Of a stretch of DNA of 64,000 nt, positions 1 to 64,000 are shown one piece after another (positions within the stretch are counted from its first letter, which is position 1; each line of letters starts with the position of its first letter). The DNA is from Bilabrum cf. latius. Lineage: Eukaryota. The notes beneath the pieces were generated by a model, which saw only the letters and a list, made by a program, of their open reading frames with translations, was not told the DNA's origin and ran no database searches. A program made the translations under genes and the position numbers. The stretch lies in NCBI GenBank assembly GCA_965178125.1, contig OZ237738.1, forward strand, positions 434,001 through 498,000, read 5' to 3'.

Positions 1-2
1 GG

Positions 3-587
3 CACGACTTGCTCGACAAGAAGCGGACGGGGGCCAGCCACGTGATTCGGACTGCTTCCTAGGAGGGCAGGCAGTACTTCGTCATCACGCCCAAGCTGCT
101 GCCCGACCTGGCGTACGACGACCACTGCCGGGTGCACGTCATCCTGAACGGGACCCACGTCTCTCAGCCTCACCAGCTGAGCAGCTCACTGTACGACCTG
201 TCCGCTAGCACGCTGTCTGCCCTGCCGGCGGGTCATGCGAAGGGGGCTGGGGCGGGTGTGGGGATGGGGATGGGCTCTGCGCGCGGGGGTGGTGCGGGTC
301 GCAAGCGGCGGCGAGGCGACGAGGAGGAGGAGGACGAGGGCACGCCGGAGCCGGAAGACTGGACAGCGGATGAGTTGGAGGAAGGCGATGAAGATGAGGA
401 CGAGTTCGAGCCTAGCAGCAAGGCCAGCTCTTCCTCCTCCTCCTCCGCTTCTTCCAAGGCAGCGTCCCAGAGCAAGTCACGCAGGACTGGTGCTGCGACA
501 TCCAAGCAGGCGGGCAGGCTGAAGAAACGAGCCAGGAAGGAAGCCTCGGCAGGCAGCGATTTTTCGTCCTCGGATATTGATCTTTGA
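3..587 (+). CDS. SMC5: SMC5 structural maintenance of chromosomes protein 5, C-terminal end (gene starts before the window)
   Basis: Frame from nt 3 reads ...RTAS(TAG 60-62)EGRQYFVITPKLLPDLAYDDHCRVHVILNG, matching the SMC5 C-terminal QYF.ITPKLL.DL.Y motif. An acidic/basic low-complexity tail follows, ending in TGA 585-587. Confidence 0.8.
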
Positions 588-793
588 TGTTACAGCTTTG
601 ATGTCATGTGCATTTTGCTTGTTCCTGTCAATTCATCGTTATTTCCTATCATTCTCTGGGTCGGACCCATACCTACCGACACGGTACGATGGTGGCTTGA
701 AGCCAGCTCTGCAGAAATGGCATGAGTAGGACAAAATAGATGTGCGAGTGCGTTGCGAGTTGTTGCGCATCTCCCAAGAGGCGCCGGGCTTGC

Positions 794-1224
794 TCACTCC
801 TTCATTCTGCACACACAAAGATGATGTCGCAGTTTCAAGTAGCCATGCTCGCATCCAGGACAAGGCATGAAATGATTTGCATCCTTTATTTGCTTCTGCA
901 ACGCCATCTATCTGGTTCGCTTCCTCGCGTGGGATACCTGCGATGTTGTTGGAAATCAGCCGACAGCAGCGGGTCCTCTTGTCAGCATGTCTCACGGCCC
1001 AAGTGAGCCCAGTCAAGTGCACAACTTACCTTTTGCTTGGGCACCGCTTTCAGTACTCCTTCCTTCCACTGCTCCAGAACATCTAGCAGCGGGACATGGT
1101 CGAGCTGTTGGCCGACACCAGCTGCCGCTAACTAGAGCCCAGGGTCATGACGAGGGACAAGTCCTACATGCTGCAATAATTCTCGCGAAGCCAACGCTAA
1201 ACGACGAAATCCAGCCCTTGCCAT
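794..1224 (-). CDS. MRPL32: Mitochondrial ribosomal protein bL32m, 112 aa, 2 exons (1224-1030, 937-794)
   Basis: Absent from the ORF track. Spliced, TAG=Q translation: MARAGFRRLALASRELL...KAVPKQK|VSHARKRTRQMALQKQIKDANHFMPCPGCEHGYLKLRHHLCVCRMKE. It shows the bL32 AVPK..S..RKR.R motif, the CxxC...HHLCxC zinc site and an Arg-rich presequence. In-frame TAG at 1132-1134 and 908-910; TGA stop. Confidence 0.88.
938..1029 (-). other. Spliceosomal intron (92 nt, phase 0) in MRPL32
   Basis: GTAAGT...ATCGCAG; removing it joins AVPKQK to VSHARKR in frame. Confidence 0.85.
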
Positions 1225-1369
1225 CGTTTGTACAGGCTCTCTTTGTTTGCCGATGGCTTCTGCGCTCCGAACCTATTGTGGAACGTTCGTCGTTTTGCCG
1301 TTTCGTCAAACCGAAGACTTGACAATATTATTCGAGGTAGACACAATTTTCGATGAATTATTGAGAGTT

Positions 1370-4300
1370 ATGGAAGCAAATAATAGTGCGTCCTCCAATT
1401 CTGTTCGTCAGTCCCTACAAATTGCTGAGCTATCCAAAAAGCAGGCTGAACTTGTTGCCAGGATACAGGCTCGGCAAAGCAAGGCTGCCAAGCAGCTTTG
1501 GGATCTGCAGGACTCTCGCAACTAGAAACAGCGAGTTGCTGTACACAAGTAGCAAGCCGATGCCGACATCCTTTTGCAACAAAGGAGACAGCTGGGGTAC
1601 TGGACCAGGATGACCGGTACCCGCTCGGACCCATTCCAGGAGTCCTTCAAGGACAATTGTCGCGAACTCAAAGTATGGCTGGCAGCCGTGCAGGAACTTC
1701 GAGGCGTTTTGGAATCCGACCCGGCGGCGAGCGAGTTGGAAATCGGTCGCGTGGATGGCGGCTTCGAGCGCAGCACTGTGGAATCTGCGCGCCGCCTGGC
1801 TTATCTCATGGCTGCATAGTCTCTCTCTCATCATTTGGAGGATGCAATAATTCAATGGAGGCACGAATTGGAATCATACCGCGAGCAGCACCGCCGTTTG
1901 TTTGCGCAGAAACGCCGGATGGAAGCCGTGCTCTCCTCGCTCGGAGCAGCTGCTCGCGTCAGCTTCGAGAAAGACCTGGAAGAACAGGAAGCCAGACTGC
2001 ACCAGCAGGACCGTAGGGTACAAGCAGCTCGCAGGGATGCCGCTTCCCTGCAGCGCTCATCGAGCGCGTGGCTGGACTCGGAGTGGAGGGACACGAGCCA
2101 CCTGCCCCCTCCGCACCCCTCGCTCGGTTTCCTGCCTGACGAGTGCAGCGCCGCGGAGGCCCTGGATTGGATCGACAAAGCCACTGCCATGGGTGACAGG
2201 GAAGCGTTTCCAATCAAGCCGGCCAACCTAGACGCACTCGTCACACATCAAGTCCCAAGCACCACTGCCAGTGGTGCCGCCTCCGGAGGTATTGAATCCC
2301 AACAACACGCAGCCAGCGTAACCGGTGGCTCGGCCTAGGCCGGTGCATCCGCATTGGAGTCCAGAGACTACCCCAGCCGTCGCGAGGGAAGCAGCGATCG
2401 GGGCCAAGTGCTCCAGCAACGGCCAGGATCGGGCCACGCCAAGCGCCGCCTCACGCCGCAGATTGACAGCCTGCGAGATGTCGCGCCAAGACCAGCATAC
2501 TCCCCTTTGCCACTCGTGTCCCCCTTCTCGGCCGATGCTTAGGAAGGCAGACGCAGCGCGGCCAGTTTTCAGCACGGGCTCGCTGGCGGGATCGTCACTG
2601 GGGACCCCATCGGGTTCGTCCAGGAGAGCCAGGCGTTCACGCCCAGCACTCCTGCTACCATCACGCCCAACGCATTTCGAAGGCAGTTCGGCACATTTGG
2701 CACGCAGCTACCTGAGTAGCTCCACGCGGGTACCTCCTAGTCGCGCGAGTCTCGCTTGCCGGGCGCACTAGGCACTAGGAGACGTGCTTGGGATCCTGTC
2801 GCGGGCTAGCAACTGGATCCGGATCCGGATGGCATTTCTCCACACCGTCAGGACCAATCGCGACCGCGGACGGAGCCGAGCCGGAGCCGCAGAAGCGGCC
2901 GTGCTGATGAGGTAGAAACCAAAGTAGAGGCGGTAAGAAGCCCGCTTGGTCCTGTCAGACACCCGCTGGCTGATAGCATGGGCAGCCTGCCAGCGGCACA
3001 GCGCGCTGATTCTATTTTGGGCATTCGTAACACCCCTCGGCACGCTGGAAACAGTCTGCCGCGAGTCAGGGGTTTTGGCAAGCCGCCGCCAGAGGGGAAA
3101 GCAGAGATGCGCAAGCGGCAGCGAGATGATGCGGCCCGCACGAGGCGAAAAGAGAAGCAAGAGTTGTCAAACTGGAGGGAGGTGCTTCTTGGTGACGACG
3201 GGAGGACACCGGCAGAGATCGCTGCCGCGACCCGTCGGGAGCTCTTCAACGAGGAGGTAGAGGAGGAAGAGGACGAAGTCGGTGTGCAGTCCGATCAAAA
3301 AGCACCAGCCGGAGAGTTTGGACGTTCTACTCTAGGCACAACGCTGAGACATTGTACGAGGGATGCTTCGGCCGTTATTCAGATGCAACTCGACAAGCAG
3401 TACTCGCGGCTCATGCAAGAAAGCATAAACGGCACAGCGACAGCTGAGATGCGTATGCTGGCTCTGGCCCGCGAACGGAAAGAGGAACACGATTTCACGA
3501 GGGAGAGGGAGGCCAAGCGATTGGCAGTGCAGGGCCGAGCATCTTCTACCCGCGGGTCGGAGCAGGCGAGCAGACCCGGTGTGTCTGGAACACTCGATTC
3601 GTCTCGTGCGAGCGAACTCCACGTGACACAGCAGAAGTACGAGATGCCGAGAGATCTCGTGGAAGCAGCGGGTTCTGCGGCACGGGAGTTTGCTTCAGCA
3701 GTTGGTGACTTCGCCGCTCTCAAAGCGAGACCCCAAGTGAATGGCACTCGACCGCCATCCTTGCCGCATGGTAGTCCGTAGCGAGGGAACACGGGCATGA
3801 ATGACCCGCTGTTTGCCGTCACGCGAACCTCCAACCCCTCCCTGCCCAGAGTGGATCCCGAGTTTGCGGCGGGAATCCCAAAGGACGGCAGCAAGCGCAC
3901 CTCCACCCTCACCCGAACGTTCTTCAAGAGTGAGTCAGAAGTTGCGGCAGCCCTCAGCAGCAGGCTCAAGCAGCAGGCTAGCCTTGAGACCAGAGTGCTG
4001 CGAGCCATGGTCAAGCGCCAGCTCATCGTGCAGCAGCTGCGTAGCGCATGCGCTGATGTGAAGCAGTGGTAGGAGGAGGCAATGTCAGTCGGAGCTGAAG
4101 CCTCCGTCACAACGATAAGGGCAGAAATGACCCGGTAGCAGGCCGTGCGGCAGTCTATGGACGACTCGCAAGACGTGACATTGATGCCGGATCACCTTAC
4201 GGACGCCGCTGTTAACCCTTACACACGAGCGCAGCAAGCCTCACAGCAGCCCGTTGATGCGCAGAGTCACGCGGACGATACCGCCAACCACGATCAAGTT

Positions 4301-7300
4301 GCTGATTCGATTCTAGAGGGCGTTGGAGTGGATCCCAGTCGGAGCCATGACGATTTTTTCCATGGCCAAAGTGCGGCAAGGGAAGCCATGCGCCTGTGCG
4401 CAACTAAAATCTTGCCGCTGTTTGGTGCGTACCGATCCGCTACAGTGCAGCTGGTTGAGTCTGTGCTTGCTTGGCAAAGCCACGAGAAGCAGCGCATGAA
4501 TGAAGCAAGGTCGAGGCGTATTCGGCTGCTTGAGCGAATCGCGGCTGAATCACAAGCTGCTAATTCCAACCGGCGAGTGCCAGGCGGTCAGAGCCCTGAC
4601 GCCGTGAAGCGTTACACCGTGCGGCTCCTGGTCAGAGGAAATCGGTTGTGGAAAGCTTCTCCTGCGTACAAACCGGTTATGGGCAAGCGGGGCTACAGGG
4701 CAGAGACCGGTCCATTCTACTCGTCAGATATAGTGTACGTCGGAACCTTCGACAGCGAGGCCGCTGCGCTCAAGGCCTACTCTGCTGCAACTGACACAGT
4801 GACAGCGGAGCGAGGTCTCCCACCTACGTCTGTGGGGCCTCCTCAGCTGATACAGCGAACGTACCCTAGCGGTGGAGGGGGTGGTGGTGATAGTTCTATT
4901 GGCGGTGCCGACGTTATGGCCATGGGTGGTAAGTCACCCGAGCCATCCACCAGTACCAAGGCCAGAGTGGGTCCCGACGGGCGCATGATCCTGGACTTCG
5001 ACTTGCAGACGCAAGGCATGCAAAACGTGGAAGAAGGGAGGCTCGGAATCGTGCCTGGACCCTCTGGCGAGGGCGCGTCCTCCTCACGGCAGCAGGCTCT
5101 CATGCAAGGCGGATCTATAACGAGCGTGCCAACGCTTGCGGCCCGCTCGATGGCAAAGAGTGGAGACTCGAGTCTGCGGCCAATTTTCAAAGTAGGTGGT
5201 GTTAGTTTGTTGGCGGAGATTGCTCGCGCTGAAGACCTAGGTTTTCTGAGACACTGCGACCCGCTTCGGGTGCTTACCGGCAGCACGTTTCGGTTCAGGC
5301 GAAATCCGCTGCTGCTGCACCCCATGTTGTTAGCAGCGATGCAGAGGACCCGCGGAGATCGCAAGGGCCTTGCTAGTGCTATCGTGGAGGCGATGGCCGG
5401 GGCAGTCGAGGCGCACGAGCAGCGCCTATCCCTGATTCCTCAGGCTATCCTTGACTTCGATGATGTGCCGCAGGGAGACGGATCGGAGGGACTGTCTGCA
5501 GACGTGCTGCATGAAGCAGAGGGGTCCGGCGTGTGGAATCCAGTAGGCATTCCAGCAGCTATGGTGCGTGTCCACAGACAGAAGCAGGCCATCAAAGTTG
5601 GTGAGATGTACGTCTCGCAGTAGTCCGCCGATGCTGGGATATCGTCACGTGTAGGCGTACAAGGTGCACCCATGCGAGACGGGTCTCTCCCGAGAAACCC
5701 ACTTGACCAAGACAAGAACGATAGCCGCGGACTTTCCTTTCAAGTTTTGGATATGGGTCGCGTCACAACAGCGTTTGAAACGCTACTAGTGGAAGAGACC
5801 GATTCTGCAGCGCTTGGTCGCGACTTGCGCGCCAAGGCAGATTCAACGGCACTCCGCGCTGCGATGGAGGTGGGTAAGCCCTAGGGCACTGCGGTTGGCT
5901 CATCTTCAGTGGGTCGGAGTGGCACGCTTGGCACGGTCGCTGAGGAAGAATTCAGCGTGTCGGGTTCTGATGCCGACAGCTCAGAGCCACAAGGCGACAT
6001 TGATGAAAGTGATACTGAGGGGTTAGGTAGCGGTGCATCATCATTTGACGCCGAAGATGAGCGCAAGAATCGAGTGCCGCGCAAAATACCAACGTCTCAG
6101 CTACGGGCTCGCCCCAAGCCACGTCGCAGAAAGAGACTGGGTGCTCACGTCGTTGACCTCATTACCGAGATGGAAGACTCCCAGCTCGATCATCACAAGA
6201 GCTCCACAGACCCGGAGCAGCTGCGTTCGAGCCGTCGGACTGGCCGAAGAAATTCGATCGCCTAGGCCTAGGCGCAGTTCAAGACCCGAGCGCAGCGCAA
6301 TCGTTTCGCACGCATGGGGCGAAGGAGATCTTCGGTGGTGTCGCAGTTTGCAGACGAGCAGCAAGTGCAGAGAGCCATGCTAGAAGCCAGGTCCCTGTAG
6401 GAAGCCGAAGTGCAGGAGAGGCAGGACAGGATAGCAAGGCGACACGCAACAGTGTTGCAGAATGCTTTCAGTGGAAATGCATAGTTGAGGAAGCTGAGCC
6501 AAACACTGAACCAGTCGCTGGGTCGGAGGCAAGCCGCAGCCCATGGCGAGCCCAGCCACGACGCTGTGGATGCACCCACGACTGCTCTTTCAACTAGCAC
6601 ATCTCTTGAGCTACCCGATTCCGGTATTGCGGAGCGGCATGATGCGCGAGTTGCAGCGGAGCGCGAGGCGCAGCGGGAAGAGGAAGCCAGGAAGAAAGCG
6701 CTGGTCAATCCATTCAGGAGGTGGACCAAGGGCCACGGCACTGGGTAGGAGGCGTTCGGTGGGCTTCCAGAGGACAGCGATACCCCGCAAACAGATTCGA
6801 GCGCTGTTACGGCAGCTGATGAAGCGCAGTCCGACAGCAGCTACGACCCCGTGCTGGACATGCTGCCAGAGGTACAGCAAGCCCTTGGCGTCCACTACAA
6901 GCCCGGCGAGCAGCCGAGGGGCAGGCAAGCCTCGAGCTTGTTAGTGACAGAAGACTCGGAGAGGGACCGAACAAGCGTGTCTCGGACCGACTAGCCGCCT
7001 GGAGACGTGTCTGTAGATCTCCATGCTGCCGCGGAGCTGGGCTTGTCAGCAGATGCCGCAGGCCGAATCGCAGCCAAAGTGCATGCCGAGAAGGCAGCAT
7101 CAAGCCTGGAGCTTGATAGGCAACGCGTACTGGCTGGTAGAAGGGATGCACGGAGACAGCAGCGCCTTCTGCGGAACACCAGGCAGGACTGGAGACGAGA
7201 GAAGCGGCTGCGGTGGACTCGACATCGCAAGGAAATCGAATTTGAGAGGGCAAGAGCAAAAAAGCACAAGGAGATGCAAGCAGCCGTGATGGCCCTCAAG

Positions 7301-10300
7301 TCATCCGGCAGAAGCATTTACAAGGCCGATGTGAACGAAGTCGATCCTGATGCAACTTCAAGCGAGTCAGATGACGATGTAGACGGGTTGATGAAGACCC
7401 GGGTAGTCGGTGCTATTGATGGGGCCAAGACCTCGAAAGTCGCTACCAAGTCCGATTTGCCCTTGGTTGTGCAAGTGCAGGGGGCTGGCTCGACGATGAT
7501 GGTGTCCATACCATCGCATTCATCAAGTGGTGCATCAAATGCTGCAGATGTCTTTGGTGATCCGCTGAGTAAGCCTGGCGCGTTCTCAACCGGTCATGGC
7601 AAGACAGACATGCGACAGCACGGCCGCCACTCGATGCGATACGAGCATGGGGTGCATGTCAACAAACGCGCCAGAATCATTCGAGATGAAAAGGAGCACC
7701 TGCTTCGAGCTGTGGTTCGTGCAGCGAGATAGTTTCGTACTAAACGGATTAGTCGGATCATCAAGAGGCTGCACGTGCTGGAGAGGCGAACGAGGGACCC
7801 GAAGGTGCCGGAGCGGATCCGATGGGCTGAAGCGGAGAAATCCTACATCTTTGCCGCCAGAAAAGCAGCGCCAGAAGCACAGAGACTCATTCGTGGGTTT
7901 TTAGCAAGGCAGAGGGTTAGAAACATCAAAACTGTCAACGGCGTTGCGAAACTCCGAGGTACGTATGTCCCGAATAGGCGCGTGCTGGCCGTGCACGCGG
8001 CAGCAGAGTTCCGCAAGGAAGTCATTGAGTCTGCCATCGAACGCTTTACACAGCAAAGTCGCCCTAGACACGCATGGTCTCACACCATGTCAAGATGCTA
8101 CTCTCCGATAGTGAATCTCGGTGGTTCTATAGCCGGTTCTGCAAGCAGTGCACTCAGAGCACTCAACGTGCCAAGGAAAACTGCTTTTTTCACAAGGAGA
8201 ACCACATCCAGATCTGCTGCGCGGGTGCATGAAGTTACAAGCCTTCGCGTCCGTCTATAGGCCTTAGAGGACCTGTGGAACTGCTGCTTGGTCTCAACTG
8301 TTGGTGGGCCACCTGCAGCTGCAGCAGTGCTGGCCATGCTCGTAGACCCGAGGTCAGCATCAATCGACCAACGGCTGCTTCGTGAAGCCAAGCTTGAAGC
8401 CCGTTCATTTGATCAGGCGCTTGCTTTGCTCCAGCTTGGCTCGCCTGGTCACGAAATGATGCAACTCAGCAGCGCATCGCTGTGTGAGACTGAGACGGGA
8501 GTTGCGCCATCACTCCGGGTGACGCAGACACAGATCGACTCTGTTATGATGAGTCCGGGGGGCGGGAAGCGCAGACCCAAAGCATTGCTTGGATAGCTGC
8601 GAACTGAGATGTTGCGAAGAGGAGTTACAGTGTCACGCGGTGGCTCTTTAGTACCCGTAGTGTTAGCTGGATACAGCGCATTGACTGCTGCAGAAAATGC
8701 AGGATAGTCTGAGAGAAGCGACGTCATCTCTGCGTAGATGCGCACAAGCGATCGAGAAGATATTTCTTAGAATGAAGTCCCGTTAGAGGTGTCACCTAGG
8801 TCTGTATCATCGTCTGAGGGCGGTCCCGAGTTCGACCTGATAGCCAGATCAAGAGAGGGACCTGCTGCTGAACAGGGAGGGCAGCGTCCGCCAACTGGGC
8901 TTGACGTAGCTCTGGCACGGCACGACGCGCTCCTCTCCAGCAAGCGCTCTCAGCTTGCACTGCCATCGGTTAGTGCGATGCAGCGTAAGCATTTCCTAGC
9001 CTCAATGAAACGACGCTCATCCGTGGATACATCTGGGACGAAGAGACTCAGCAAGGGTGCTGATGATGCTTCCCGACGCTAGCACAATGCCTCGACAGGA
9101 ACTGGCCACAAAAGTGCACCGCACCACCGACGAGCCAGCATCGCTGCAGCTGGGGCACAGCAGGAAGTCCACAAGTCGGGACGAGTGCCTGTTGGCTTGC
9201 TGTTGCCGCGGCCGGTAACCGACGCACCTGATCGGCTGCTGCTGGTAGCTCGATTTCACGGGGGCACTTGCACTGCGCGAGTTCTCGAGACTGAAGAGTA
9301 TGTGCGAGCAGCGACCAGTAGTGCGCACGGGACTGGCTTGGACCTCGAGAGCACACGGGCACGTATTGAGGGATTCCTGTCAGGGCAAGCCGCGTGCGAC
9401 CCACCCGTGATCGAAGCAGTCATTGCGCACCGATTTTCTGGACGATCATGCGGGTATGAGCACATTTTGGTGCCTCTAGAATCGGCGCCGGATGCTGGCA
9501 CATCGTTGGAGTTCAAGCCGTTCGCCGAGCTGGCAAAGGCCAAGCAACTAGCAGAATTAGCACGCACGGGTGCGCAGTCCACTGCGGCTTTGTCGAACAG
9601 CGCAAGGGCAGAACATAGCCAGGCCGTCTCTGCACTTCGTACCGTAGAGGCAACCTGCGAGGCAGCCAACCAGTAGTTTGCTGCGGCGCACTCCCGATGG
9701 ATCCAGGCAGTCGTTCGTCTTGCGGCTGCGGATGCTGCTGCGAGAGACCAGCTAGGATACTCGAAGAAGATTGCGAGCGAGTGGCGGGCGCCCCCAGCCG
9801 TAGACGAGAGACAAAGCCACGATCCAAAGGAGGATGCACGCGGACAGCTCACCCTATTGACGAAGCGAAGGCTTGCAGTTGCTCTGCAAGATTTTAAGCA
9901 GCAACGCAACGACAAGCACGCTGCCTATTTGGTTGCAAAGAGCGCAGCCACCGCGGCACGACAGGACTACGAAGTGTTCAGAGCCAGGTCGGAGCGCCTA
10001 CAATTAGCGTCTAAACTTAAAGAGAAGGATGCATTCCTAAAGGATAGAGTTTTGAGTGTGGCCCAAGCCGTGCATGATACCGTCCGAACCAGGGTCTGCG
10101 ACCGTGCTCTAGTGCGATGGAAGTTGAGATGCACGCAAAAGCCAGGGGGAACAGGCACCGCCTTGCCGCGAGATTTTACTCCATCGCAGGTTCCAGTGCT
10201 GCCTAGACAGAATAGCGTCTTTCGGCAACTGCAAGACCTTGACTCGGGCGGAGCTACAGGAGATACCGAGAGTGCACTTCACTGTCCGCCTCCGTGTGCG

Positions 10301-13300
10301 CTGCTTCCGATGCTCATGATGCGAGAAACGGACGCTGGATGTACAAGCGCCTGGCACGAAATGGCTGCGGAGTCGGACAATAGCGGCGCGACTTGGACTG
10401 CCTTCCTGTAGCCCCGCCAGGAAGAACCACTGCCGGTCCCAGGTCCTCCAGACGGAAGTTCTCAGCAATCATACCAGCTTCGCTTCAAAGACATCCCACT
10501 GCATGGAAGGTAGCTCTAGCGTTTTCGCGAAGATGTACTCCGCTTGCTATGGCTCCTTGGTCCATATCAGATCGTTTGCAGTGCCTCGGTGGGGGGCTCT
10601 GTGGTGACTCTCCGTGCTCTTGACGTCGCGCTTCTGCTTGCAAAGCATTCCTCCGCGACTTGGTTTGGCCAATTGAATCCCATGTTCGAGCCCAGATTGC
10701 GCGCAACTGTGTTATCCTGTCGCAAGCAGCTGGCTGAGACACATCGCCGCTTTGCAGGCGGTACCTCCGTAGAGGGTCGAGAGGATGCGTCAGTTCGTTG
10801 CCTTCATACAGTCTGCATGACCCTATTACAAGTCTTGACGGGCAGCTACAGAAACCGCGTGAGGTGCTCGAATGCTATGCCACACGTTCAGTGCGCTCGC
10901 AGACAGCTGCTCAGCCAGGTGCTTTCGGGCTGCGCGCGGTTCGCTTCCAGCCGGCAATCGCGGTGGAGTCTGCCGTTCCGCAGCGTGAATGGACTGGATT
11001 CCATGGCATGTGTGGTTTGGCCTGATGCTGGCATCGAGCTTCCAACCTCTGTTGTCTTCATGGGAGCGCATTCGCCCAGTGGACCAGTCCCGGTGACCGG
11101 CAGCGCGCATGCTGGGATGCACGAGTGCCAGTTTGATGGTGCGTCCGGGTTTGTGGCGCTTCAAAAGGCAGCACTGACGCCTGTTTGTGCTCGCCATAAC
11201 CATTTGTTTCAGTTGGATTCTTGGGTTCAAGTATCTTGGGAGGTGGGAGATGGGAGTCGCTTCGCAGTGGATGTTCCATTCGCTGACGTGCAGAAGGCTC
11301 TGGCTGTTGGTCTTGGTGAGATTGCGGCATACGAAGCAGGTAAGCAATTGCAAAATTTGTCGATACAGCAAGATTTGGTATCGTGGCTGCTACAGAGGCT
11401 CGTGTTCGTGGTGTCTCGAGATGGTACCATAGAGCGCCTGGCAGTATGGACCAACCCTGCAGACACACCTTGCCTAGTACTTACCACACGGCAGGCTCAG
11501 ATTGAACTTCCTGCGGTGTGCTGCGTCAGCCCTACTAGCTCTGAATCTACTTGTGTCACTTGCGAAATGAGCTTTGAGCGGGTAGTGTGCAACGCGACGG
11601 TGCTCTGTGGAGCACTTGGCTGGTACAAGGTCGACCTGACCATGCGATTACTAGCGAACGGGTCCGATGTTGAAGCGTCATGTAGCAATCTAGGGCAGTT
11701 GCCAAATGTACACGTTAGCATCAATGCAGTGCTCGACAAGAAGTTCATGGAACGAGTCAGTGAATACGCAATACAAGAGCTCAGCAGGAGTCGGATCGGG
11801 CTTGTCCATGCACCACCGCATGTTGGGAGGCTCATCGATGGACAGGCGGAAGGGGGAGACGTCGGGGTCTCAGCATTGTTTGTAGTACATGACATCCCAC
11901 CGCACTCATACGATGCGGCTTCCGTGCTGTACTCTGACCAGAATCTCATGCAGGTTGCTGGTAGGGGTGCCTCCGCTCGCTCCACAGCCTCCATCGATGA
12001 AGTAGAGCTCAAGCTTTCGTTCGACCGAGGCACCCATATCATCACCTTGCCGCTTTCGGATGCCGTTCGCATTGGTCAGGGAGCTTCTGTATTGCTTCAG
12101 AATGCTCAAGAAGATGTCGCGTAGGCTGGTATGTTGGTCCTGTCCAAGACTGCGGTCGGTGCGGCCGGTGTGGCGGCCAGCGGCATGGAGGAAGCCAAGG
12201 TGAAGATGAAGCAGTAGCACTCGTCAGGCTTGACGATTGGAAGCGGAAGATCGACCTCTAGTATGCCTGCAAAGCTGGTAGTCCAGCCGTTTCACTCGCT
12301 TACGCCGTAGGCGGCTTGGCCCGCATGGAGTGGGTTCGTGTCCTTACGAAGCAGTCCCTTGAGCCTTATGCCGGGCAGCAGCCGCGCAGGGCTTTTACTG
12401 TCATGGGTTCAGATCGCGCAATCGCCTCGAAGCGGTGAGTTGGTCGTATTTGCTTGGCCTGCCGTAGAAGCGACGAGGATTGCGAGGGATTTCTGCAGCG
12501 GCATCCGTGAGTGCACTCATCAACTGTACAAAGAACTCGAGGCAGTAGAAGCTACAGAGGCTGCAATTCTTCTGCGTTCCCTTGCGACTACTGTAGGGAA
12601 AGCTTACGTTGCTGCAAGGGGTGCAGCTTGGGCAAGCCACTCCCGTTAGCAGGCGCAGCTAAGGTAGATAGCGCGCGAGAATGCGCAGTTCAGAGAGGAA
12701 CGCACGTGTGCTCAACTGGAAGAATCGCCGTATTTGGTGGAAAATTCTAGACCAAGGCGTCATTTCTGTGAGGCAAAGCTCCGCGGCACAGCTAGTAGAA
12801 GCCAAAAGTATCTGGCGCATGGCACGCATGGGTCGCTAGAGCACCATGAAGACTTGCGAGACAAGGATTTATTACGGCCAGTTCTCCGTGATGGGCCTCT
12901 GTCCGACCCGTTTGTCGCCAACGCATGTGGCATCGCTCGCACGGCTATAGTTCGTGGTGCTGTATCCAACCAAGAGAAGAAGGGTGCCGGAAGCCCCACA
13001 CCCGCCGTTGAATGGAAGTCTGCTGCTCTGAATCGCGGGATGTGGGCACGCTTCGCCGCTCAGAAGTCAGAGTTGAAGCATCGCATTGTATGTGCTGAGT
13101 CCGTTCTCGGGATACGGCCTACTCTGCAGCACGCCATGGTCGACTCGTTGGCAGGGGAAGTGCTCTGTCCTTCGTCCCATGTGCTTGCGCAGCATTCCCC
13201 GGCACCGATTGTCGAGCTCGAAGCGACGCGATCCGCCAGTCTTCTGTTGGACCAGATTCGCGCGTGCCCTTCACCTGTGTGCGCTGTATTGGATTCGGAT

Positions 13301-14905
13301 GGTGACGATCTACGCAACGGAATGCTTTCTAATGACAGTGGCCGTGTACAGCAAGAACTGCAGCGGCTAGTGTCGTTCAGTACGGCGCAAACCGAGAGCA
13401 ATGAATCGGCCACAAGTGCAAACCCTCGACCTGTGCTAGCAAGGCCTGTTGTGTTGAGTACGAGCGCCACAGAAGATATTTTAATAGATTCTGTCCGGTG
13501 TCTGAGAGAGGATGCGGAACGCAGCCACATGCCACGCTCACCTAGTGAGATCGTGCTGGCCGCGGATATTCACCTGAGTGCTCTGACAGGCTGCTCGCGA
13601 GATATAGCCGTCAGCGACACGGAAGACTGTGCTGGGGGGGGCATCGCGATTGTTGCGCGCACATTTGCAGCTGCTGATGCGATGCACATGCTATCCACCG
13701 GATCTTGCATTGGAGTCGACCGTTCCGTCTCAATTGGTGGAAGATTGTGCTAGGCAGCTGTCTCGAAGCAGCACGGAAGTGCAGGTCTTGGTATTGGTGC
13801 TAATTCGTAGCGGGCAGTACCAAATTTTCGCTCACAAGATCAAGCACAGACTTGTAGTTCTGTCTATCCCAATGACCAATCCCAACAATGGCTCGGGCTT
13901 GCCGATTTTGGACGGGATGGTTATGATGACGAGGGCGGTGTCGGCATATCACCCACCTCGTTGGAGTCTTTCCTGAGCTTTGCGTTACTTGGCACCCCGA
14001 CCGGCAGACTGGTGCAAGAAGTCAGCATTAGGGCATATCATCCTGTAGATCCACCAGCTGCGGTGCAGCGATGCCCATTGGTTACGACACGAGCCCACAA
14101 CGTGCTCCCAGCCAAGCCAACAAGCGGCACGGTCGAGATTATCTCCATGTTGGCCGAGGAGCGCGACTCAATCTCGCAACGCCAGCAGCTTACGCAGGCA
14201 GTGCCTAGTGATTTAGTCGGGCGAGTCCAGACCGCGTTTTTGGAGATTGGAGCATGGACAGCCGTAGGAGAGTACCAAGCATGGAGCAATCGCCCCCCTC
14301 GGCGCAAGCGCCGTTTGCGCGACCCGCCAGAGGTGGAGCTTCACATGCTGCCCGTGTCTTCTCAATCGATCCAGGCGCTCTTGTACGAGCTCGGTGTGAT
14401 CATATCATCAGAGCAGGCAACTGGCATGGTGTTGCAGATGCGGCGCGCGGGATTCTTGAAGCTGCAGGGTAACGACTTGGAAGGCCTGTGCCTGCGCTCT
14501 GCACCTCTCGCCGAGGAGGAGGCCTCGGGTGCAGCGTCTGGTGCGAGTGCCAGCAGGGGTCGCATTGGCAGATTGCGGCTGACCACCGGGCTGCGCAGAT
14601 TGCTAGTGACCGATGAGGGCAAGCAATCTCCAGCCGCAGGCGAAGCTCTTGCGGCGTAGCGGGCCCTTGAGGCAGAGTACAGGCAAGTAAGCGCAGGTGG
14701 AACTGCAGCTGCGTTGCCAGATCATCCTGGTGTGGCAGAATGGATCAGTCCATTTCACTTTGCGCAGTGGTACTCGATGGAGCACGCTGAAGCAGGGGGC
14801 AGGCCGCCCGGAGCAGGTGGTGTCTCCGGTGCCATGCTCGGAGTGTCCATGGCAATCGCAAAGGCCTTCCGGGGGAAAGCGCGAAAAGCGAGAGAGATTA
14901 GTTGA
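1370..14905 (+). CDS. Very large protein of unknown function (~4,511 aa) with coiled-coil segments, an AP2-like motif, an IQ-like motif and a possible degenerate C-terminal EF-hand pair
   Basis: The major + strand ORF-track fragments from 1247 to 14905 share one frame and are separated only by TAG (~38 by manual count). There is no in-frame TAA/TGA from 1151 until TGA 14903-14905. Start ATG 1370 was chosen after an AT-rich stretch; ATG 1253 is an alternative. Confidence 0.75.
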
Positions 14906-14958
14906 AATGATTTCTATGAAAGAATGAAAATAGTGATACATCCAATGATCTGATCAGC

Positions 14959-17900
14959 TCATTTCGTGGATATCCGTGAGACGAAGCTCCGCATCCGTGA
15001 TAATGCGTCATGAAGCCGGGATTTCGGAGCCGACAAGCAGAAGCGGACCCTTCCCGGGCACCCAAAGCCAGTTCCAGGCACCAATGCCAGTCCCGTCTCA
15101 TCCAAGAGCGCCTAGCAGAAGTCCACGTCCGTGGCGAGCGGTGTTCCGCCCGACGAATACTACCGTGCACCGATGCAACCTTCGATCGATGGCATGGCAT
15201 AGATGGCAGCGGTAGGAATAGCTTCTTCTTCGATGGACACACCACCACCAATGCCGCGAATCCCCTCGAGGAAAATCTGGCGCTTTCCATCGAGCTCTTC
15301 GTTGACTCTGTCCAAGTACTAGTCAGTCTCGGGCTGGAGGGCAGCAATGGCGGCCTCCTAGCCAATGCTAGAAGCGCACGAAGTGACGTCAGACTAGATC
15401 TTGCTGCACATCCGAACCACGTCTGCCGGACCCACCATAAAGCCGACGCGGAACCCGCACATAGCCCAGGCCTTGCTCACTCCGTTCAAGAGGACAACTC
15501 GGCCGCGGAGAGCGGGCAAAGAGAATAGTGAGCTCGCCGGCTCTGCGTGCTTGGAGACGAGCCTGTCGTATATCTCGTCAGCAATCACCACGATGTGCTC
15601 AAGCTCTGGTTCGCAAAGGCACCGAGCAAGCTCCTCGAGGTCTGCCTTGTCGTACTTGGTGCCAGTGGGGTTGCCTGGGTTGCAAAGGATGATGGCTCGA
15701 GTCCGCGACGATGCAGAGGCCCGCAGGCTTGCAGGCGTGATCCGGAAACCGTTCGAGGCTTCGGTAGCCACCTTGACGACGCGAAGGCCCGTGAGCCTCG
15801 GCATGGTCAAGAAGCTGGGCCACGCCGGAGTGGGCACGAGGATCTCGTCTGCGGTGTGGTCACGGTCTGAACCCACGGCAGACCCAGCGCCCGGTGCCAA
15901 GGCGCAGCACAGCTGGAAGAGGCACTGCTTGCTTCCGTTTGACACCAACACGTTCGACTTTGGATCCACTGGCACTCCATGTCGACGGTTTACGTACTTT
16001 GCTACGGCTTGCCGCAGCGTGATGGCGCCATGGGAACTGGTGTACCCGGTCTTGCCGTCCTTGAGCGCCTAGTGCGCGGCCTGCATGACAGATGCCGGCG
16101 GCTTCCAGTCAGGAGCACCCACCGCTAAACTCAGCACGTCTTTGCCAGCCTCCATCATCTCCACCGTCTTTGCGTGCAGCATCGTGGTCACGGGTGCCTC
16201 CACAGCACCAATGGTCGGGTTGAGGCTGTCGTAGCGCAGCTGGGGCGCGCACGGTATTTCATCCAGCGAGGCTGCCGGGGCAGCATGCGGCGCAGACGCA
16301 TCGCGTGACGAGTCTCCAGCCCCGGAGGAAGGACCGCTAGCGCCCCGTGAGGCAGCCACGTCGCTCCCAGCTGCTGTCCCATCGTCCTCTGCCGTGAGCT
16401 CTGATCTGATCTCATCGAGTGCATCCGCAAGCGCATCCAGCTGCCTCCGGCTGCTCTTGTTGTGCTTGTACAGGGCCAAGAATAGGTCGAAGGAATCCTT
16501 GCAAGTGTTCTCGACCAGCTGCAGCAGGGCCTCGAATCCCTTGGTGGCGATCTCACACTGCGACAGCCGTAACCTGTGCAGGACCCTGCCCGTCAAGTGG
16601 GTCACAAACTGCGTGCCCGCGGCGAGCTCGTCATGCTTCTCCGCATTCATGGCTACCATGGAGCAGCCTTGATCGCGGAAGAGGCCCAGCGCGAACTCCA
16701 ACCGGGCCTGCGCTGCCGGCTCCTGCCGGGTTCTTCCTACCTCGTACACCATGGGCAACCCAGCCCAGCCGTGCTTTCCGCTCTCTGGGCCGAACATTGG
16801 GTGCGTCAGGAGGATGTCCGCAGACGCCGGAACATTGGCAGTGTCCAAAAGCAGATCTTTTGGGTGCTGCTTCACGCTGAGCACGTCTACGATCAGCTTG
16901 CCCTCCAGCTGTTCCTTCGGCAGCCTCCGTAGCACCGACGCAAAGCTGAGTATGCTCGTGGCAAGAAACACAATGTCCGGGGAATGAGAGAAGAACTCGC
17001 GCAACCCAAGAGCAAAGGTGGCTCCCATCGCCTCGGCTTGCGCGGTGTAGTCGCCCCTGCTGGTTGCAACAACCTGCAACGGCTTGCCGGCCTGCTTTGC
17101 ATGCTTCAAGAACCCTTGCGCGAGGAATTGACCGAACACGCCGAAGCCGATGATGCCCACCTTGTACGGCCTGCCCGCTGATGCCGCTCCCCCACGGCTC
17201 TGCAGCGCCGCTCCGTTTGATACCATAGAACCCTTAGATTTGTCAACTGATTCATCGGTACCTGCAGCTGCACCACAACTCCCTGCACCGTCAGCCGGAC
17301 CATCAGCTGCATCACTGCTTGCATCAGCTGACGCCGAACGAGCCGCAGCCTGAACCGACTCGACCGCTCCAGCTGCTACCACGTCAGCACCCTTGGACTC
17401 GGACGCTGCATACGACCCCAGCACCCTGACAAAACTGGCAATCTCGCCCAGATGGTCCACAGCTTTGACCATGCGAGGGTCGTGCCGGTGCGCGGCGACG
17501 TCAAGGAAGAACATGTACTCGATGAGGGAGCCCTCGGCGTCGGTCGCCGTCGAGCCTACAGGTGAGGGTGCAGACGACGGCTTGCTCGAGCTGCTGCCGG
17601 TGCCTTGCCCCGGGGAGCCTGGCGGTCCGGCCTGCCCCGAGGGTTGAGCGAACCGCTTCAGTGCGGTCGGATCGTAGTGCACGCCGGGCGTGGCGGGGCG
17701 CGATTCGAGCTTCGTTAGGTCGATGTCACGGAGAGAAAAAACACTGAGGGCTTTGAATAGAGCCCCTGGGACGTTGCTTCTCGGTGCAAACACCATGGAG
17801 GTCCTCCACCGCACGCCCTCTGGCGCTTCCGGCACGATTGCGGCGATTGGGATCTTTGTTGGGACCGATGGGGCCCTCGATACGAGCAGGAAGCGGGTCG

Positions 17901-18450
17901 TGTTCCCCTTCGCGTCTTCGATTCCGGATGCAAGCACTTCTAACCCATAGCGAGTGGCAGCTCCAGCGCTCGCGACGGCTGCTACGTTGAGAGTATCTCC
18001 TGATGTGGCTCTCTCTGCGACATCTGCGGCAGCTCCTGCCGTGTCGTAGAACTCCCTGGCATCGATCGCGCGAGAACGTAGCCAATTCTAGCACTATGCA
18101 AGGGCTTGTGGATGAGATTGCGCGACCTTGATGTCCTTGAGCGTCGTTCCTGAGGGGGCCAGAAGGCAGTGCTTGACATGAAATCTGTGCTCCGCGACTA
18201 TCTCGACGTCGTCGTACCGCACCAGAAGATCGTAGTTAGCATGAATGGAACCGCCTAGATTATTTTCAATCGGAAGCAAAGCAGCATCGACCCGGCGCTC
18301 TCGAATGGCCTAGAAGCAGCTGCTGAAGGAGCTCAAGGGCACCGGGTGCAGCGCGATCCCAGAGACGCGAGATACGCTCGAACCGAGCTCTTGAACGGCT
18401 CCCTCTGAGTATGCCCCTGGAATGCCTTGGTAAGCGACTCTAATTGCCAT
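14959..18450 (-). CDS. Trifunctional arogenate/prephenate dehydratase (PDT+ACT) - arogenate dehydrogenase (TyrA) - class Ib aspartate/prephenate aminotransferase, 1,163 aa
   Basis: Dehydratase: MAIRVAYQGIPGAYSE, LPIENNLGGS, SHPQALAQC, NTTRFL, plus ACT DLTKLESRP. Dehydrogenase: KVGIIGFGVFGQFLA, DVLSVK, THPMFGPESGK, ENTCKDSFDL. Aminotransferase: VSNGSKQ, CNPGNPTG, ADEIY, NGVSKAWAMCGFRVG. One frame, 9 in-frame TAG, TGA stop at 14959-14961. Confidence 0.92.
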
Positions 18451-18566
18451 GGCTGCCGCCCAGTGTTGTCTTTTCGAGCATTGCAGAACAGTCGCAAACG
18501 GGTCGTCCGGAGTCTGGAGCAGCCGTCGTAAAATCGCTTCATTACGCGCACACTAGCAGCCAGAAA

Positions 18567-19721
18567 ATGATTTCGCCTATGCTTGCTAGCGTTGTACTCT
18601 TCAGCACTGTAACATTGTCCCAGGAGGTACCGTGCACGTGCAAGGATCAGGACCTGTGCAAACCTCTCAATGCGCCAGTCTTGCAAGACAAGGAGTTTTA
18701 TGGCTTTTTGCTGAGCCCTGACACGTGGCCGACGTACAATTTCTCGGTATTGACGACAGCATGCATTGCTGGGATTCACAATTTCAATTCTGACATGGTT
18801 TGCGAAGCCCACAAGAATGGAGCCCGCGTGACAGCAATCACTACTGGGTTTCCCAAGGAGCAGCTTGCAAACGCGAGCTTCCGATAGGATTGGGTTCAGG
18901 AAAACATCGACATGATGCAGCAGTATCGGCTGGATGGACTGAATCTCGACTTTGAGGACTGGGTGAAGGATCCCGGCCTGGTTGCCGGCTTGTCCTCGCT
19001 TGTCAAAGAGCTCAATGCTGCGATCAAGACGGTTTCCAAGACGTTGCAGTTCACCGTGGATGTGGCTTGGAGCCCAAATGGAATCGACGAGCGCGACTAC
19101 GACTACAAGACGATCGCGGACAACTCAGACGGGATCTTTGTTATGGCTTACGACGAGAGGAGCCAGGTGATGGCCAAGGACTGCCTGGCAGGCGCGAATT
19201 CTCCGCTTGCCAACGCAGAGGCTGGCCTGGCCAACTTCTCGGCCCTACCAGTTCCCACCTCCAAGATGATCCTGGGCATGCCGTGGTACGGATACCGTTA
19301 CGAGTGCCTGCCGGGCACCGCAGAAGACGCGGTGTCGTGCCCCATCGCGCGCACCAGCTGGCGCAACGCGACGTGTTCGGACGCAGTGGGAAGCGAACAC
19401 AACCACTACGAGATCCTCGGGTGGCTCAACGGTGGAGCCTACGTCACGAAGCCGCTGGTGTACAACGAGACGGTCTAGGCGCCGTACTTCAACTTCCTGA
19501 CTGGGACCCCTTCCAACTCCACGGTGCACCAGGTCTGGTTCGATGATCCCAGGAGCCTCGCCGCCAAGAGAGACCTGGCTGCTAAGCTGGGGCTGGCGGG
19601 AACTGGCGTGTGGAACCTCGACGCGATCACGAGCAGCCAGGGGGACCCCGCCCAAGCCATGCGGGACTCCATGTACGCCGCCACGTCCATCTGCTCGCCC
19701 GCGTCGGGCGGCTGCAAGTGA
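18567..19721 (+). CDS. CTBS: GH18 di-N-acetylchitobiase-like glycosidase, secreted or lysosomal, 384 aa
   Basis: Signal-like MISPMLASVVLFSTVTLS; CxC...LC N-terminus; catalytic DGLNLDFE; DVAWSP..ID.R.YDY; FVMAYDE; GMPWYGY.Y.C; QVWFDDP.SL; GVWN. In-frame TAG at 18885 and 19476; TGA stop. Confidence 0.85.
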
Positions 19722-19860
19722 CTTGCTTGGGCGTAGAGCTCCGACTTTGCGTGTGGTGAATGCGTTGCTTGTGTTTGGGACGGTGGTGCGCGTACGACTG
19801 CTAAGACTACCATTTACTATCTCCATTTTTAGTGCAATCGTATCATATCATACTTATTAC

Positions 19861-22213
19861 TCAAGCCCTTGCCTGCTCCTGCTGGGCCTCTTCGGCGGGG
19901 GGAACCACACCCATGACGGAGTCCACGTCATCGGAAGCGTAGTCGCCGATCAGCTTCAGGTCGTAGTTGTCCACCAGCGCACCCAGCAGCCCAGGCGTGA
20001 TAAAGGCGGGGGGGCGGGGGCCGATCCGGATGCCCTTGAGTCCCAGATGCAGCAGGGAAAGCAGCACGGCCACGGCCTTCTGCTCGAACCACGAGAGCAC
20101 GATGCTCAGAGGCAGGTCCGTCACGGGCACTCCCAGCTTCTTGGAAAGCTCGGCGGCGACTGCGATGGCAGAGTACGTGTCGTTGCACTGTCCCACGTCG
20201 AGCAGCCTGGGGATCTGGGTGTTAGGAACCACACCGTAGTCCTTCTTGTTGATCACGCGGAACTTGCCGCATCCCAGAGTCATCATGAGGCTCTCGTCGG
20301 GCAGCTCGCTCGCCAGGTCGGTGTAGTAGCTGCGCGCGTTCTCAGTGCCGTCGCAGCCCCCGATGATGACGATCCGCTTCAAGTCCCCGGCCTTGGCGGC
20401 ATCAATCACGGCATCGGTGGCGCCAATGAGCGCCTCCCGGCCGAAGCCAGCCAGAGTCGTCTGCGGCTCCTCGGTGGTCTGGAAGCCAGGCTGGTTGAGC
20501 GCAGCCTTGATGGCCGGGGTGAAATCGCCGTCAGCGATGTGGGCGGTGCCGTGGTACCCCACCTCGTTCGTCGTGAAGATGCGCTCCTCGTACGCCGGCT
20601 TGGGCCTCATCAGGCAGTTCGTGGTCATCACGATGCTGCCGGGGAAGTTGCGGAAATCAAAGTGCTGCAGGGACCACTGGCCGCCGTAGTGGCCGACCAG
20701 GTGCTTGTACTTCTTCAGTCCGGGGTAGGTGTGCGCGGGCCTGCGAAACATGGCAGAAAGAGGTGAGGGTGGGAGCCAACGAACGTGTCCAGCAGCATGG
20801 GAAATCTAGGCTGGTTTTGTTCAAAGAAACCCAAATGAGAGGGATTTCTCAGAGCTTGTCGCGTGTCTCTCACATCATCTCTCCGTGCGTGTAGACGTTC
20901 ACGCCGGTGCCCTCGGTCTGCTTGAGGATTGCCTCGAGATCGCGCATGTCGTGGCCGGAAACGAGGAGACACTTGCCCTCGGTGGCAGCCATGTTGATCT
21001 GGGTGGGCTCCGGGGCTCCAAACTGCTCGTTGTGCCCTGCATCCAGCAGCTTCATCGCCGTCAGGTTGGCCTCACCGACGGCCAGGGACAGCTGCACGCC
21101 GTCCATCATGGTCTTGCCCTTGCCGCCGTAGGCCAGCTCTGAGAGCACCCGGTGCACCTCGGAGAACAGATCGGCGCTCTCCTCATGCAGCTCCAGCGCG
21201 TGCGTCCCGTAGGCGCCCACGCCCCTGAGACCGTAGAGGGCCAGCTCATACGCAGCGAAAGCGTCCGCGTCCTCCACGGCGGCCTGTCGCGCGTCCACAC
21301 CAAAGGTACCGAATCCGATCGCGGACAGTGCTTCTGCGTCCGCGTGGGGCGCCACCTGGATGGAGGCGGGGCCGGGGACGCCCTCGGCCGGTGGCTGGAA
21401 CCCCGAGTCCATGGCGAGCTGACGCACGGACTCGGAGACCTCGCTCATCTCTGCTGCCAGCTGCACGAAGCGATCTTCGTCAAAGTTCACGTTGGTAACT
21501 GTGGAGAACAGCGCCCGGAACGTCATTTCATTGACGGAGTGCGGGACTTCGGCTCCCTGGGCGCGAGCAACAGTGGCCCAGTACCCAACACCCATGGCCT
21601 GTGCGGTAACCAGGTCTTGCAGCCCAGACACAAGAGCACTCTTGCCGCACACGCCCTTGACGTGGCATCCAGCATTGGCAAGGGTCTGTTCGCATTGGAA
21701 GCAACTCATCTTGTTGTCAGACACTGCGAAGTGGAGTGGAAAAATGGACCGCGGTCAAGTTGAGTCCATTTCCAGCGAACATGCGCAACAAAGACTAGTT
21801 CAAGCCACGACAAGCGCACACAAAGACTAAATTAATTGTTTTATACCAGTTTATGGGATTTGTACGGATCAAAAGGGTTCTTGTGGGGCAATCCACACCC
21901 ATCGACAAGCCAATCAGGAGCGAATCACGGCACCTCCCTCCCGATTCACACGAGCTGTCACGTCACCAAAGCCATCCAACACGCACAATCAGTAAGATCA
22001 TGCGTATTATACATATTTGAATAGCATTGTTCAGTTGAAACGTGGAAATGAACAAGCATTGAAGCTGTAATGGGGAAAGCTCTCACCAGCGGTGGATCGC
22101 AAGAAGCGCCTCGCTCCTGCGCGAAGCACAGATGTTTTGGTCCCTCCCACGCGTGATGTCAAAGTTGACATTCGCATAATAGCCTTTGAAGCTCTAGTGG
22201 TGGCAGACAACAT
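19861..22213 (-). CDS. hcp: Hybrid cluster protein (prismane; hydroxylamine/NO reductase) with N-terminal mitochondrial-type presequence, 618 aa, 3 exons (22213-22087, 21723-20874, 20740-19861)
   Basis: CFQCEQTLANAGCHVKGVCGK (C-x2-C-x8-C-x5-C), SGHD, YTHGEMMPAH (spliced), TTNC, GGCDG, GCGK, GQCND, SWFEQKA. Exon 1 encodes MLSATTRASKAIMRMSTLTSRVGGTKTSVLRAGARRFLRSTA. TGA stop; no in-frame TAG. Confidence 0.93.
20741..20873 (-). other. Spliceosomal intron (133 nt, phase 2) in hcp
   Basis: GTGAGAG...TTTCGCAG; removing it restores YTHGEMMPAHTYP. Confidence 0.9.
21724..22086 (-). other. Spliceosomal intron (363 nt, phase 1) in hcp
   Basis: GTGAGAG...CTTCGCAG; joins the presequence exon in frame to (V)SDNKMSCFQC. 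Confidence 0.75.
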
Positions 22214-22401
22214 AGTTACGGCCAGTTACAATCAGTTGAGAATGTGATGTCTGAGTGACCTGCCCGACGCGCCGACAAGTTCCGATTCTGGAAACTTCAC
22301 ACCACAAAATCTGAGAATTACTCCGAACTGCTCCGATCCTACCAAGAACAAGTCTTAATCTCATAGAAATAAAGGATTCCGTGTTCTTGTCTGAATACAG
22401 C

Positions 22402-25400
22402 TCACCACCCATCATCTGATTTATCTTCGAAATCTCCCCCATCGTCACTGTCCTGCGGCCCCGCCACACCGCCGAAGGATTCAGCAGTCGAATTGAGACC
22501 ACCAGCATCAGGGAATCCTGCAGCCGCCAGCGAGTCGTCGTCATAGAGAGCATCGGCTCCCTCGGGTACACCACCGTCCGCCCCATCCGCCGCCGTGCCC
22601 TCCCCCGCTCCCCCAGACCAAGAGCCCGAACCCGCGCCCTGCTCACGCGGGTCGGCCGCCTGCCCACGTGCATCCGACTGATCCTGCGATTCATCGCCTG
22701 GACCACCGGCGCGACCCGGGGTTTGATATGCCTCGGATGTTTCAAAGCTCGTGCCACCAGCTCCACTGGCAGCTGCGGCGGCCGCGGCAACGTCCTCCTC
22801 CTTAGCAGTGAACGACATCGGCCCGGCGGTTGGGGGGGCTCCTCTCACAGCCATCCCGCCGTACCCAGCATCCTCCTCTTCACCGTCTTCCTCATCCTCG
22901 TCCTGCTGGTCCAGCCCAGCCTCCTTGGCGATCTCCCCGCCTTCCTCCTGAAGCAGCCGCTGGGCCGCCATAGCCTCCTTCTGGGACTCTGTAGTTGTCT
23001 GGTCCGCATACCTTGACATGGGCTTCCGTCGGCGACCCTTGCTCTTGGCCCGGCCGTTGCTTCCGCCAGCAGGCGGCATGGACAGACCCAGTGCCACGGT
23101 CGGAGGAGGCTTGCTGGCGTCAAGTTTGGAAGCAGCCTCGGCCTCTTTCGCCGCCTACTCATCCTCCTGCTGGTCCGACCCGGTCACAAACGCAGACAAT
23201 GATCCGAAGAGGCCACGTTGCTTTCGCTTGGCCTCCCGCTCCTCCGCAGCCGCACGCTTACGCTCCTGCTATCGCTTCAGGGCGGCCTCTCTGGCTCGGT
23301 TCGTGGCCAGCGCGCGCTTGCCCTTGGCCCCTTTGCCACGCTTTCGGGCTAGTGTGGTCGGATTGACAAAGCTGAAAGCGGCAGGAGCTGGAGGGCCAGC
23401 CTCGTCACCGTCTTTGCTCGATTCGGCATTGCTGCCGTCTTCGGTTGAAGCCGATTCCGGATTTTGATCGGGAAGACTTGGGGTCTTATCATCTGGGCGC
23501 TCCTCATGCACGCCTTCGCCGCTGTCTGCGCTGTCCTTCTCAGCTGGCTCAGGGGTAGTCGTGCTGTGGTGGTCCTCATGCTCGCCCAGGGCCGAGTGCA
23601 CGGCGGGCGAAGCGCCACTTGCCGGCGCGGCTGCAGGAGCTTCCATCTGTTCCACAGCACTTTCACCTCCTGGGGTCTGCTCAGCAGTAGGAGCAGCGAG
23701 CTCTGACACAGCTGCGGGAGGGCCGTCGTTAGGAGCTGTCGTACCTTCTCCTGCAATAGCTGGCGGCTCCATCACCGGCTGATCGCTCGCTCTGGCATTA
23801 GCTGTGACGATAGAGCCGCCCGCGGAGCTGCCGCCCGCTGCCTGCTCAGCCGCCTGATCTGCCGCGACTGGTCGGCCATCACCCGGTGGACTGTCGACCG
23901 GGGTGCTGAGCTGGTCGACGGTGACCTGAGCCTCGGCCGCCCCACTGCCGTCTGTTTCAGACGGAGGCTGCGCTGGCGCTTCAATCAGGTTCCCAGCCTC
24001 GTCCATGACGCCGCACTACCGCCCCATGGCCACGTAGTAATCAAGATCATGTGCCACAGCGTCTGGTTGGAAAACGTATTTTCCACCATCGACAATCCGA
24101 AGCCCCGGGTACCACAAGGTGAGCGTCGAATTGCCATCGTCACCTTCGTACCAGTAGCCTTCTGGTGCTCTTGTGTACCTGTCGGGATCTTGCTAGTACA
24201 GCTTGCAGTACAGAGGTGCAATGATGTCTACAAGCCGTTCATGCTCAGGAAGTACGCCTGCGACGCATGAGATTGTGGCGGAAGCCGCCGAAATTGCACC
24301 CGACTGTGCGTTGGCATCGGTTGCTTGGCCTTGCTGGGCACTCGCATAGCCGACTTCAACCGATGCACCGGGTTCTGCCCCATCGTTCTCTCCACTATCT
24401 TCGGTGCCAGCATCGTCTGGCTGACCTTTGCCAGACAGTGGGGGCTCTTGGTCCTGTTTGGCAGCTGCAAACGCGCTCTCATCACTGGCTTCACTACCTT
24501 TCTGCTCCGCAGCCGCAGCCCGCGGGGACTGCTGATCGCTGGGAGTGTTGCCAGAAGCTGTTGAACCAGTAGCCCCGTCTCCTGAGTTCTTGATATCGTC
24601 AGTTGGGTCTCCTTCCGCCTAACTAGACACGTCTACCTGATGCTCTACAACGGAGTCATCGTCGGTCTCGGGTGCCTCCTCGCCTTGCCCACTGCCCGTA
24701 CCAGTCTCGTTCAATGCAGCAGCCACCGCCTCGGCAGATTCTTCTTTAGGCTATACTGAGGCACCAGCACCAGCACCAGCACCAGCACCGGGACCAGCAC
24801 CAGCACCAGCACCAGCACCAGCACCAGCACCAGCATCATCGCCTTGCTTGTCGTCCGCCTATCCACTGCTCGGGTCCAGCATGCCCATCATGAGGGCACT
24901 CCCAGTCACAACCTTAGGAGTGGCATCCACGGAAGCCTGCCTCACCCTCAACGGGGACGGTGCATCTTCGTCCCCGCCAATCTGGAGCTTGCGGGGTGAT
25001 GCCTTCGACTCGCTGTCCGCGCCCGTGCTGGCTCCAGAGCTCGTCCCGCTGGTATCAGCGGCAGCCCCCGAAGCTGCCGTGGTGCCCGACTCGTCCTGCT
25101 GGCCTGCCTCGGTCGAGTTATTCACGGCGTCGCTTTCATCACCACTGCTACCGCTCGTGTCGCCGTCGTCGCCGCCCGAATCCTCGTCGTCGCTTGAGGA
25201 AGACAGCACATTCTCGTCATCGTCCAAAACCCCCTTGTCCTCCTCGTCCGACTCATCACCTGTGACGGGGGCCTCCTTTGCTGGATCAGGCTTAGATGCA
25301 GCTAGCTTGGCGGGACTCTCTCCCTGCCCTTGCTCTTGTGTGTGGACTAGACCAGCTGCGGCTCCGACTGAGCTTGAGACGTCTGAGTCCTCGGCTGGAG

Positions 25401-28400
25401 CACCGTGAACTTCGGACTTGGTAGCACTGGCGTCTAAAGCCGCTGCCTGGTCATCCACAGAACCAGCTGCACTAAGAGAGCGCCCACTAGCCAATGGAAC
25501 TGGGACCGGTATCGTCTGCACCGAACTTGTACGAACCTCCTTGGTCGGCGAATCAGCCTGCTGTGGGTGGTGTCCACCGGCTTGCCTTACTTCCTCGAGC
25601 TCGACTCGCAGAGAATCGGTCTGAGTCATGGAGACCGTAAGCTTGGCCTCGAGCGAGCGAATCTTCCGCTTGGCATTCTTTAGGTCTTCAGACTTGATCG
25701 CAAGCACAGCTTCCTGGTCAGCCAGAGTCTCGATGAGCCTGTCGGTGTCCCTGAGGCTGGCCTGCGTGCCGGCAGTGGAGGTGGAGCCCATGGTGTCGTT
25801 CAGCGCAGATAGCTCTGCATTGTCCTGCTCAGCATTCCGGAGCTTCCTCTCGAGATGCACTGCCCTCGACATGGACTCGTCACACTGCCTCTCCAACTTG
25901 CGCACTCGCTGCTCCAAGTCCGAGCGCAGCCTCTCAGCACTATTAGATGCTGCCTCGGCGACTTGCAGCCGCTCCTTCAGCATCTCCTCCTGCTGCTGGC
26001 TTGCTCGCACAGCAGCTTCCAGCTCCTGCGTCTTGGTCCGCAATACTTCATCAGGAGCAACCTGGGCCCGGGCCAACTCGCCCTACAGATGCTCCAAAGC
26101 ATCACGATGCCTCTGCTCCTACTCGCTCAGTTTCTAGCGCTCTTCCCGAAGGGCCGCTTGCGCTTCACGCACCTGGGACTAGGCCTCGTCGCTAGACTGC
26201 TCAGCTGCCTTGACCTAGGCCTGCAGCTCATCAACTTGCTTCGCACGCGCATTCAATTGGTCCAGCAGCTGCTGTTGGCGCGTGTCTGAATCGCCTGCGC
26301 GAGAGCTAACATCTCCTGGACTAGATTCAGCGATGGCAGCTGCCCCTGGTCCAGTACTACTCGCATCCTCACCGTGAGCGGCGTCGCCATCATCGCCGTC
26401 ATCAGCCCCGAAGAAGCCGCTCGTGCTCTCGACGCTCCTCGCAGTGTCCTTCGGTGCCTCTGCACCTTGATCCTCGGACTACATCCCGGCCACATCAACG
26501 CCGAAGCCGAGGAGTTCCGCGCTGCTAGCGACCGGCGTAGCCTCCTGCACCCGAGCCGGGCGCATGGCCTCAGTGGCCATCTTGGCTCTGAGCTCTTCGC
26601 ACTGCCTAGACAGGGACTCCTTGGCAGCGATCGCATCCTACAGCTTCTCCGCTGCAGACGCACTGCCAGTTTCGGCTTCCCTTGCATCATCCTCCGCCTT
26701 CTGCACCCTATCGCGGAGAGCTTGGATCTGCTGGGTGCCAGCCACCACCTGTTGACGAGCCTCTTTCAGGTCAAGCTCGAGCTGCTGTGTCCTGCCTTGC
26801 GATTCCTGAAGTGCCCTTTCCGCCGTCTATTTCTCTTTGACAGCCTGGTCGCACGCAGTCTGAAGGTCGCGCAGCTTGTTGCCCGCCTGCCGGAGCTCCT
26901 CGAGCTCGTTCTGGAGCGACGTGATCTCATCGTTTGCGAGATCCAGGTTGGACTCAAGCTCCAGCTTCTCCTCGTCAAAGGCCGCCTGCAGCCCCTCTTT
27001 TGCGCTGTCCCGACCAATCTCCTCGCCCTATGCGCGGGCCGCATCAATGGCCTTCGCTAGGGAGTCTTGCAGCTACTTCAACTCGGCCTCAAGTCTAGAT
27101 GCAGTCTCACGCGCCCGAGCAGCATCCCCGCTCAGTTCTGAATCTTTAGCCGCCAACGCAGCATTCGCTTGCTCAAGTTGCTGCTCAAGTCGTCTGCATG
27201 CCTTCTGCGCGCTGTCACACTGCTTGTTGGTCTGGTCAAGCATGGCCTGCAAGCTGCTAGCCTTCTGCTCCAGTGCTTCCACCTTGCTGGCATATTGCCC
27301 TTCAATCTCACGAACCTTCGCATCGTGCGCCTCCTGACACGCAGCAAGTGCCTAGTCCCTCGCAGCTGCGGTAGCATGCTGGCGGCATTGCTCCAGGGCT
27401 AGTTCATGCTGCTGCTCCATCTACTAGCGAAGTACTTCCGTCTCACGCTGATGCTGTTCCTGCAGTTTCTCGGCCTGCACTCTTGCGTCGCGGCGGGCCG
27501 CTTCCAGCTCTGCAGCAGCTGCATCAAGCTCAGCTTGCATCTACGACCTGGTTGAGTCCAGCTCTGCCTGCGCCTTTGCAGCTGCAGCAGCAATGGAAGC
27601 CTTGGCCTCATCTCCGTGCTTAGAGTCTGCCACGATGGCTTCAAGCTGCTTCGTCCTCGACTGCAGCTTCGCTTCCAGTGCCTATGCCCGTTTCTGTAGC
27701 TCTATTCTATCTTTGATGGCCTTGGTGAGAAGCTCCTTTGCGTTTGCGTTTTTCTCTTTGAGGCCAACGGCACGCTTGCGCCAAGTCTCAACCTGCGGCT
27801 CCAGCTCCTGCCTCACCTTGTTGGCCGCCTCGGCCTCGGCCTCGCGCTTGCGAGCCGCAGCCACCTCTAACTTGCTCTGCAAGTCGATCGCATGCTCGCG
27901 ATGGAGCTCAGCAACAACGGCAGACTTGGTGCGCTCGAGACCGGCCGCCTCTGTGTCAGCATGTGACTCGCGCATCCGCTGCAGCTCTGCAGCATGAGAG
28001 GCCCGCGCAACTGCCTCCCGGTCTCGCGTCTCTTGGTGGGCCTGCCTCTCGTTCCGTAGCCTCTGCTCCAAGTCCTCAACCCGGTGCGAAAGCTCCCTCC
28101 TCGCATCCTCCAGCTCGCGCTGGGTGCTGGATAGGCGAGACTCGACCCCCGCCAGGTCCTCTGCGGCCTTGTCAGCGGTTTGCTGGGCAGAGTCTCGCTC
28201 CTGCCTTGCGGATGCAAGCTTGACTTCCAGGTCTTGCAGCGCGCCTTGGTCGCTCTCTGCGGCTGATGGCAGCTCAGGCTCCTTCCGAAGTGGGCCGCTC
28301 TCCGTTCTCGCCTGTCCTTCGGACACGCCCCGCTCATACTCCTCCCGCGCCTTGCTCTCTCCTGCCCGTATCTTCTCTACCAGCTTCGACTTCCACAGTT

Positions 28401-31400
28401 CGTTCTGCTCCCTGACCTTTGCCTTGGCCTTGGCTTTGAACTCATCGTGAGCCTGCTGCAGCCTTGCCAGTTCCTGCTAGCTCTCGTCTAGCTGCTGCTT
28501 GAGCGCCTGCGAGTTGGCTCTGGTCTCCTCGAGGGCTTGCTGCAGATCCGCCCGGATAGCCGCGTCCTCGGCTGCCTTGCTACGGTCTGCAGCCTGCTGT
28601 TCTGCCGCGAAGACATCCGTGGTCGACCCTAGCGCCGCCGCCCCGCTCGAACCCCCGGCTGAGACAAGAGCCTCTACAGCCTTCGAGCTCGAGCCGCCGC
28701 CGCCGAGCCCGGTGAATTCGCCGTCCACCGACTGAGACGAGCCTCCCGCCCCCAAGGAAGACCCCCCCGATTGGTTCACGCCAACTCGCTCGAGAACGAT
28801 AGCTGCAGCGTCCAAGGTCTGCTGTGACGAGCTCACGCACGCGTCCAACCGAGACTGAAGATGCGTTGGAACGACCAGCACTTGCTTAGCTACGTCTGAT
28901 GACTCGGTGCCGCTTGCACCATCGTGCTCCAACCCATTTTGAGCAGGTACAGTACTGGAGGCAGCCTTAAGCTGCTCTTTAGCTTGCAACAGCCGTGACC
29001 GCAAGTCGGCAAGGTCGGATTCCAAGCCTCCTGCCCTTGCCTCGGCCTCAGCGCGAGCCTGCACGGCAGCTTCGGCCTGCTCTGTCAGGTTGGCCCGCGA
29101 TACGTCGGCTTGCTGCAATGCTTCGCGCGCCTGTGCAGCCTCTTGAGCCGCAGTCTGCGCTTGCATCGACAAGATCTCATTGGCTCGCTCCATTTCCTCC
29201 AGCTTGGATTGGTCCTCGCTAAGCTGCGACTGCAGGGCCGCAAGCTGCTTCTAGGCTGCGTCGCCGCTTGCGGACAAGCGAGACCTTTCTGCTTCCAGTG
29301 CACCTTGAGCAGCCGAAAGTTCACCTTCCAGTCGCGACGCGGTGGCCTCAGCGCTTTCTGCTCGCTCTTGCATCTCGGACGCACTGCTTCGAGCCTGGTC
29401 CAGCTCATCCTGCAGCTGTTGGGTGTCGGCGGCGGCCTTGTCTGCTGACTGCTCAGCCTCCTCGAATCGCTAACGCGCAGTCTGTGCCGATTCTTCCGCG
29501 GCTTGCAGCTTTACGTTGAGCTAACTCTCAGTGATGGTGGCTCGGGTCACCGCTTGCTCCAGCTCTCCTCGGAGCTTCGCTGCCTCGTCGCCTGCGCCCG
29601 ATTCCAGCTCCTGCACCCTCGAGGCTAGCTGTGAAATCTGCTTGTCCTTGTCCTGAGTACTAGCCGACTGCTGGATCATGGCTTCTTCGGCTTCTGCCAG
29701 TTTGGACCTGATCTCCTCCAGCTTGGTAAGCCGCTCCTAGCTCTCTGCCTTCGCAGCCTGCAAGTCGCTCTCCAATGAGTCAATCCGCAACTGACCCTGA
29801 TCCGACTCGTTTCGTGCAGCTTCGAGGTCAGCCTATACAAGCCCAAGTGCGGCTGCGTGCTCTCGCACTGCAGCCTCAAGTTGGCTTTGAAGCTCGTCTG
29901 TGCGGGCCTGCGCATCGCTTTGCGCCCGTGCCAGCTCCTCCTTTGCCTGGCTGGCCGCTTCCGCTCGTGCCCCCTCTACAGCCTCTTGCAGCTGTGCTTG
30001 CGCCCGTGACTGCTCCGCCTCAAGCGCTCTGCTGATTTCCTACTGCTGGTGTTTTGCGGTTTCGAGCTTCACCTGGGCCTCCGTGTCGGCTCTCACCCGC
30101 TCCAGTGCCGCGTCATGCTCGCCCTTCCACTTCGCCTCGGCCTCTTGCAGCAGCGCCTCACGCAGGTCACGCAGCCTGTCCCTAGCTTTGTGCAGGAGCT
30201 CGTGCTCGGACACAAAGGTAGAAGAGGCATCTGCTAGCGCAGCAAGTCTGACAGTTGTCGTGTCCAGTCCAGAGCTATCCAGCTGTGAAGCCGCAGGTTT
30301 CCCGTTGCTGTCTGCATCAGCTGCGGACCCGTCCGAAGACTGAGCACCCGCGGGTTTTTGGGGCGAGAGCTACTGCGTAAGGGCTCCTAGGAATGCATTG
30401 GCAAGCTGCGGTGACACCACACTCTACTGAGCCCCTGCTCCAGCCCTCTGTATCGGCGTGGTGGGGCCGGCAGCGCCGTTTGGTGCGCCAGCATGGCCGC
30501 CCTTGGTCGGAGTGGAAGCTCTTCCTGGCGCGGCAGGCGATGCAGCGGCACGCTCCTACGCCTCCTTGGCCTGCTTGGAAGCTGCCTCGAGCTCCTTCAC
30601 GGCCTCTCTGAGTCGCCCTGCCTCGCTGGCCAACTTGTCCTTGGAGACTGCCGCCCTGCTGGCCTGATCCCGGGCGGCGTCTGCCTCCTCCAGCGCAGCG
30701 GCGAGTTGCGCCTCGGCATCCTCTGCCCTCTCCGACAGCGCCTCTCTCAGTTTCTCTGCTTCCGCTGCTTCTTCCGAAGCTCGCTGCAGCTGCTCCAAAG
30801 CCGCATCCCGGGCTGCCTCAGCCGCGGCAGCCGTCTGCTCCGATTCTTGCCGAGCGCTCTGCTCCTGCTCCATTCTGGACTGCAAATCCGCAAATTGGCC
30901 TCGCAGCTGATCCAGTTCTTGCTGCATTTGCTGGACCTGGTCCTGTGCGCCTGCCTGCGACCCCTGCACTGCCTAGATCTCGAGGAGCTGCTGCTGCACG
31001 TTCTGCAGCTCCTCTCTGGCCGCCGCAGCCTCCTTTTGCTCGCGACTCAGTGACTCCGCTGCTGTCTGCAGATCGCGACGGAGGCGCTCTGCCTGTTGCT
31101 GCAGCGCCTCGCTAGCCTGGGCGTGCTGGGCCTCCATCTCGGAGCGAACCCCAGCACACGCCTCTGCCACGTGCTGCTCGACCTGCTCCTCAGACCAGCT
31201 TACAGCTTGCGAATCAGCGCCACTCGAGGCATGATCATGGCTCAGGTCATTACTTTCCAATGACGAACTTTGAAGCGCATTTGCGTCCGCCAGCTCGCGC
31301 TTCAACCGCAGTATGTCCTCCTGCATCCTGGCAACTTCGTCGTCGTGCCCGCCAGCCTCAGGTCCACCAGCCAGCTGCCCACTTCCTTCGGTGCCAAGCT

Positions 31401-31679
31401 ACTATTCAAGTTCTTCAACGCGACGCTACAGGCGTTCGTTGGAGTGGCTTATCTCTGCGAGACAAAGCGAGGCATGCATAGATCCACAAGGGCCACATTT
31501 CAAATCGTGTAAACACCATCGGTGTAGGAGGTCTACGGCTGACAAGCGTGTCTACAAGGTCAACATCTGGACGCACCTGCAGATTTCAATCTGGCTTCAG
31601 ACAGTGCTTTCTGCAAAAACTCCTCGTTCGTCGGTTGGTCTCCGTCATCATCATCGCCAAAGAGTCCCAAGAAACTCAT
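22402..31679 (-). CDS. Large Ala/Glu/Gln-rich coiled-coil protein with acidic low-complexity C-terminal third (~3,051 aa), 2 exons (31679-31577, 31454-22402)
   Basis: The major - strand ORF fragments (22402, 23269, 24859, 27073, 27682, 28477, 30556, 30973) share one frame linked only by TAG, including a tandem TAG TAG at 27421-27426. No in-frame TAA/TGA on a triplet scan. Heptad-rich composition; TGA stop. Confidence 0.8.
24761..24835. repeat. (GCACCA)n coding microsatellite encoding a Gly-Ala repeat in the coiled-coil gene
   Basis: Direct hexamer repeat with one imperfect unit; reads AGAGAG... on the - strand. Confidence 0.9.
31455..31576 (-). other. Spliceosomal intron (122 nt, phase 1) in the coiled-coil gene
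   Basis: GTGCGT...TCTCGCAG; contains TGA codons; removing it joins MSFLGLFGDDDD...KSA to EISHSNER in frame. Confidence 0.7.
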
Positions 31680-31869
31680 TTTCAACCCAAAGACTGGGCC
31701 AGATCTAAGTCCAATAGATCACTTAATTGTATGTGCTAACCCTTGTGCGCTTGCCTGCAAGGAGAGCTGTATTTGGCCCTCGCCCTGCTTCGGTGGTCCG
31801 AGAAATCAGAATCGCACGCAACCCCACAACGGTTCGATCCGGTCGTCTTCGGCCAATTGTGAGCTCCAA

Positions 31870-34458
31870 ATGGCCCAGTCATCGGCAGCAGCAAGTAAGT
31901 CTACTGGCGCATTTCGGACCGAGGTCACTGCTCAAGGCGAGCAGCTCGTTTTTCGATAGGGCCACCAGAAATTGCCGAATGGAGACGAATACTTTGGCGA
32001 GTTCGTAAACAATCGAAAGCATGGTAAGGGCATACTGTAGAAAAGTAATGGGGACAAGTATGAGGGCGAGTTTGCGAAAGGGCTGTACCATGGCCGCGGC
32101 ACGCTATCTCTGGCCGAACACAAAGTTGCCGGTCGAACAGTAGTTGGATGGAAGTATTAGGGAGAGTGGAAGCACGGAATGAAGCATGGCACTGGCTTGC
32201 TCATGCCTGGGAACGGAGATGTGTACCAAGGCAGCTTCGAAGGTGACAAGTTTCATGGATACGGCGAAATGCGCTATGCATCGGGAGATGCGTACCAGGG
32301 GGGCTGGATGCGTGGCCTGCGACACGGTAAGGGTACGCTTCGATTTAGACGTGGGGGATGGTATCAAGGCCAGTTCTACCGCAACATGTACCACGGGGCC
32401 GGGGAGATCCGGTACGGCAGAGGGAGTGGTAGCTACGTTGGTGGTTTCAAGACTGGCCGGCGGAGCGGCGTCGGGAAGCGCGTGTGGGCATCTGGCTCCG
32501 AGTACGAGGGCGAGTGGAAAGAGGACTGCATGGAGGGTAAAGGGGTGTACAAGAATGCAAACGGGGACATGTATGTAGGCGAGTTCAGGCAGGACAGGTA
32601 CCACGGGCAGGGAGTGGTGCAGCACGCAAACGGGGACAGATACACTGGCTAGTTCCAGTACGGCGTTCCCTGCGGGGTGGGGAGGTATGAGTACGCCACG
32701 GGGGGCTACTACGAGGGCCAGTACTGGGCGCTCGTGCGCACGGGCATCAAGTGGCGGCGCGACGCCGAGGACGAGGCCAATGAGGAGGACCCTGACGGGG
32801 ACGGGCCCATGCGGTGGCTCGCAGGAGCGAAGAAGCTGAACGCCCCGGCTGCTGCCCTCGAACGAAAAAAGCAGCAGCAGGCGCGAAGGGACAAGGCATA
32901 CGACGTTAAGAACCCGCTGTCGAAGGCGGAGCGCATGCGCAGGCACATGCTCAACCGCTAGTACGGCCGCATCATCGTTGGGTCGGAGCACGACGATCCC
33001 AGCAGGGGCGGTGTGCTCGTGCCTGCGCGAGACGGGAAGAGGCACGGCCGAGGGGTTCGGGTGTTCGCCTCTGGGGCTAGGTACGAGGGCGACTGGTACT
33101 AGGGCGAGATGCATGGTTTCGGTGTGTACGTGGGTGCGGGGCCCACCGGGGAGAGGTATGAGGGCGGGTGGGAGCGAGGCTAGCGGCACGGTAGGGGAGT
33201 CGCGAGCTACGGGAACACCAACGGTGGCAAGTACGTGTGTCCTCTCGGTCGGCTGCAGCATGGGTCTGCCGGCAGGTGCATCTATGACGGTGAGTGGGCC
33301 TCGAATCGATTTGAGGGGCAGGGCAAGTTCATGTGGGCGGATGGGCGCAGCTACGAGGGCGAGTTCAAGGCCGGCCAGAAGCAAGGGTGGGGGAGCGAGG
33401 TGATCATGGACCAGGAGACGCTCAAGCGAGAGATCAGGCACCGCGGGTCTGCGGGCATGGTGAACCGCTTGATGCGGTACGAAGGCCAGTACGTAGAGGG
33501 CCAGCGCACGGGCAAGTGTAGGATGTACATGGCCACGGGAGACACGCTGGAGGGACGCATCATCCATGGAAGGCTGGAAGGCCCCATCAAGTACACATTT
33601 GCCACGGGCAGGGTGTCTTACGCGTCCTTCCGCAATGGAAAGAGGGAGCGGTGGCTCAAGGGGGACGAGCTGCGCGAAGCGCTCGCGGCCGAGGCAACGA
33701 TGAACGTGCTGGGTCACGCCACTCTGGATGCAGGCGCCATCGGCGCAGCGCTCAAGGCGCGATCCAACTACAACCCCGACGACGATGACCCTAGGTTTAT
33801 GCGAAAGCGCTCCAAGTTTAATTTGATGCAGCAGCACGTCGCAGTGGAACCCCGCTTCGATAGTGACGGGATGCCCGCAGCAAGCGGAGGAGCGGAAGCG
33901 TCCTCCGCCCTGACAGGTGCTAGCAGCGGATTTTAGCTCGTCGGAGGTGCGTAGGAGCATAAATCTGCGGCCGAAGGAGGACACATCGACGGCGAGCTAG
34001 ACATGGGTGGCGGCCAAGGAGGCAGGCAGCGGTTTTCATCCGCTGCCAGCCAGGGGTACCAGATGTCGGTCAGTACGGCCACTGGAGCTGGGGCGCCCAG
34101 GGATGCGTTTCGCCTGGAACCCATTGAGACCGGGAGCGCTAGTCACGGCGGGGTGATGGCAGCGCGAACGCCTGTGTATTCCGGTGCGGACAGCCTAGCG
34201 CCTGTCACTCCCGTGATGGCGACAGGAGCCACGCCGGGCGAGACTCACTTCCATTTTGGTGGAGGCGCTGGCCGAGGCACTGGTGCTGCTGGTCGAGGTG
34301 TAGATCCCGGTCGACCTCCCAGGGCACTCTCTCCGATTGGCTCGCCAAAATCAGGCTAGCAAGAGGTCTGGCAGCGGGGCACTAGAGCTGCTGCTCAGAC
34401 CACGCGATCCCCAACGAATCGACTGGCTGCAGGCGCCTCGGCACGGGGTCCAGCGTAA
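31870..34458 (+). CDS. MORN-repeat protein, 862 aa
   Basis: Many Y-x-G-x-[WF]-x-x-G-x-x-H-G-x-G repeats in one frame, interrupted only by TAG (e.g. KY*GEWKHG, YTG*FQYG). This is the only gene here ending in TAA (34456-34458). Confidence 0.88.
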
Positions 34459-34599
34459 GCTGCACCCCGAGCAGATGTTGTTGTGTGCGTGATAATGAAA
34501 CAAAAATGAAGATAACTTGTGTGATGGTGACGTCCTTGCGACTGTATTTGGTTTCTCTTTGCCCGTCGTAAACGGCATTATTCCGGATTGTACATACAT

Positions 34600-37320
34600 T
34601 CACCTTGAAAACTGCCTCTTGTCCCCCTTCTCCCTGTGACCGTACGGGTTTTGAGCGCTGAACTTGTGGCCGGATTGCTTCAATCGCATCACAGCCGCCT
34701 TTGCCCGATCCCGCTTGGCCGGGTCTCCCACCCCACCACCACCACCCCTTCGCTTGATCTTGCCCGCCCCAGATGCGGCGCCTGGCACGACGGCATCCAG
34801 GTTCACCCGAGGAGGGACAGCGAACCCGAAGCCCTTGGCAACCTGCGGCAGGTCAAGCTCATTCACCTTGAAGATGTGCTTCAGCGAATGAGACGAGTAC
34901 GCCAGCAGGTAGGACCTGTAGGCATCCTTGGCAGACCTGTTGAGGTAGTAGTTGGATCCAATGAGCTTCTCCAGGTGGGGTCCTACCCTCGCTACCTTCT
35001 TGGCTGGCACCTCGAACTCGCTGAGGGTGACCCGCGCTGCCTTCAGGTAGCGCAGGAAGCCGAGCTCCTCCGGCAGCAAGAACAGCAGGGCCCGACCCTT
35101 GCCCTGGGCACCTCGCGCGGTACGACCCACTCGATGGATGTACTCCTTGGGGTCATCCGGGGGGTCGTACTGCACGATCCAATCCACGTAAGGGATGTCC
35201 AGGCCGCGGGCAGCAACGTCCGTGCACAGCAATATGCCACTCTTTCTGCTGTTGAACTCGAAGAACGTCGACGTGCGCCTCTGCTGCTTTTGCTTGCCAT
35301 GGATGCTCATCACTGGCACGTCGATGTAGTTGAGCAGCTCGGCGTGAAACTTGACGCTGTTGCAGGACGAGAGGAACACCATCACCTTTTTCTTCATCAT
35401 CTTCTTGAGGAAAGTGAACAGAAGCAAGAAGCGCTGCTCCGACGGACACACGATGTATCCTTGCTCAAGGGTGGAGACTGTGGCTTTCTGGTCGTCATCG
35501 TCGATACCGACGTACACGGGTTTCTGCTGGACGGCCAACCGGGCGATATCCTCTACCTTCTTGGTCTGCGTGGCACTAAAAAGGGCCGTCTGCCTGCTCT
35601 TCGGGAGCTTCTCGATGATTGCGCGGATCTCCTCCTCGAAGCCAATGTCGAGGATGCGGTCGGCCTCGTCCACGCACAGCACGAGCAGGTTCTTGACGTT
35701 GAAACCGCGAGTGTTGTTCAGGTGGTCTAGCAGGCGACCAGGCGTCGCGACAAGCAGGTTCACCCCCTTGACCAGGCGCTCCGCCTCTGTCCGTCGGTTG
35801 GCACCCCCGATCACCATGCCGTGAGTCAGGCCGAATCCGTCCAGGATCTGCCTGGCCGTCTCGTAGATCTAGATAGCCAGCTCGCGAGTCGGGGTGATAA
35901 TCACGGCACCTGTCCCGTTCCTTGCCTTGAACTTGGCCCGTGCCAGTAGCTCGATGGCTGGGATCAAGAAGGCCAGCGTCTTGCCGCTCCCTGTCTTGGC
36001 CGACCCCAGCACGTCGTTGCCGGACAGCAGATGAGGAATGGCGGCAGCCTGCACCTTAGTCATCGTCGCGAACCCAAGAGTCTTCAGCGCGGCCTGGGTC
36101 TTCTCCAAAAGAGGCAGCTCCGAGAAGCGCTGGTCGGAGAAGAAGCTCTTGTCCTGCATGGCGGCCTGCATCTTCTCCAGCTCCTCGCCAGTGGGGCCCT
36201 CGTCCTCCTCGGCTCGGGCGCGCTTCGACGAAGGCTCACCCGCCTCCCCACCATCTTCCCCATCCTCGGCCTCGCCGCCGAACCGCTCCCCTTCGTCTTC
36301 ACCGTCGTCGTCGCTCTCGCCGGCGTCTTCCCCCTCCGCCGCGACCGGCGCCTCAGTTGCGGCCTCGCTGCTCGGGGCAGCACCACCTGATGACTCATCG
36401 GAGGAAGTGGAGCGCCGTCTCTTCTTGCCGGCAATCGCCTCTTTCTCGTCTTCCAACTGCTTGGCATCATCGCTCCCCGCCCCAGAAGCTGGACCCCCCT
36501 CGGTTTCTGCTTTCTTGGCTAACTTTTCCTCTTTCTTGGCTTTCTTGTCCTTTTTGGATTTCTTCTCTTTCTTTGCTTTCTTAGCAGACTCTGCTTCCGC
36601 CTTCGCTTGCTTGCGAGCATCAAGAAGTCGCTTCTCGAGTGCATCTTCAGCCTCTGCAGCTGTCGACGCTGCAGCGGACGATGCAGATTGCTTGCTTGCC
36701 GCAGCTACCTCCGGCTTGCGAATTTCTCCACAATCGGCGATGGTGACCTTGCGTTTTGTAGTCCCTGATTCCGTTCCCATCCGCTCCAGCTGCTGCACAA
36801 CAGACTAACCAGCGATGACGCGGCCAAAAACTACGTGCTTGCCATTCAGCCAAGGCGTGGCGGCGGTAGTAATGAAGAACTGTGAGCCGTTCGTGTTCTT
36901 TCCAGCGTTCGCCATGCTCAGCAAGTAGGGTCGCGTGTGCTTCAGCCTGAAGTTCTCGTCACGAAATGTCCTCCCGAAAATGCTCTCGCCCCCCGTGCCG
37001 TTCCCTGCGGTGAAGTCACCGCCCTGGCACATGAATCCGGGAATGATGCGATGGAATTTGCTGCCCTTGTAGTGCAGCTGCTTTCCGAAACGGCCCCGGC
37101 CTTTCTCCCCAGTGCACAAACATCTGAAATTTTCGGCAGTCTTAGGGACAACGTCGCTGAACAGCTCGAACTCGATGCGACCGACCGACTTGCCGTTTGC
37201 AGCCATTTCGAAGAAGACTCTTGGTCGTTGGCTGTCGCCACCAGCCTGACTTCCAGGCGATCGCGACAAACTGCCAGGATGTTTTAGGTGCTTTGACGCC
37301 TTGGATTTATGTTTCGGCAT
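34600..37320 (-). CDS. Cyclophilin-type PPIase fused N-terminally to DDX18/Has1 DEAD-box RNA helicase, 906 aa
   Basis: Cyclophilin: [53 protein letters not shown]...VTIADCG. Lys/Glu-rich linker. Helicase: [50 protein letters not shown], and the Has1-type [11 protein letters not shown] tail. TAG at 36805 and 35869; TGA stop. Confidence 0.92.
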
Positions 37321-37441
37321 TTCTTAGACTCAAGCAAGACCGAAAAAAGTGAAAGGGAACATGCTCGCAGCCCCGAAGGTTCGTTATGGAGGTTCGCTGG
37401 AACCAAACAGCAACTGTTGAACTGAAGCATTCTTGCCTATC

Positions 37442-39391
37442 ATGAGCGAGAATCTGACAACATCTCCTGAGGTTGCGTTAGCACAGACAACAGAATCATC
37501 CTCTGGCGCCCCGCTATTGGAGGTAGAGGGCAGACAGCCAACGGACGAGGAGATTCTCGATGCGTACGAAGTAGAGCGTGTTGTCCGATTTGCTCGCGAT
37601 TGTGGGTGCAAGCGTTTGGCATTGTAGTTCCCAGACTGGATGTTAGTGCACTGTCCAGCAGTTGCAAGGCTTGTGTCTGACCGACTGCCAGAAGAAAGCA
37701 TAGCTTTTGTCCTCGGAGACACTTCATACGGAGCAGATTGCGTTGATGAGGTAGCAGCAAAGCACCTGGGAGCAGATGGCGTCGCTCACTTTGGACCAGC
37801 ATTCTCACACGCGACTTCATCGCTCCCAACACTGTTTGTGTTTGGCAGAGGCGACATCGATCCAGTTGCTACGGCCGATGCAATTGCGAGCCGAGTAGGC
37901 AAGCTCGACGTAAGCTTGCGACCTGGCAGCTCTGACGGAAAGAAAGACAAGCAAATGCTTGTGCTTCTTGCAGACTCATAGTACAATTCGGTTCTTGCTG
38001 CAACGTGTGCTTCGTTGCGAAACCATCCCGATATTGTTGGCGATAGCCGCGTCAGCTGGGACGTCTTGTCTGGCGAACAGGAAGCAGAATAGCTTGTTGA
38101 GCCATCTTCGAAAGCACCTGAAGCTGAAACAACCACAGGAGAAAGTTACAGTGCGTCAGGGTCGTCTGAAGCTGCTAGCAGGAGTGACGAGGGCGGGGAT
38201 GCTGCTGCTGCGACGGGACATGCCGGCAAGGTGCTGCAGCTCAATCTCGCTGGAGCCTCTGTCTCCTTACCGCCGTGGTGCACCGACTTGAGTTAGGTGC
38301 ACCTTGCGTACATTGGAGATCCAGGCCCGGGCGGCTGGGCGGCAGCGGGTCCAGGAAGCGGGTCCACGCGGCTGACCCAGGCCATGATGAGGCTTGGCTG
38401 CGGGGATGCGATCGTCTACTCGCCCAGGAAGAAGAAAGTGGCACCGGGCCCGGACATCCACCGCCAATTATCCCGCCGCTTCATGGCAGTCGAGCAGGCC
38501 AAAGTTGCAAAAACGGTGGGGATTGTTGTGGGCACCCTTGCAGCACGCCGCTTTCGCGATGTTCTGTGGGGCCTCAAACGGCTGGTGCGCGCCGCCGGCC
38601 GTGGGTGCTACACGTTCGTGATCGGAAAACTCAAGCCAGAGAAGCTTGCTAATTTCGGAGAGATTGATGTTTTCGTGCTGGTGGGGGCTGGTGACAGTGC
38701 TCTCGTGGATACCCGAGAGTTTCCGAAGCCTGTCGTGCTGCCGTACGAGGCAGTGCTTGCGTTCAACCCAGAGGTGGAATGGGATGGCAAAATCGTCCTC
38801 GACTTCGATGAGCTGGTCAAGTTCTTGCCACCGAAGCCGGAGCCTCTATCTGCGACAGATACTACTGCCACAGCTACCGGAGGTCTTGCTGCGAGCGCAG
38901 CAGCAGAGCCAGTGGTGTCCGACAGCACAGCGCCAGGTTCTGCAGGTGATAGCGCAAAGGGCCTGGGTGCTGGGTCAAGTACAGCCGGGATCGAGGACGA
39001 GGATGAGGAAGAGGATGACGACAAGCCGTTCTTCTCGCTGGTCACAGGCAAGTACGAATCGCGGGGATCTGCCAAGTCTGGCGGCCCGACCGTATGGGGT
39101 GGCAGCACGGCACTCACCGTGTCGGGAGCCGGTTAGGTTGCATTGCCGTCAGAGTACACGGGTGCCGGCCGCCTGGCGCAGCTGAACTGGCAGGGGATGG
39201 ACTATGAAGTTACCGAGGAAGCAGACACCAAGGTTCACAAGGGATGGCACGGGGTTGCAAGCGGTTTTGAGGGCGAAGGCGACGGGGAGCGCGGCGTGGA
39301 AGGCAGCGATCATGACAAGTCACGGACCGCCGGGGCAGCTGCAGAGCCAGGTGCCGCCAGCGGGGCTAGTGGCGGATAGGCAGGAACATGA
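37442..39391 (+). CDS. DPH2: Diphthamide biosynthesis protein DPH2, 649 aa
   Basis: YEVERVV, LAL(TAG 37625)FPD, LGDTSYGADCVDEVAAKH, GIVVGTL, GKLKPEKLANF.EIDVFVLV, FPKPVVLPYE and the Dph2-type C-terminal WQG...G..GVASGF. Six in-frame TAG; TGA 39389-39391. Confidence 0.85.
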
Positions 39392-39485
39392 ATCAGGTAT
39401 CCGCGTGATTTGATGCTACTGAAAGAAAACTACCTCTGTTTGAAGAACATGCAAAGCTTACCGTTTGGCTGCGCACTGCCACTAG

Positions 39486-42400
39486 TCACGTTTCATCACT
39501 GCCTCCCGACCCGAGCCTGGGGCTGGCCGCCAATGAGTGACTTTCCTTCGATGAAGAACTCTAATCCACATTAGATGACGTCTCTTCCGACTCGATGACG
39601 CTCGGCAGGGACGCTCTGCCGAGACCGAAGGCCGAGGCGATAGCGCTTCGCGCACGGTACCCTGGGACAGTGGGGGCTAGCGCCTTCGTGGCACCTGCTG
39701 CAATCTTCGGAGAGTCCTTGTTACGTCCACTGGAGTCTTTCTGCCCCACTTTGCTCCTCTACAGTTCTTGGGGGGCCGTTATCTCCTTCTGGAATTTGCC
39801 GGCCTCGTCCGTGCATCGAAGAAGCAGCAGTGAGGCCTTGTCTCTCTTGATCCGAGCCGCCTGCAGGTCCTCTCTGGCCATCTCCAATCGCATGCCGGGC
39901 TGCACGATCGCGCTATACCGACCAAGAAGCCTGTGCAAAGGGAATTGCACCAGCCTCCTCCGAATGAACACAGCTAGAGCCGCCATTGCGTTCAGCTCGT
40001 TTAGCTTCTTGTTGTATTTCTACCGGATCTTCTTGCTCGTGCGAGGTCTGCGCGCCCCTGCCCTTGGCTTCACCTGGCCCACGACTGCTTCGAGCCATGG
40101 CAGCTCCTTGCGAGGATCTTGCGGATGCGCTGCCTCCACAAGTCCACCAGTGTGGCACTCGATCACAGCAGATAGAGACACCTGTGGCGACGCAGACGAG
40201 CTGGCCTGGCCGACACCATCCGTGGCCATGCCAGAGGCGGCCTCATCACCGGATTGAGCAGATGTTGCTGTCGCTCTATGTACGGGTCCTGGTCCGCTTG
40301 CACTGCCAGGTCCATCGCCCGGACGGCCATCGCTGAGAATGCCTGCACCACTTGGATCAGCGAATGGATTGTCCGCGTTCCATCTGGTCCGAACCATCGC
40401 ACGGAGGCCGCCTGATGAAAACTTGGCCCGAGCTGACGTAGCGGTAAGCTGACTGGCCATCAACTCCGACTTTGCTGATGAAGTCGGCATTAGCCACGGA
40501 TGCACGGCCAGCACGCACGCATTGTACCGATTCTCTGCCTGCACCTCCAGCAAGCCGCGCAGCAGATCGATGCACTCTGGACTAAGCCCAGCAGGCAACA
40601 ATCGCCAGCTGATCTGGCCTCGTCGGGCTGCCCTATACTGCTCCTCCTTGGTCGAACCAGCAAACGGGATACGGCCGGACAGGAGGCAGAACAGCGTGAC
40701 ACCAAAGGACCAGTAGTCGCTGGCTGTCTGCCCCTGGTGCTTGAAGAGCTCGGGGGCCATGAAGAGAGGGGTACCCGCAATGCCGGCGACGAATGCATGC
40801 TACTCGCGATGCAAGTACCCCTTATGCGACATAACGGCACTGTTCACCTGTGATACACGGATGCTCTGGTCGCTTTGATTTGTGCCGCCTGCCTTGGCCC
40901 GCACGACTGCCTTGGCCCAGTCGGACACGGACTTGGATGGTTCTCTAGCGCTGGAATATGACAGTGCAGCCGTCTTGCTGCTGCTTGCCGTTGCCCCCGA
41001 TTGCGAGTGGGCTGCCCATGCTGTTGTGTTTGTCAGATACGAAGCACCTTGATCTGCCGGCTGGTGCAAGACTGCCCTTTGACTGGGCCCAAAACTAGTA
41101 TCATTAGAGGTGGAAATAGCCCTCTCTCCATCGATAGAGACGTTCAGCCGTCCTTGCACGGGTGTCATTGCGTTCCTTTCTGAGCTGAACTAGAAACGTG
41201 GTCCACTATCTGCAGCATGCTTGCTGCTTGCGACTGGTACTTCTCTGTCCATTACAAAGAAGTCGTCGTCGCCTCGCGACATATCGTCTGACAAGGAGAT
41301 TGCACTGCTATCGGCCTGGTCTGTCTCTTTGTTAAACCTCTTAGTTGTCCCTTGAAAGTCTGCACGTCTGATGCGTCGACTGGTGGCAGCTGCAGACCCG
41401 AGTCCCTTCGAGGACGTGCTCCGATGAGTGCTTTCAGGAGATCGGCCTGGTCCGGATCTCACGTAGCTTTCACTCAATTCGGCGATGGCGCGGCGGTCTG
41501 CACCGGCTTGATAATTTTTGACTCGGCTATTTTCGTCACGAATCCGGCTAGCCTAGACAGAAGAAGATTTTGAAATGATCGTACTGATGGCAATATGCAA
41601 GCGTGACTCTGCACAAATTGTCGCTTCGTCCGTTGCGAGCCTTGGCGACTGTGGTTGAGGCGACGAAAGTTGGATCTTAGAACCAAGATCCGGTCCAGAC
41701 GTAGCTGTCTAGGGTATTTCCTGGCTACTACAGCCATAGTCGGACTACCAAACCGTGCATGGTCGCATATCTAGGGGTTCTGATGCCCCTGCTCCGGAGT
41801 GTGGACTGCTGTCCGATGGTGGACTGCTGTCCTATGGAAGCTTCAAGTTGCTTGCTATAGAGCCCCAGTGCGACGACACGAGGTATACGCAGGGCTTTGG
41901 CCCGCAATGGGATGCACAAGCAACGCTGCTGATAGTTGGGCCTATCTCAGTCAGCTGACTTGCCTCCTGTTCAGACCGAGCCGATCTGCTAAGCACGCTC
42001 GACGCATTGGCTTTGCTGCGAAAGTTCTACGCTGCTGAAACGGCAGTCTTCACCCCACCCCTTGACTCTTGAACTGCCTTGCACAAAGACAGAAAGGCTC
42101 TATGTTCGAGTCTAGCAGTATCCGCCGCTACAATCCCAACTGCGCCAGCCCGTCGCGTCGAGTTCGGCCTCTCAGTCGACGCCGGTGACCGATCGCTGAT
42201 CCCAACTATGCTGCAGTAGAGGTTTGGCTCATGCAAAATCATGGACCTGGCTTCCTGTATCGATTTGGCCACAGTCACAACGACGTGCTGCGAGGCAGCT
42301 GCACCTCTCGATTCGATCATCTGCGTGACAGACTCCAGTGACTCGGCGGTCACTGAAGCATACATTGTGCCTGATCTGGTAGCATGGGTCGCGTTTCCCT

Positions 42401-45400
42401 GTCTCTGCCTCTTGCTAGTTGCCGGCATGGCCACAAGCAGCACACTACAAGGCAGCCCCAACTCACTGTCTGCATCCGGGGATAAATCGTTGGCCTGGGT
42501 AAACAACGGCAGCGGATGAGGGCGCTGCAATGGAGCGTATGAAGGCATCACCAGGTGCATGTCATCGTGACGGTCGATGGCAACCGTTCTCCAGGTATTC
42601 TTTGCCTGGTCTGATTGCGCAGCGCCTGTCTACTCCGTTGAAGTGCTGCCATCTGCTGATCTGCTGGCCGTCTGAAGTCCGAGCCCATCCTTGGATATGT
42701 CGACAGCGAGACCGAAGTCAACCAAGCAAACCCGTCCGGTGCCATCCAGTACAAGGTTGGAAGGCTTCACGTCGCGATGCAGCACTCCCGCAGAGTGCAA
42801 CTGCGAAAGAGAGCAAGCGACCTGCCGGCCCACTACCCGAGCCGCGCTCTCCGTCAGCCTCCACCGCCCTGGTCGTTCCCGCAGCAAGCTAGTCAGCGAC
42901 TTTCCCTCAAGCAGCTGCATCACCAGGCCAACCTCATCGTTGCCAATCACAACCCCTTCAAGGCGACACGCGCCTTCCACTCCATGCACAGCGCACCTCA
43001 TCAGTGCAAGCACCTCCCCGCGCACCACATCGGCCTTCAGCGATGCTCGCCGCCCGGAGTTTCCGGCTGAGTACGAGATGGACGAGTCGGGTCCGTGCCT
43101 CTTTTGCTCTGAGCGTGATCGCCGGCTGACCTTCAATGCGACCTTGCGGCGTGTCGGCAGATGCACGGCAAGGTAGACGCGCGCGAAGCCGCCCTCACCA
43201 ATGACCTTGAGTCGGACGTAGTCGAGCATGTGAGATCGAGGCAGGTCGAGCACATTCAGATCGTGCAAGCCTGAGGCATGAGGCTGGACCTTAGTGACTG
43301 GAACATCTCTGATATCTCCATTTTCGCTTGTGCCGTTCACAAAGACGGTCAGCAGCTTCCCGGAGCCTTGATCACTAGCGACCGCTGACATTGATATGAA
43401 CACGGTCTCACCCGTATCCACACGCAGGTGTCTGCTTGGCAGCAGCTTTGCCGTGCCTGGGTCACGTCCATCTGCGGCCAAGTCGTTGAGGCCTACCAAG
43501 CTCCATTCCCTCAGCCACTGGCGCAAATCTGCACCAGCGCCATGATGATATCTCCCACCGCTGGATCTGAGGCATTTCTCAAGCTATGACATCCAAGTCC
43601 TGTGCCAACTCGATGCAGCTCCAGCCTGTGGTTGCAACTCGCTCAACTCTCCATGCTTGAACTGCTCAACGACTCCGTCAGGACCAATGAGAGCCGAGCA
43701 TACGATCCATCTGCCTGAAGCTAGGAGTCCTTGCCGCTCCCTACTTGGCAGTTGGGCGTGTTCAATAAGAAGCGGCTGCCAGTCAACAACGCGAATGGTG
43801 TGCTTCCAATGGATCGCTGCCTCGCGAACGACGCTACTATTACCGGCCGCATGCGCCTCTACTACAGGTTGCGCGTCGCTAGAATTCGTTGCTTTTGCAT
43901 GCATTGGGTCGGCACCACTGGACTAAGTGTGACGCGTCCACTGGCGCCCCAGATACGGGGCCAAGACACTTTCGTTGAGAGACGGACTTGTTGCCAGCTA
44001 CTCGGTTGCCCCAATCATGGGCGTGCAATGAGCGTGTAAGTTCTTTGCTTGCAATGGCGATTTTGTGGACTTGGTACCCACCATGCTAGCTGCAATCTTC
44101 TCGCTTGCGAAGAAAGGTCTAGTCGTCCACTTTTTGCCTGTGTCTTCGTACAGAATCGTTGCAGGGCCAGAGCCAACCCAAGTCGCAACAGTCGGACCTG
44201 CTGCCGTGCCAATCGTTGGCTAAATGTGGATAGACAGCGCCTTAAGTACCTTGTGAACCTAGTAGAGCAAGCTGCATGCGGCAACAATGCTGCGTTCTGG
44301 TGCTGCAAACTTTCTACCCGTGAAGCTATTGGACACGGCTGGTATCGAGTTGGAGGGCGCAAGCAAACCCTCAGATACAGCAGCAGATTGGTCTCGGGGC
44401 ACGTGGCGTCCTTCATTTTCGTCACTCGCCGCCCGGGCATTCTTGTTGTTCGAAGCCTCAGTGTTGAACCATGCCACTCGGAACATCCCAGGCAGACTGC
44501 GCACTCGGATGGCCTCATACTTTGCACACACAGCATCGACTTCAGCACCAATCCGTCGATGAAGAGCCAGGGCAGCGACTGGCCCTGACAAGTCATTGAT
44601 TGCCTTATATCCACCAAGCACCAAAGTCACCACGATGGACCGACCGAGATCCACAGGACGATTCCGAAGTGCCAAGGTTGCAGAAACTTCGTGTTTCCTA
44701 TAGTTTTCATTGTTGGGCACCACCAGGCTACTAGCGCTAGACCAAACAACGTCTTGCCGCTACGAGCTGCTTGAGCTCGAGGCTCCAGCCGAAGGATTTG
44801 ATAGCGGTTCTGAGCTGCGCAGCAGGCCTTTGGACTCAACTTGCACTGCACCTGCTTGCTGCTGCCTCTTGAGCTCGCGCAGGTGCTGCAGGATCAGAGA
44901 CTTCGGCATCAGAGCCGAGGCAGCTGCAGCCAGCTAAGACCTAGTCTGCTTCAAAACCGCTGATGTGGTCTGGAGCAAAGCCTGCACAGTTGCCAAAGAG
45001 GACCCCAGTGTGCCTACCTGAACGAGCCGACCAGAAATCATGGCAAGCATGTAGATCGCACTGCCAGTTGCTGTTAACAGTGCCGTCCAGCTCTAGTTTG
45101 CTGAGTCAGCATCGATCTGCTCCTGCGACCACACACTAGCACATGCAGCTATTGCGTCCTCCCGCGGTCGCAAACCAGGCAAATTTCTCTGTAGTCCTAC
45201 GTAAGGGACGATCGGCATCAGCAGCGCTGCAACGATACCAACCGAAACTGTGCCTGCATTCACGCCATAGGTGCGAATGAGTCCAATCTACAGCTATATT
45301 GCCGCCAATATCGAGCCAGCGGTGGACACGCCGGGTTGTCTAGCGTGGCAAGATTCAGCAAAGGTCTCCAATGCAAACAGTGCATGCGTCGCTACGTGCG

Positions 45401-48400
45401 ACAACACTGCCGATGAGTACGCAACGAATGCAACTCGATCTGGCACAAAGGCTCCCTGAATGTGATACCAAAGACCAGCTATGACCATCCCGAGGCTAAT
45501 GAGAATCCTGGGTAGGTGAGCCATGAGCAGGCTAGCAGTGGATCCATCAGACCCCCAGGACATGTTGCCCGCAGTTACCTCCAAATTGGCAGCAATGAAC
45601 CAGTCTACCAGAGAGTTCTGTATGATGCTAGCTCCAAGCAAAGCCATGATCAGCGCCGAAATGAACGGTAAACCGTTCGTGTTCTCAATTGGAGTATCAT
45701 GGTCGTCTGTGTCTGCCTGACCGGGTACGAACATCTTGGTCACGTCGCCCAACTAACCAGGGAGAAATTCAGCCTATAGCTTGCCCCCATCATGACTACT
45801 ATGGTGAGCGTGAGATGTGGTGTTTTTTCCTGACAAATACCCTGAGCTGCTACCCATGACTGGGGCCAGCCAAGGCGGGATCGGCTCATTGCGTGCAGCG
45901 TCTAGCACAACTAGCCTCTTCGGTGATTTAGCATGGATTCCACCACACAGCTGATTGATTGCCTGGAGCAGCTTGGATGTGGTCAGCTCTACGCTCTACC
46001 GGCCTTCTCCAAGGGCGACGGTGCAGGGAACCAGAAGCTCGACTCCGACTGTCCTATCGGTGCTTGCGGCTCCTCTAGAGCTGCTAGAGTTAGAACGCGA
46101 GTGCATCTTGCCTGAATCAATAGGCTTGGAATGACTACGACGATTGGAAGAATCACCTGCGATTCTTCCCGATCCTGCAGTTGAAGGTAGCCGAGCACCG
46201 TCTTCGAGGGCGGTCTGACCCGCTTGGTTCCCTTCATGGCAGTCCACGGAATGTTGGAACCAAGCAATGAGAATGTCAAGCGCAGCCTTTATGGTCTGCA
46301 GCCCGGACAGGCTTGGGGCTTTGGCAACACGTGACGTTGACGTTGCTCTAGATCGGCTGCGGAGCCACCGAGCGCGGTCCCGCGGATCAATGGCGATTGC
46401 CAGTCTCCACTAAATACCAGCCTATACCGCGGAACTTATCATCTGCAGCACGTCAAGCAGTCGGTGCATGGTGTCTGGGGACATACGCACCGCGTGAACG
46501 ACGTTGCCGTCTACCCTGCCTGACGCACTAGAGAGAGATCTTGATTGGTGATGCTCATGAATCGTCGCCGCTTCTGCAGCCAGCTTGCGTGCCTACACGA
46601 GGCCTCCCCCAAAGGCAGACCATTCGTGCGGCTGCTGCTTCAAGCCAAGCAGGCCAACCACCATCGACACCTACGATGAATTCGGATATGAGATGCCACA
46701 GTCGAGTCGCATGCCGTGATTGTCTGCGGCAATGGCCCCGGCAGTGAACCTCCGAATGGAGGAGAAGCAAGCGAATGCAGCAGCAACGCGCTGCGTGCCG
46801 CGATCGATCGGCTTAATGGACCTCTAGGGCGTCCGCATGCCGGCTGCTCCGATCCACTGCGGCGTGACACCTTTGCCTCCTGCATGCTCGAGCTGCAGCT
46901 TGTCGATCGTGAGCTCTTTGGAGACTTCGCTCCACTTGACCTGGTTGAGCAAGAACAGTGATTTTCTCTGCGCTGTTGAAAGTACGCCCAGTGCCGCCGC
47001 CCCAATGGATGAGTCAGTTGAGCTGCTGATGGATGCGCTGTAGTACCTGCACAGAGCTAGGATGATCCCAGCCGTTGATGCCTGTGGTCCTGCGACCTTG
47101 GGCCGACCGCCGGGCGCACTGACGGCCGAATCCAAGCAGCGCGACAGGATTGCACCAGCCTATCGTAAAGACCGCGGCGGGAATTCCCCACATGACTCGT
47201 TTGAAGCGTCTCCTGCATCGGTGCTCTTGCGGACAATGGGCACTGTCTCGGCGCCGCCACCTAGAGGGTACGACCCTTGTGAACGAGATCCGGCGACTAG
47301 GCTCGCGCGCACTGCCATCACAATGGGTTTCGCCTCGAACGCCATCACACCAGCTGCCATGCACTCCTAAGCAAAGGGCGGCACCTGGTTTCGAACTGCA
47401 CTGACGACAACCTGCTGCTGCTGCTACGCCTGCACGACGGTTCGCCGCAGCCGCTCTGCGGCAGTAGAGCCTCGGTACCTCAGGTACTCCTACTCTATCG
47501 CCAGCATGGCTCCAAACGCAAGTGGAAGCGTCAAAAGGTACACAGACAGCTCCAGAAGGGAGCCAATTCCATTCAAGCCCAATGGGCTGAAGAAATCGTA
47601 CCGATGCTCCTCGTCGAGAACATCAATGTCGGCCGTCCCGAATGGGTAGCTGGGCCCTGCCACGCTCACGGCGATGAAAATCGCGGCGAGGCAAATAAAG
47701 TACACCCATGCGTACGACAGAAACGTCCAAAAGGCCCGATCAACATCATACGGGGCCGTGATTGGCCATGAAATCAGCATCAGAATGGCTACTGGGACAC
47801 CACGACCAGGGCTGATCACCAGGTCGAGAGAAGTAGAAAATACGGCAAGCATTACAATTGTTAACACTGGAGCTGCTGCACCTGCAGCAAGCTCGAGACC
47901 TCGCGATGCTGTTGCTCGCAAACGCCAAGAAGCGTGGGGAGACGAGCCCGTGCGGTCGCAATGAGTCAATCCGCTGGAGGGAGGCGGAGCATCGTTGGGC
48001 GCACCTATCTCGGGCTCATTTGACAGACCATCAGCGGTCTCTTGCTGCTGCTGATCTGCTGCCCCAGCATCAAGCGAGGATTCGAGGTCCTCCAAATCGC
48101 TGAACTCCGAGTCGGCTGCCGAAAAGGGACCATCTTCGTCTGTGCGAATGGCTGATACACGCCCTCCTCTGCTAAGTGCCATACAACAAGTCGATTGGAG
48201 ACAACGCTGACAATCAAAGAAGCTGGAGCAGCAGGCTCGGGAAAACCCCCCAGCACCCGATATGGCGCGATCCAAGTCAGCTTCAACAACTGCGACCATA
48301 TCATGATGAGGTGCTGGTGCAGGCCCAGCTGTTTCTCGTGTCTAGGACTGGTGCGTCTTGCGAGTCATCTCGTCAGCATGCTCTCTCTAGCCTTCTTCAC

Positions 48401-49019
48401 CACATTCAGGATCATTTGGGGTGTCTGCGTGGACGCTCACAGCCGGCCTACTTCTGGACTAACCACAGCTGCAGCGTCTGGCCCGACAGGACAGTCCAGA
48501 TAAAACAACCAGGCAAGCCTTTGAAAGTAAGATGGCTCGAAGCGCAGATTGTCTGGTATTATTCCCACAAGCGCCGTGCAAATCGAAGCAACCGTGATGA
48601 CGGCACCACTTCCCTTCGGCAGCACCTGATCTCGATCGACCGGACAACCCATCAAACGCTGGGCGCTCACCACGATAACGAAGTTTAGGCTCTTTAAGCG
48701 CATTCTTCGGATCTCTAGACGAAGCAGGGCGAGAGGGTTGGCGAACACTCTTATCGAGCTGCGCAACTGAGGCAGGCGCAGTGCTTCTGATGGCTTGAGC
48801 CCACAACCTCATCAACCAAGCAGTGCCGATCAAAGAAATAATAAATGTTATACATACAAATGCTACTGGAATTGACTATCCCGCTTGCCGAGACGTTGCA
48901 ACGGGAGCATCCCCATTCGCAGATGATCGAGGATTCGTAGCTAGATTTGCAATCATGATAAATGCAAACATGCTTACAAACACTCCACACATGCATGTCA
49001 AACAATTAATCGTTGGCAT
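39486..49019 (-). CDS. Multi-pass membrane protein with two degenerate class III nucleotidyl-cyclase-like domains fused to a C-terminal AGC-like Ser/Thr kinase with a ~640-aa activation-segment insert (~3,177 aa)
   Basis: Single frame from ATG 49019 to TGA 39486, broken only by TAG. Kinase: IGEGGFARVY, VALK, HRDVKPSN, DFGLA (~43220-42700), then GTPLFMAPE, DYWSFG, HPWL (~40780-40490). Hydrophobic clusters at ~49000-47500 and ~45700-44990. The kinase call is strong; the cyclase-like call is motif inference. Confidence 0.75.
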
Positions 49020-49241
49020 ATCCCAATTTCAATAGTAGGCTCGGTTGTCAGCCTGAAGAGATAGACTAGCCGAAGGGCTAGCGAGGTTCCGTTCGCCACG
49101 TCACAGGGTGGTCGCAAAATTGGAGAGCCGCGCAATCTGTGGAACCGATAGTTGGTCGCAGGTTTCGAGGCTCAACTAGAGAACTAGGCCACACGGCATT
49201 AGCCTAAACAAATAAGAGAGAAGCTATCATGCTCAATTCAC

Positions 49242-52200
49242 TCATGATACGCCCGAAGCGCCCCCACCATGAGATTGCTTCTTGGCAGCCGCTGCTTGCT
49301 GCTGCTTCTTCTTTGCGAGCAGCTTCGCTGCCCCAGTCTGCCTTCGTCTCCCAGCACCCCCACCTCCAGTCCTGTACCGCGAACCCGACTGCCTCCCTGC
49401 GCGACCACCCGTGGACCAGGCAGACCCGCTCCCACTCGATGGAGCCGTGGTGTCAGCCGTACCAGCGCTCGACGGAGTGCGCGACGCTACTGTAGACGCA
49501 GCGGCATCCGACGAGTCTTCACGAACCCCTACCCGCTCACCGCCCGCCCCGACCCCCGCAGCACCCTGCTGAGACGGCGGCCTAGTTCCGGTCCTAGTTT
49601 TCCACTTGCCGGAACCCCCAGATCCCAGCACCGCAGTACCACCAGGGCTAGTACTACCACCACTCCTCGGACTACTCTGTGCCCCACCCAAGCGGGAGCC
49701 GGCATCGAGATCAACACCACCCCCCTGTAGCAAAGCTCGCATGGCGGCGTGGTCTCCTCTCACCGGTGCCCCCGCCTTTCCAGCCGCAGCACCGGCGCGC
49801 GATACCGGCAGCCGACTGGCAGCTCCCTCCGTCACAGCCCCGTGAGCATCCAGGCCAGGCGGCTTGCTGCCGGCCACTGCGCGCGGCCGGGCCCCATTCA
49901 TGTTCTGTCTAGACTTTGCGGACCGCAACAAAGCTAGAGTGCGCTTGGAAGGCCCCTTTGCCCTCGCTGAGCCCGCGCTGCCTTCGCCTTGGCCAGAGCC
50001 GCTGCCATCTCCACCACTGGGTGATGATGATGGCGTTGACGATGATGGCGTTGACGACGCTGATGATGATGGTGGCACCTGGGCGCTCGAGGCAACCTGT
50101 GAAGCGGCGGGCAAGGCGTTGCCCCCGCCGGTCCCCTTGCCTCCTTTACCCTTGGGCGTATGTGGCGGCGAGGCAGACTGCGGGGGCTGTGCCGCTGCGT
50201 CCGTGGACCCGCCAGCAGCTCCGTGCGCCTGCTTGCTTGCAGCCTTCATGGATGCGCCCCGCCCCGACCGTGCCCTCTGCAGCTCCTTGCGGCGGCGCCG
50301 CCTAGCCGACTGCGACTTGCTGGCCAACGCCCCCGCGCTCGCGGCCGAGACGCCCCTCCCTACCGTGATGGTGCGAGGTGCCACCCGGCTGGGAGCCACG
50401 AGAGCACGCACCTCACCTTGGCACGGGCGAAGCACCACCACAGCCCCTGTGGCGGCGTGCACTAGTACACTCTCCTGCCGCTAAAACTCCGCGGAGAGGG
50501 CCTGGGGCGACGCGCCTGGCCTGCTGGACAGGGGGGGAAGTGGGTTCACGAGACTGGACCACAGCGCGCTTGAGTCCGACGCACTCAGCGCGAGGACCTG
50601 CAGGTCGCTGCCCGCAGAAGCCGCGATACACACGGCGCTACCCCCGGCGATCCATTCCATGCTAGCCTCGCTCCAGCCGCCCCTGCGCTCAACGCGGGCT
50701 AGGGCGGATTTCGCGTGCCTGGCCTCATTGGTGCTGGGCGGGGCCGCGTCCTGCTGTCCTGAAGGCCTGCTGGCGAGCTCCACGAACGGGCCGACCGCAA
50801 CCGCCACCGCCTGGACCCCTGCCACGCCGGCGGTGGGCGACAGCTTCAGGGTTGCGACCAGTATGGCCGGAAAAGTCTCTCCGGTGGTGCTGCTCTTGCC
50901 CTTGATCGGACTGCCGATCATGTTCACGGCAATGCTTGCAGACCACGCAATCACAGCCGCGCTGCTCGCGGGGCTCGGCAACACGCCAAGGCACCGATGG
51001 AAGGAAATGTCTGACACCTCAAGGCCATCCGACTGTCCAGCCGCGAGATAACCGTGTGCCTGCGCGGCTCTGCTGGCAGCCTCCAATGCGGCCTTCTCGT
51101 ACGCAGAGCTAGGTAGCGGCCAAAGTTTAGAGGGCAGCGGCCTGCGGGCAGGCTTCGAGCTAGCCGCGGCAGCGCCCGCCGACTCGGTGCGAAGAAGCAG
51201 TGCGGCAGCTCCCGAGAAGGTGCTCGAAGACGTGCCAGGAGCCAGCTCGACAGGACCGGTGCAGGTACCCACCAGCACGCTGGGCCACGAGCTGGCGCCC
51301 GCACACGCTTCGGCAACGGCGGCAGCGTCTGCCCTTGCAACGACACTCTTAGGAACCGCCCCTCCTGCGTCCACCATCGCCTGTACTCGAAGTTGGAGCT
51401 TTGGTGGAGCCGCATCCGAGCCACCTTCACCGGTTGCAGCTTCCGGCTTCACGATGGCTGCCTTGCCACTGGGGAACACAACGACAAGGCCGGGCATACC
51501 GTCGGGAGAATACTTCTCTCCCAGGCTGTAGTCTGCGTTGAGCAAGCACATCGAAGGAGTGTAAGGCTCATCCTCGCCGTCGACTGGGATCGATATCGTG
51601 ATTCCAGAGGTGGCTCTCCACTCCTGAGCGCCTGCCTCGTCGGATGCAGCCGCATTCGGGGCCTTGGATCCCGTCGGCTGTGCCTTTGTGGGTGCAGCTA
51701 GCCACATGGCCAGCTGCATGGATGGTGCAACCGCAGTACCCGCATCTGACGGCCGCAGCAGCGCCCACACCGCGATACCTCCCCTCCCGACACTCTCTCC
51801 CAACTGTTCCATCGACACGCGGGCAGCAGCGGTACTCGCATCGATCACGGCCGCTACAGCCGCATGGGAAGGCAGTCCGGTGCCACCACTGCTGCCACCC
51901 TCAGTAGCCATCGACCGAGGTGCGGCCTCATCGTGAGGCAGCCTCAGATTGACCTGGGCCGCCCGCGCGTCACTGGTTGGGCTGGGTGCACCACTACCTG
52001 TTGACAGCAGCACCGATCGGGAGAATCTACGGAGAGTTAGAACGCTGGATGCAGGAGCGGGTGCCGACGACGCGGAAGAAGTAGAGACACGAGGAATCGT
52101 CTGTGCATGCGAAGCTGGGACCACCACGGCCATAGGCAAGCCCGGATGCAAGCACAAAGCCTTTCCAGCTCCTGCAGCATCCGCTTCAGCGCCATCCGAC

Positions 52201-53389
52201 CCGCTGACATCGTCCATGGAGTGCACAGGGGCCGGTTTCCAAGCGACCTCGTCGTTGCTGGCAATGGCCGCCACTGGGCGCAGCTGGCTTCCGGCACCAG
52301 CGCCAGCCTTTGCTTTGACCTGGGACCCAGCGGTTGTTGCAGGGGCATCGCTTTTGAAAGAAGACCCCTTGTCGATTTCCGATCCAAGCCTCGTTGTCTG
52401 CTGGTCTGTGACGGCGCTGCCCGCCCCGTCGCCTGCCGCACCCTCTGTCATGGGCTTGTTGGTCTTCGCCTTCTCAGGGGAGACTGCCTGTGCTTGCGGG
52501 GCGGCTTCAGGTGCGGCCAACTAATTGGGAACAGGGGGTGTTTCATTCTATTCGGCATTCTCGCCTTCCGCGCTGCTGCCAGGGTTGGCAGGGATGGATT
52601 GCCCAGTCGGGCCGGAGGCAGGTGCCCCATCAGCAGGGCCCGCGCCACCACCCGCACCGCTGCTTGGCCCGGTTTCTGCAGAACTTGGATTGGTTTCCTA
52701 TGCGGGGTCTCTGCGGCTGCCGTCTTTGCCGGTTTGAATCTCGCCGACTCCAGCGAGAAGCCGAACCAAGCGCTCCAAGGCCGCTGCCTCAACTCCAAAG
52801 CTTGCACTTTGCAGTGCCCTGTGCGCCGAGACGAACGTGCGCTTCAGCGAAGCGTTTGGATACGGTCGTTCACGCGATTCCTGTGGATCTGATGCCAGCG
52901 CAACGATTCGAGAGCCAGCAACGCTTGCAGCTTCGACAAGCAGCTTCGTGAGGCGTTCTAGAGACTGCGATCATTTCAGAGGTGCAAGAAGGCTACCATG
53001 CAGAATCTGACCCCAATTTAACACACCAGTAGGGACATTTACTATGTCATGCTTACGTTGACCTTTGCCGATTCAGATCGGAGCTTCGCCTCGATGACAG
53101 CCGTTTCAGCTTTCGCTGCAGCGGCCTTGTGCTCAGCATGGTGCAGATCTGAGGCAGACGCCAGTTCAGAAGCCTTAGCAGATAATGCAATCAGCATGGG
53201 AGTGATAGGAAGCGAAGAAGATGTAGCTTGAGCGGAGACTGCGCCTCCAGCCGCGGATCCATCGGCGTCCGATGACAAATCAGACAGAAGTCTATCCAAA
53301 ACCGAACTAGATCTTGAGTGGCGCCGAGTCCCAGTACTATGACTATCAAGTTCTTGCGCAAATCCTTCTCTGGAACCTTTGGACGACAT
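49242..53389 (-). CDS. Ala/Gly/Ser-rich protein of unknown function (~1,351 aa), 2 exons (53389-53057, 52964-49242)
   Basis: ORF fragments 49242 and 50481 share a frame joined by TAG, and the frame extends to 52964. A GT-AG intron links it to an exon starting MSSKGSREGF. No family recognised. Confidence 0.65.
52965..53056 (-). other. Spliceosomal intron (92 nt, phase 0)
   Basis: GTAAGC...ATCGCAG, AT-rich, reconciles the two frames (SAKVN|SLERLTK). Confidence 0.72.
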
Positions 53390-53543
53390 GGTGAATGCTG
53401 CACGAGTGTTTCTAATTGTGCAGTTGTCGAATGTAACGAGCCAATCTCGTTTAAAAACCGCACGAAACGGACGTGAGTCAGCGCTCAGCTCCTGGATGCA
53501 GCCTTGCAGCACCGAGATCGGCACAAATCAAAAAGAACATTGC

Positions 53544-54926
53544 ATGGGCTGCGGGAGCAGTCGCGTTGGGCTTCGAGACGCGTTCAGCGGAGTAGAGCAG
53601 GAGGAATTGCTTCTGAAGTATGGAGAGCTGCAGCATTCCCTACATTTGGAGGACAAAGAGATGCTTGACATGTACAAAATATTTGCTATGTTTGATGACA
53701 ATCGGACAGGCGTGCTCTGCTAGTCGGACTGGCTTGCGCTCTTCGACTTGGAGCGGTCTCCGCTGACCGAGAGACTTTTTCGCATGTTTGCTGGTGGTGC
53801 CGAGGATGGCGTCAGCTTCAAGTACTACCTGTTTAGCACTTGGACGTTTTGCACCCAAAACACTGCATCGTTGACTTCGTTTGCGTTTCAGATGTATGAT
53901 AGCCGCAACAGGGGTATTCTTGGGGCGGCCGACGTCATGGCAATGATGAAGGATCTGTTCGGCGTGCAGTATGAGGACAACCCCATCGCCCAGCAGATCA
54001 TGCGGAAGTTGCTAGATAAGAATGTTAAAGGCGAGCGAACCACAGGAGGGGTGACCCAGGCGATGTTTGCTCAGCTTGCTAGCTCTGCCAAGAATCTTCT
54101 GTACCGGCCGTTCCAGGTGTAGCACCACATGCAGGACCAGGTGCTAGGCAGGGCGTTCTGGGCAAAGAAAGCCAGGTAGAGGTATGACATGCAGGCAGAC
54201 GGCAGGTTTGACCTGAGCGCAGTCGTTGAAATCATGAATCGCGGCAAGGCAAAGTCCCGGCACCTGACCGTTCTGCAAGGCGTGGTCGTTCCACTCCGGA
54301 CGGCTGCCGGGACGCAGGAATCCGAAGCAGAGGCGCAGCAAGCAGCTCGCCAGAAAAATTTCATGCTACAAATGGATGAGGACAGCAGAGAAATGGTGAA
54401 GAAGGCCTCCTCGGCGAAGATGAGGCAGAGTCCGGCGAGGCGCTCGCCCCACCGATCGGCCAGCAGCCAGGCTCCGTACGACAGCTAGCACGAAGGAACT
54501 CTCCAGACCGGGAGCAACCTTAGACCAGCAAAAGTGCCGGCACATCCGAGCAGTGCAGGGTGGAGCGCGGTCGTGGGCGGCAGCTCGGACTCGACGATGC
54601 GCTCGTCCCTGGGTGGCGGCGGCCAGGCGCTCCCCAGCGGGGTGGCCATGCCGAGGTCCATGTCGATGCAAGTCGGACGCCATGCCAGGACCGCCGCTGG
54701 TCACGCCGACCTCGAGTAGAAGATATCTGCAGGTCTCCCGCGCTCTGCATCGAGCTCCTTCACGGAACGTCTTCTCGCGTCGCCAGGAAGGGGAGCAGGG
54801 GCAGGGGCAGGAGCAGGCAGGCACGTCTCTGCAGCCGCCCGAGAGAGGATGGACCGTAACCCGGCCACTAAAGTGAATCACAGAGCTTCCGCCATGCGGA
54901 GAGCCCAGCAAGGATTCCGAGGATGA
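53544..54926 (+). CDS. Calcineurin-B/CHP-like EF-hand calcium-binding protein with MGCGSS N-acylation motif and disordered tail, 460 aa
   Basis: MGCGSSR (myristoylation/palmitoylation-type N-terminus); EF loops FDDNRTGVLC and FAFQMYDSRNRGIL; LLYRPFQV(TAG 54120)HHMQDQVLGRAFW resembles the P.F.LQ....LG..FW tail of this group. Five in-frame TAG; TGA 54924-54926. Confidence 0.75.
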
Positions 54927-54974
54927 TGAACATAGGAAAGTACAGCAGCGCAATCCACGTGGATTCGATCTACT

Positions 54975-55515
54975 CAAATCGAAACTCAGTCCCTCCCGGC
55001 TCCAAGGCCAGCCTCTACCTCCATGCCCACGATTGCCCCTGCAAATCGAAACTCAGTCCCTCCCGGCTCCAAGGCCAGCCTCTACCTCCATGCCCACGAT
55101 TGCCCCTGCAAATCGAAGCTCAGTCCCTCCCGGCTCCAAGGCCAGCCTCTACCTCCATGCCCACGATTGCCCCTGCAAATCGAAGCTCAGTCCCTCCCGG
55201 CTCCAAGGCCAGCCTCTACCTCCATGCCCACGATTGCCCCTGCAAATCGAAGCTCAGTCCCTCCCGGCTCCAAGGCCAGCCTCTACCTCCATGCCCACGA
55301 TTGCCCCTGCAAATCGAAGCTCAGTCCCTCCCGGCTCCAAGGCCAGCCTCTACCTCCATGCCCACGATTGCCCCTGCAAATCGAAACTCAGTCCCTCCCG
55401 GCTCCAAGGCCAGCCTCTACCTCCATGCCCACGATTGCCCCTGCAAATCGAAGCTCAGTCCCTCCCGGCTCCAAGGCCAGCCTCTACCTCCATGCCCACG
55501 ATTGCCCCTGCAAAT
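54975..55515. repeat. Tandem repeat: 8 head-to-tail copies of a 67-bp unit plus 5-nt partial (CAAAT)
   Basis: Unit CAAATCGAA[A/G]CTCAGTCCCTCCCGGCTCCAAGGCCAGCCTCTACCTCCATGCCCACGATTGCCCCTG starts at 54975, 55042, 55109, 55176, 55243, 55310, 55377 and 55444. Only one site varies (A,A,G,G,G,G,A,G). Confidence 0.97.
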
Positions 55516-57317
55516 GCTGCAATCGAGTCGGACACCTTGGTTTGAATCGCGCCTCGCAACTTGTCAAGCACACCACTGGCAGCGACCACGTCGTCCGCTG
55601 CGTATCCTTCCGCAAGCATGGCCTGCCTCAGCTTGCCTGATGCCGCAGCCTCGTGGGCCGCGCGATCCAGGCCGCTGAGATAGTCCTCCAGGGCACTCAG
55701 CACCATCTCCGCGGGTGCAATCTGCAGGCAGTGCCTCAGCTCGTTGTAATCGTCCACGAACCGGGACAAAGAGGCGCCGAGCGGGGCAAACCAGAGGTGC
55801 TCCACGGGAATCTCAAGCGGTGCGCGGCTCTTGGAAGAGGAGGGGCCCAGGGACGTAGCGTCGTTCAATGCAGTTGCTGTGCCGTTGCTGCCGCTACCGC
55901 TGCCGCCAGGGGCCGGGGCATCTCCTAGCCCGGCCCCCGGGACCGCTGGCCCTTCATCATTCCCTTGTTCCCCGAGTCCTTGTTCCCTGTGCGCCCTCCC
56001 CTCCCTCAGCAGCGCATCAGTGACCCAGCGGGCGCTCCCCACCCGCGCCTGGAACACCGCCAGGGCACTCTGCACGGCCTCTGCGAGCAGCTGCCCCGCG
56101 CGGCTGGAACACGCTTGCACGACGGCAGCAGCGGCGTCCGCGTGCCCGCACGTCCCACCGAGAAAGTTTGCGTCCGACACACACTGCCCATGGAGCACTG
56201 CAAGCCCTTGCGAATCCCCCGGCTGAATCTGCTGGACGAATCGCAGCACAGATCTCACCGTGCCGTCCAGCACGCTGTGTGTCCAGCCCAAGAGAGCTCT
56301 GGACGCAAATGCAGCGGTGGTGGCAGATGATGCTGATGCTGATGAGGATGAGGATGAGGATGAGGATGAGGATGATGAGGGCCTCCCGCTCGCCTCCGCT
56401 GTCCACGCCCCCCCCTCGCCGTCTGTGCCAGTGCGGTGCCGGCTGCGACCCGGGCCGGAAAACAGCGCGTGGATGAGCGTGGCCGCGCCCTGGCACCCTG
56501 TTCTGGCTGCTTCCAAGCGGGCCATGGCGCTGGCGTGTGGGGAGCCGGCGCGGGAGGAGGACGACCTGGCCTCCAGCTGCACCGCGCGATCGCGACCGTC
56601 CAGGACATCCAGCACGAGATTCTCGTCGTGCGAATCGCTGGGCTGTGTACCGCACGCTCGAGCCCATGCAGGAAGGCTGCGCCTGCGGACGAGCCGCTCG
56701 TGGCCGTGGCTCGCACGCCTGGCGTCAGCATGGTACAGCATTCGAAGCAGACCAAGAGCCCTGGCGGCCGCCGCTACATGAAGGCCGGGGCGGGCAAGCT
56801 CTTCCAATAACTTGGATTGGAGCAAAGAGACGGAAGGGCACACTGAGCCTCGGAGGCGCTTGAGCGCGGCGCAGCTCTAGGTTTCGCAAGAGGCCACTGC
56901 TCCATCCAGCTTTGAAAGGAGCTGAACGACAAACCTGCCGTTCTTTGAACCCGATAGCGCGGCTACATAGGCTGCACGAGGTGCAGAGGCCAGCGCGGTG
57001 GCTTCTAGCGTCTTGGATTCGGCGCTGCGCAGACCGGTTTGCAGAGCTGACGACCGCTGAGCCGCTGCCTCTGCGGAGCTGGCAGCCTTCTCGATTCGAC
57101 CAAGCGTAGATTGCAGTAATCTAACCTTAGATCCCATCGAGCGGGCCGCGAACGCCACCTCAAGGCCAGCATCATGGCCCTCTAAGTGTTCTGAAAAATG
57201 ATCGAGTTGCCCCTGCTCCTATGACGACCGAATCCGGCGGAGCTCAGCGGCCGTACCCCAAGGAAGGGTCTCCAGTTGCTGTATAGACGTTGGAACCGTA
57301 TTTGTTCCTGTATCCAT
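55455..57317 (-). CDS. COG8: Divergent COG8/Dor1-like Golgi tethering subunit, ~620 aa
   Basis: LLQSKLLEELARP.L..AAARALGLLRML, LLGWTHSVL, LAVLHGQCV and PVEHLWFAPLGASLSRFVDDYNELRHC resemble successive COG8 blocks as I recall them. Two in-frame TAG (57219, 56877); TGA inside the last repeat copy. Start uncertain because upstream ATGs exist. Confidence 0.6.
56326..56379. repeat. (GATGAG/GATGCT)n coding microsatellite, poly-Ser in the COG8-like gene
   Basis: Direct short tandem repeat. Confidence 0.85.
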
Positions 57318-57428
57318 GGCGATAAACTCGGCTAAGTGAGTAAACAGATGGCTGAATACGGAACGTTCGCAGCTCATAGAAGCCATCGTTTCGTGCTTCA
57401 TTTCGTTACTCGAAGCCTAGAACGAACC

Positions 57429-59585
57429 ATGAGACTCGCTGTGATTACCTTATACATTCTTAATGTACTGGTGATGAACGTCGGTTCCGAGTCTGACTCT
57501 GGCTTCCGTGCGATCGGCGCTGCAATCCAAGCCAGAATTTTACGAAACGACCGCACTAGCGAGGCATACAGGCTTGTGTCCGACCCCGAGCATGCGGTTC
57601 GGTCTGTTGAAAAGAGCATATCGACTGTATCTCAGATGTGGGCCGCAGTGGTAGGCGCAGATGTCGAATCAGGTTCCGCTACGGCCTCTCGCCGGGCGCC
57701 TGCAGCCACATCAGAGCTCGTGAAAGGTCTACTGGCAGCCAGCCAACGAGTTGGCCCTCGGCTGCTGCAAACAAACGCCACAAATAATGCGTCCGGGGCG
57801 ACGGCTAGCCCAGAGTGCGCACCGTACGCCATTGAGACTGTCAGCCAGGTGAACGAGGATGTGTGCAACGGGCTCCAAGTAACTCCGCAGGTGCGGCAGC
57901 TGCTCGTAGCAATTGATTCTGCGGGAACCAACGGCACAATCGCCAGACTGGCGCTCCAAGCGCTCGAGGCAGTGCTGGACGAGGAGGCACTGGAAGCGCT
58001 CATCCCGGATAATTTCGCCGTCCCGGCAGCCCTCAACCTCAGCCAGCTGCTCACGCCCGAGCAGCAGGCCGCGGTTCTCGAAGCCAACAACGTATCGTCC
58101 CTGGATGACATCCGGACCATTCGCTAGCTGTTTGCTCCCAACGGAACGGTCGTCCCCGCCGCGCAGGTGCTCGATGCTCTGTCCATCGACGATTTGGAGG
58201 ACTTGGTCGCAAGCATCGAGTGCACGACGGTGAGCAGACGGGCACCTGCGTGCGCGTGCCCCCTGGACTTTGATGGGCCCGAGTGCTTGCTGCCGAGGGC
58301 GTACCAGTGCGACGTAGAGCTGGTCCCGACGGAGGCGGAGGCGGCTTGCCTGGCGGCGGGTGGGGACTCGGCCGCCATCCGAAGGCTGGGGTATGACCCG
58401 GCTACTGACGGGCAGCCGCCGTGCAGGTTCGTGCAGAAGGAGGGCGAGCCGTCCTCCTATCAGCTGCGGCTGCGCGTCGCGTGCGCCTTCGCGCCCATCG
58501 CGGCGCCGCGCTTTCACCGCTGCAACGGAACCTCCATGGACCCCCAGTTCTACGCCCAGGGAGGCATGGCCGCCCCGTGGGACGGAGATACCGCACCGGG
58601 GGGTCCCGATGGCCCGGCGCACCTGGCTCGTCGCACAGAGGAGATCTACTCCGGCAACATGTCCTCCTGCGCAGAGGCCTCATTCGCGTACGCAGTGGGC
58701 GGCGGGAGCCTGTCGCTGTCTTTGACGCACGACCCAAGGTTGCTGCTGCACGTCAGGCCTCTAAACTTTGACAGGATGTCCGACCACCGCCTGGATGCGG
58801 CGCTGCCCCTGACCCAAGGGAGTCCCAGCTCGGGAGCCGGCTCATCTGCCTTGGAGCCTGGAGACCAGCCACCACCACATTCTCACGCGCTGGCAGACGG
58901 CACCGACCCCGGGCAGGCAGGGGTCCCCGGCCCGTGGCAGAGGAACGAGACGTCGTCAGGGATCCAGTCGCCCGGTCTCCGCTCGTGGACCATGAGGGGG
59001 TCCATCGCATCCCTGCTCGAGGCAGTCGTTGAGTTGGACGTGGGGGCGACCTCGATGGGACGGTGGGCGGGAGGGTTCTGGCCCGCGGGCAGGCTGTGGG
59101 TGGAGTCGTACGTAGGACGGTGTCGAGCGGACAGCAACGGCACCGGTGGGGTCCTGGGTCCAGAGGCGTGCGGGCTGCCAGTGGCGGGGCGCGCTTGGCC
59201 CTCAACGCGAATCAACGCCACGAGCGGGGAGCTGCTCTACGAAGCGCGGGCGCTCTGGGTGGGCCCTTCCCGGGTGGTGCGGCTGCCGCTGGACGAGGAC
59301 GGGTACGAGGCTCCCCCGTATAGGGCGGAGCTAAACGTCCCGCTTCTTCTTGGGCTCCTGATCCCTTCGGTGCTTCTGCTGGTGGCGGGCGCGGCGTACT
59401 ACTGGAGGTACAGCCAGGCCAGGAAAGTGGAGGAGAAGAGAGCGACCACAGATACCACAAAGCTGACCCCGGAGGAGAGGGAGGCGCTTGGAAGCCTCGC
59501 GGGGCTGGAGGAGGAGCCGCTGGTGCTGCCCAGGGTGGCTGCTGGTAGTGCAGAGGTGGCGGCGGATCGGCCGCGCGTGGGCTGA
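57429..59585 (+). CDS. Type I single-pass membrane glycoprotein with Cys-rich/EGF-like segment, 718 aa, unknown function
   Basis: Signal-like MRLAVITLYILNVLVMNVGS; CACPLDFDGPEC; several N-x-S/T sites; TM VPLLLGLLIPSVLLLVAGAAYYW followed by basic residues. One in-frame TAG (58125); TGA stop. Confidence 0.72.
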
Positions 59586-60365
59586 GCGATTCGCGCGTTG
59601 TGCTTGTCGCTTGGACCGCAAAACTTTCTAGGTACTTTGAACATTAAATATAAATCACTCATCTAGCGTCCCGCCTCTTTCGCGTGGGCCGCTTCTTACC
59701 ATGCCAACCAAACTGTTCGTTCACATTCCCGTGCCATCTCGCGGGCTTTCTGACCCGTGCTAGTCAGTGAGACTGTCTGTATGCAGCGCAGTCTTCACCA
59801 GGACTTGCTGAAAATGGAGCCTACTCTCAACGAAGATCCCTCCATCTCGGTCTCTGGGGAAGAGCTTTCTACGGTCCATGTGAACTCGGTCGGCTCAACG
59901 ACGTCGATGCTCTCAACCTCATTCGAATCTCCGGAAGTCAGAACCATCATTCCAGCACCGAACGTCTGGTTGTTAGTATAGTGTCCCATTGGTACTACGA
60001 TGCAAAGTCCATAGATCAGGGAAATTAAAGCCACTTTCGCGAGTTAAGCGGCAGTTGCACTTCGCGCGCCACAGGTGTTAAGTTTCTTATTTATTTATTG
60101 TATCAGCCATGGTGGAAGAACTCACGGTACGAGCTGCCATGCAGCAGGGTTGCACTCCCTCTCAATGAAACGAAAGAAATCATAGCAATTACAGCACACA
60201 CCAGTCGCATCATTCTTTGTTTGGCTCAGTTGCTTTGATACAGAATGGTCTGGCGAGTCTCCGATCTCGCGCCAAACCGCGGTGCACAGTGTGACGAGGG
60301 GCTATTCGGAGCGGAAAACAGAGGAACCGGTGGGGACGTGTGGACGCAGTTGCTCTATCCCTTCG

Positions 60366-63300
60366 ATGTCTGGGCAGGCATCTGCAGAGGACCTCAACAG
60401 AGTGGCGTGCTATCCAGGTACTTCACAGAAATACGACGTTCTGCTAGGAGATGGCTTGCTGGGCCGCCTTGCTCAGGTGCGTTGCGTCACAGTAGCTGAA
60501 TCAATCGCCTGTGTTAACCTCTGGGCTACCTCGTGCTATCTGCCCATGCACAGCCTCTCTTTGCGCAGGAAATCAAAAATGTTGTGCCTAGTGCTGGTCC
60601 GATCGTGGTGATTTCGGATGAGAATGTGTGGAAGCACTGGGGCGCCGTGGTGTCCCGATCCTTTGCTGTCGCCGAGATGCCGCCTCCGCTGGTTCGGGTC
60701 GTCCCGTCGGGCGAGCCCACTAAATGCAGGGAAATGAAGCAAGAAATCGAGGACTACATGCTTCAGAACATGTGCCACAGGTCTTCGTGTGTTGTTGGGC
60801 TTGGTGGTGGAGTCGTGGGAGACCTCGCCGGCTTCGTCGCAGCCACGTACATGCGCGGCATAAAGTTCATTCAGGTCCCAACTACTTTGCTGGCAGTGGT
60901 AGACTCCAGCATTGGCGGCAAGACGGGAATCGACACGCCTGGCGGCAAGAACCTGGTGGGCGCCTTCCACCAGCCAAAGCTGGTGATTGCAGACATCCGC
61001 GCCCTCTCCACCCTGCCGGTCCGGGAGCTGCGCAACGGCATGGCAGAAGTCATAAAAGCAGGTGCAATCGCAAACGAGGACCTTTTCATCGCCTGCGAGG
61101 ACTCTGCAGACGCATTCGATGCGGCGGTGGCAGCCCTAGAGGAGGCCCGCTCGTCACACGGCAGCACCAGCACCAGCCAGGATCGCGGCAGCCGTGGCGT
61201 GGATGCAGGTGCCAGCGGTCCTTCTTCCGGGGCCGGTGCCGCGCCGGTTGCTGGCGAAGATCGCTCGGTCCTCGTCCGTGCGGCGACAGACTCGCTTGTG
61301 GAGGTGCTGCTGCCGCTGCTCACTGCCTCCGTGCAGGTCAAGTGCGAGGTGGTGACTGCAGACGAGAGAGAGGGCGGCCTTAGGGCCATCCTGAACTTTG
61401 GTCACACGATCGGGCACGGGATCGAGGCCCAGCTGGCCCCTCGCTGGCTGCATGGGGAGTGCGTGGCCGTGGGCATGGTCAAGGAGGCGGAGGCAGCGAG
61501 GCAGATGGGGTGCTGCGACTCGAGCGTGGTGGGGAGGCTCCAGCGGGTCTGCAAGGCCTACGGACTGCCCGTCAGGGTGCCTGACGAAATCGACTGCGAG
61601 AAGTGCATGCGGTCAATGGGGAAGGACAAGAAGAACTCGGTGCAGGAGGGCAGCAGCGGCTCCGGCCACGGTAAGCCGAGCCGCGGGGAAGAGGTACCCG
61701 AGGAGGTGCTGGAGTTGACCGCGAGTCCACTGAACAAGGTCTCCATCAAGTGCGTCTTGCTCAAGGAGATCGGAAAGGTTGTGACGCCGCCGCACGCCCA
61801 CGCCGTCGAGCACCAGCTCCTCCGTCGGCTCGTGTCGCAGTCGGTGGCAGTCGGGGCGGGGGAGATTTTGCAGACTGCCTATCCTTCGGCCAAGACTAGA
61901 GGCGCAGTGGATGCGGCAAGCGGGGACGGGTCGAGCGGGAGCGCGGCAGCTCCGAAACCGCAAGGCACCGAGCCGGCCCCGATCCGCATCCGCGTGCCCG
62001 GATCCAAGAGCATCTCAAACCGCGTGCTTCTCATGGCCGGCCTCGCGAGTGGGACGACGCGGATCACCGGTCTGCTGCAGTCGGACGACACGCAGGCTAT
62101 GATGGGTGCCCTCACTGCCGTCGGGGCCAAGATGCGGTGGGAGCTAGGGGAGGGCGGAGGCCCCGTGCTAGTGGTGACCGGCACTGCGGGCGCGCTCTCG
62201 GCTCCGTCGAAGCCCCTCCTATTCATCAAGAACGCGGGAACCGCTAGCCGTTTCCTCACCACCGCCTTGTGCCTGCTGCCGGCTCTTGAAGGTGACGGCG
62301 TGGTGCTCGACGGCAACTCGAGGATGCGCAAGCGGCCGGCTGGACCACTGGTTGACGCGCTCCACAGGCAAGGATGCGAGCTGGCCTACGAGCCTATCGA
62401 AGGAGAGAAGGGGCCTCCCAGCGAGCGGCGGGCGCTGCCGCTGCGCTTCCGAGGGGGTGGTCTGCCCGGCGGCAGGATCGAGCTGGCGGCCAAGGTGAGC
62501 TCGCAGTACGTCTCATCCATCTTGCTCTCTGCGCCGTACGCCAAAGAACCCGTCGAGCTCGTGCTTGACGAGGAAAAACCCACTTCGCTGCCTTACATCG
62601 AAATGACCACGGCGATGATGAAGCAGTTTGGCGTCGAGGTGGAGCAGCTGGCTCCAAACCACTACAGGATCCCGAGCGGCTGCTACTCGTTTGCCGGAGG
62701 CGACGGATCCAAAGTGTTTGAGGTGGAGGCAGACGCATCGTCGGCGACCTACCCTGCAGCCTTCGCGGCGGTGACAGGGAGTGCCGTTCTTCTGCAGGGG
62801 ATTGGCAGCCGCAGCGTGCAGGGAGACGCAGAGTTCTCCATGCTGCTCAAGCGCATGGGCTGCAAGGTGCACCGAACCCACTCCACGACCACCGTGATTG
62901 GGCCCCCTCCGCGACCGCTAGTGCTGGACACTGCAGCCGGCGCATCTGCAGATGACGGCTTGATCGGACTGGGCAGCGTCGACATGAGCACCCAGACAGA
63001 CGCCTTCCTGACCATGGCGGCAGTCGCAGCGCACTCAGCTGGCGAGACGCACATCTTCAACATCGAGAACCAGCGAGTCAAGGAGTGCAACAGGATCCAG
63101 GCAATGCACGATGAGCTTGCCAAGTGCGGGGCTAGGACGGAGACTCGCCAGGACGGTATCCTCATCGCGGGAGCCGTCGCGGGCGAGGGGCTGCAAGGCG
63201 CCAGGATCCACTGCTATGACGATCACAGGGTTGCGATGGCCATGGCGGTATTCGGCGCTGGCCTCCTCGCCAGGCGCAGGGCCGCGAGCGGGCTGCTTAG

Positions 63301-64000
63301 TGCTGCACCCGTGTGCCCGATCGTGCTGGACGACCCTCTCTGCGTGGAAAAGACGTATCCCGAGTTCTGGGACCACCTGGAGACCATCCTCGGCGTGGAC
63401 GTCTCGGCAGCCGATGCAGGCGCGCTGTCCCCAGGTAGTGTCGCGGAGGTCCTGCACGCCAGGCTCGCGGGGACGCAGGGTTCTCGAACCGGCGGCTCCA
63501 CCCAGCCTGCTGCCCCGGGCCTGGCGGATCTTGCACCGAGGAATCTGCTGCAAGCGAAGCCGCGACAGCTGATCAACGCCTCCCTCGCACGACCCTTCAT
63601 GTCTGCGGTAGTCATTGGGATGCGGGGCGCGGGAAAATCGACACTCGCCCGAGCTGCAGCCGCTGGCCTGGGGCGCCCGTGGCGGCACATCGACCTGGAC
63701 GAGGTCCTCGTGAACGAGGAAGGCCGCACGGTCCAAGAAATCGTCGCGGAAGTAGGCTGGCCTGGGTTCAGGGCGAAGGAGGTCGACGTGCTTCTGGACT
63801 GCCTCTCCAGCGATGACCTATCCCAGCATTGCGTCATCTCGTGCGGCGGCGGAATCGTCGAGTCGCCCGTTGCGCGAGCTCTCCTCAGGGCGTACGCGCA
63901 GGGCGGTGCCGCGTCAGTGCGAAAGCTGGGGATCGAGTCGGGCTTGGTTCGGAAGAGTGCGGACGGCTCCGCGGCCTCGATCATCGCGAGCATGGATCCG
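60366..64000 (+). CDS. ARO1: AROM multifunctional shikimate-pathway protein, 5' part (DHQ synthase, EPSP synthase, start of shikimate kinase); runs off the window. Exons 60366-60476 and 60569->64000
   Basis: DHQ synthase: GGGVVGDLAGF, PTTLLAVVDSSIGGKT, LNFGHTIGH, LHGECVA. EPSP synthase: PGSKSISNR, NAGTASRF, SSQYVSS, RVKECNR, DDHRVAM, KTYPEFW. Shikimate kinase: IGMRGAGKST. Missing from the ORF track because no stop occurs before the window end. Confidence 0.95.
60477..60568 (+). other. Spliceosomal intron (92 nt, phase 0) in AROM
   Basis: GTGCGT...TTGCGCAG; joins ...LLGRLAQ to EIKNVVP...VVISDENV in frame. Confidence 0.8.

Follow-up and report, generated by a model that had tools for sequence, protein, structure and literature searches.

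Probable reading of UAG as glutamine in GC-rich nuclear DNA of a likely stramenopile

Nuclear codes in which UAG alone has come to mean glutamine are rare and occur in few unrelated eukaryotes, and one phyllopharyngean lineage reads UAG as leucine. In the fornicate Iotanema spirale, UAG is described as a glutamine codon with UAA not reassigned and serving as the primary terminator, alongside a predicted tRNA-Gln(CUA) and a T32G change in eRF1 (Panek et al. 2017, PMC5304391). Phyllopharyngean ciliates and Protocruzia tuzeti are likewise described as using UAG alone for glutamine, a change that has arisen repeatedly (McGowan et al. 2024, PMC11687900). Coupled codes, in which both UAA and UAG (UAR) are glutamine, have been reported from many ciliates, hexamitins, oxymonads, ulvophytes and Amoeboaphelidium protococcarum (PMC5304391, PMC11687900, PMC6299283), while UAG is given as leucine in the rhizarian exLh and as serine in Scotinosphaera, both of which keep UAA (PMC5304391, PMC11687900). 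Formally, TAG as glutamine is NCBI translation table 15, described as the table of crAss-like and Lak phages.

The window studied here (the whole 64-kb stretch of DNA that was analysed, Table 1) is GC-rich (about 59%), gene-dense nuclear DNA in which UAG is very probably an ordinary glutamine codon and UGA the usual terminator, a role that UAA probably shares. We favour this reading because UAG lies inside domains that continue beyond it, is kept in spliced transcripts and aligns with conserved glutamines. As far as the published descriptions go, Iotanema has in common with the window the use of UAG for glutamine without reassignment of UAA, but its primary stop is UAA, against 13 of 14 TGA ends here, and it is an anaerobic metamonad represented by a transcriptome only, whereas the window encodes AROM and enzymes of Phe/Tyr biosynthesis, and two trees join its organism to Cafeteria. 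The phyllopharyngeans and P. tuzeti have the same code table (UAG as glutamine, UAA not), but they are ciliates, in contrast to a window of this GC content with genes of 9–14 kb and GT..AG introns of 122–363 nt. In the UAR systems glutamine has also captured a stop and UAG is glutamine, but so is UAA, with no in-frame TAA at all here. exLh and Scotinosphaera resemble the window in that UAG alone changed, but to leucine or serine, which the conserved glutamine columns reject here. The phages share the table as genomes propagated in bacteria, whereas the window is eukaryotic nuclear DNA interrupted by spliceosomal introns.

Table 1. Genes and open reading frames of the 64-kb window. Asterisks within motifs mark TAG.
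Feature	Coordinates	Strand	Basis of assignment	In-frame TAG, gene end and other details
SMC5-like gene, 3' end, cut by window start	3..587	+	PDB sequence search, SMC5 chains, best E 8.5e-05	One TAG at 60-62 (variable column, K or E); TGA stop at 585-587
Giant lineage-specific ORF	1151..14905	+		4584 codons, 38 TAG, TGA end; no Pfam family found
Prephenate dehydratase + prephenate dehydrogenase + class I/II aminotransferase fusion	14959..18600	-	Pfam PF00800, PF02153/PF03807, PF00155	12 TAG stop-to-stop, 9 past first ATG and 3 upstream; TAG at 18094 (SHPQALA*C), 15394 and 15358
GH18 chitinase-like gene	18444..19721	+	Pfam PF00704	2 TAG, both in variable columns (PDB alignments); TGA end
Hybrid-cluster protein gene	19821..22225	-	Spliced X5 contig	Introns 20740-20872 and 21724-22086; spliced CDS (joined exons translated) of 618 codons, no TAG, TGA end
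Giant coiled-coil-like gene	22402..31715	-	Joint in X5 and X7	Intron 31455-31576; 36 TAG in spliced frame past intron; spliced frame begins MSFLGLFG
MORN-repeat protein gene	31543..34458	+	Pfam PF02493	10 TAG; TAA end
Cyclophilin + HAS1/DDX18 DEAD-box helicase fusion	34600..37323	-	Pfam	TAG 35869-35871 in motif Ia (PTRELAI*IY); second TAG 36805-36807 in cyclophilin part, variable column
Dph2 (diphthamide synthesis) gene	37421..39391	+	Pfam PF01866	6 TAG, one (37625-37627) in AL*FPD
Giant protein-kinase gene	39486..49028	-	Pfam PF00069	3180 codons, 37 TAG; TAG at 47424 directly ahead of a CAG run (A*QQQQ)
ORF without known family	49242..52970	-		1242 codons, 4 TAG stop-to-stop, TGA end
EF-hand protein gene	53343..54926	+	Pfam EF-hand, weak	5 TAG; TAG 54120-54122 at nearly invariant Gln column
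ORF without known family	55455..57449	-		664 codons, 3 TAG, TGA end
ORF without known family	57336..59585	+		749 codons, 1 TAG, TGA end
Pentafunctional AROM gene, 5' part, runs off window	60518..64000	+	Pfam	DHQ synthase, EPSP synthase, shikimate kinase; 1161 codons, no TAG

Interruptions of reading frames by TAG alone are genuine and far above chance. With only TAA and TGA counted as stops, the longest frame is the giant lineage-specific ORF, and two further giants appear on the reverse strand, the protein-kinase frame and one at 22402-31596 (3064 codons, 37 TAG, of which the one at 31552 is intronic). These correspond to the original prediction of a 13.5-kb frame with about 38 TAG and of TAG-only reverse frames of 9.0 and 9.5 kb. 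With TAG restored as a stop, as in the standard code, no frame of the window exceeds 1161 codons, and the longest TAA/TGA-free frame in simulated windows (30 runs, first-order Markov) averaged 405 codons and never exceeded 519. When TAA or TGA was read as sense instead of TAG, the giant frames stayed closed (longest 1167 and 1161 codons, respectively). Across 13 ORFs, 19,355 codons in total, there are 157 in-frame TAG and no internal TAA or TGA, the single TAA and 11 TGA all being terminal codons; counted from the first ATG, 150 TAG remain in 17,719 codons. UAG thereby makes up about 15% of glutamine codons and 0.8% of all codons, and CAA accounts for 260 of the 881 CAR codons (29.5%) of the same ORFs. 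Comparison of the coding frame of the three giant ORFs with their other two frames (TAA 0 vs 84, internal TGA 0 vs 460, TAG 112 vs 230) indicates that TAA and TGA, but not TAG, have been purged from it. The predicted pattern of TAG without internal TAA or TGA is thus borne out, as are the six TAG sites singled out beforehand (35869, 37625, 18094, 15394, 15358 and 47424), each in its predicted context. Most genes do contain TAG, but in 13 of the 15 that we delineated rather than 14 of 16, the exceptions being the hybrid-cluster protein gene and the AROM fragment. Several TAG sit within Pfam matches that run on past them, namely DEAD (421-592, then Helicase_C and CTE_SPB4), Aminotran_1_2 (819-1199, with five TAG) and Diphthamide_syn.

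At the gene ends, 13 of 14 terminate with TGA and one with TAA, and at none is TAG needed as a stop. Some nuclear codes use one codon both as sense and, depending on context, as stop, as in Condylostoma and karyorelict ciliates, or in Blastocrithidia for UAA. An ambiguous code of this kind, with UAG as glutamine inside genes and as a stop at some of their ends, would fit Dph2, whose last TAG precedes TGA by 3 codons and where termination is possible, the contigs being silent on where translation ends. We nonetheless regard it as unlikely. Among the 12 TAG-bearing ORFs measured (Dph2 included, the SMC5 fragment left out), the other 11 have 24 to 485 codons between their last TAG and the stop, and conserved domains often surround that TAG or lie beyond it. 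TAG makes up 0.85% of codons, a frequency at which a TAG should fall within 5 codons of one of 12 ends in about half of cases; the bases beside in-frame TAG show no marked bias.

A coupled code in which UAA is glutamine as well, and merely rare through high GC, is considerably less probable again. The one TAA end is that of the MORN-repeat gene and is followed by an alternative TGA 16 codons downstream, so that the window gives no proof of UAA terminating, and a UAR code has been described in an aphelid, according to papers citing Karpov 2013. However, the 157 in-frame TAG are accompanied by no TAA in spite of the substantial share of CAA, an outcome with a chance of about 1e-24 if TAA were used at the CAA ratio; TAA is frequent in the other frames of the giant ORFs, and taking it as sense lengthens no gene meaningfully. 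UAA is likely a stop. The uncoupling of UAG from UAA proposed in the original prediction stands as far as the absence of UAA within frames is concerned, while a terminator role for UAA is seen at that one end only.

The identity of the residue was approached through alignment columns. In HAS1 motif Ia (120 homologs aligned) the TAG column holds Q in 111/111 non-gap rows, that of AL*FPD in Dph2 in 115/116 non-gap homologs and 3/3 PDB chains, and that of residue 194 of the EF-hand protein (150 representatives aligned) in 143/148 non-gap rows. Local alignment of the prephenate dehydratase–aminotransferase fusion with E. coli PheA, YbdL, AlaA and AlaC places Q opposite TAG in SHPQALA*C (PheA) and in SIG*EAA (YbdL and AlaC), and sets several other TAG against H, K, P, R or L in the aminotransferases. 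A tally of aligned residues, which had been suggested as a check, was made by column likelihood over all 10 TAG columns of the window with at least 50% occupancy, of which 3 are strongly conserved and 7 variable, 2 of these leaning to other residues; it returned +13.0 bits for Gln, with E and S next at -14.2 and everything else no higher. The same procedure decoded 11/11 control codons correctly, among them those for L (CTG, TTG), E (GAG, GAA) and S (TCG). That UAG is a sense codon for another residue, such as Leu, Glu, Ser or Tyr, is accordingly very improbable, even more so than a coupled code. What speaks for it is EF-hand residue 61, a TAG in a hydrophobic column (L 69, I 23, V 14, together 106 of 143 non-gap rows) in which the most closely related protein (72% identical) carries L, and Dph2 residue 285, a TAG in a D/N column (D 61, N 27); three independent, nearly invariant glutamine columns, on the other hand, are incompatible with Leu, Glu or Ser. 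The predicted assignment of UAG to glutamine in the genes of the window is supported by these columns, and the tally picks Gln alone.

Contigs from four runs of four studies match positions 19401-39400, with no differing letters listed; genes of 9–14 kb lie on contigs of 26–30 kb, in runs whose longest records are over 200 kb. Contigs of the runs X5 and X7, which come from two studies other than the window's own and whose library type is not on record, join across the three GT..AG introns of Table 1, and from these spliced joints we infer that they derive from RNA. Across four genes, the pieces listed for X5 leave 49/55 in-frame TAG unchanged and those listed for X7 27/55, a single spliced X5 contig holding 30. 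Retention of UAG in transcripts, another check put forward beforehand, is therefore seen, given an RNA origin as judged from the joints. Assembly errors, pseudogenes or U-to-C editing restoring CAG in mRNA, for which we found no supporting point, can be dismissed almost entirely, since the same letters recur over 20 kb in four runs, intron-free contigs keep TAG, and frames wholly purged of TAA and TGA are unlike decayed genes. Identical sequence is found in runs of DNA and also in contigs that are spliced and transcript-like, across several studies.

For the placement of the organism we built quick single-gene trees of AROM, Dph2 and HAS1 with sparse, score-selected sampling. In the AROM and Dph2 trees the window protein groups with Cafeteria and one environmental sequence (SH-aLRT 99 in each), the Dph2 tree carrying a composition warning; in the AROM tree there is no branching with alveolates. 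The HAS1 protein shares its side of the tree (88) with Ectocarpus, Hondaea and Aplanochytrium and lies outside a fungal clade supported at 98. The warning concerns Cafeteria, so that attraction driven by GC content is possible. These trees make a distant stramenopile relative of Cafeteria the most likely identity of the organism, though the placement is weak. Its position near Cafeteria and other stramenopiles argues for an origin of the code separate from those in ciliates and fornicates; the earlier expectation of an organism belonging to neither group, with a possibly independent reassignment, agrees with all three trees, which put it with or near stramenopiles, weak as that placement is.

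With UAG as glutamine, the decoder would, by analogy with Iotanema and exLh (PMC5304391), be a tRNA-Gln whose CUA anticodon pairs with UAG and not with UAA. Following the same source, this tRNA would probably derive from tRNA-Gln(CUG), and eRF1 would have lost efficient recognition of UAG while keeping that of UGA and UAA. No tRNA gene, Rfam match or rRNA gene was found within the 64-kb window, nor is eRF1 encoded in it. Given a stramenopile host, the code would have changed separately from its counterparts in ciliates and fornicates.

No published report of this reassignment was found in the literature searched. It may, and we put this forward tentatively, with the balance slightly against it, be the first case among stramenopiles of a reassigned nuclear stop codon, with UAG independently changed to glutamine and UAA not glutamine, in a GC-rich, gene-dense relative of the bicosoecids whose genes nearly all end in UGA. 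Because the sequence is present in both DNA and spliced contigs of several studies, the organism may be a strain in culture; such a strain would give direct access to the uncoupling of UAG and UAA, through its tRNA-Gln(CUA), GlnRS and eRF1.

The GC content of the 64-kb window lies between 56 and 63%, long reading frames on both strands take up nearly all of it, and three GT..AG introns are present that have been spliced out of public contigs; the DNA is eukaryotic nuclear. The genome is very compact, with spacers of about 50–140 nt between adjacent stop-to-stop frames (14905–14959, 34458–34600, 37323–37421 and 39391–39486) and the divergent HAS1 and Dph2 genes 97 nt apart. Among the gene products, prephenate dehydratase (PDT), prephenate dehydrogenase (PDH) and a class I aminotransferase share a single reading frame of 1163 codons, and this fusion would span the steps that lead from prephenate to Phe and Tyr; a literature search found no description of such a protein. 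The hybrid-cluster protein carries, ahead of its conserved CxxC start, an Arg/Ser/Thr-rich extension of about 50 residues that resembles an organelle targeting peptide. The giant coiled-coil gene contains a repeat at which contigs of all runs end.

Features of the window. X5 and X7 are two of the sequencing runs whose contigs match the region.
Feature	Position	Strand	Evidence
Giant ORF	1151–14905	+	
PDT-PDH-aminotransferase fusion	14959–18600	-	Pfam/PDB searches
Hybrid-cluster protein	19821–22225	-	Pfam/PDB searches
Intron, GT..AG, 133 nt	20740–20872	-	spliced in X5 and X7
Intron, GT..AG, 363 nt	21724–22086	-	spliced in X5 alone
Giant coiled-coil-like ORF	22402–31596	-	
Repeat	24753–24846		contig ends
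Intron, GT..AG, 122 nt	31455–31576	-	spliced in X5 and X7
MORN protein	31543–34458	+	Pfam/PDB searches
Cyclophilin-HAS1 helicase fusion	34600–37323	-	Pfam/PDB searches
Dph2	37421–39391	+	Pfam/PDB searches
Giant kinase	39486–49028	-	Pfam/PDB searches
EF-hand protein	53343–54926	+	Pfam/PDB searches
AROM, 5' part	60518–64000	+	Pfam/PDB searches
SMC5, 3' end			Pfam/PDB searches
GH18 protein			Pfam/PDB searches
Long ORFs without known family (five in all, the giant ORF and the giant coiled-coil-like ORF above among them)			Pfam/PDB searches

The standard code gives a longest frame of 1161 codons in the window, while reading TAG as sense yields frames of 4584, 3180, 3064, 1242 and 1213 codons, among others; in 30 Markov simulations of the window, no frame free of TAA and TGA exceeded 519 codons. 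Summed over ORFs of at least 500 codons, the coding length is 21,320 codons when TAG is sense, against 3,680 for the standard code, 4,248 when TAA is sense and 10,181 when TGA is. Thirteen ORFs of the window (19,355 codons) contain 157 TAG beside 621 CAG and 260 CAA codons; counted from the first ATG, there are 150 TAG in 17,719 codons, one of them intronic. Just as originally predicted, neither TAA nor TGA occurs inside these 13 ORFs, where both are found solely as terminal codons (1 and 11, respectively). The same selectivity is apparent in the three giant ORFs, whose coding frames have no TAA and no internal TGA, against 84 and 460 in the other two frames, whereas TAG is, frame for frame, as common in the coding frame (112) as outside it (230 over two frames). 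The six TAG sites quoted in the original prediction are all TAG in the quoted context, and its claim of widespread in-frame TAG holds, although our count is 13 of 15 genes and not 14 of 16. No marked base bias was seen among the bases flanking in-frame TAG. TAG is absent from two genes, the hybrid-cluster protein (618 codons, 25 of them CAR) and the AROM fragment (1161 codons, 36 of them CAR). The remaining ORFs have a mean TAG use of 0.8–0.9%, and these differences between genes may have to do with how strongly the genes are expressed or with their history.

Aligning the window proteins with their homologs, an X being entered at each TAG, points to glutamine. In HAS1 (120 homologs) the TAG column of motif Ia is Q in all 111 non-gap rows, the AL*FPD column of Dph2 (120 homologs) is Q in 115 of 116 and in three of three solved structures, and one TAG column of the EF-hand protein (150 representatives) is Q in 143 of 148. 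Other sites fall in variable columns: the second TAG of HAS1, where gaps dominate; four further alignable TAG of Dph2 (one with D 61, N 27); another of the EF-hand protein (R 46, K 40, Q 12); and those in the PDB alignments of GH18 and SMC5, which are uninformative on the residue. The aromatic fusion protein, compared locally with four E. coli enzymes only, has Q opposite the TAG of SHPQALA*C (PheA), SIG*EAA (YbdL and AlaC) and DFC*ALL (YbdL), and assorted residues opposite its other TAG. When log-odds were summed over the 10 TAG columns in which half or more of the rows are filled, Gln came out best at +13.0 bits, the runners-up being Glu and Ser at -14.2, and the same script correctly decoded the control codons CAG, CAA, GAG, GAA, CTG, TTG, AAG, TAC, TGG, TCG and CGC. 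The evidence from alignments that UAG is read as Gln is thus thin in number of sites, yet every conserved column agrees.

One TAG site does not look like Gln by its homologs. It lies at 53721–53723(+) in the EF-hand gene (loop position 10; residue 61, counted in a query that starts at 53541), in a column where 106 of 143 homologs have L, I or V (69, 23 and 14, respectively), and L is also the residue of the closest relative (72% identical). P0261, a predicted relative of 53541–54923 with 105 residues, comes from three contigs of metagenomes or runs (the longest 3752 nt); it shares 72% identity with the N-terminal part of the EF-hand protein and ends exactly where the window protein has Gln (…WTFCT, then Q…). 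Such an end would be expected from a standard-code gene caller if the relative's gene has an in-frame TAG there.

If UAA were also a Gln codon, used as often relative to UAG as CAA is relative to CAG (CAA being 29.5% of CAR), some 66 in-frame TAA should accompany the 157 TAG; there are none. Taken as sense, TAA adds no more to the genes than brief 5' leaders and, in the MORN gene, 16 codons at the end. With none of the expected TAA and so little gained in length, UAA is not a working Gln codon. At the 14 gene ends, among them those of the SMC5 fragment and of the hybrid-cluster gene after splicing, the codon is TGA in 13 and TAA in one. The predicted uncoupling of UAG from UAA therefore stands as far as glutamine is concerned, and that UAA is a terminator is likely, from one gene end in the window.

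The stretch is present in runs from four studies (X1, X5, X6 and X7), whose contigs match 19401–39400 with no differing letters and no indels, although the assembly may itself come from one of these runs. Because of their spliced joints, the X5 and X7 contigs were taken as transcripts; with the exons joined, the hybrid-cluster protein is restored at 618 codons and the coiled-coil gene has a proper start. CAG in the transcripts would have spoken against a sense UAG. The listed pieces, however, keep TAG with none altered: 49 of the 55 in-frame TAG of four genes are present unchanged in X5 and 27 of the 55 in X7, and a single X5 contig holds 30 TAG together with a splice joint. For these four genes, assembly error, pseudogenes and U-to-C editing are ruled out by the unchanged TAG in spliced contigs.

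By the argument of Panek et al. 2017 (PMC5304391), where UAG is sense and UAA is left untouched, a tRNA with CUA as its anticodon is implied. By analogy, UAG would here be decoded by a predicted tRNA-Gln(CUA), one substitution away from tRNA-Gln(CUG), and eRF1 would be weakened for UAG, as the same argument implies. ARAGORN found no tRNA genes in the window, which does not encode eRF1.

An Rfam search gave no matches in the window, rRNA included, and the nearest protein relatives are environmental sequences. Several environmental proteins (822–987 residues, on contigs of up to 718 kb) share the cyclophilin-HAS1 fusion, which may mark the lineage; a metagenome scan with this protein gave 80 loci that matched the cyclophilin domain only, and no DNA of a close relative. 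In quick maximum-likelihood trees, sampled from top-scoring hits only, the AROM fragment grouped with Cafeteria and one environmental sequence (SH-aLRT 99, 57% identity, 905 kept columns), a tree limited by its restriction to 18 unusually long AROM proteins. Dph2 likewise grouped with Cafeteria and a single environmental sequence (SH-aLRT 99), in a tree that has long branches and drew a warning about composition, and HAS1 fell on the side of Ectocarpus, Hondaea and Aplanochytrium, outside a clade of fungi with Rozella among them. The link to Cafeteria may be inflated by GC-richness common to both, and a protein-cluster search with the AROM fragment returned generic AROM and bacterial clusters only, giving no placement. 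Our best guess from these trees is a distant relative of bicosoecid stramenopiles. An aphelid, for which a UAR = Gln code is reported, is not favoured, given the lack of in-frame TAA and the position of HAS1; Halocafeteria seosinensis does not fit by its GC of 46.8%, nor does Incisomonas marina, which is without the shikimate pathway. The runs with the letter-identical stretch are filed under four organism codes, and in one it appears at depth 2 alongside contigs of far greater length; possibly this is a culture strain that the studies share, or else a eukaryote that entered the data sets of other organisms through co-culture or contamination.

UAG and UAA are nearly always reassigned jointly. 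The lists in Panek et al. 2017 (PMC5304391) and McGowan 2024 (PMC11687900) name a handful of lineages that split them, no stramenopile among these, and a code with only UAG as Gln is reported there from Iotanema, from Protocruzia tuzeti and from two lineages of phyllopharyngeans. As a code table this is thus already known (NCBI table 15), but the window organism differs from these in host lineage and GC content, and its main terminator is UGA and not UAA. Searches of abstracts and main texts, few of them from subscription journals, turned up no stramenopile and no organism matching this one for which a nuclear UAG code had been described; those who produced the public data may be aware of it already. 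As an observation, the reassignment is well supported.

Standard-code gene prediction would fragment 13 of the 15 genes of the window, so the annotation, BUSCO score and proteome of this genome need table 15. For researchers of genetic-code evolution the case is of real interest, and public DNA runs and spliced, transcript-like contigs exist for the organism. Each lineage that splits UAG from UAA is a natural experiment in how eRF1 and a CUA-anticodon tRNA discriminate the two codons, and a further independent case, GC-rich and mostly UGA-terminating, would help to tell required from lineage-specific features.

Follow-up and report, generated by a model that had tools for sequence, protein, structure and literature searches.

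A Bilabrum gene read with TAG as glutamine joins a serine/threonine kinase to two membrane bundles and putative degenerate class III cyclase domains

Gene and reading frame

The gene is situated on the minus strand of a 64,000-nucleotide stretch of Bilabrum cf. latius DNA (contig OZ237738.1, positions 434,001 to 498,000; hereafter the window, to which all coordinates refer), with a GC content of 54–66%. When TAG is read as glutamine and TGA as stop it forms a complete open frame of 3,177 codons (39486..49019) that is closed by a TGA, and all features described below lie on the same strand. From 49019 to 39486 the frame contains 37 TAG codons and neither TAA nor TGA; the remaining two minus-strand frames have 13–20 TAA and TGA per 2 kb (48000 to 40001).

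Two RNA-like contigs are colinear with the gene, at 39420-47552 (8,133 bases) and 47621-49045. The first has 0 differences and 0 gaps and spans the end of membrane bundle 1, the first cytosolic segment (C1), bundle 2, the second cytosolic segment (C2) and the kinase. Its run was judged RNA-like from gene-bounded contigs and a spliced intron; the automatic label of the run is "probably DNA", and among the runs listed as containing the sequence none is recorded as RNA. Bases 47553-47620 are absent from the RNA-like contigs among the matches listed, leaving the 5' end of bundle 1 unbridged. A 72-base intron at 47621-47550, where a GT-AG pair is present, was considered and rejected; since no joint was listed and the segment is conserved in the homolog P0136, 47621-47550 was judged to be coding. 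In a source-like run one contig contains a kinase-like and a C1-like stretch (joint 40780-46620), with a short side of 21 bases that is below the trust level.

An artificial long frame, created by translating TAG as glutamine and in truth made up of separate genes or a pseudogene, is highly improbable and already largely refuted. Glutamine stands opposite TAG in just 13/47 comparisons with homolog fragments, which speaks for such an artefact, but it is still the most frequent residue there, and ordinary glutamine codons are likewise matched by glutamine in only 33/84. In a neighbouring aminotransferase the TAG codons 1019 and 1031 align to glutamine in both top PDB matches, an agreement that concerns 2 of the 6 TAG sites of that domain. 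Each of the 12 long frames that were counted has TAG codons and stops at TGA (11) or TAA (1), and the RNA-like contig carries every TAG unaltered. The region 49019-39486 is a real gene in a single frame.

A sequence-only reading had proposed a membrane protein with two degenerate cyclase segments fused to a kinase, to be given up if neither segment matched a cyclase fold or if the kinase was transcribed separately. When both points were checked neither outcome was found, since both segments, bundle 2 and the kinase share one frame and one RNA-like contig, and C2 matches a cyclase fold (below). The motifs then quoted all occur in one frame at or near the places given, apart from the first C1 motif, which lies at 47396-47373, upstream of its range.

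Membrane bundles, signalling helices and linkers

Both transmembrane clusters proposed earlier were recovered in hydropathy analysis. The first, residues 385-506 (47502..47867), has four hydrophobic helices, is conserved in the homologs P0136 and P0143 and would form the remainder of bundle 1, of which two N-terminal hydrophobic helices (residues 6-24 and 52-70; 48810..49004) are, from hydropathy and charge, the probable helices 1-2. A basic, largely low-complexity loop of ~310 aa follows the N-terminal pair. This pair had been missed by the sequence-only reading, as had the existence of paralogs forming a family and a ~625-residue insertion in the kinase. The second cluster, bundle 2, has six hydrophobic helices in homolog-averaged hydropathy (residues 1115-1330; 45030..45677), with N-glycosylation sequons at 1152 and 1308 in predicted outer loops. 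Hydropathy thus gives 2+4 and 6 helices, a further hydrophobic stretch (residues 160-178) having been left out of the count by judgement, and tentatively suggests a 12-helix (6+6) topology with which charge and sequon placement are consistent.

After bundle 1, at the place of the class III cyclase signalling helix, the structure model has a long helix with a conserved motif (residues 507-560; 47340..47501), confidently modelled, its pLDDT being 69-86 across the 40 residues with which the model begins; residues 511-575 show 52% identity across 4 homologs. A helical segment after bundle 2 (residues 1331-1385; 44865..45029), 78% identical to P0122, would by its position be the second signalling-helix equivalent. 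The post-bundle-1 helix gave no significant match when compared with the class III cyclase signalling helix, and when the signalling-helix block was slid over the protein neither expected site ranked. Of the two linkers, that between C1 and bundle 2 (residues 861-1114; 45678..46439) is partly conserved, with 39% identity across 4 homolog fragments and no family match in Pfam or profile searches, and that between C2 and the kinase (~280 aa; 43227..44069) has no known family match.

The C2 and C1 segments

When analysing C2 (residues 1456-1650; 44070..44654, with a variable insertion at 1519-1573) by structure model, fold search and profiles, a class III cyclase fold was found. The model, with a core pLDDT >90, gave 72 Foldseek matches at E<=0.001 (best E 2.5e-5), and all 37 of the 37 matches listed are class III cyclases. 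The best VIA match had Z 11.7, rmsd 4.5 and 148 aligned residues, and ranks 1-7 were class III cyclases (Z 10.7-11.7). The hhalign probability was 89%. The profile-alignment score of C2 was reached by 0/150 shuffles in each of two shuffle schemes, and the family profile placed cyclases over decoys with an AUC of 0.98, cyclases being 20/20 of the top-ranked sequences. Against the PDB the best match of the profile, guanylyl cyclase 3et6_A, was not significant (E 0.72) and the C2 sequence alone had no match; among metagenomes it gave 483 candidates, of which 0 were confirmed. A GGDEF diguanylate cyclase was rejected for C2: it reached a VIA Z of 10.7 but aligned over 121 residues, where the best class III cyclases align over 146-150, it is absent among the Foldseek matches listed, and the loop between strands 2 and 3 lacks the signature.

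The resemblance to cyclase blocks noted earlier is accordingly beyond chance in C2, whereas in C1 (residues 561-860; 46440..47339, with an insertion near the start) it is only marginal. Profile alignment suggests that C1 may be a degenerate class III cyclase domain, with 84 collinear aligned pairs to the cyclase profile and with the elements ordered and in register. The C1 score was reached by 3/150 and 4/150 shuffles; this p of 0.02-0.03 fails correction for the 9 regions scored, at a place that had been named in advance. The hhalign P was 0.03-0.04 and the AUC for cyclases against decoys 0.64. When 7 cyclase blocks were slid over the 3,177 residues, the first rank fell in C2 for 3 blocks and in C1 for 2, and two more C1 sites were at ranks four and six. 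The C1 model is of low confidence (mean pLDDT 45) and gave no fold match. Pfam (E<=10) and PDB searches with C1 profiles were blank for C1, and the C1 and C2 profiles showed no similarity to each other. A scan of metagenomes with the conserved C1 motif gave 0 matches, and a word-based search with the C1 alignment among proteins of 714-2035 aa gave none.

Active class III cyclases, according to an excerpt of PMC2576301, have two metal-binding aspartates in one domain, and their helix 4 carries a catalytic Asn/Arg pair. In C2 the aligned metal sites are Val1467 and Pro1510; the first Asp is missing in 11/11 covering homolog rows, and at the second site an Asp is found one place off in 3/12 rows (P0128, P0150, P0135). 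In C1 the second metal site aligns to Pro720 and the first is ambiguous (residue 570 or ~657), being non-Asp in both registers. The C2 helix 1638-1646, in a low-confidence part of the model, is without Asn or Arg in the 3,177-aa protein. The catalytic Asn and Arg places of C1 are Val808 and Lys812, with Asn in 0/3 and Arg in 1/3 homolog rows. Block alignment confirmed the earlier observation that metal-binding aspartates and the Asn/Arg pair are missing from both halves of the protein. The place of the triphosphate-binding Arg is Asp773 in C1 and Thr1602 in C2. In cyclases the base-specifying pair is Lys/Asp or Glu/Cys; the corresponding places in C1 are Gln709 and Ser801, which vary among homolog rows, as does the base-specifying site of C2. 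The proposal of a dead cyclase scaffold is upheld for C2, as a fold without catalytic residues; for C1 the profile statistics are marginal, though in the correct register, and Pfam, PDB-profile and fold searches gave no match.

Though no longer catalytic, the C1/C2 cleft could still bind some cytosolic ligand, such as a nucleotide, and control the kinase allosterically. The retained cyclase fold would allow it, one of the structural matches (6yii_A) is, by its title, a class III cyclase-like ATP-binding protein, and forskolin binds the dead second site of the mammalian enzymes (excerpt of PMC2576301). However, the homolog rows either lack the metal-binding Asp, the triphosphate Arg and the base-reading residues or vary at these sites, and such a small-molecule sensor is considered very unlikely.

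The kinase domain

The kinase named in the sequence-only reading is real (Pfam Pkinase, E 7e-40), but it is split into residues 1932-2103 and 2749-2843. The first part (42711..43226), defined by Pfam, motifs and PDB alignment, runs from the N-lobe to DFG and contains the Gly loop, Lys1963, Glu2002, HRD (2081-2083), Asn2088 and DFG (2101-2103). The second (40491..40775) holds the remainder of the C-lobe with APE (2755-2757), Asp2768 and Arg2831. Judged from its sequence, this Ser/Thr kinase is complete in catalytic motifs (Gly loop, beta-3 Lys, helix-C Glu, HRD, DFG, APE, subdomain IX Asp and XI Arg). Between the two parts, from DFG to the P+1 loop, lies a Ser-rich insert of 645 residues (40776..42710), ~625 residues beyond the aligned PDB kinases and with no family match. 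Several hundred residues are inserted at the same place in Greatwall/MASTL and Rim15, which are soluble and without a cyclase scaffold. A receiver domain at residues 2190-2390 was considered and rejected, as Pfam gave no match at E<=10 and a 27-sequence receiver profile was blank there. The C-terminal tail (residues 2844-3177; 39489..40490) is a low-complexity region that includes one basic, helical stretch, and has no family match in Pfam.

The best PDB matches of the kinase were MELK, RSK and CAMKK1, placing it closest to CAMK/AGC kinases. In a word-based search with the N-terminal half of the kinase the best 120 of 147 matches were generic, mostly bacterial-type. Pfam on the whole protein gave kinase families only, and nine protein segments searched at E<=10 gave nothing relevant.

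Homologs

The search for homologs revealed 25 fragments of 66-407 aa which represent a diverged family in which the cyclase catalytic residues are not conserved. None of them matches Guanylate_cyc in Pfam at E<=1 and none extends to the kinase, so that, the homologs being fragments, the kinase linkage is seen in the 49019-39486 gene only. The single fragment running past C2 has no match to the C2-kinase linker, and the similarity of P0146 to that linker is not significant (E 0.3). A word-based search with residues 370-1700 among proteins of 1747-5560 aa gave none, viral contigs gave 12 candidates of which 0 were confirmed, and an atlas look-up of the homolog P0125 at 0.9 gave no match and is uninformative. 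Conservation is found in the fold elements and not in the inserts: in C2, strands 1-3 show 49% identity over 11 homolog rows and the insert 16%.

The single observation of the kinase linkage fits a passive scaffold, in which the old cyclase body only anchors and oligomerises the kinase at the membrane, the insert regulates it and the fusion may be paralog-specific. The fast evolution of the family (29-69% identity), with many low-complexity inserts, points the same way. Against this, the post-bundle-1 segment (52%) and the C2 core (49%) are the best conserved parts and exceed the membrane helices (36%), suggesting a retained mechanical role, and in the source-like run there is the contig on which a stretch resembling the kinase occurs together with one resembling C1, though its short side of 21 bases is below the trust level. 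Altogether a passive scaffold is regarded as quite unlikely.

Discussion

Among the closest known systems are the membrane adenylyl cyclases of mammalian type, which are class IIIa pseudo-heterodimers (1azs, 1cs4, 6r3q). They share the order TM1-C1-TM2-C2 with the present protein, perhaps also the 6+6 helices, and are the best structural matches of the C2 fold. Unlike these, both halves here lack catalytic residues, the structural-alignment identity is 7-16%, large inserts are present and a kinase follows C2. Animal receptor guanylyl cyclases (GUCY2/RGC) are also membrane proteins that unite a class III cyclase with a kinase fold, as a mirror image: they have one helix and the kinase-homology domain before the cyclase, in place of ~12 helices with the kinase last. 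In these receptors it is the cyclase that is active and the kinase that is dead.

The receptor cyclases of Acanthamoeba and giant viruses (PMC4053784), an expanded family of 67 genes, likewise have cyclase and Ser/Thr kinase in one membrane protein, but with one helix, a large outer receptor domain and one cyclase between two kinases, whereas the protein here has a single kinase in two stretches. In the supplement of PMC10463195, the trypanosomatid proteins CAJ03763, EAN77619 and ESS66660 share the order of membrane helices, cyclase with a partial Pfam match (~110-125 aa) and C-terminal kinase, and differ in having two helices and one cyclase domain. Alveolate guanylyl cyclases (10.1101/168187, Stentor) are protist membrane enzymes with two cyclase domains and a foreign module, in that case an N-terminal P-type ATPase, a domain that Pfam did not find in the present protein. 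Cyclase-plus-kinase receptors are thus already known in animals, Acanthamoeba and trypanosomatids, and the earlier impression of an unrecognised architecture has to be narrowed: the novelty is the two-bundle form that is probably dead in both halves. Among the 150 of 273 cyclase places covered from the membrane-kinase table of PMC10463195 (128 species), none combines a pair of membrane bundles with a pair of cyclase domains ahead of a kinase; the table is Pfam-based, and a domain as degenerate as C1 or C2 could not appear in it. Limited literature searches found nothing on a two-bundle cyclase-kinase dead in both halves or on inactive protist cyclases.

The reading that we favour, with moderate confidence, is that of a receptor-like Ser/Thr kinase. 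Its front half would derive from a membrane class III cyclase with two bundles of six helices each (6+6) and would pass a signal from the membrane on to the kinase of the same chain. Both cyclase halves would have lost catalysis and retained the fold, the membrane-linking helices and probably the pairing. Under a stimulus on the membrane bundles the C1/C2 pair and both signalling helices would then move in the way that switches real cyclases on, and the attached kinase would thereby be set free or held back; the long insert in the activation segment would serve as an added regulatory or docking surface. We infer the pairing of C1 with C2, the ligand sensing and the coupling to the kinase; the about 280 residues between C2 and the kinase count against such a relay. 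According to the excerpt of PMC4821796, six-helix anchors can directly regulate a class IIIa cyclase and can be swapped with the anchors of His-kinase receptors.

Alternatively the dead domains might pair with active cyclases of the cell and damp them, as a dominant-negative regulator. Its kinase would act on the bound partner or on targets close by, and the scaffold would be a docking device with no internal relay. T. brucei RDK1 is said in a preprint to have a dead cyclase domain and to be an inhibitor of cyclases. The membrane kinase RDK1 has a C-terminal domain that is STE11-like (PMC3894213), in contrast to the CAMK/AGC-closest kinase found here. Cyclase active sites form between two domains (excerpt of PMC2576301) and a dead domain can therefore poison a partner, and three trypanosomatids have proteins of the order membrane-cyclase-kinase in which Pfam matches the cyclase partially (supplement of PMC10463195). 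On the other hand, C1 and C2 in one chain would most simply pair together, like the mammalian enzymes in the excerpt of PMC4821796, and the dominant-negative function appears unlikely.

The favoured receptor-kinase reading has a more far-reaching version, possible but doubtful, in which the lineage made a 12-helix adenylyl-cyclase chassis into an expanded receptor-kinase family, where the bundles would sense ligands, the dead C1/C2 would transduce mechanically and the output would be phosphorylation, not a cyclic nucleotide. Having no Pfam cyclase match and being fragmented by standard gene calling, as TAG encodes glutamine, such proteins would be missed by domain surveys of membrane kinases, and the gene shows this blind spot. 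If this more far-reaching version is true, the protein would represent a new class of eukaryotic receptor kinases and natural evidence for cyclase membrane anchors as receptors; the receptor role of the six-helix anchors of membrane adenylyl cyclases is an open question in the excerpt of PMC4821796. In a family that kept anchors, signalling helices and fold but lost catalysis and acquired a kinase, the role of transducer would be set apart from that of enzyme and could be read out directly.

Reading frame, genetic code and transcription

The minus strand of the window contains, between 49019 and 39486, a single frame of 3,177 codons with 37 internal TAG, no internal TAA or TGA and a terminal TGA (TAG read as Gln), and between 48000 and 40001 the remaining two minus-strand frames hold 13–20 TAA and TGA per 2 kb. 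Its product (the window protein) carries two cytosolic cyclase-like segments, C1 (residues 561–860) and C2 (residues 1456–1650), each preceded by a predicted cluster of membrane helices (bundles 1 and 2). Twelve long frames were counted in the window; each has TAG inside it, 11 terminate with TGA and one with TAA, and frames reaching 4,550 codons contain many TAG and no TAA. In homologous protein fragments TAG stands most often opposite Gln (13/47), as do CAA/CAG (33/84), and in the aminotransferase domain of an adjoining gene two of the six TAG codons are placed opposite Gln in both top PDB matches while the other four are not. In the nuclear code of the window TAG is read as Gln and TAA apparently still as stop, a split code that is rare among eukaryotes, and the homologous fragments suggest its use by a whole lineage. 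Four of these (P0129, P0131, P0133 and P0139), aligned to their own end, break off where the next residue of the window protein is Gln, which hints at a common code. The neighbouring genes for a diphthamide synthesis protein, a DEAD-box helicase and an AROM-type enzyme, together with a GT-AG intron, indicate a eukaryote.

When four sequencing runs were compared over 34400–53400, X1 covered the stretch as a single piece of even depth and may be source DNA. The listed X5 contigs include 34564–37317, 37444–39430, 39420–47552 and 47621–49045, with ends at gene borders and unequal depths (10 to 110), and a 92-base GT-AG intron (52965–53056, minus strand) is precisely absent from X5 and from X6, a run of another study. 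The automatic label of X5 is "RNA? (probably DNA)"; from the contig ends, the unequal depth and the skipped intron, shared by X6, both runs were read as RNA. The intron sits in the upstream neighbour gene (~53388–49242), which is without Pfam match. One X5 contig of 8,133 bases runs with no differences and no gaps from the last helix of bundle 1 via C1, bundle 2, C2 and the whole kinase to the stop. The kinase is therefore not transcribed separately, a possibility named as speaking against the sequence-only reading, there is no intron within this stretch and TAG is unedited. It is highly improbable that the long frame is an artefact of the genetic code. Positions 47553–47620 are covered by none of the listed X5 contigs; here the evidence that joins the first 466 codons to the remainder is the open frame itself, together with the homologue P0136, which runs across this place. 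The gap is situated within a conserved coding loop and nearly matches an in-frame GT-AG pair (47621–47550). At 39391–39486 the gene lies tail-to-tail with a diphthamide-synthesis (DPH2-like) gene, and the RNA-like contigs overlap by 11 bases.

Elsewhere in the window, a cyclophilin and a HAS1/SPB4-type DEAD-box helicase share a 906-aa frame (34600–37320, minus), spanned by a single RNA-like contig in X5 and in X6, and prephenate dehydratase, prephenate/arogenate dehydrogenase and a class I aminotransferase near plant prephenate aminotransferase form a three-enzyme fusion (14959–18450, minus). An AROM-type multi-enzyme (dehydroquinate synthase, EPSP synthase, shikimate kinase; 60677–64000, plus) extends past the window edge with no TAG in 1,107 codons. 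Two frames, of 4,550 aa (1253–14905, plus) and 3,054 aa (22402–31566, minus; coiled-coil rich in appearance), have no Pfam match. The plus strand also encodes a MORN-repeat protein (31870–34458), a GH18 chitinase-family protein (18567–19721) and an EF-hand protein (53388–54926).

Membrane helices and kinase domain

Hydropathy analysis predicts helices at residues 6–24 and 52–70, four in 385–506 and six in 1115–1330. Helices 2, 6 and 12 are each followed by a basic stretch, and the two N-glycosylation sequons in bundle-2 loops are both on the predicted outer side. Both membrane clusters of the sequence-only reading were recovered, whereas the N-terminal pair was not part of it; a count of 6+6 fits when this pair is included and a further hydrophobic stretch (160–178) is left out by judgement. 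By sequence every catalytic motif of the kinase is present, the nearest PDB sequences being MELK, RSK and CAMKK1, and DFG (2101–2103) is separated from the P+1 loop (from 2749) by 645 residues. Within this insert (40776–42710, minus) strand- and helix-like segments alternate in residues 2190–2390, receiver-like by eye; a receiver domain there was not supported, profile tests being negative.

The cyclase-like segments

A C2 model built from 12 sequences (core pLDDT >90) gave 72 Foldseek matches at E ≤ 0.001, and the 37 rows listed, headed by 1azs_A at E 2.5e-5, are class III cyclases without exception. When compared with 48,161 chains, class III cyclases took rows 1–7 (1cs4_A with Z 11.7, rmsd 4.5 and 148 aligned residues) and a GGDEF chain came next (Z 10.7, 121 aligned), so that by this search alone the margin between the two related folds is small. 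Evidence that does not depend on the model came from 77 bacterial class IIIa domains extracted from 126 loci: a profile of the 70 that remained below 80% identity matched the C2 family with 89% probability (P 2e-6), 0/150 shuffles reached the C2 score in each of two schemes, and the C2 profile placed the 77 cyclases above 1,222 decoys (AUC 0.98). By model and profile alike C2 has the class III cyclase fold, and the resemblance first noted from the sequence holds.

For C1 the structure model failed (mean pLDDT 45). Alignment with the cyclase profile by hhalign gave P 0.03–0.04 for 52 columns whose register follows helix 2–strand 3–helix 3, and a separate alignment with a long-insert state extended this to 84 collinear pairs through strand 5, at a score that shuffles reached in 3/150 and 4/150 cases; for seven control regions at least 12 of 150 shuffles reached the region's own score. 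When seven cyclase blocks were slid along the whole protein, two ranked first in C1 (720, 844) and two more C1 sites came at ranks 4 and 6 (800, 683), the four lying in the expected sequence. The block for the signalling helix did not rank at either place where it was expected. Reverse ranking with the C1 profile was weak (AUC 0.64 versus 0.38–0.53 for five control regions). From these marginal profile results, and because a membrane bundle and then a long helix precede it, C1 is probably, though not provenly, a cyclase domain: the collinear in-register alignment favours the original assignment, the failed model and the reverse ranking do not.

The catalytic set (PMC2576301) comprises two metal-binding Asp, an Arg for the triphosphate, a pair of residues that reads the base, and the Asn and Arg of helix 4. 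In registers drawn from alignments of ~10–16% identity, the Asp sites of C2 hold Val1467 and Pro1510; the first Asp is absent in 11/11 rows and at the second an Asp stands one place off in 3/12. Pro720 occupies the second Asp site of C1, the first is ambiguous and non-Asp in either register, and the Asn and Arg sites are Val808 and Lys812 (Asn in 0/3 rows, Arg in 1/3). The loss of metal-binding Asp and catalytic Asn/Arg proposed earlier is thereby confirmed at these positions, and both halves are predicted to be catalytically dead.

Homologues and possible function

A full HMMER search with residues 500–1690 against 1.84 billion representative proteins (E ≤ 0.001) revealed 25 homologues, all fragments of 66–407 aa with 29–69% identity; ten whose sources were checked came from Logan, JGI or ENA. 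Jointly they span bundle 1, C1, linker, bundle 2 and C2; none of the 25 matches Guanylate_cyc and none reaches the kinase region. Other X1 and X7 contigs match C1 motifs with ~10 differences per 58 bases, consistent with paralogues. Conservation is highest (49–52%) in the fold and in the helix that follows bundle 1, and lower in the membrane helices (36%) and inserts (16–30%). As readings of the scaffold, a dominant-negative partner of active cyclases, a role like the one that RDK1 reportedly has as a dead-cyclase inhibitor, is unlikely, a passive anchor slightly more so, and a ligand-binding cleft between C1 and C2 improbable.

Six-helix anchors can directly drive a class IIIa cyclase and can be exchanged for those of His-kinase receptors (PMC4821796), and cyclases are activated when one domain rotates relative to the other (PMC2576301). 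By analogy, the membrane anchors would act on the dead but conserved C1/C2 pair, which between anchors and intact kinase would serve as a mechanical relay. Given such anchors, such rotation and the conserved dead pair, this relay would be the simplest use, and we give it an even chance.

In its layout the window protein resembles a mammalian-type membrane cyclase, but judging by its residues it does not belong there as an enzyme. Animal receptor guanylyl cyclases likewise join membrane cyclase and kinase, but with the kinase first and one helix. Acanthamoeba has 67 receptors of cyclase and kinase in the order kinase-cyclase-kinase (PMC4053784), trypanosomatid proteins have two helices, a partial cyclase and a C-terminal kinase (PMC10463195 supplement), RDK1 is a membrane STE11-like kinase, in a description where the word cyclase does not appear (PMC3894213), and the membrane kinases of Phytophthora, which have one to nine helices, all belong to TKL (PMC3019232). 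The two-bundle, doubly dead form was found neither in the literature searched, with its partial coverage, nor among 150 of the 273 cyclase places in the PMC10463195 supplement table. The architecture had been called unrecognised, which within these searches stands for this form but not for membrane proteins combining cyclase and kinase. The window protein is real, its form new among known kinds of cyclase-kinase fusion, and the finding would gain weight if the kinase turned out to be shared throughout the homologue family.
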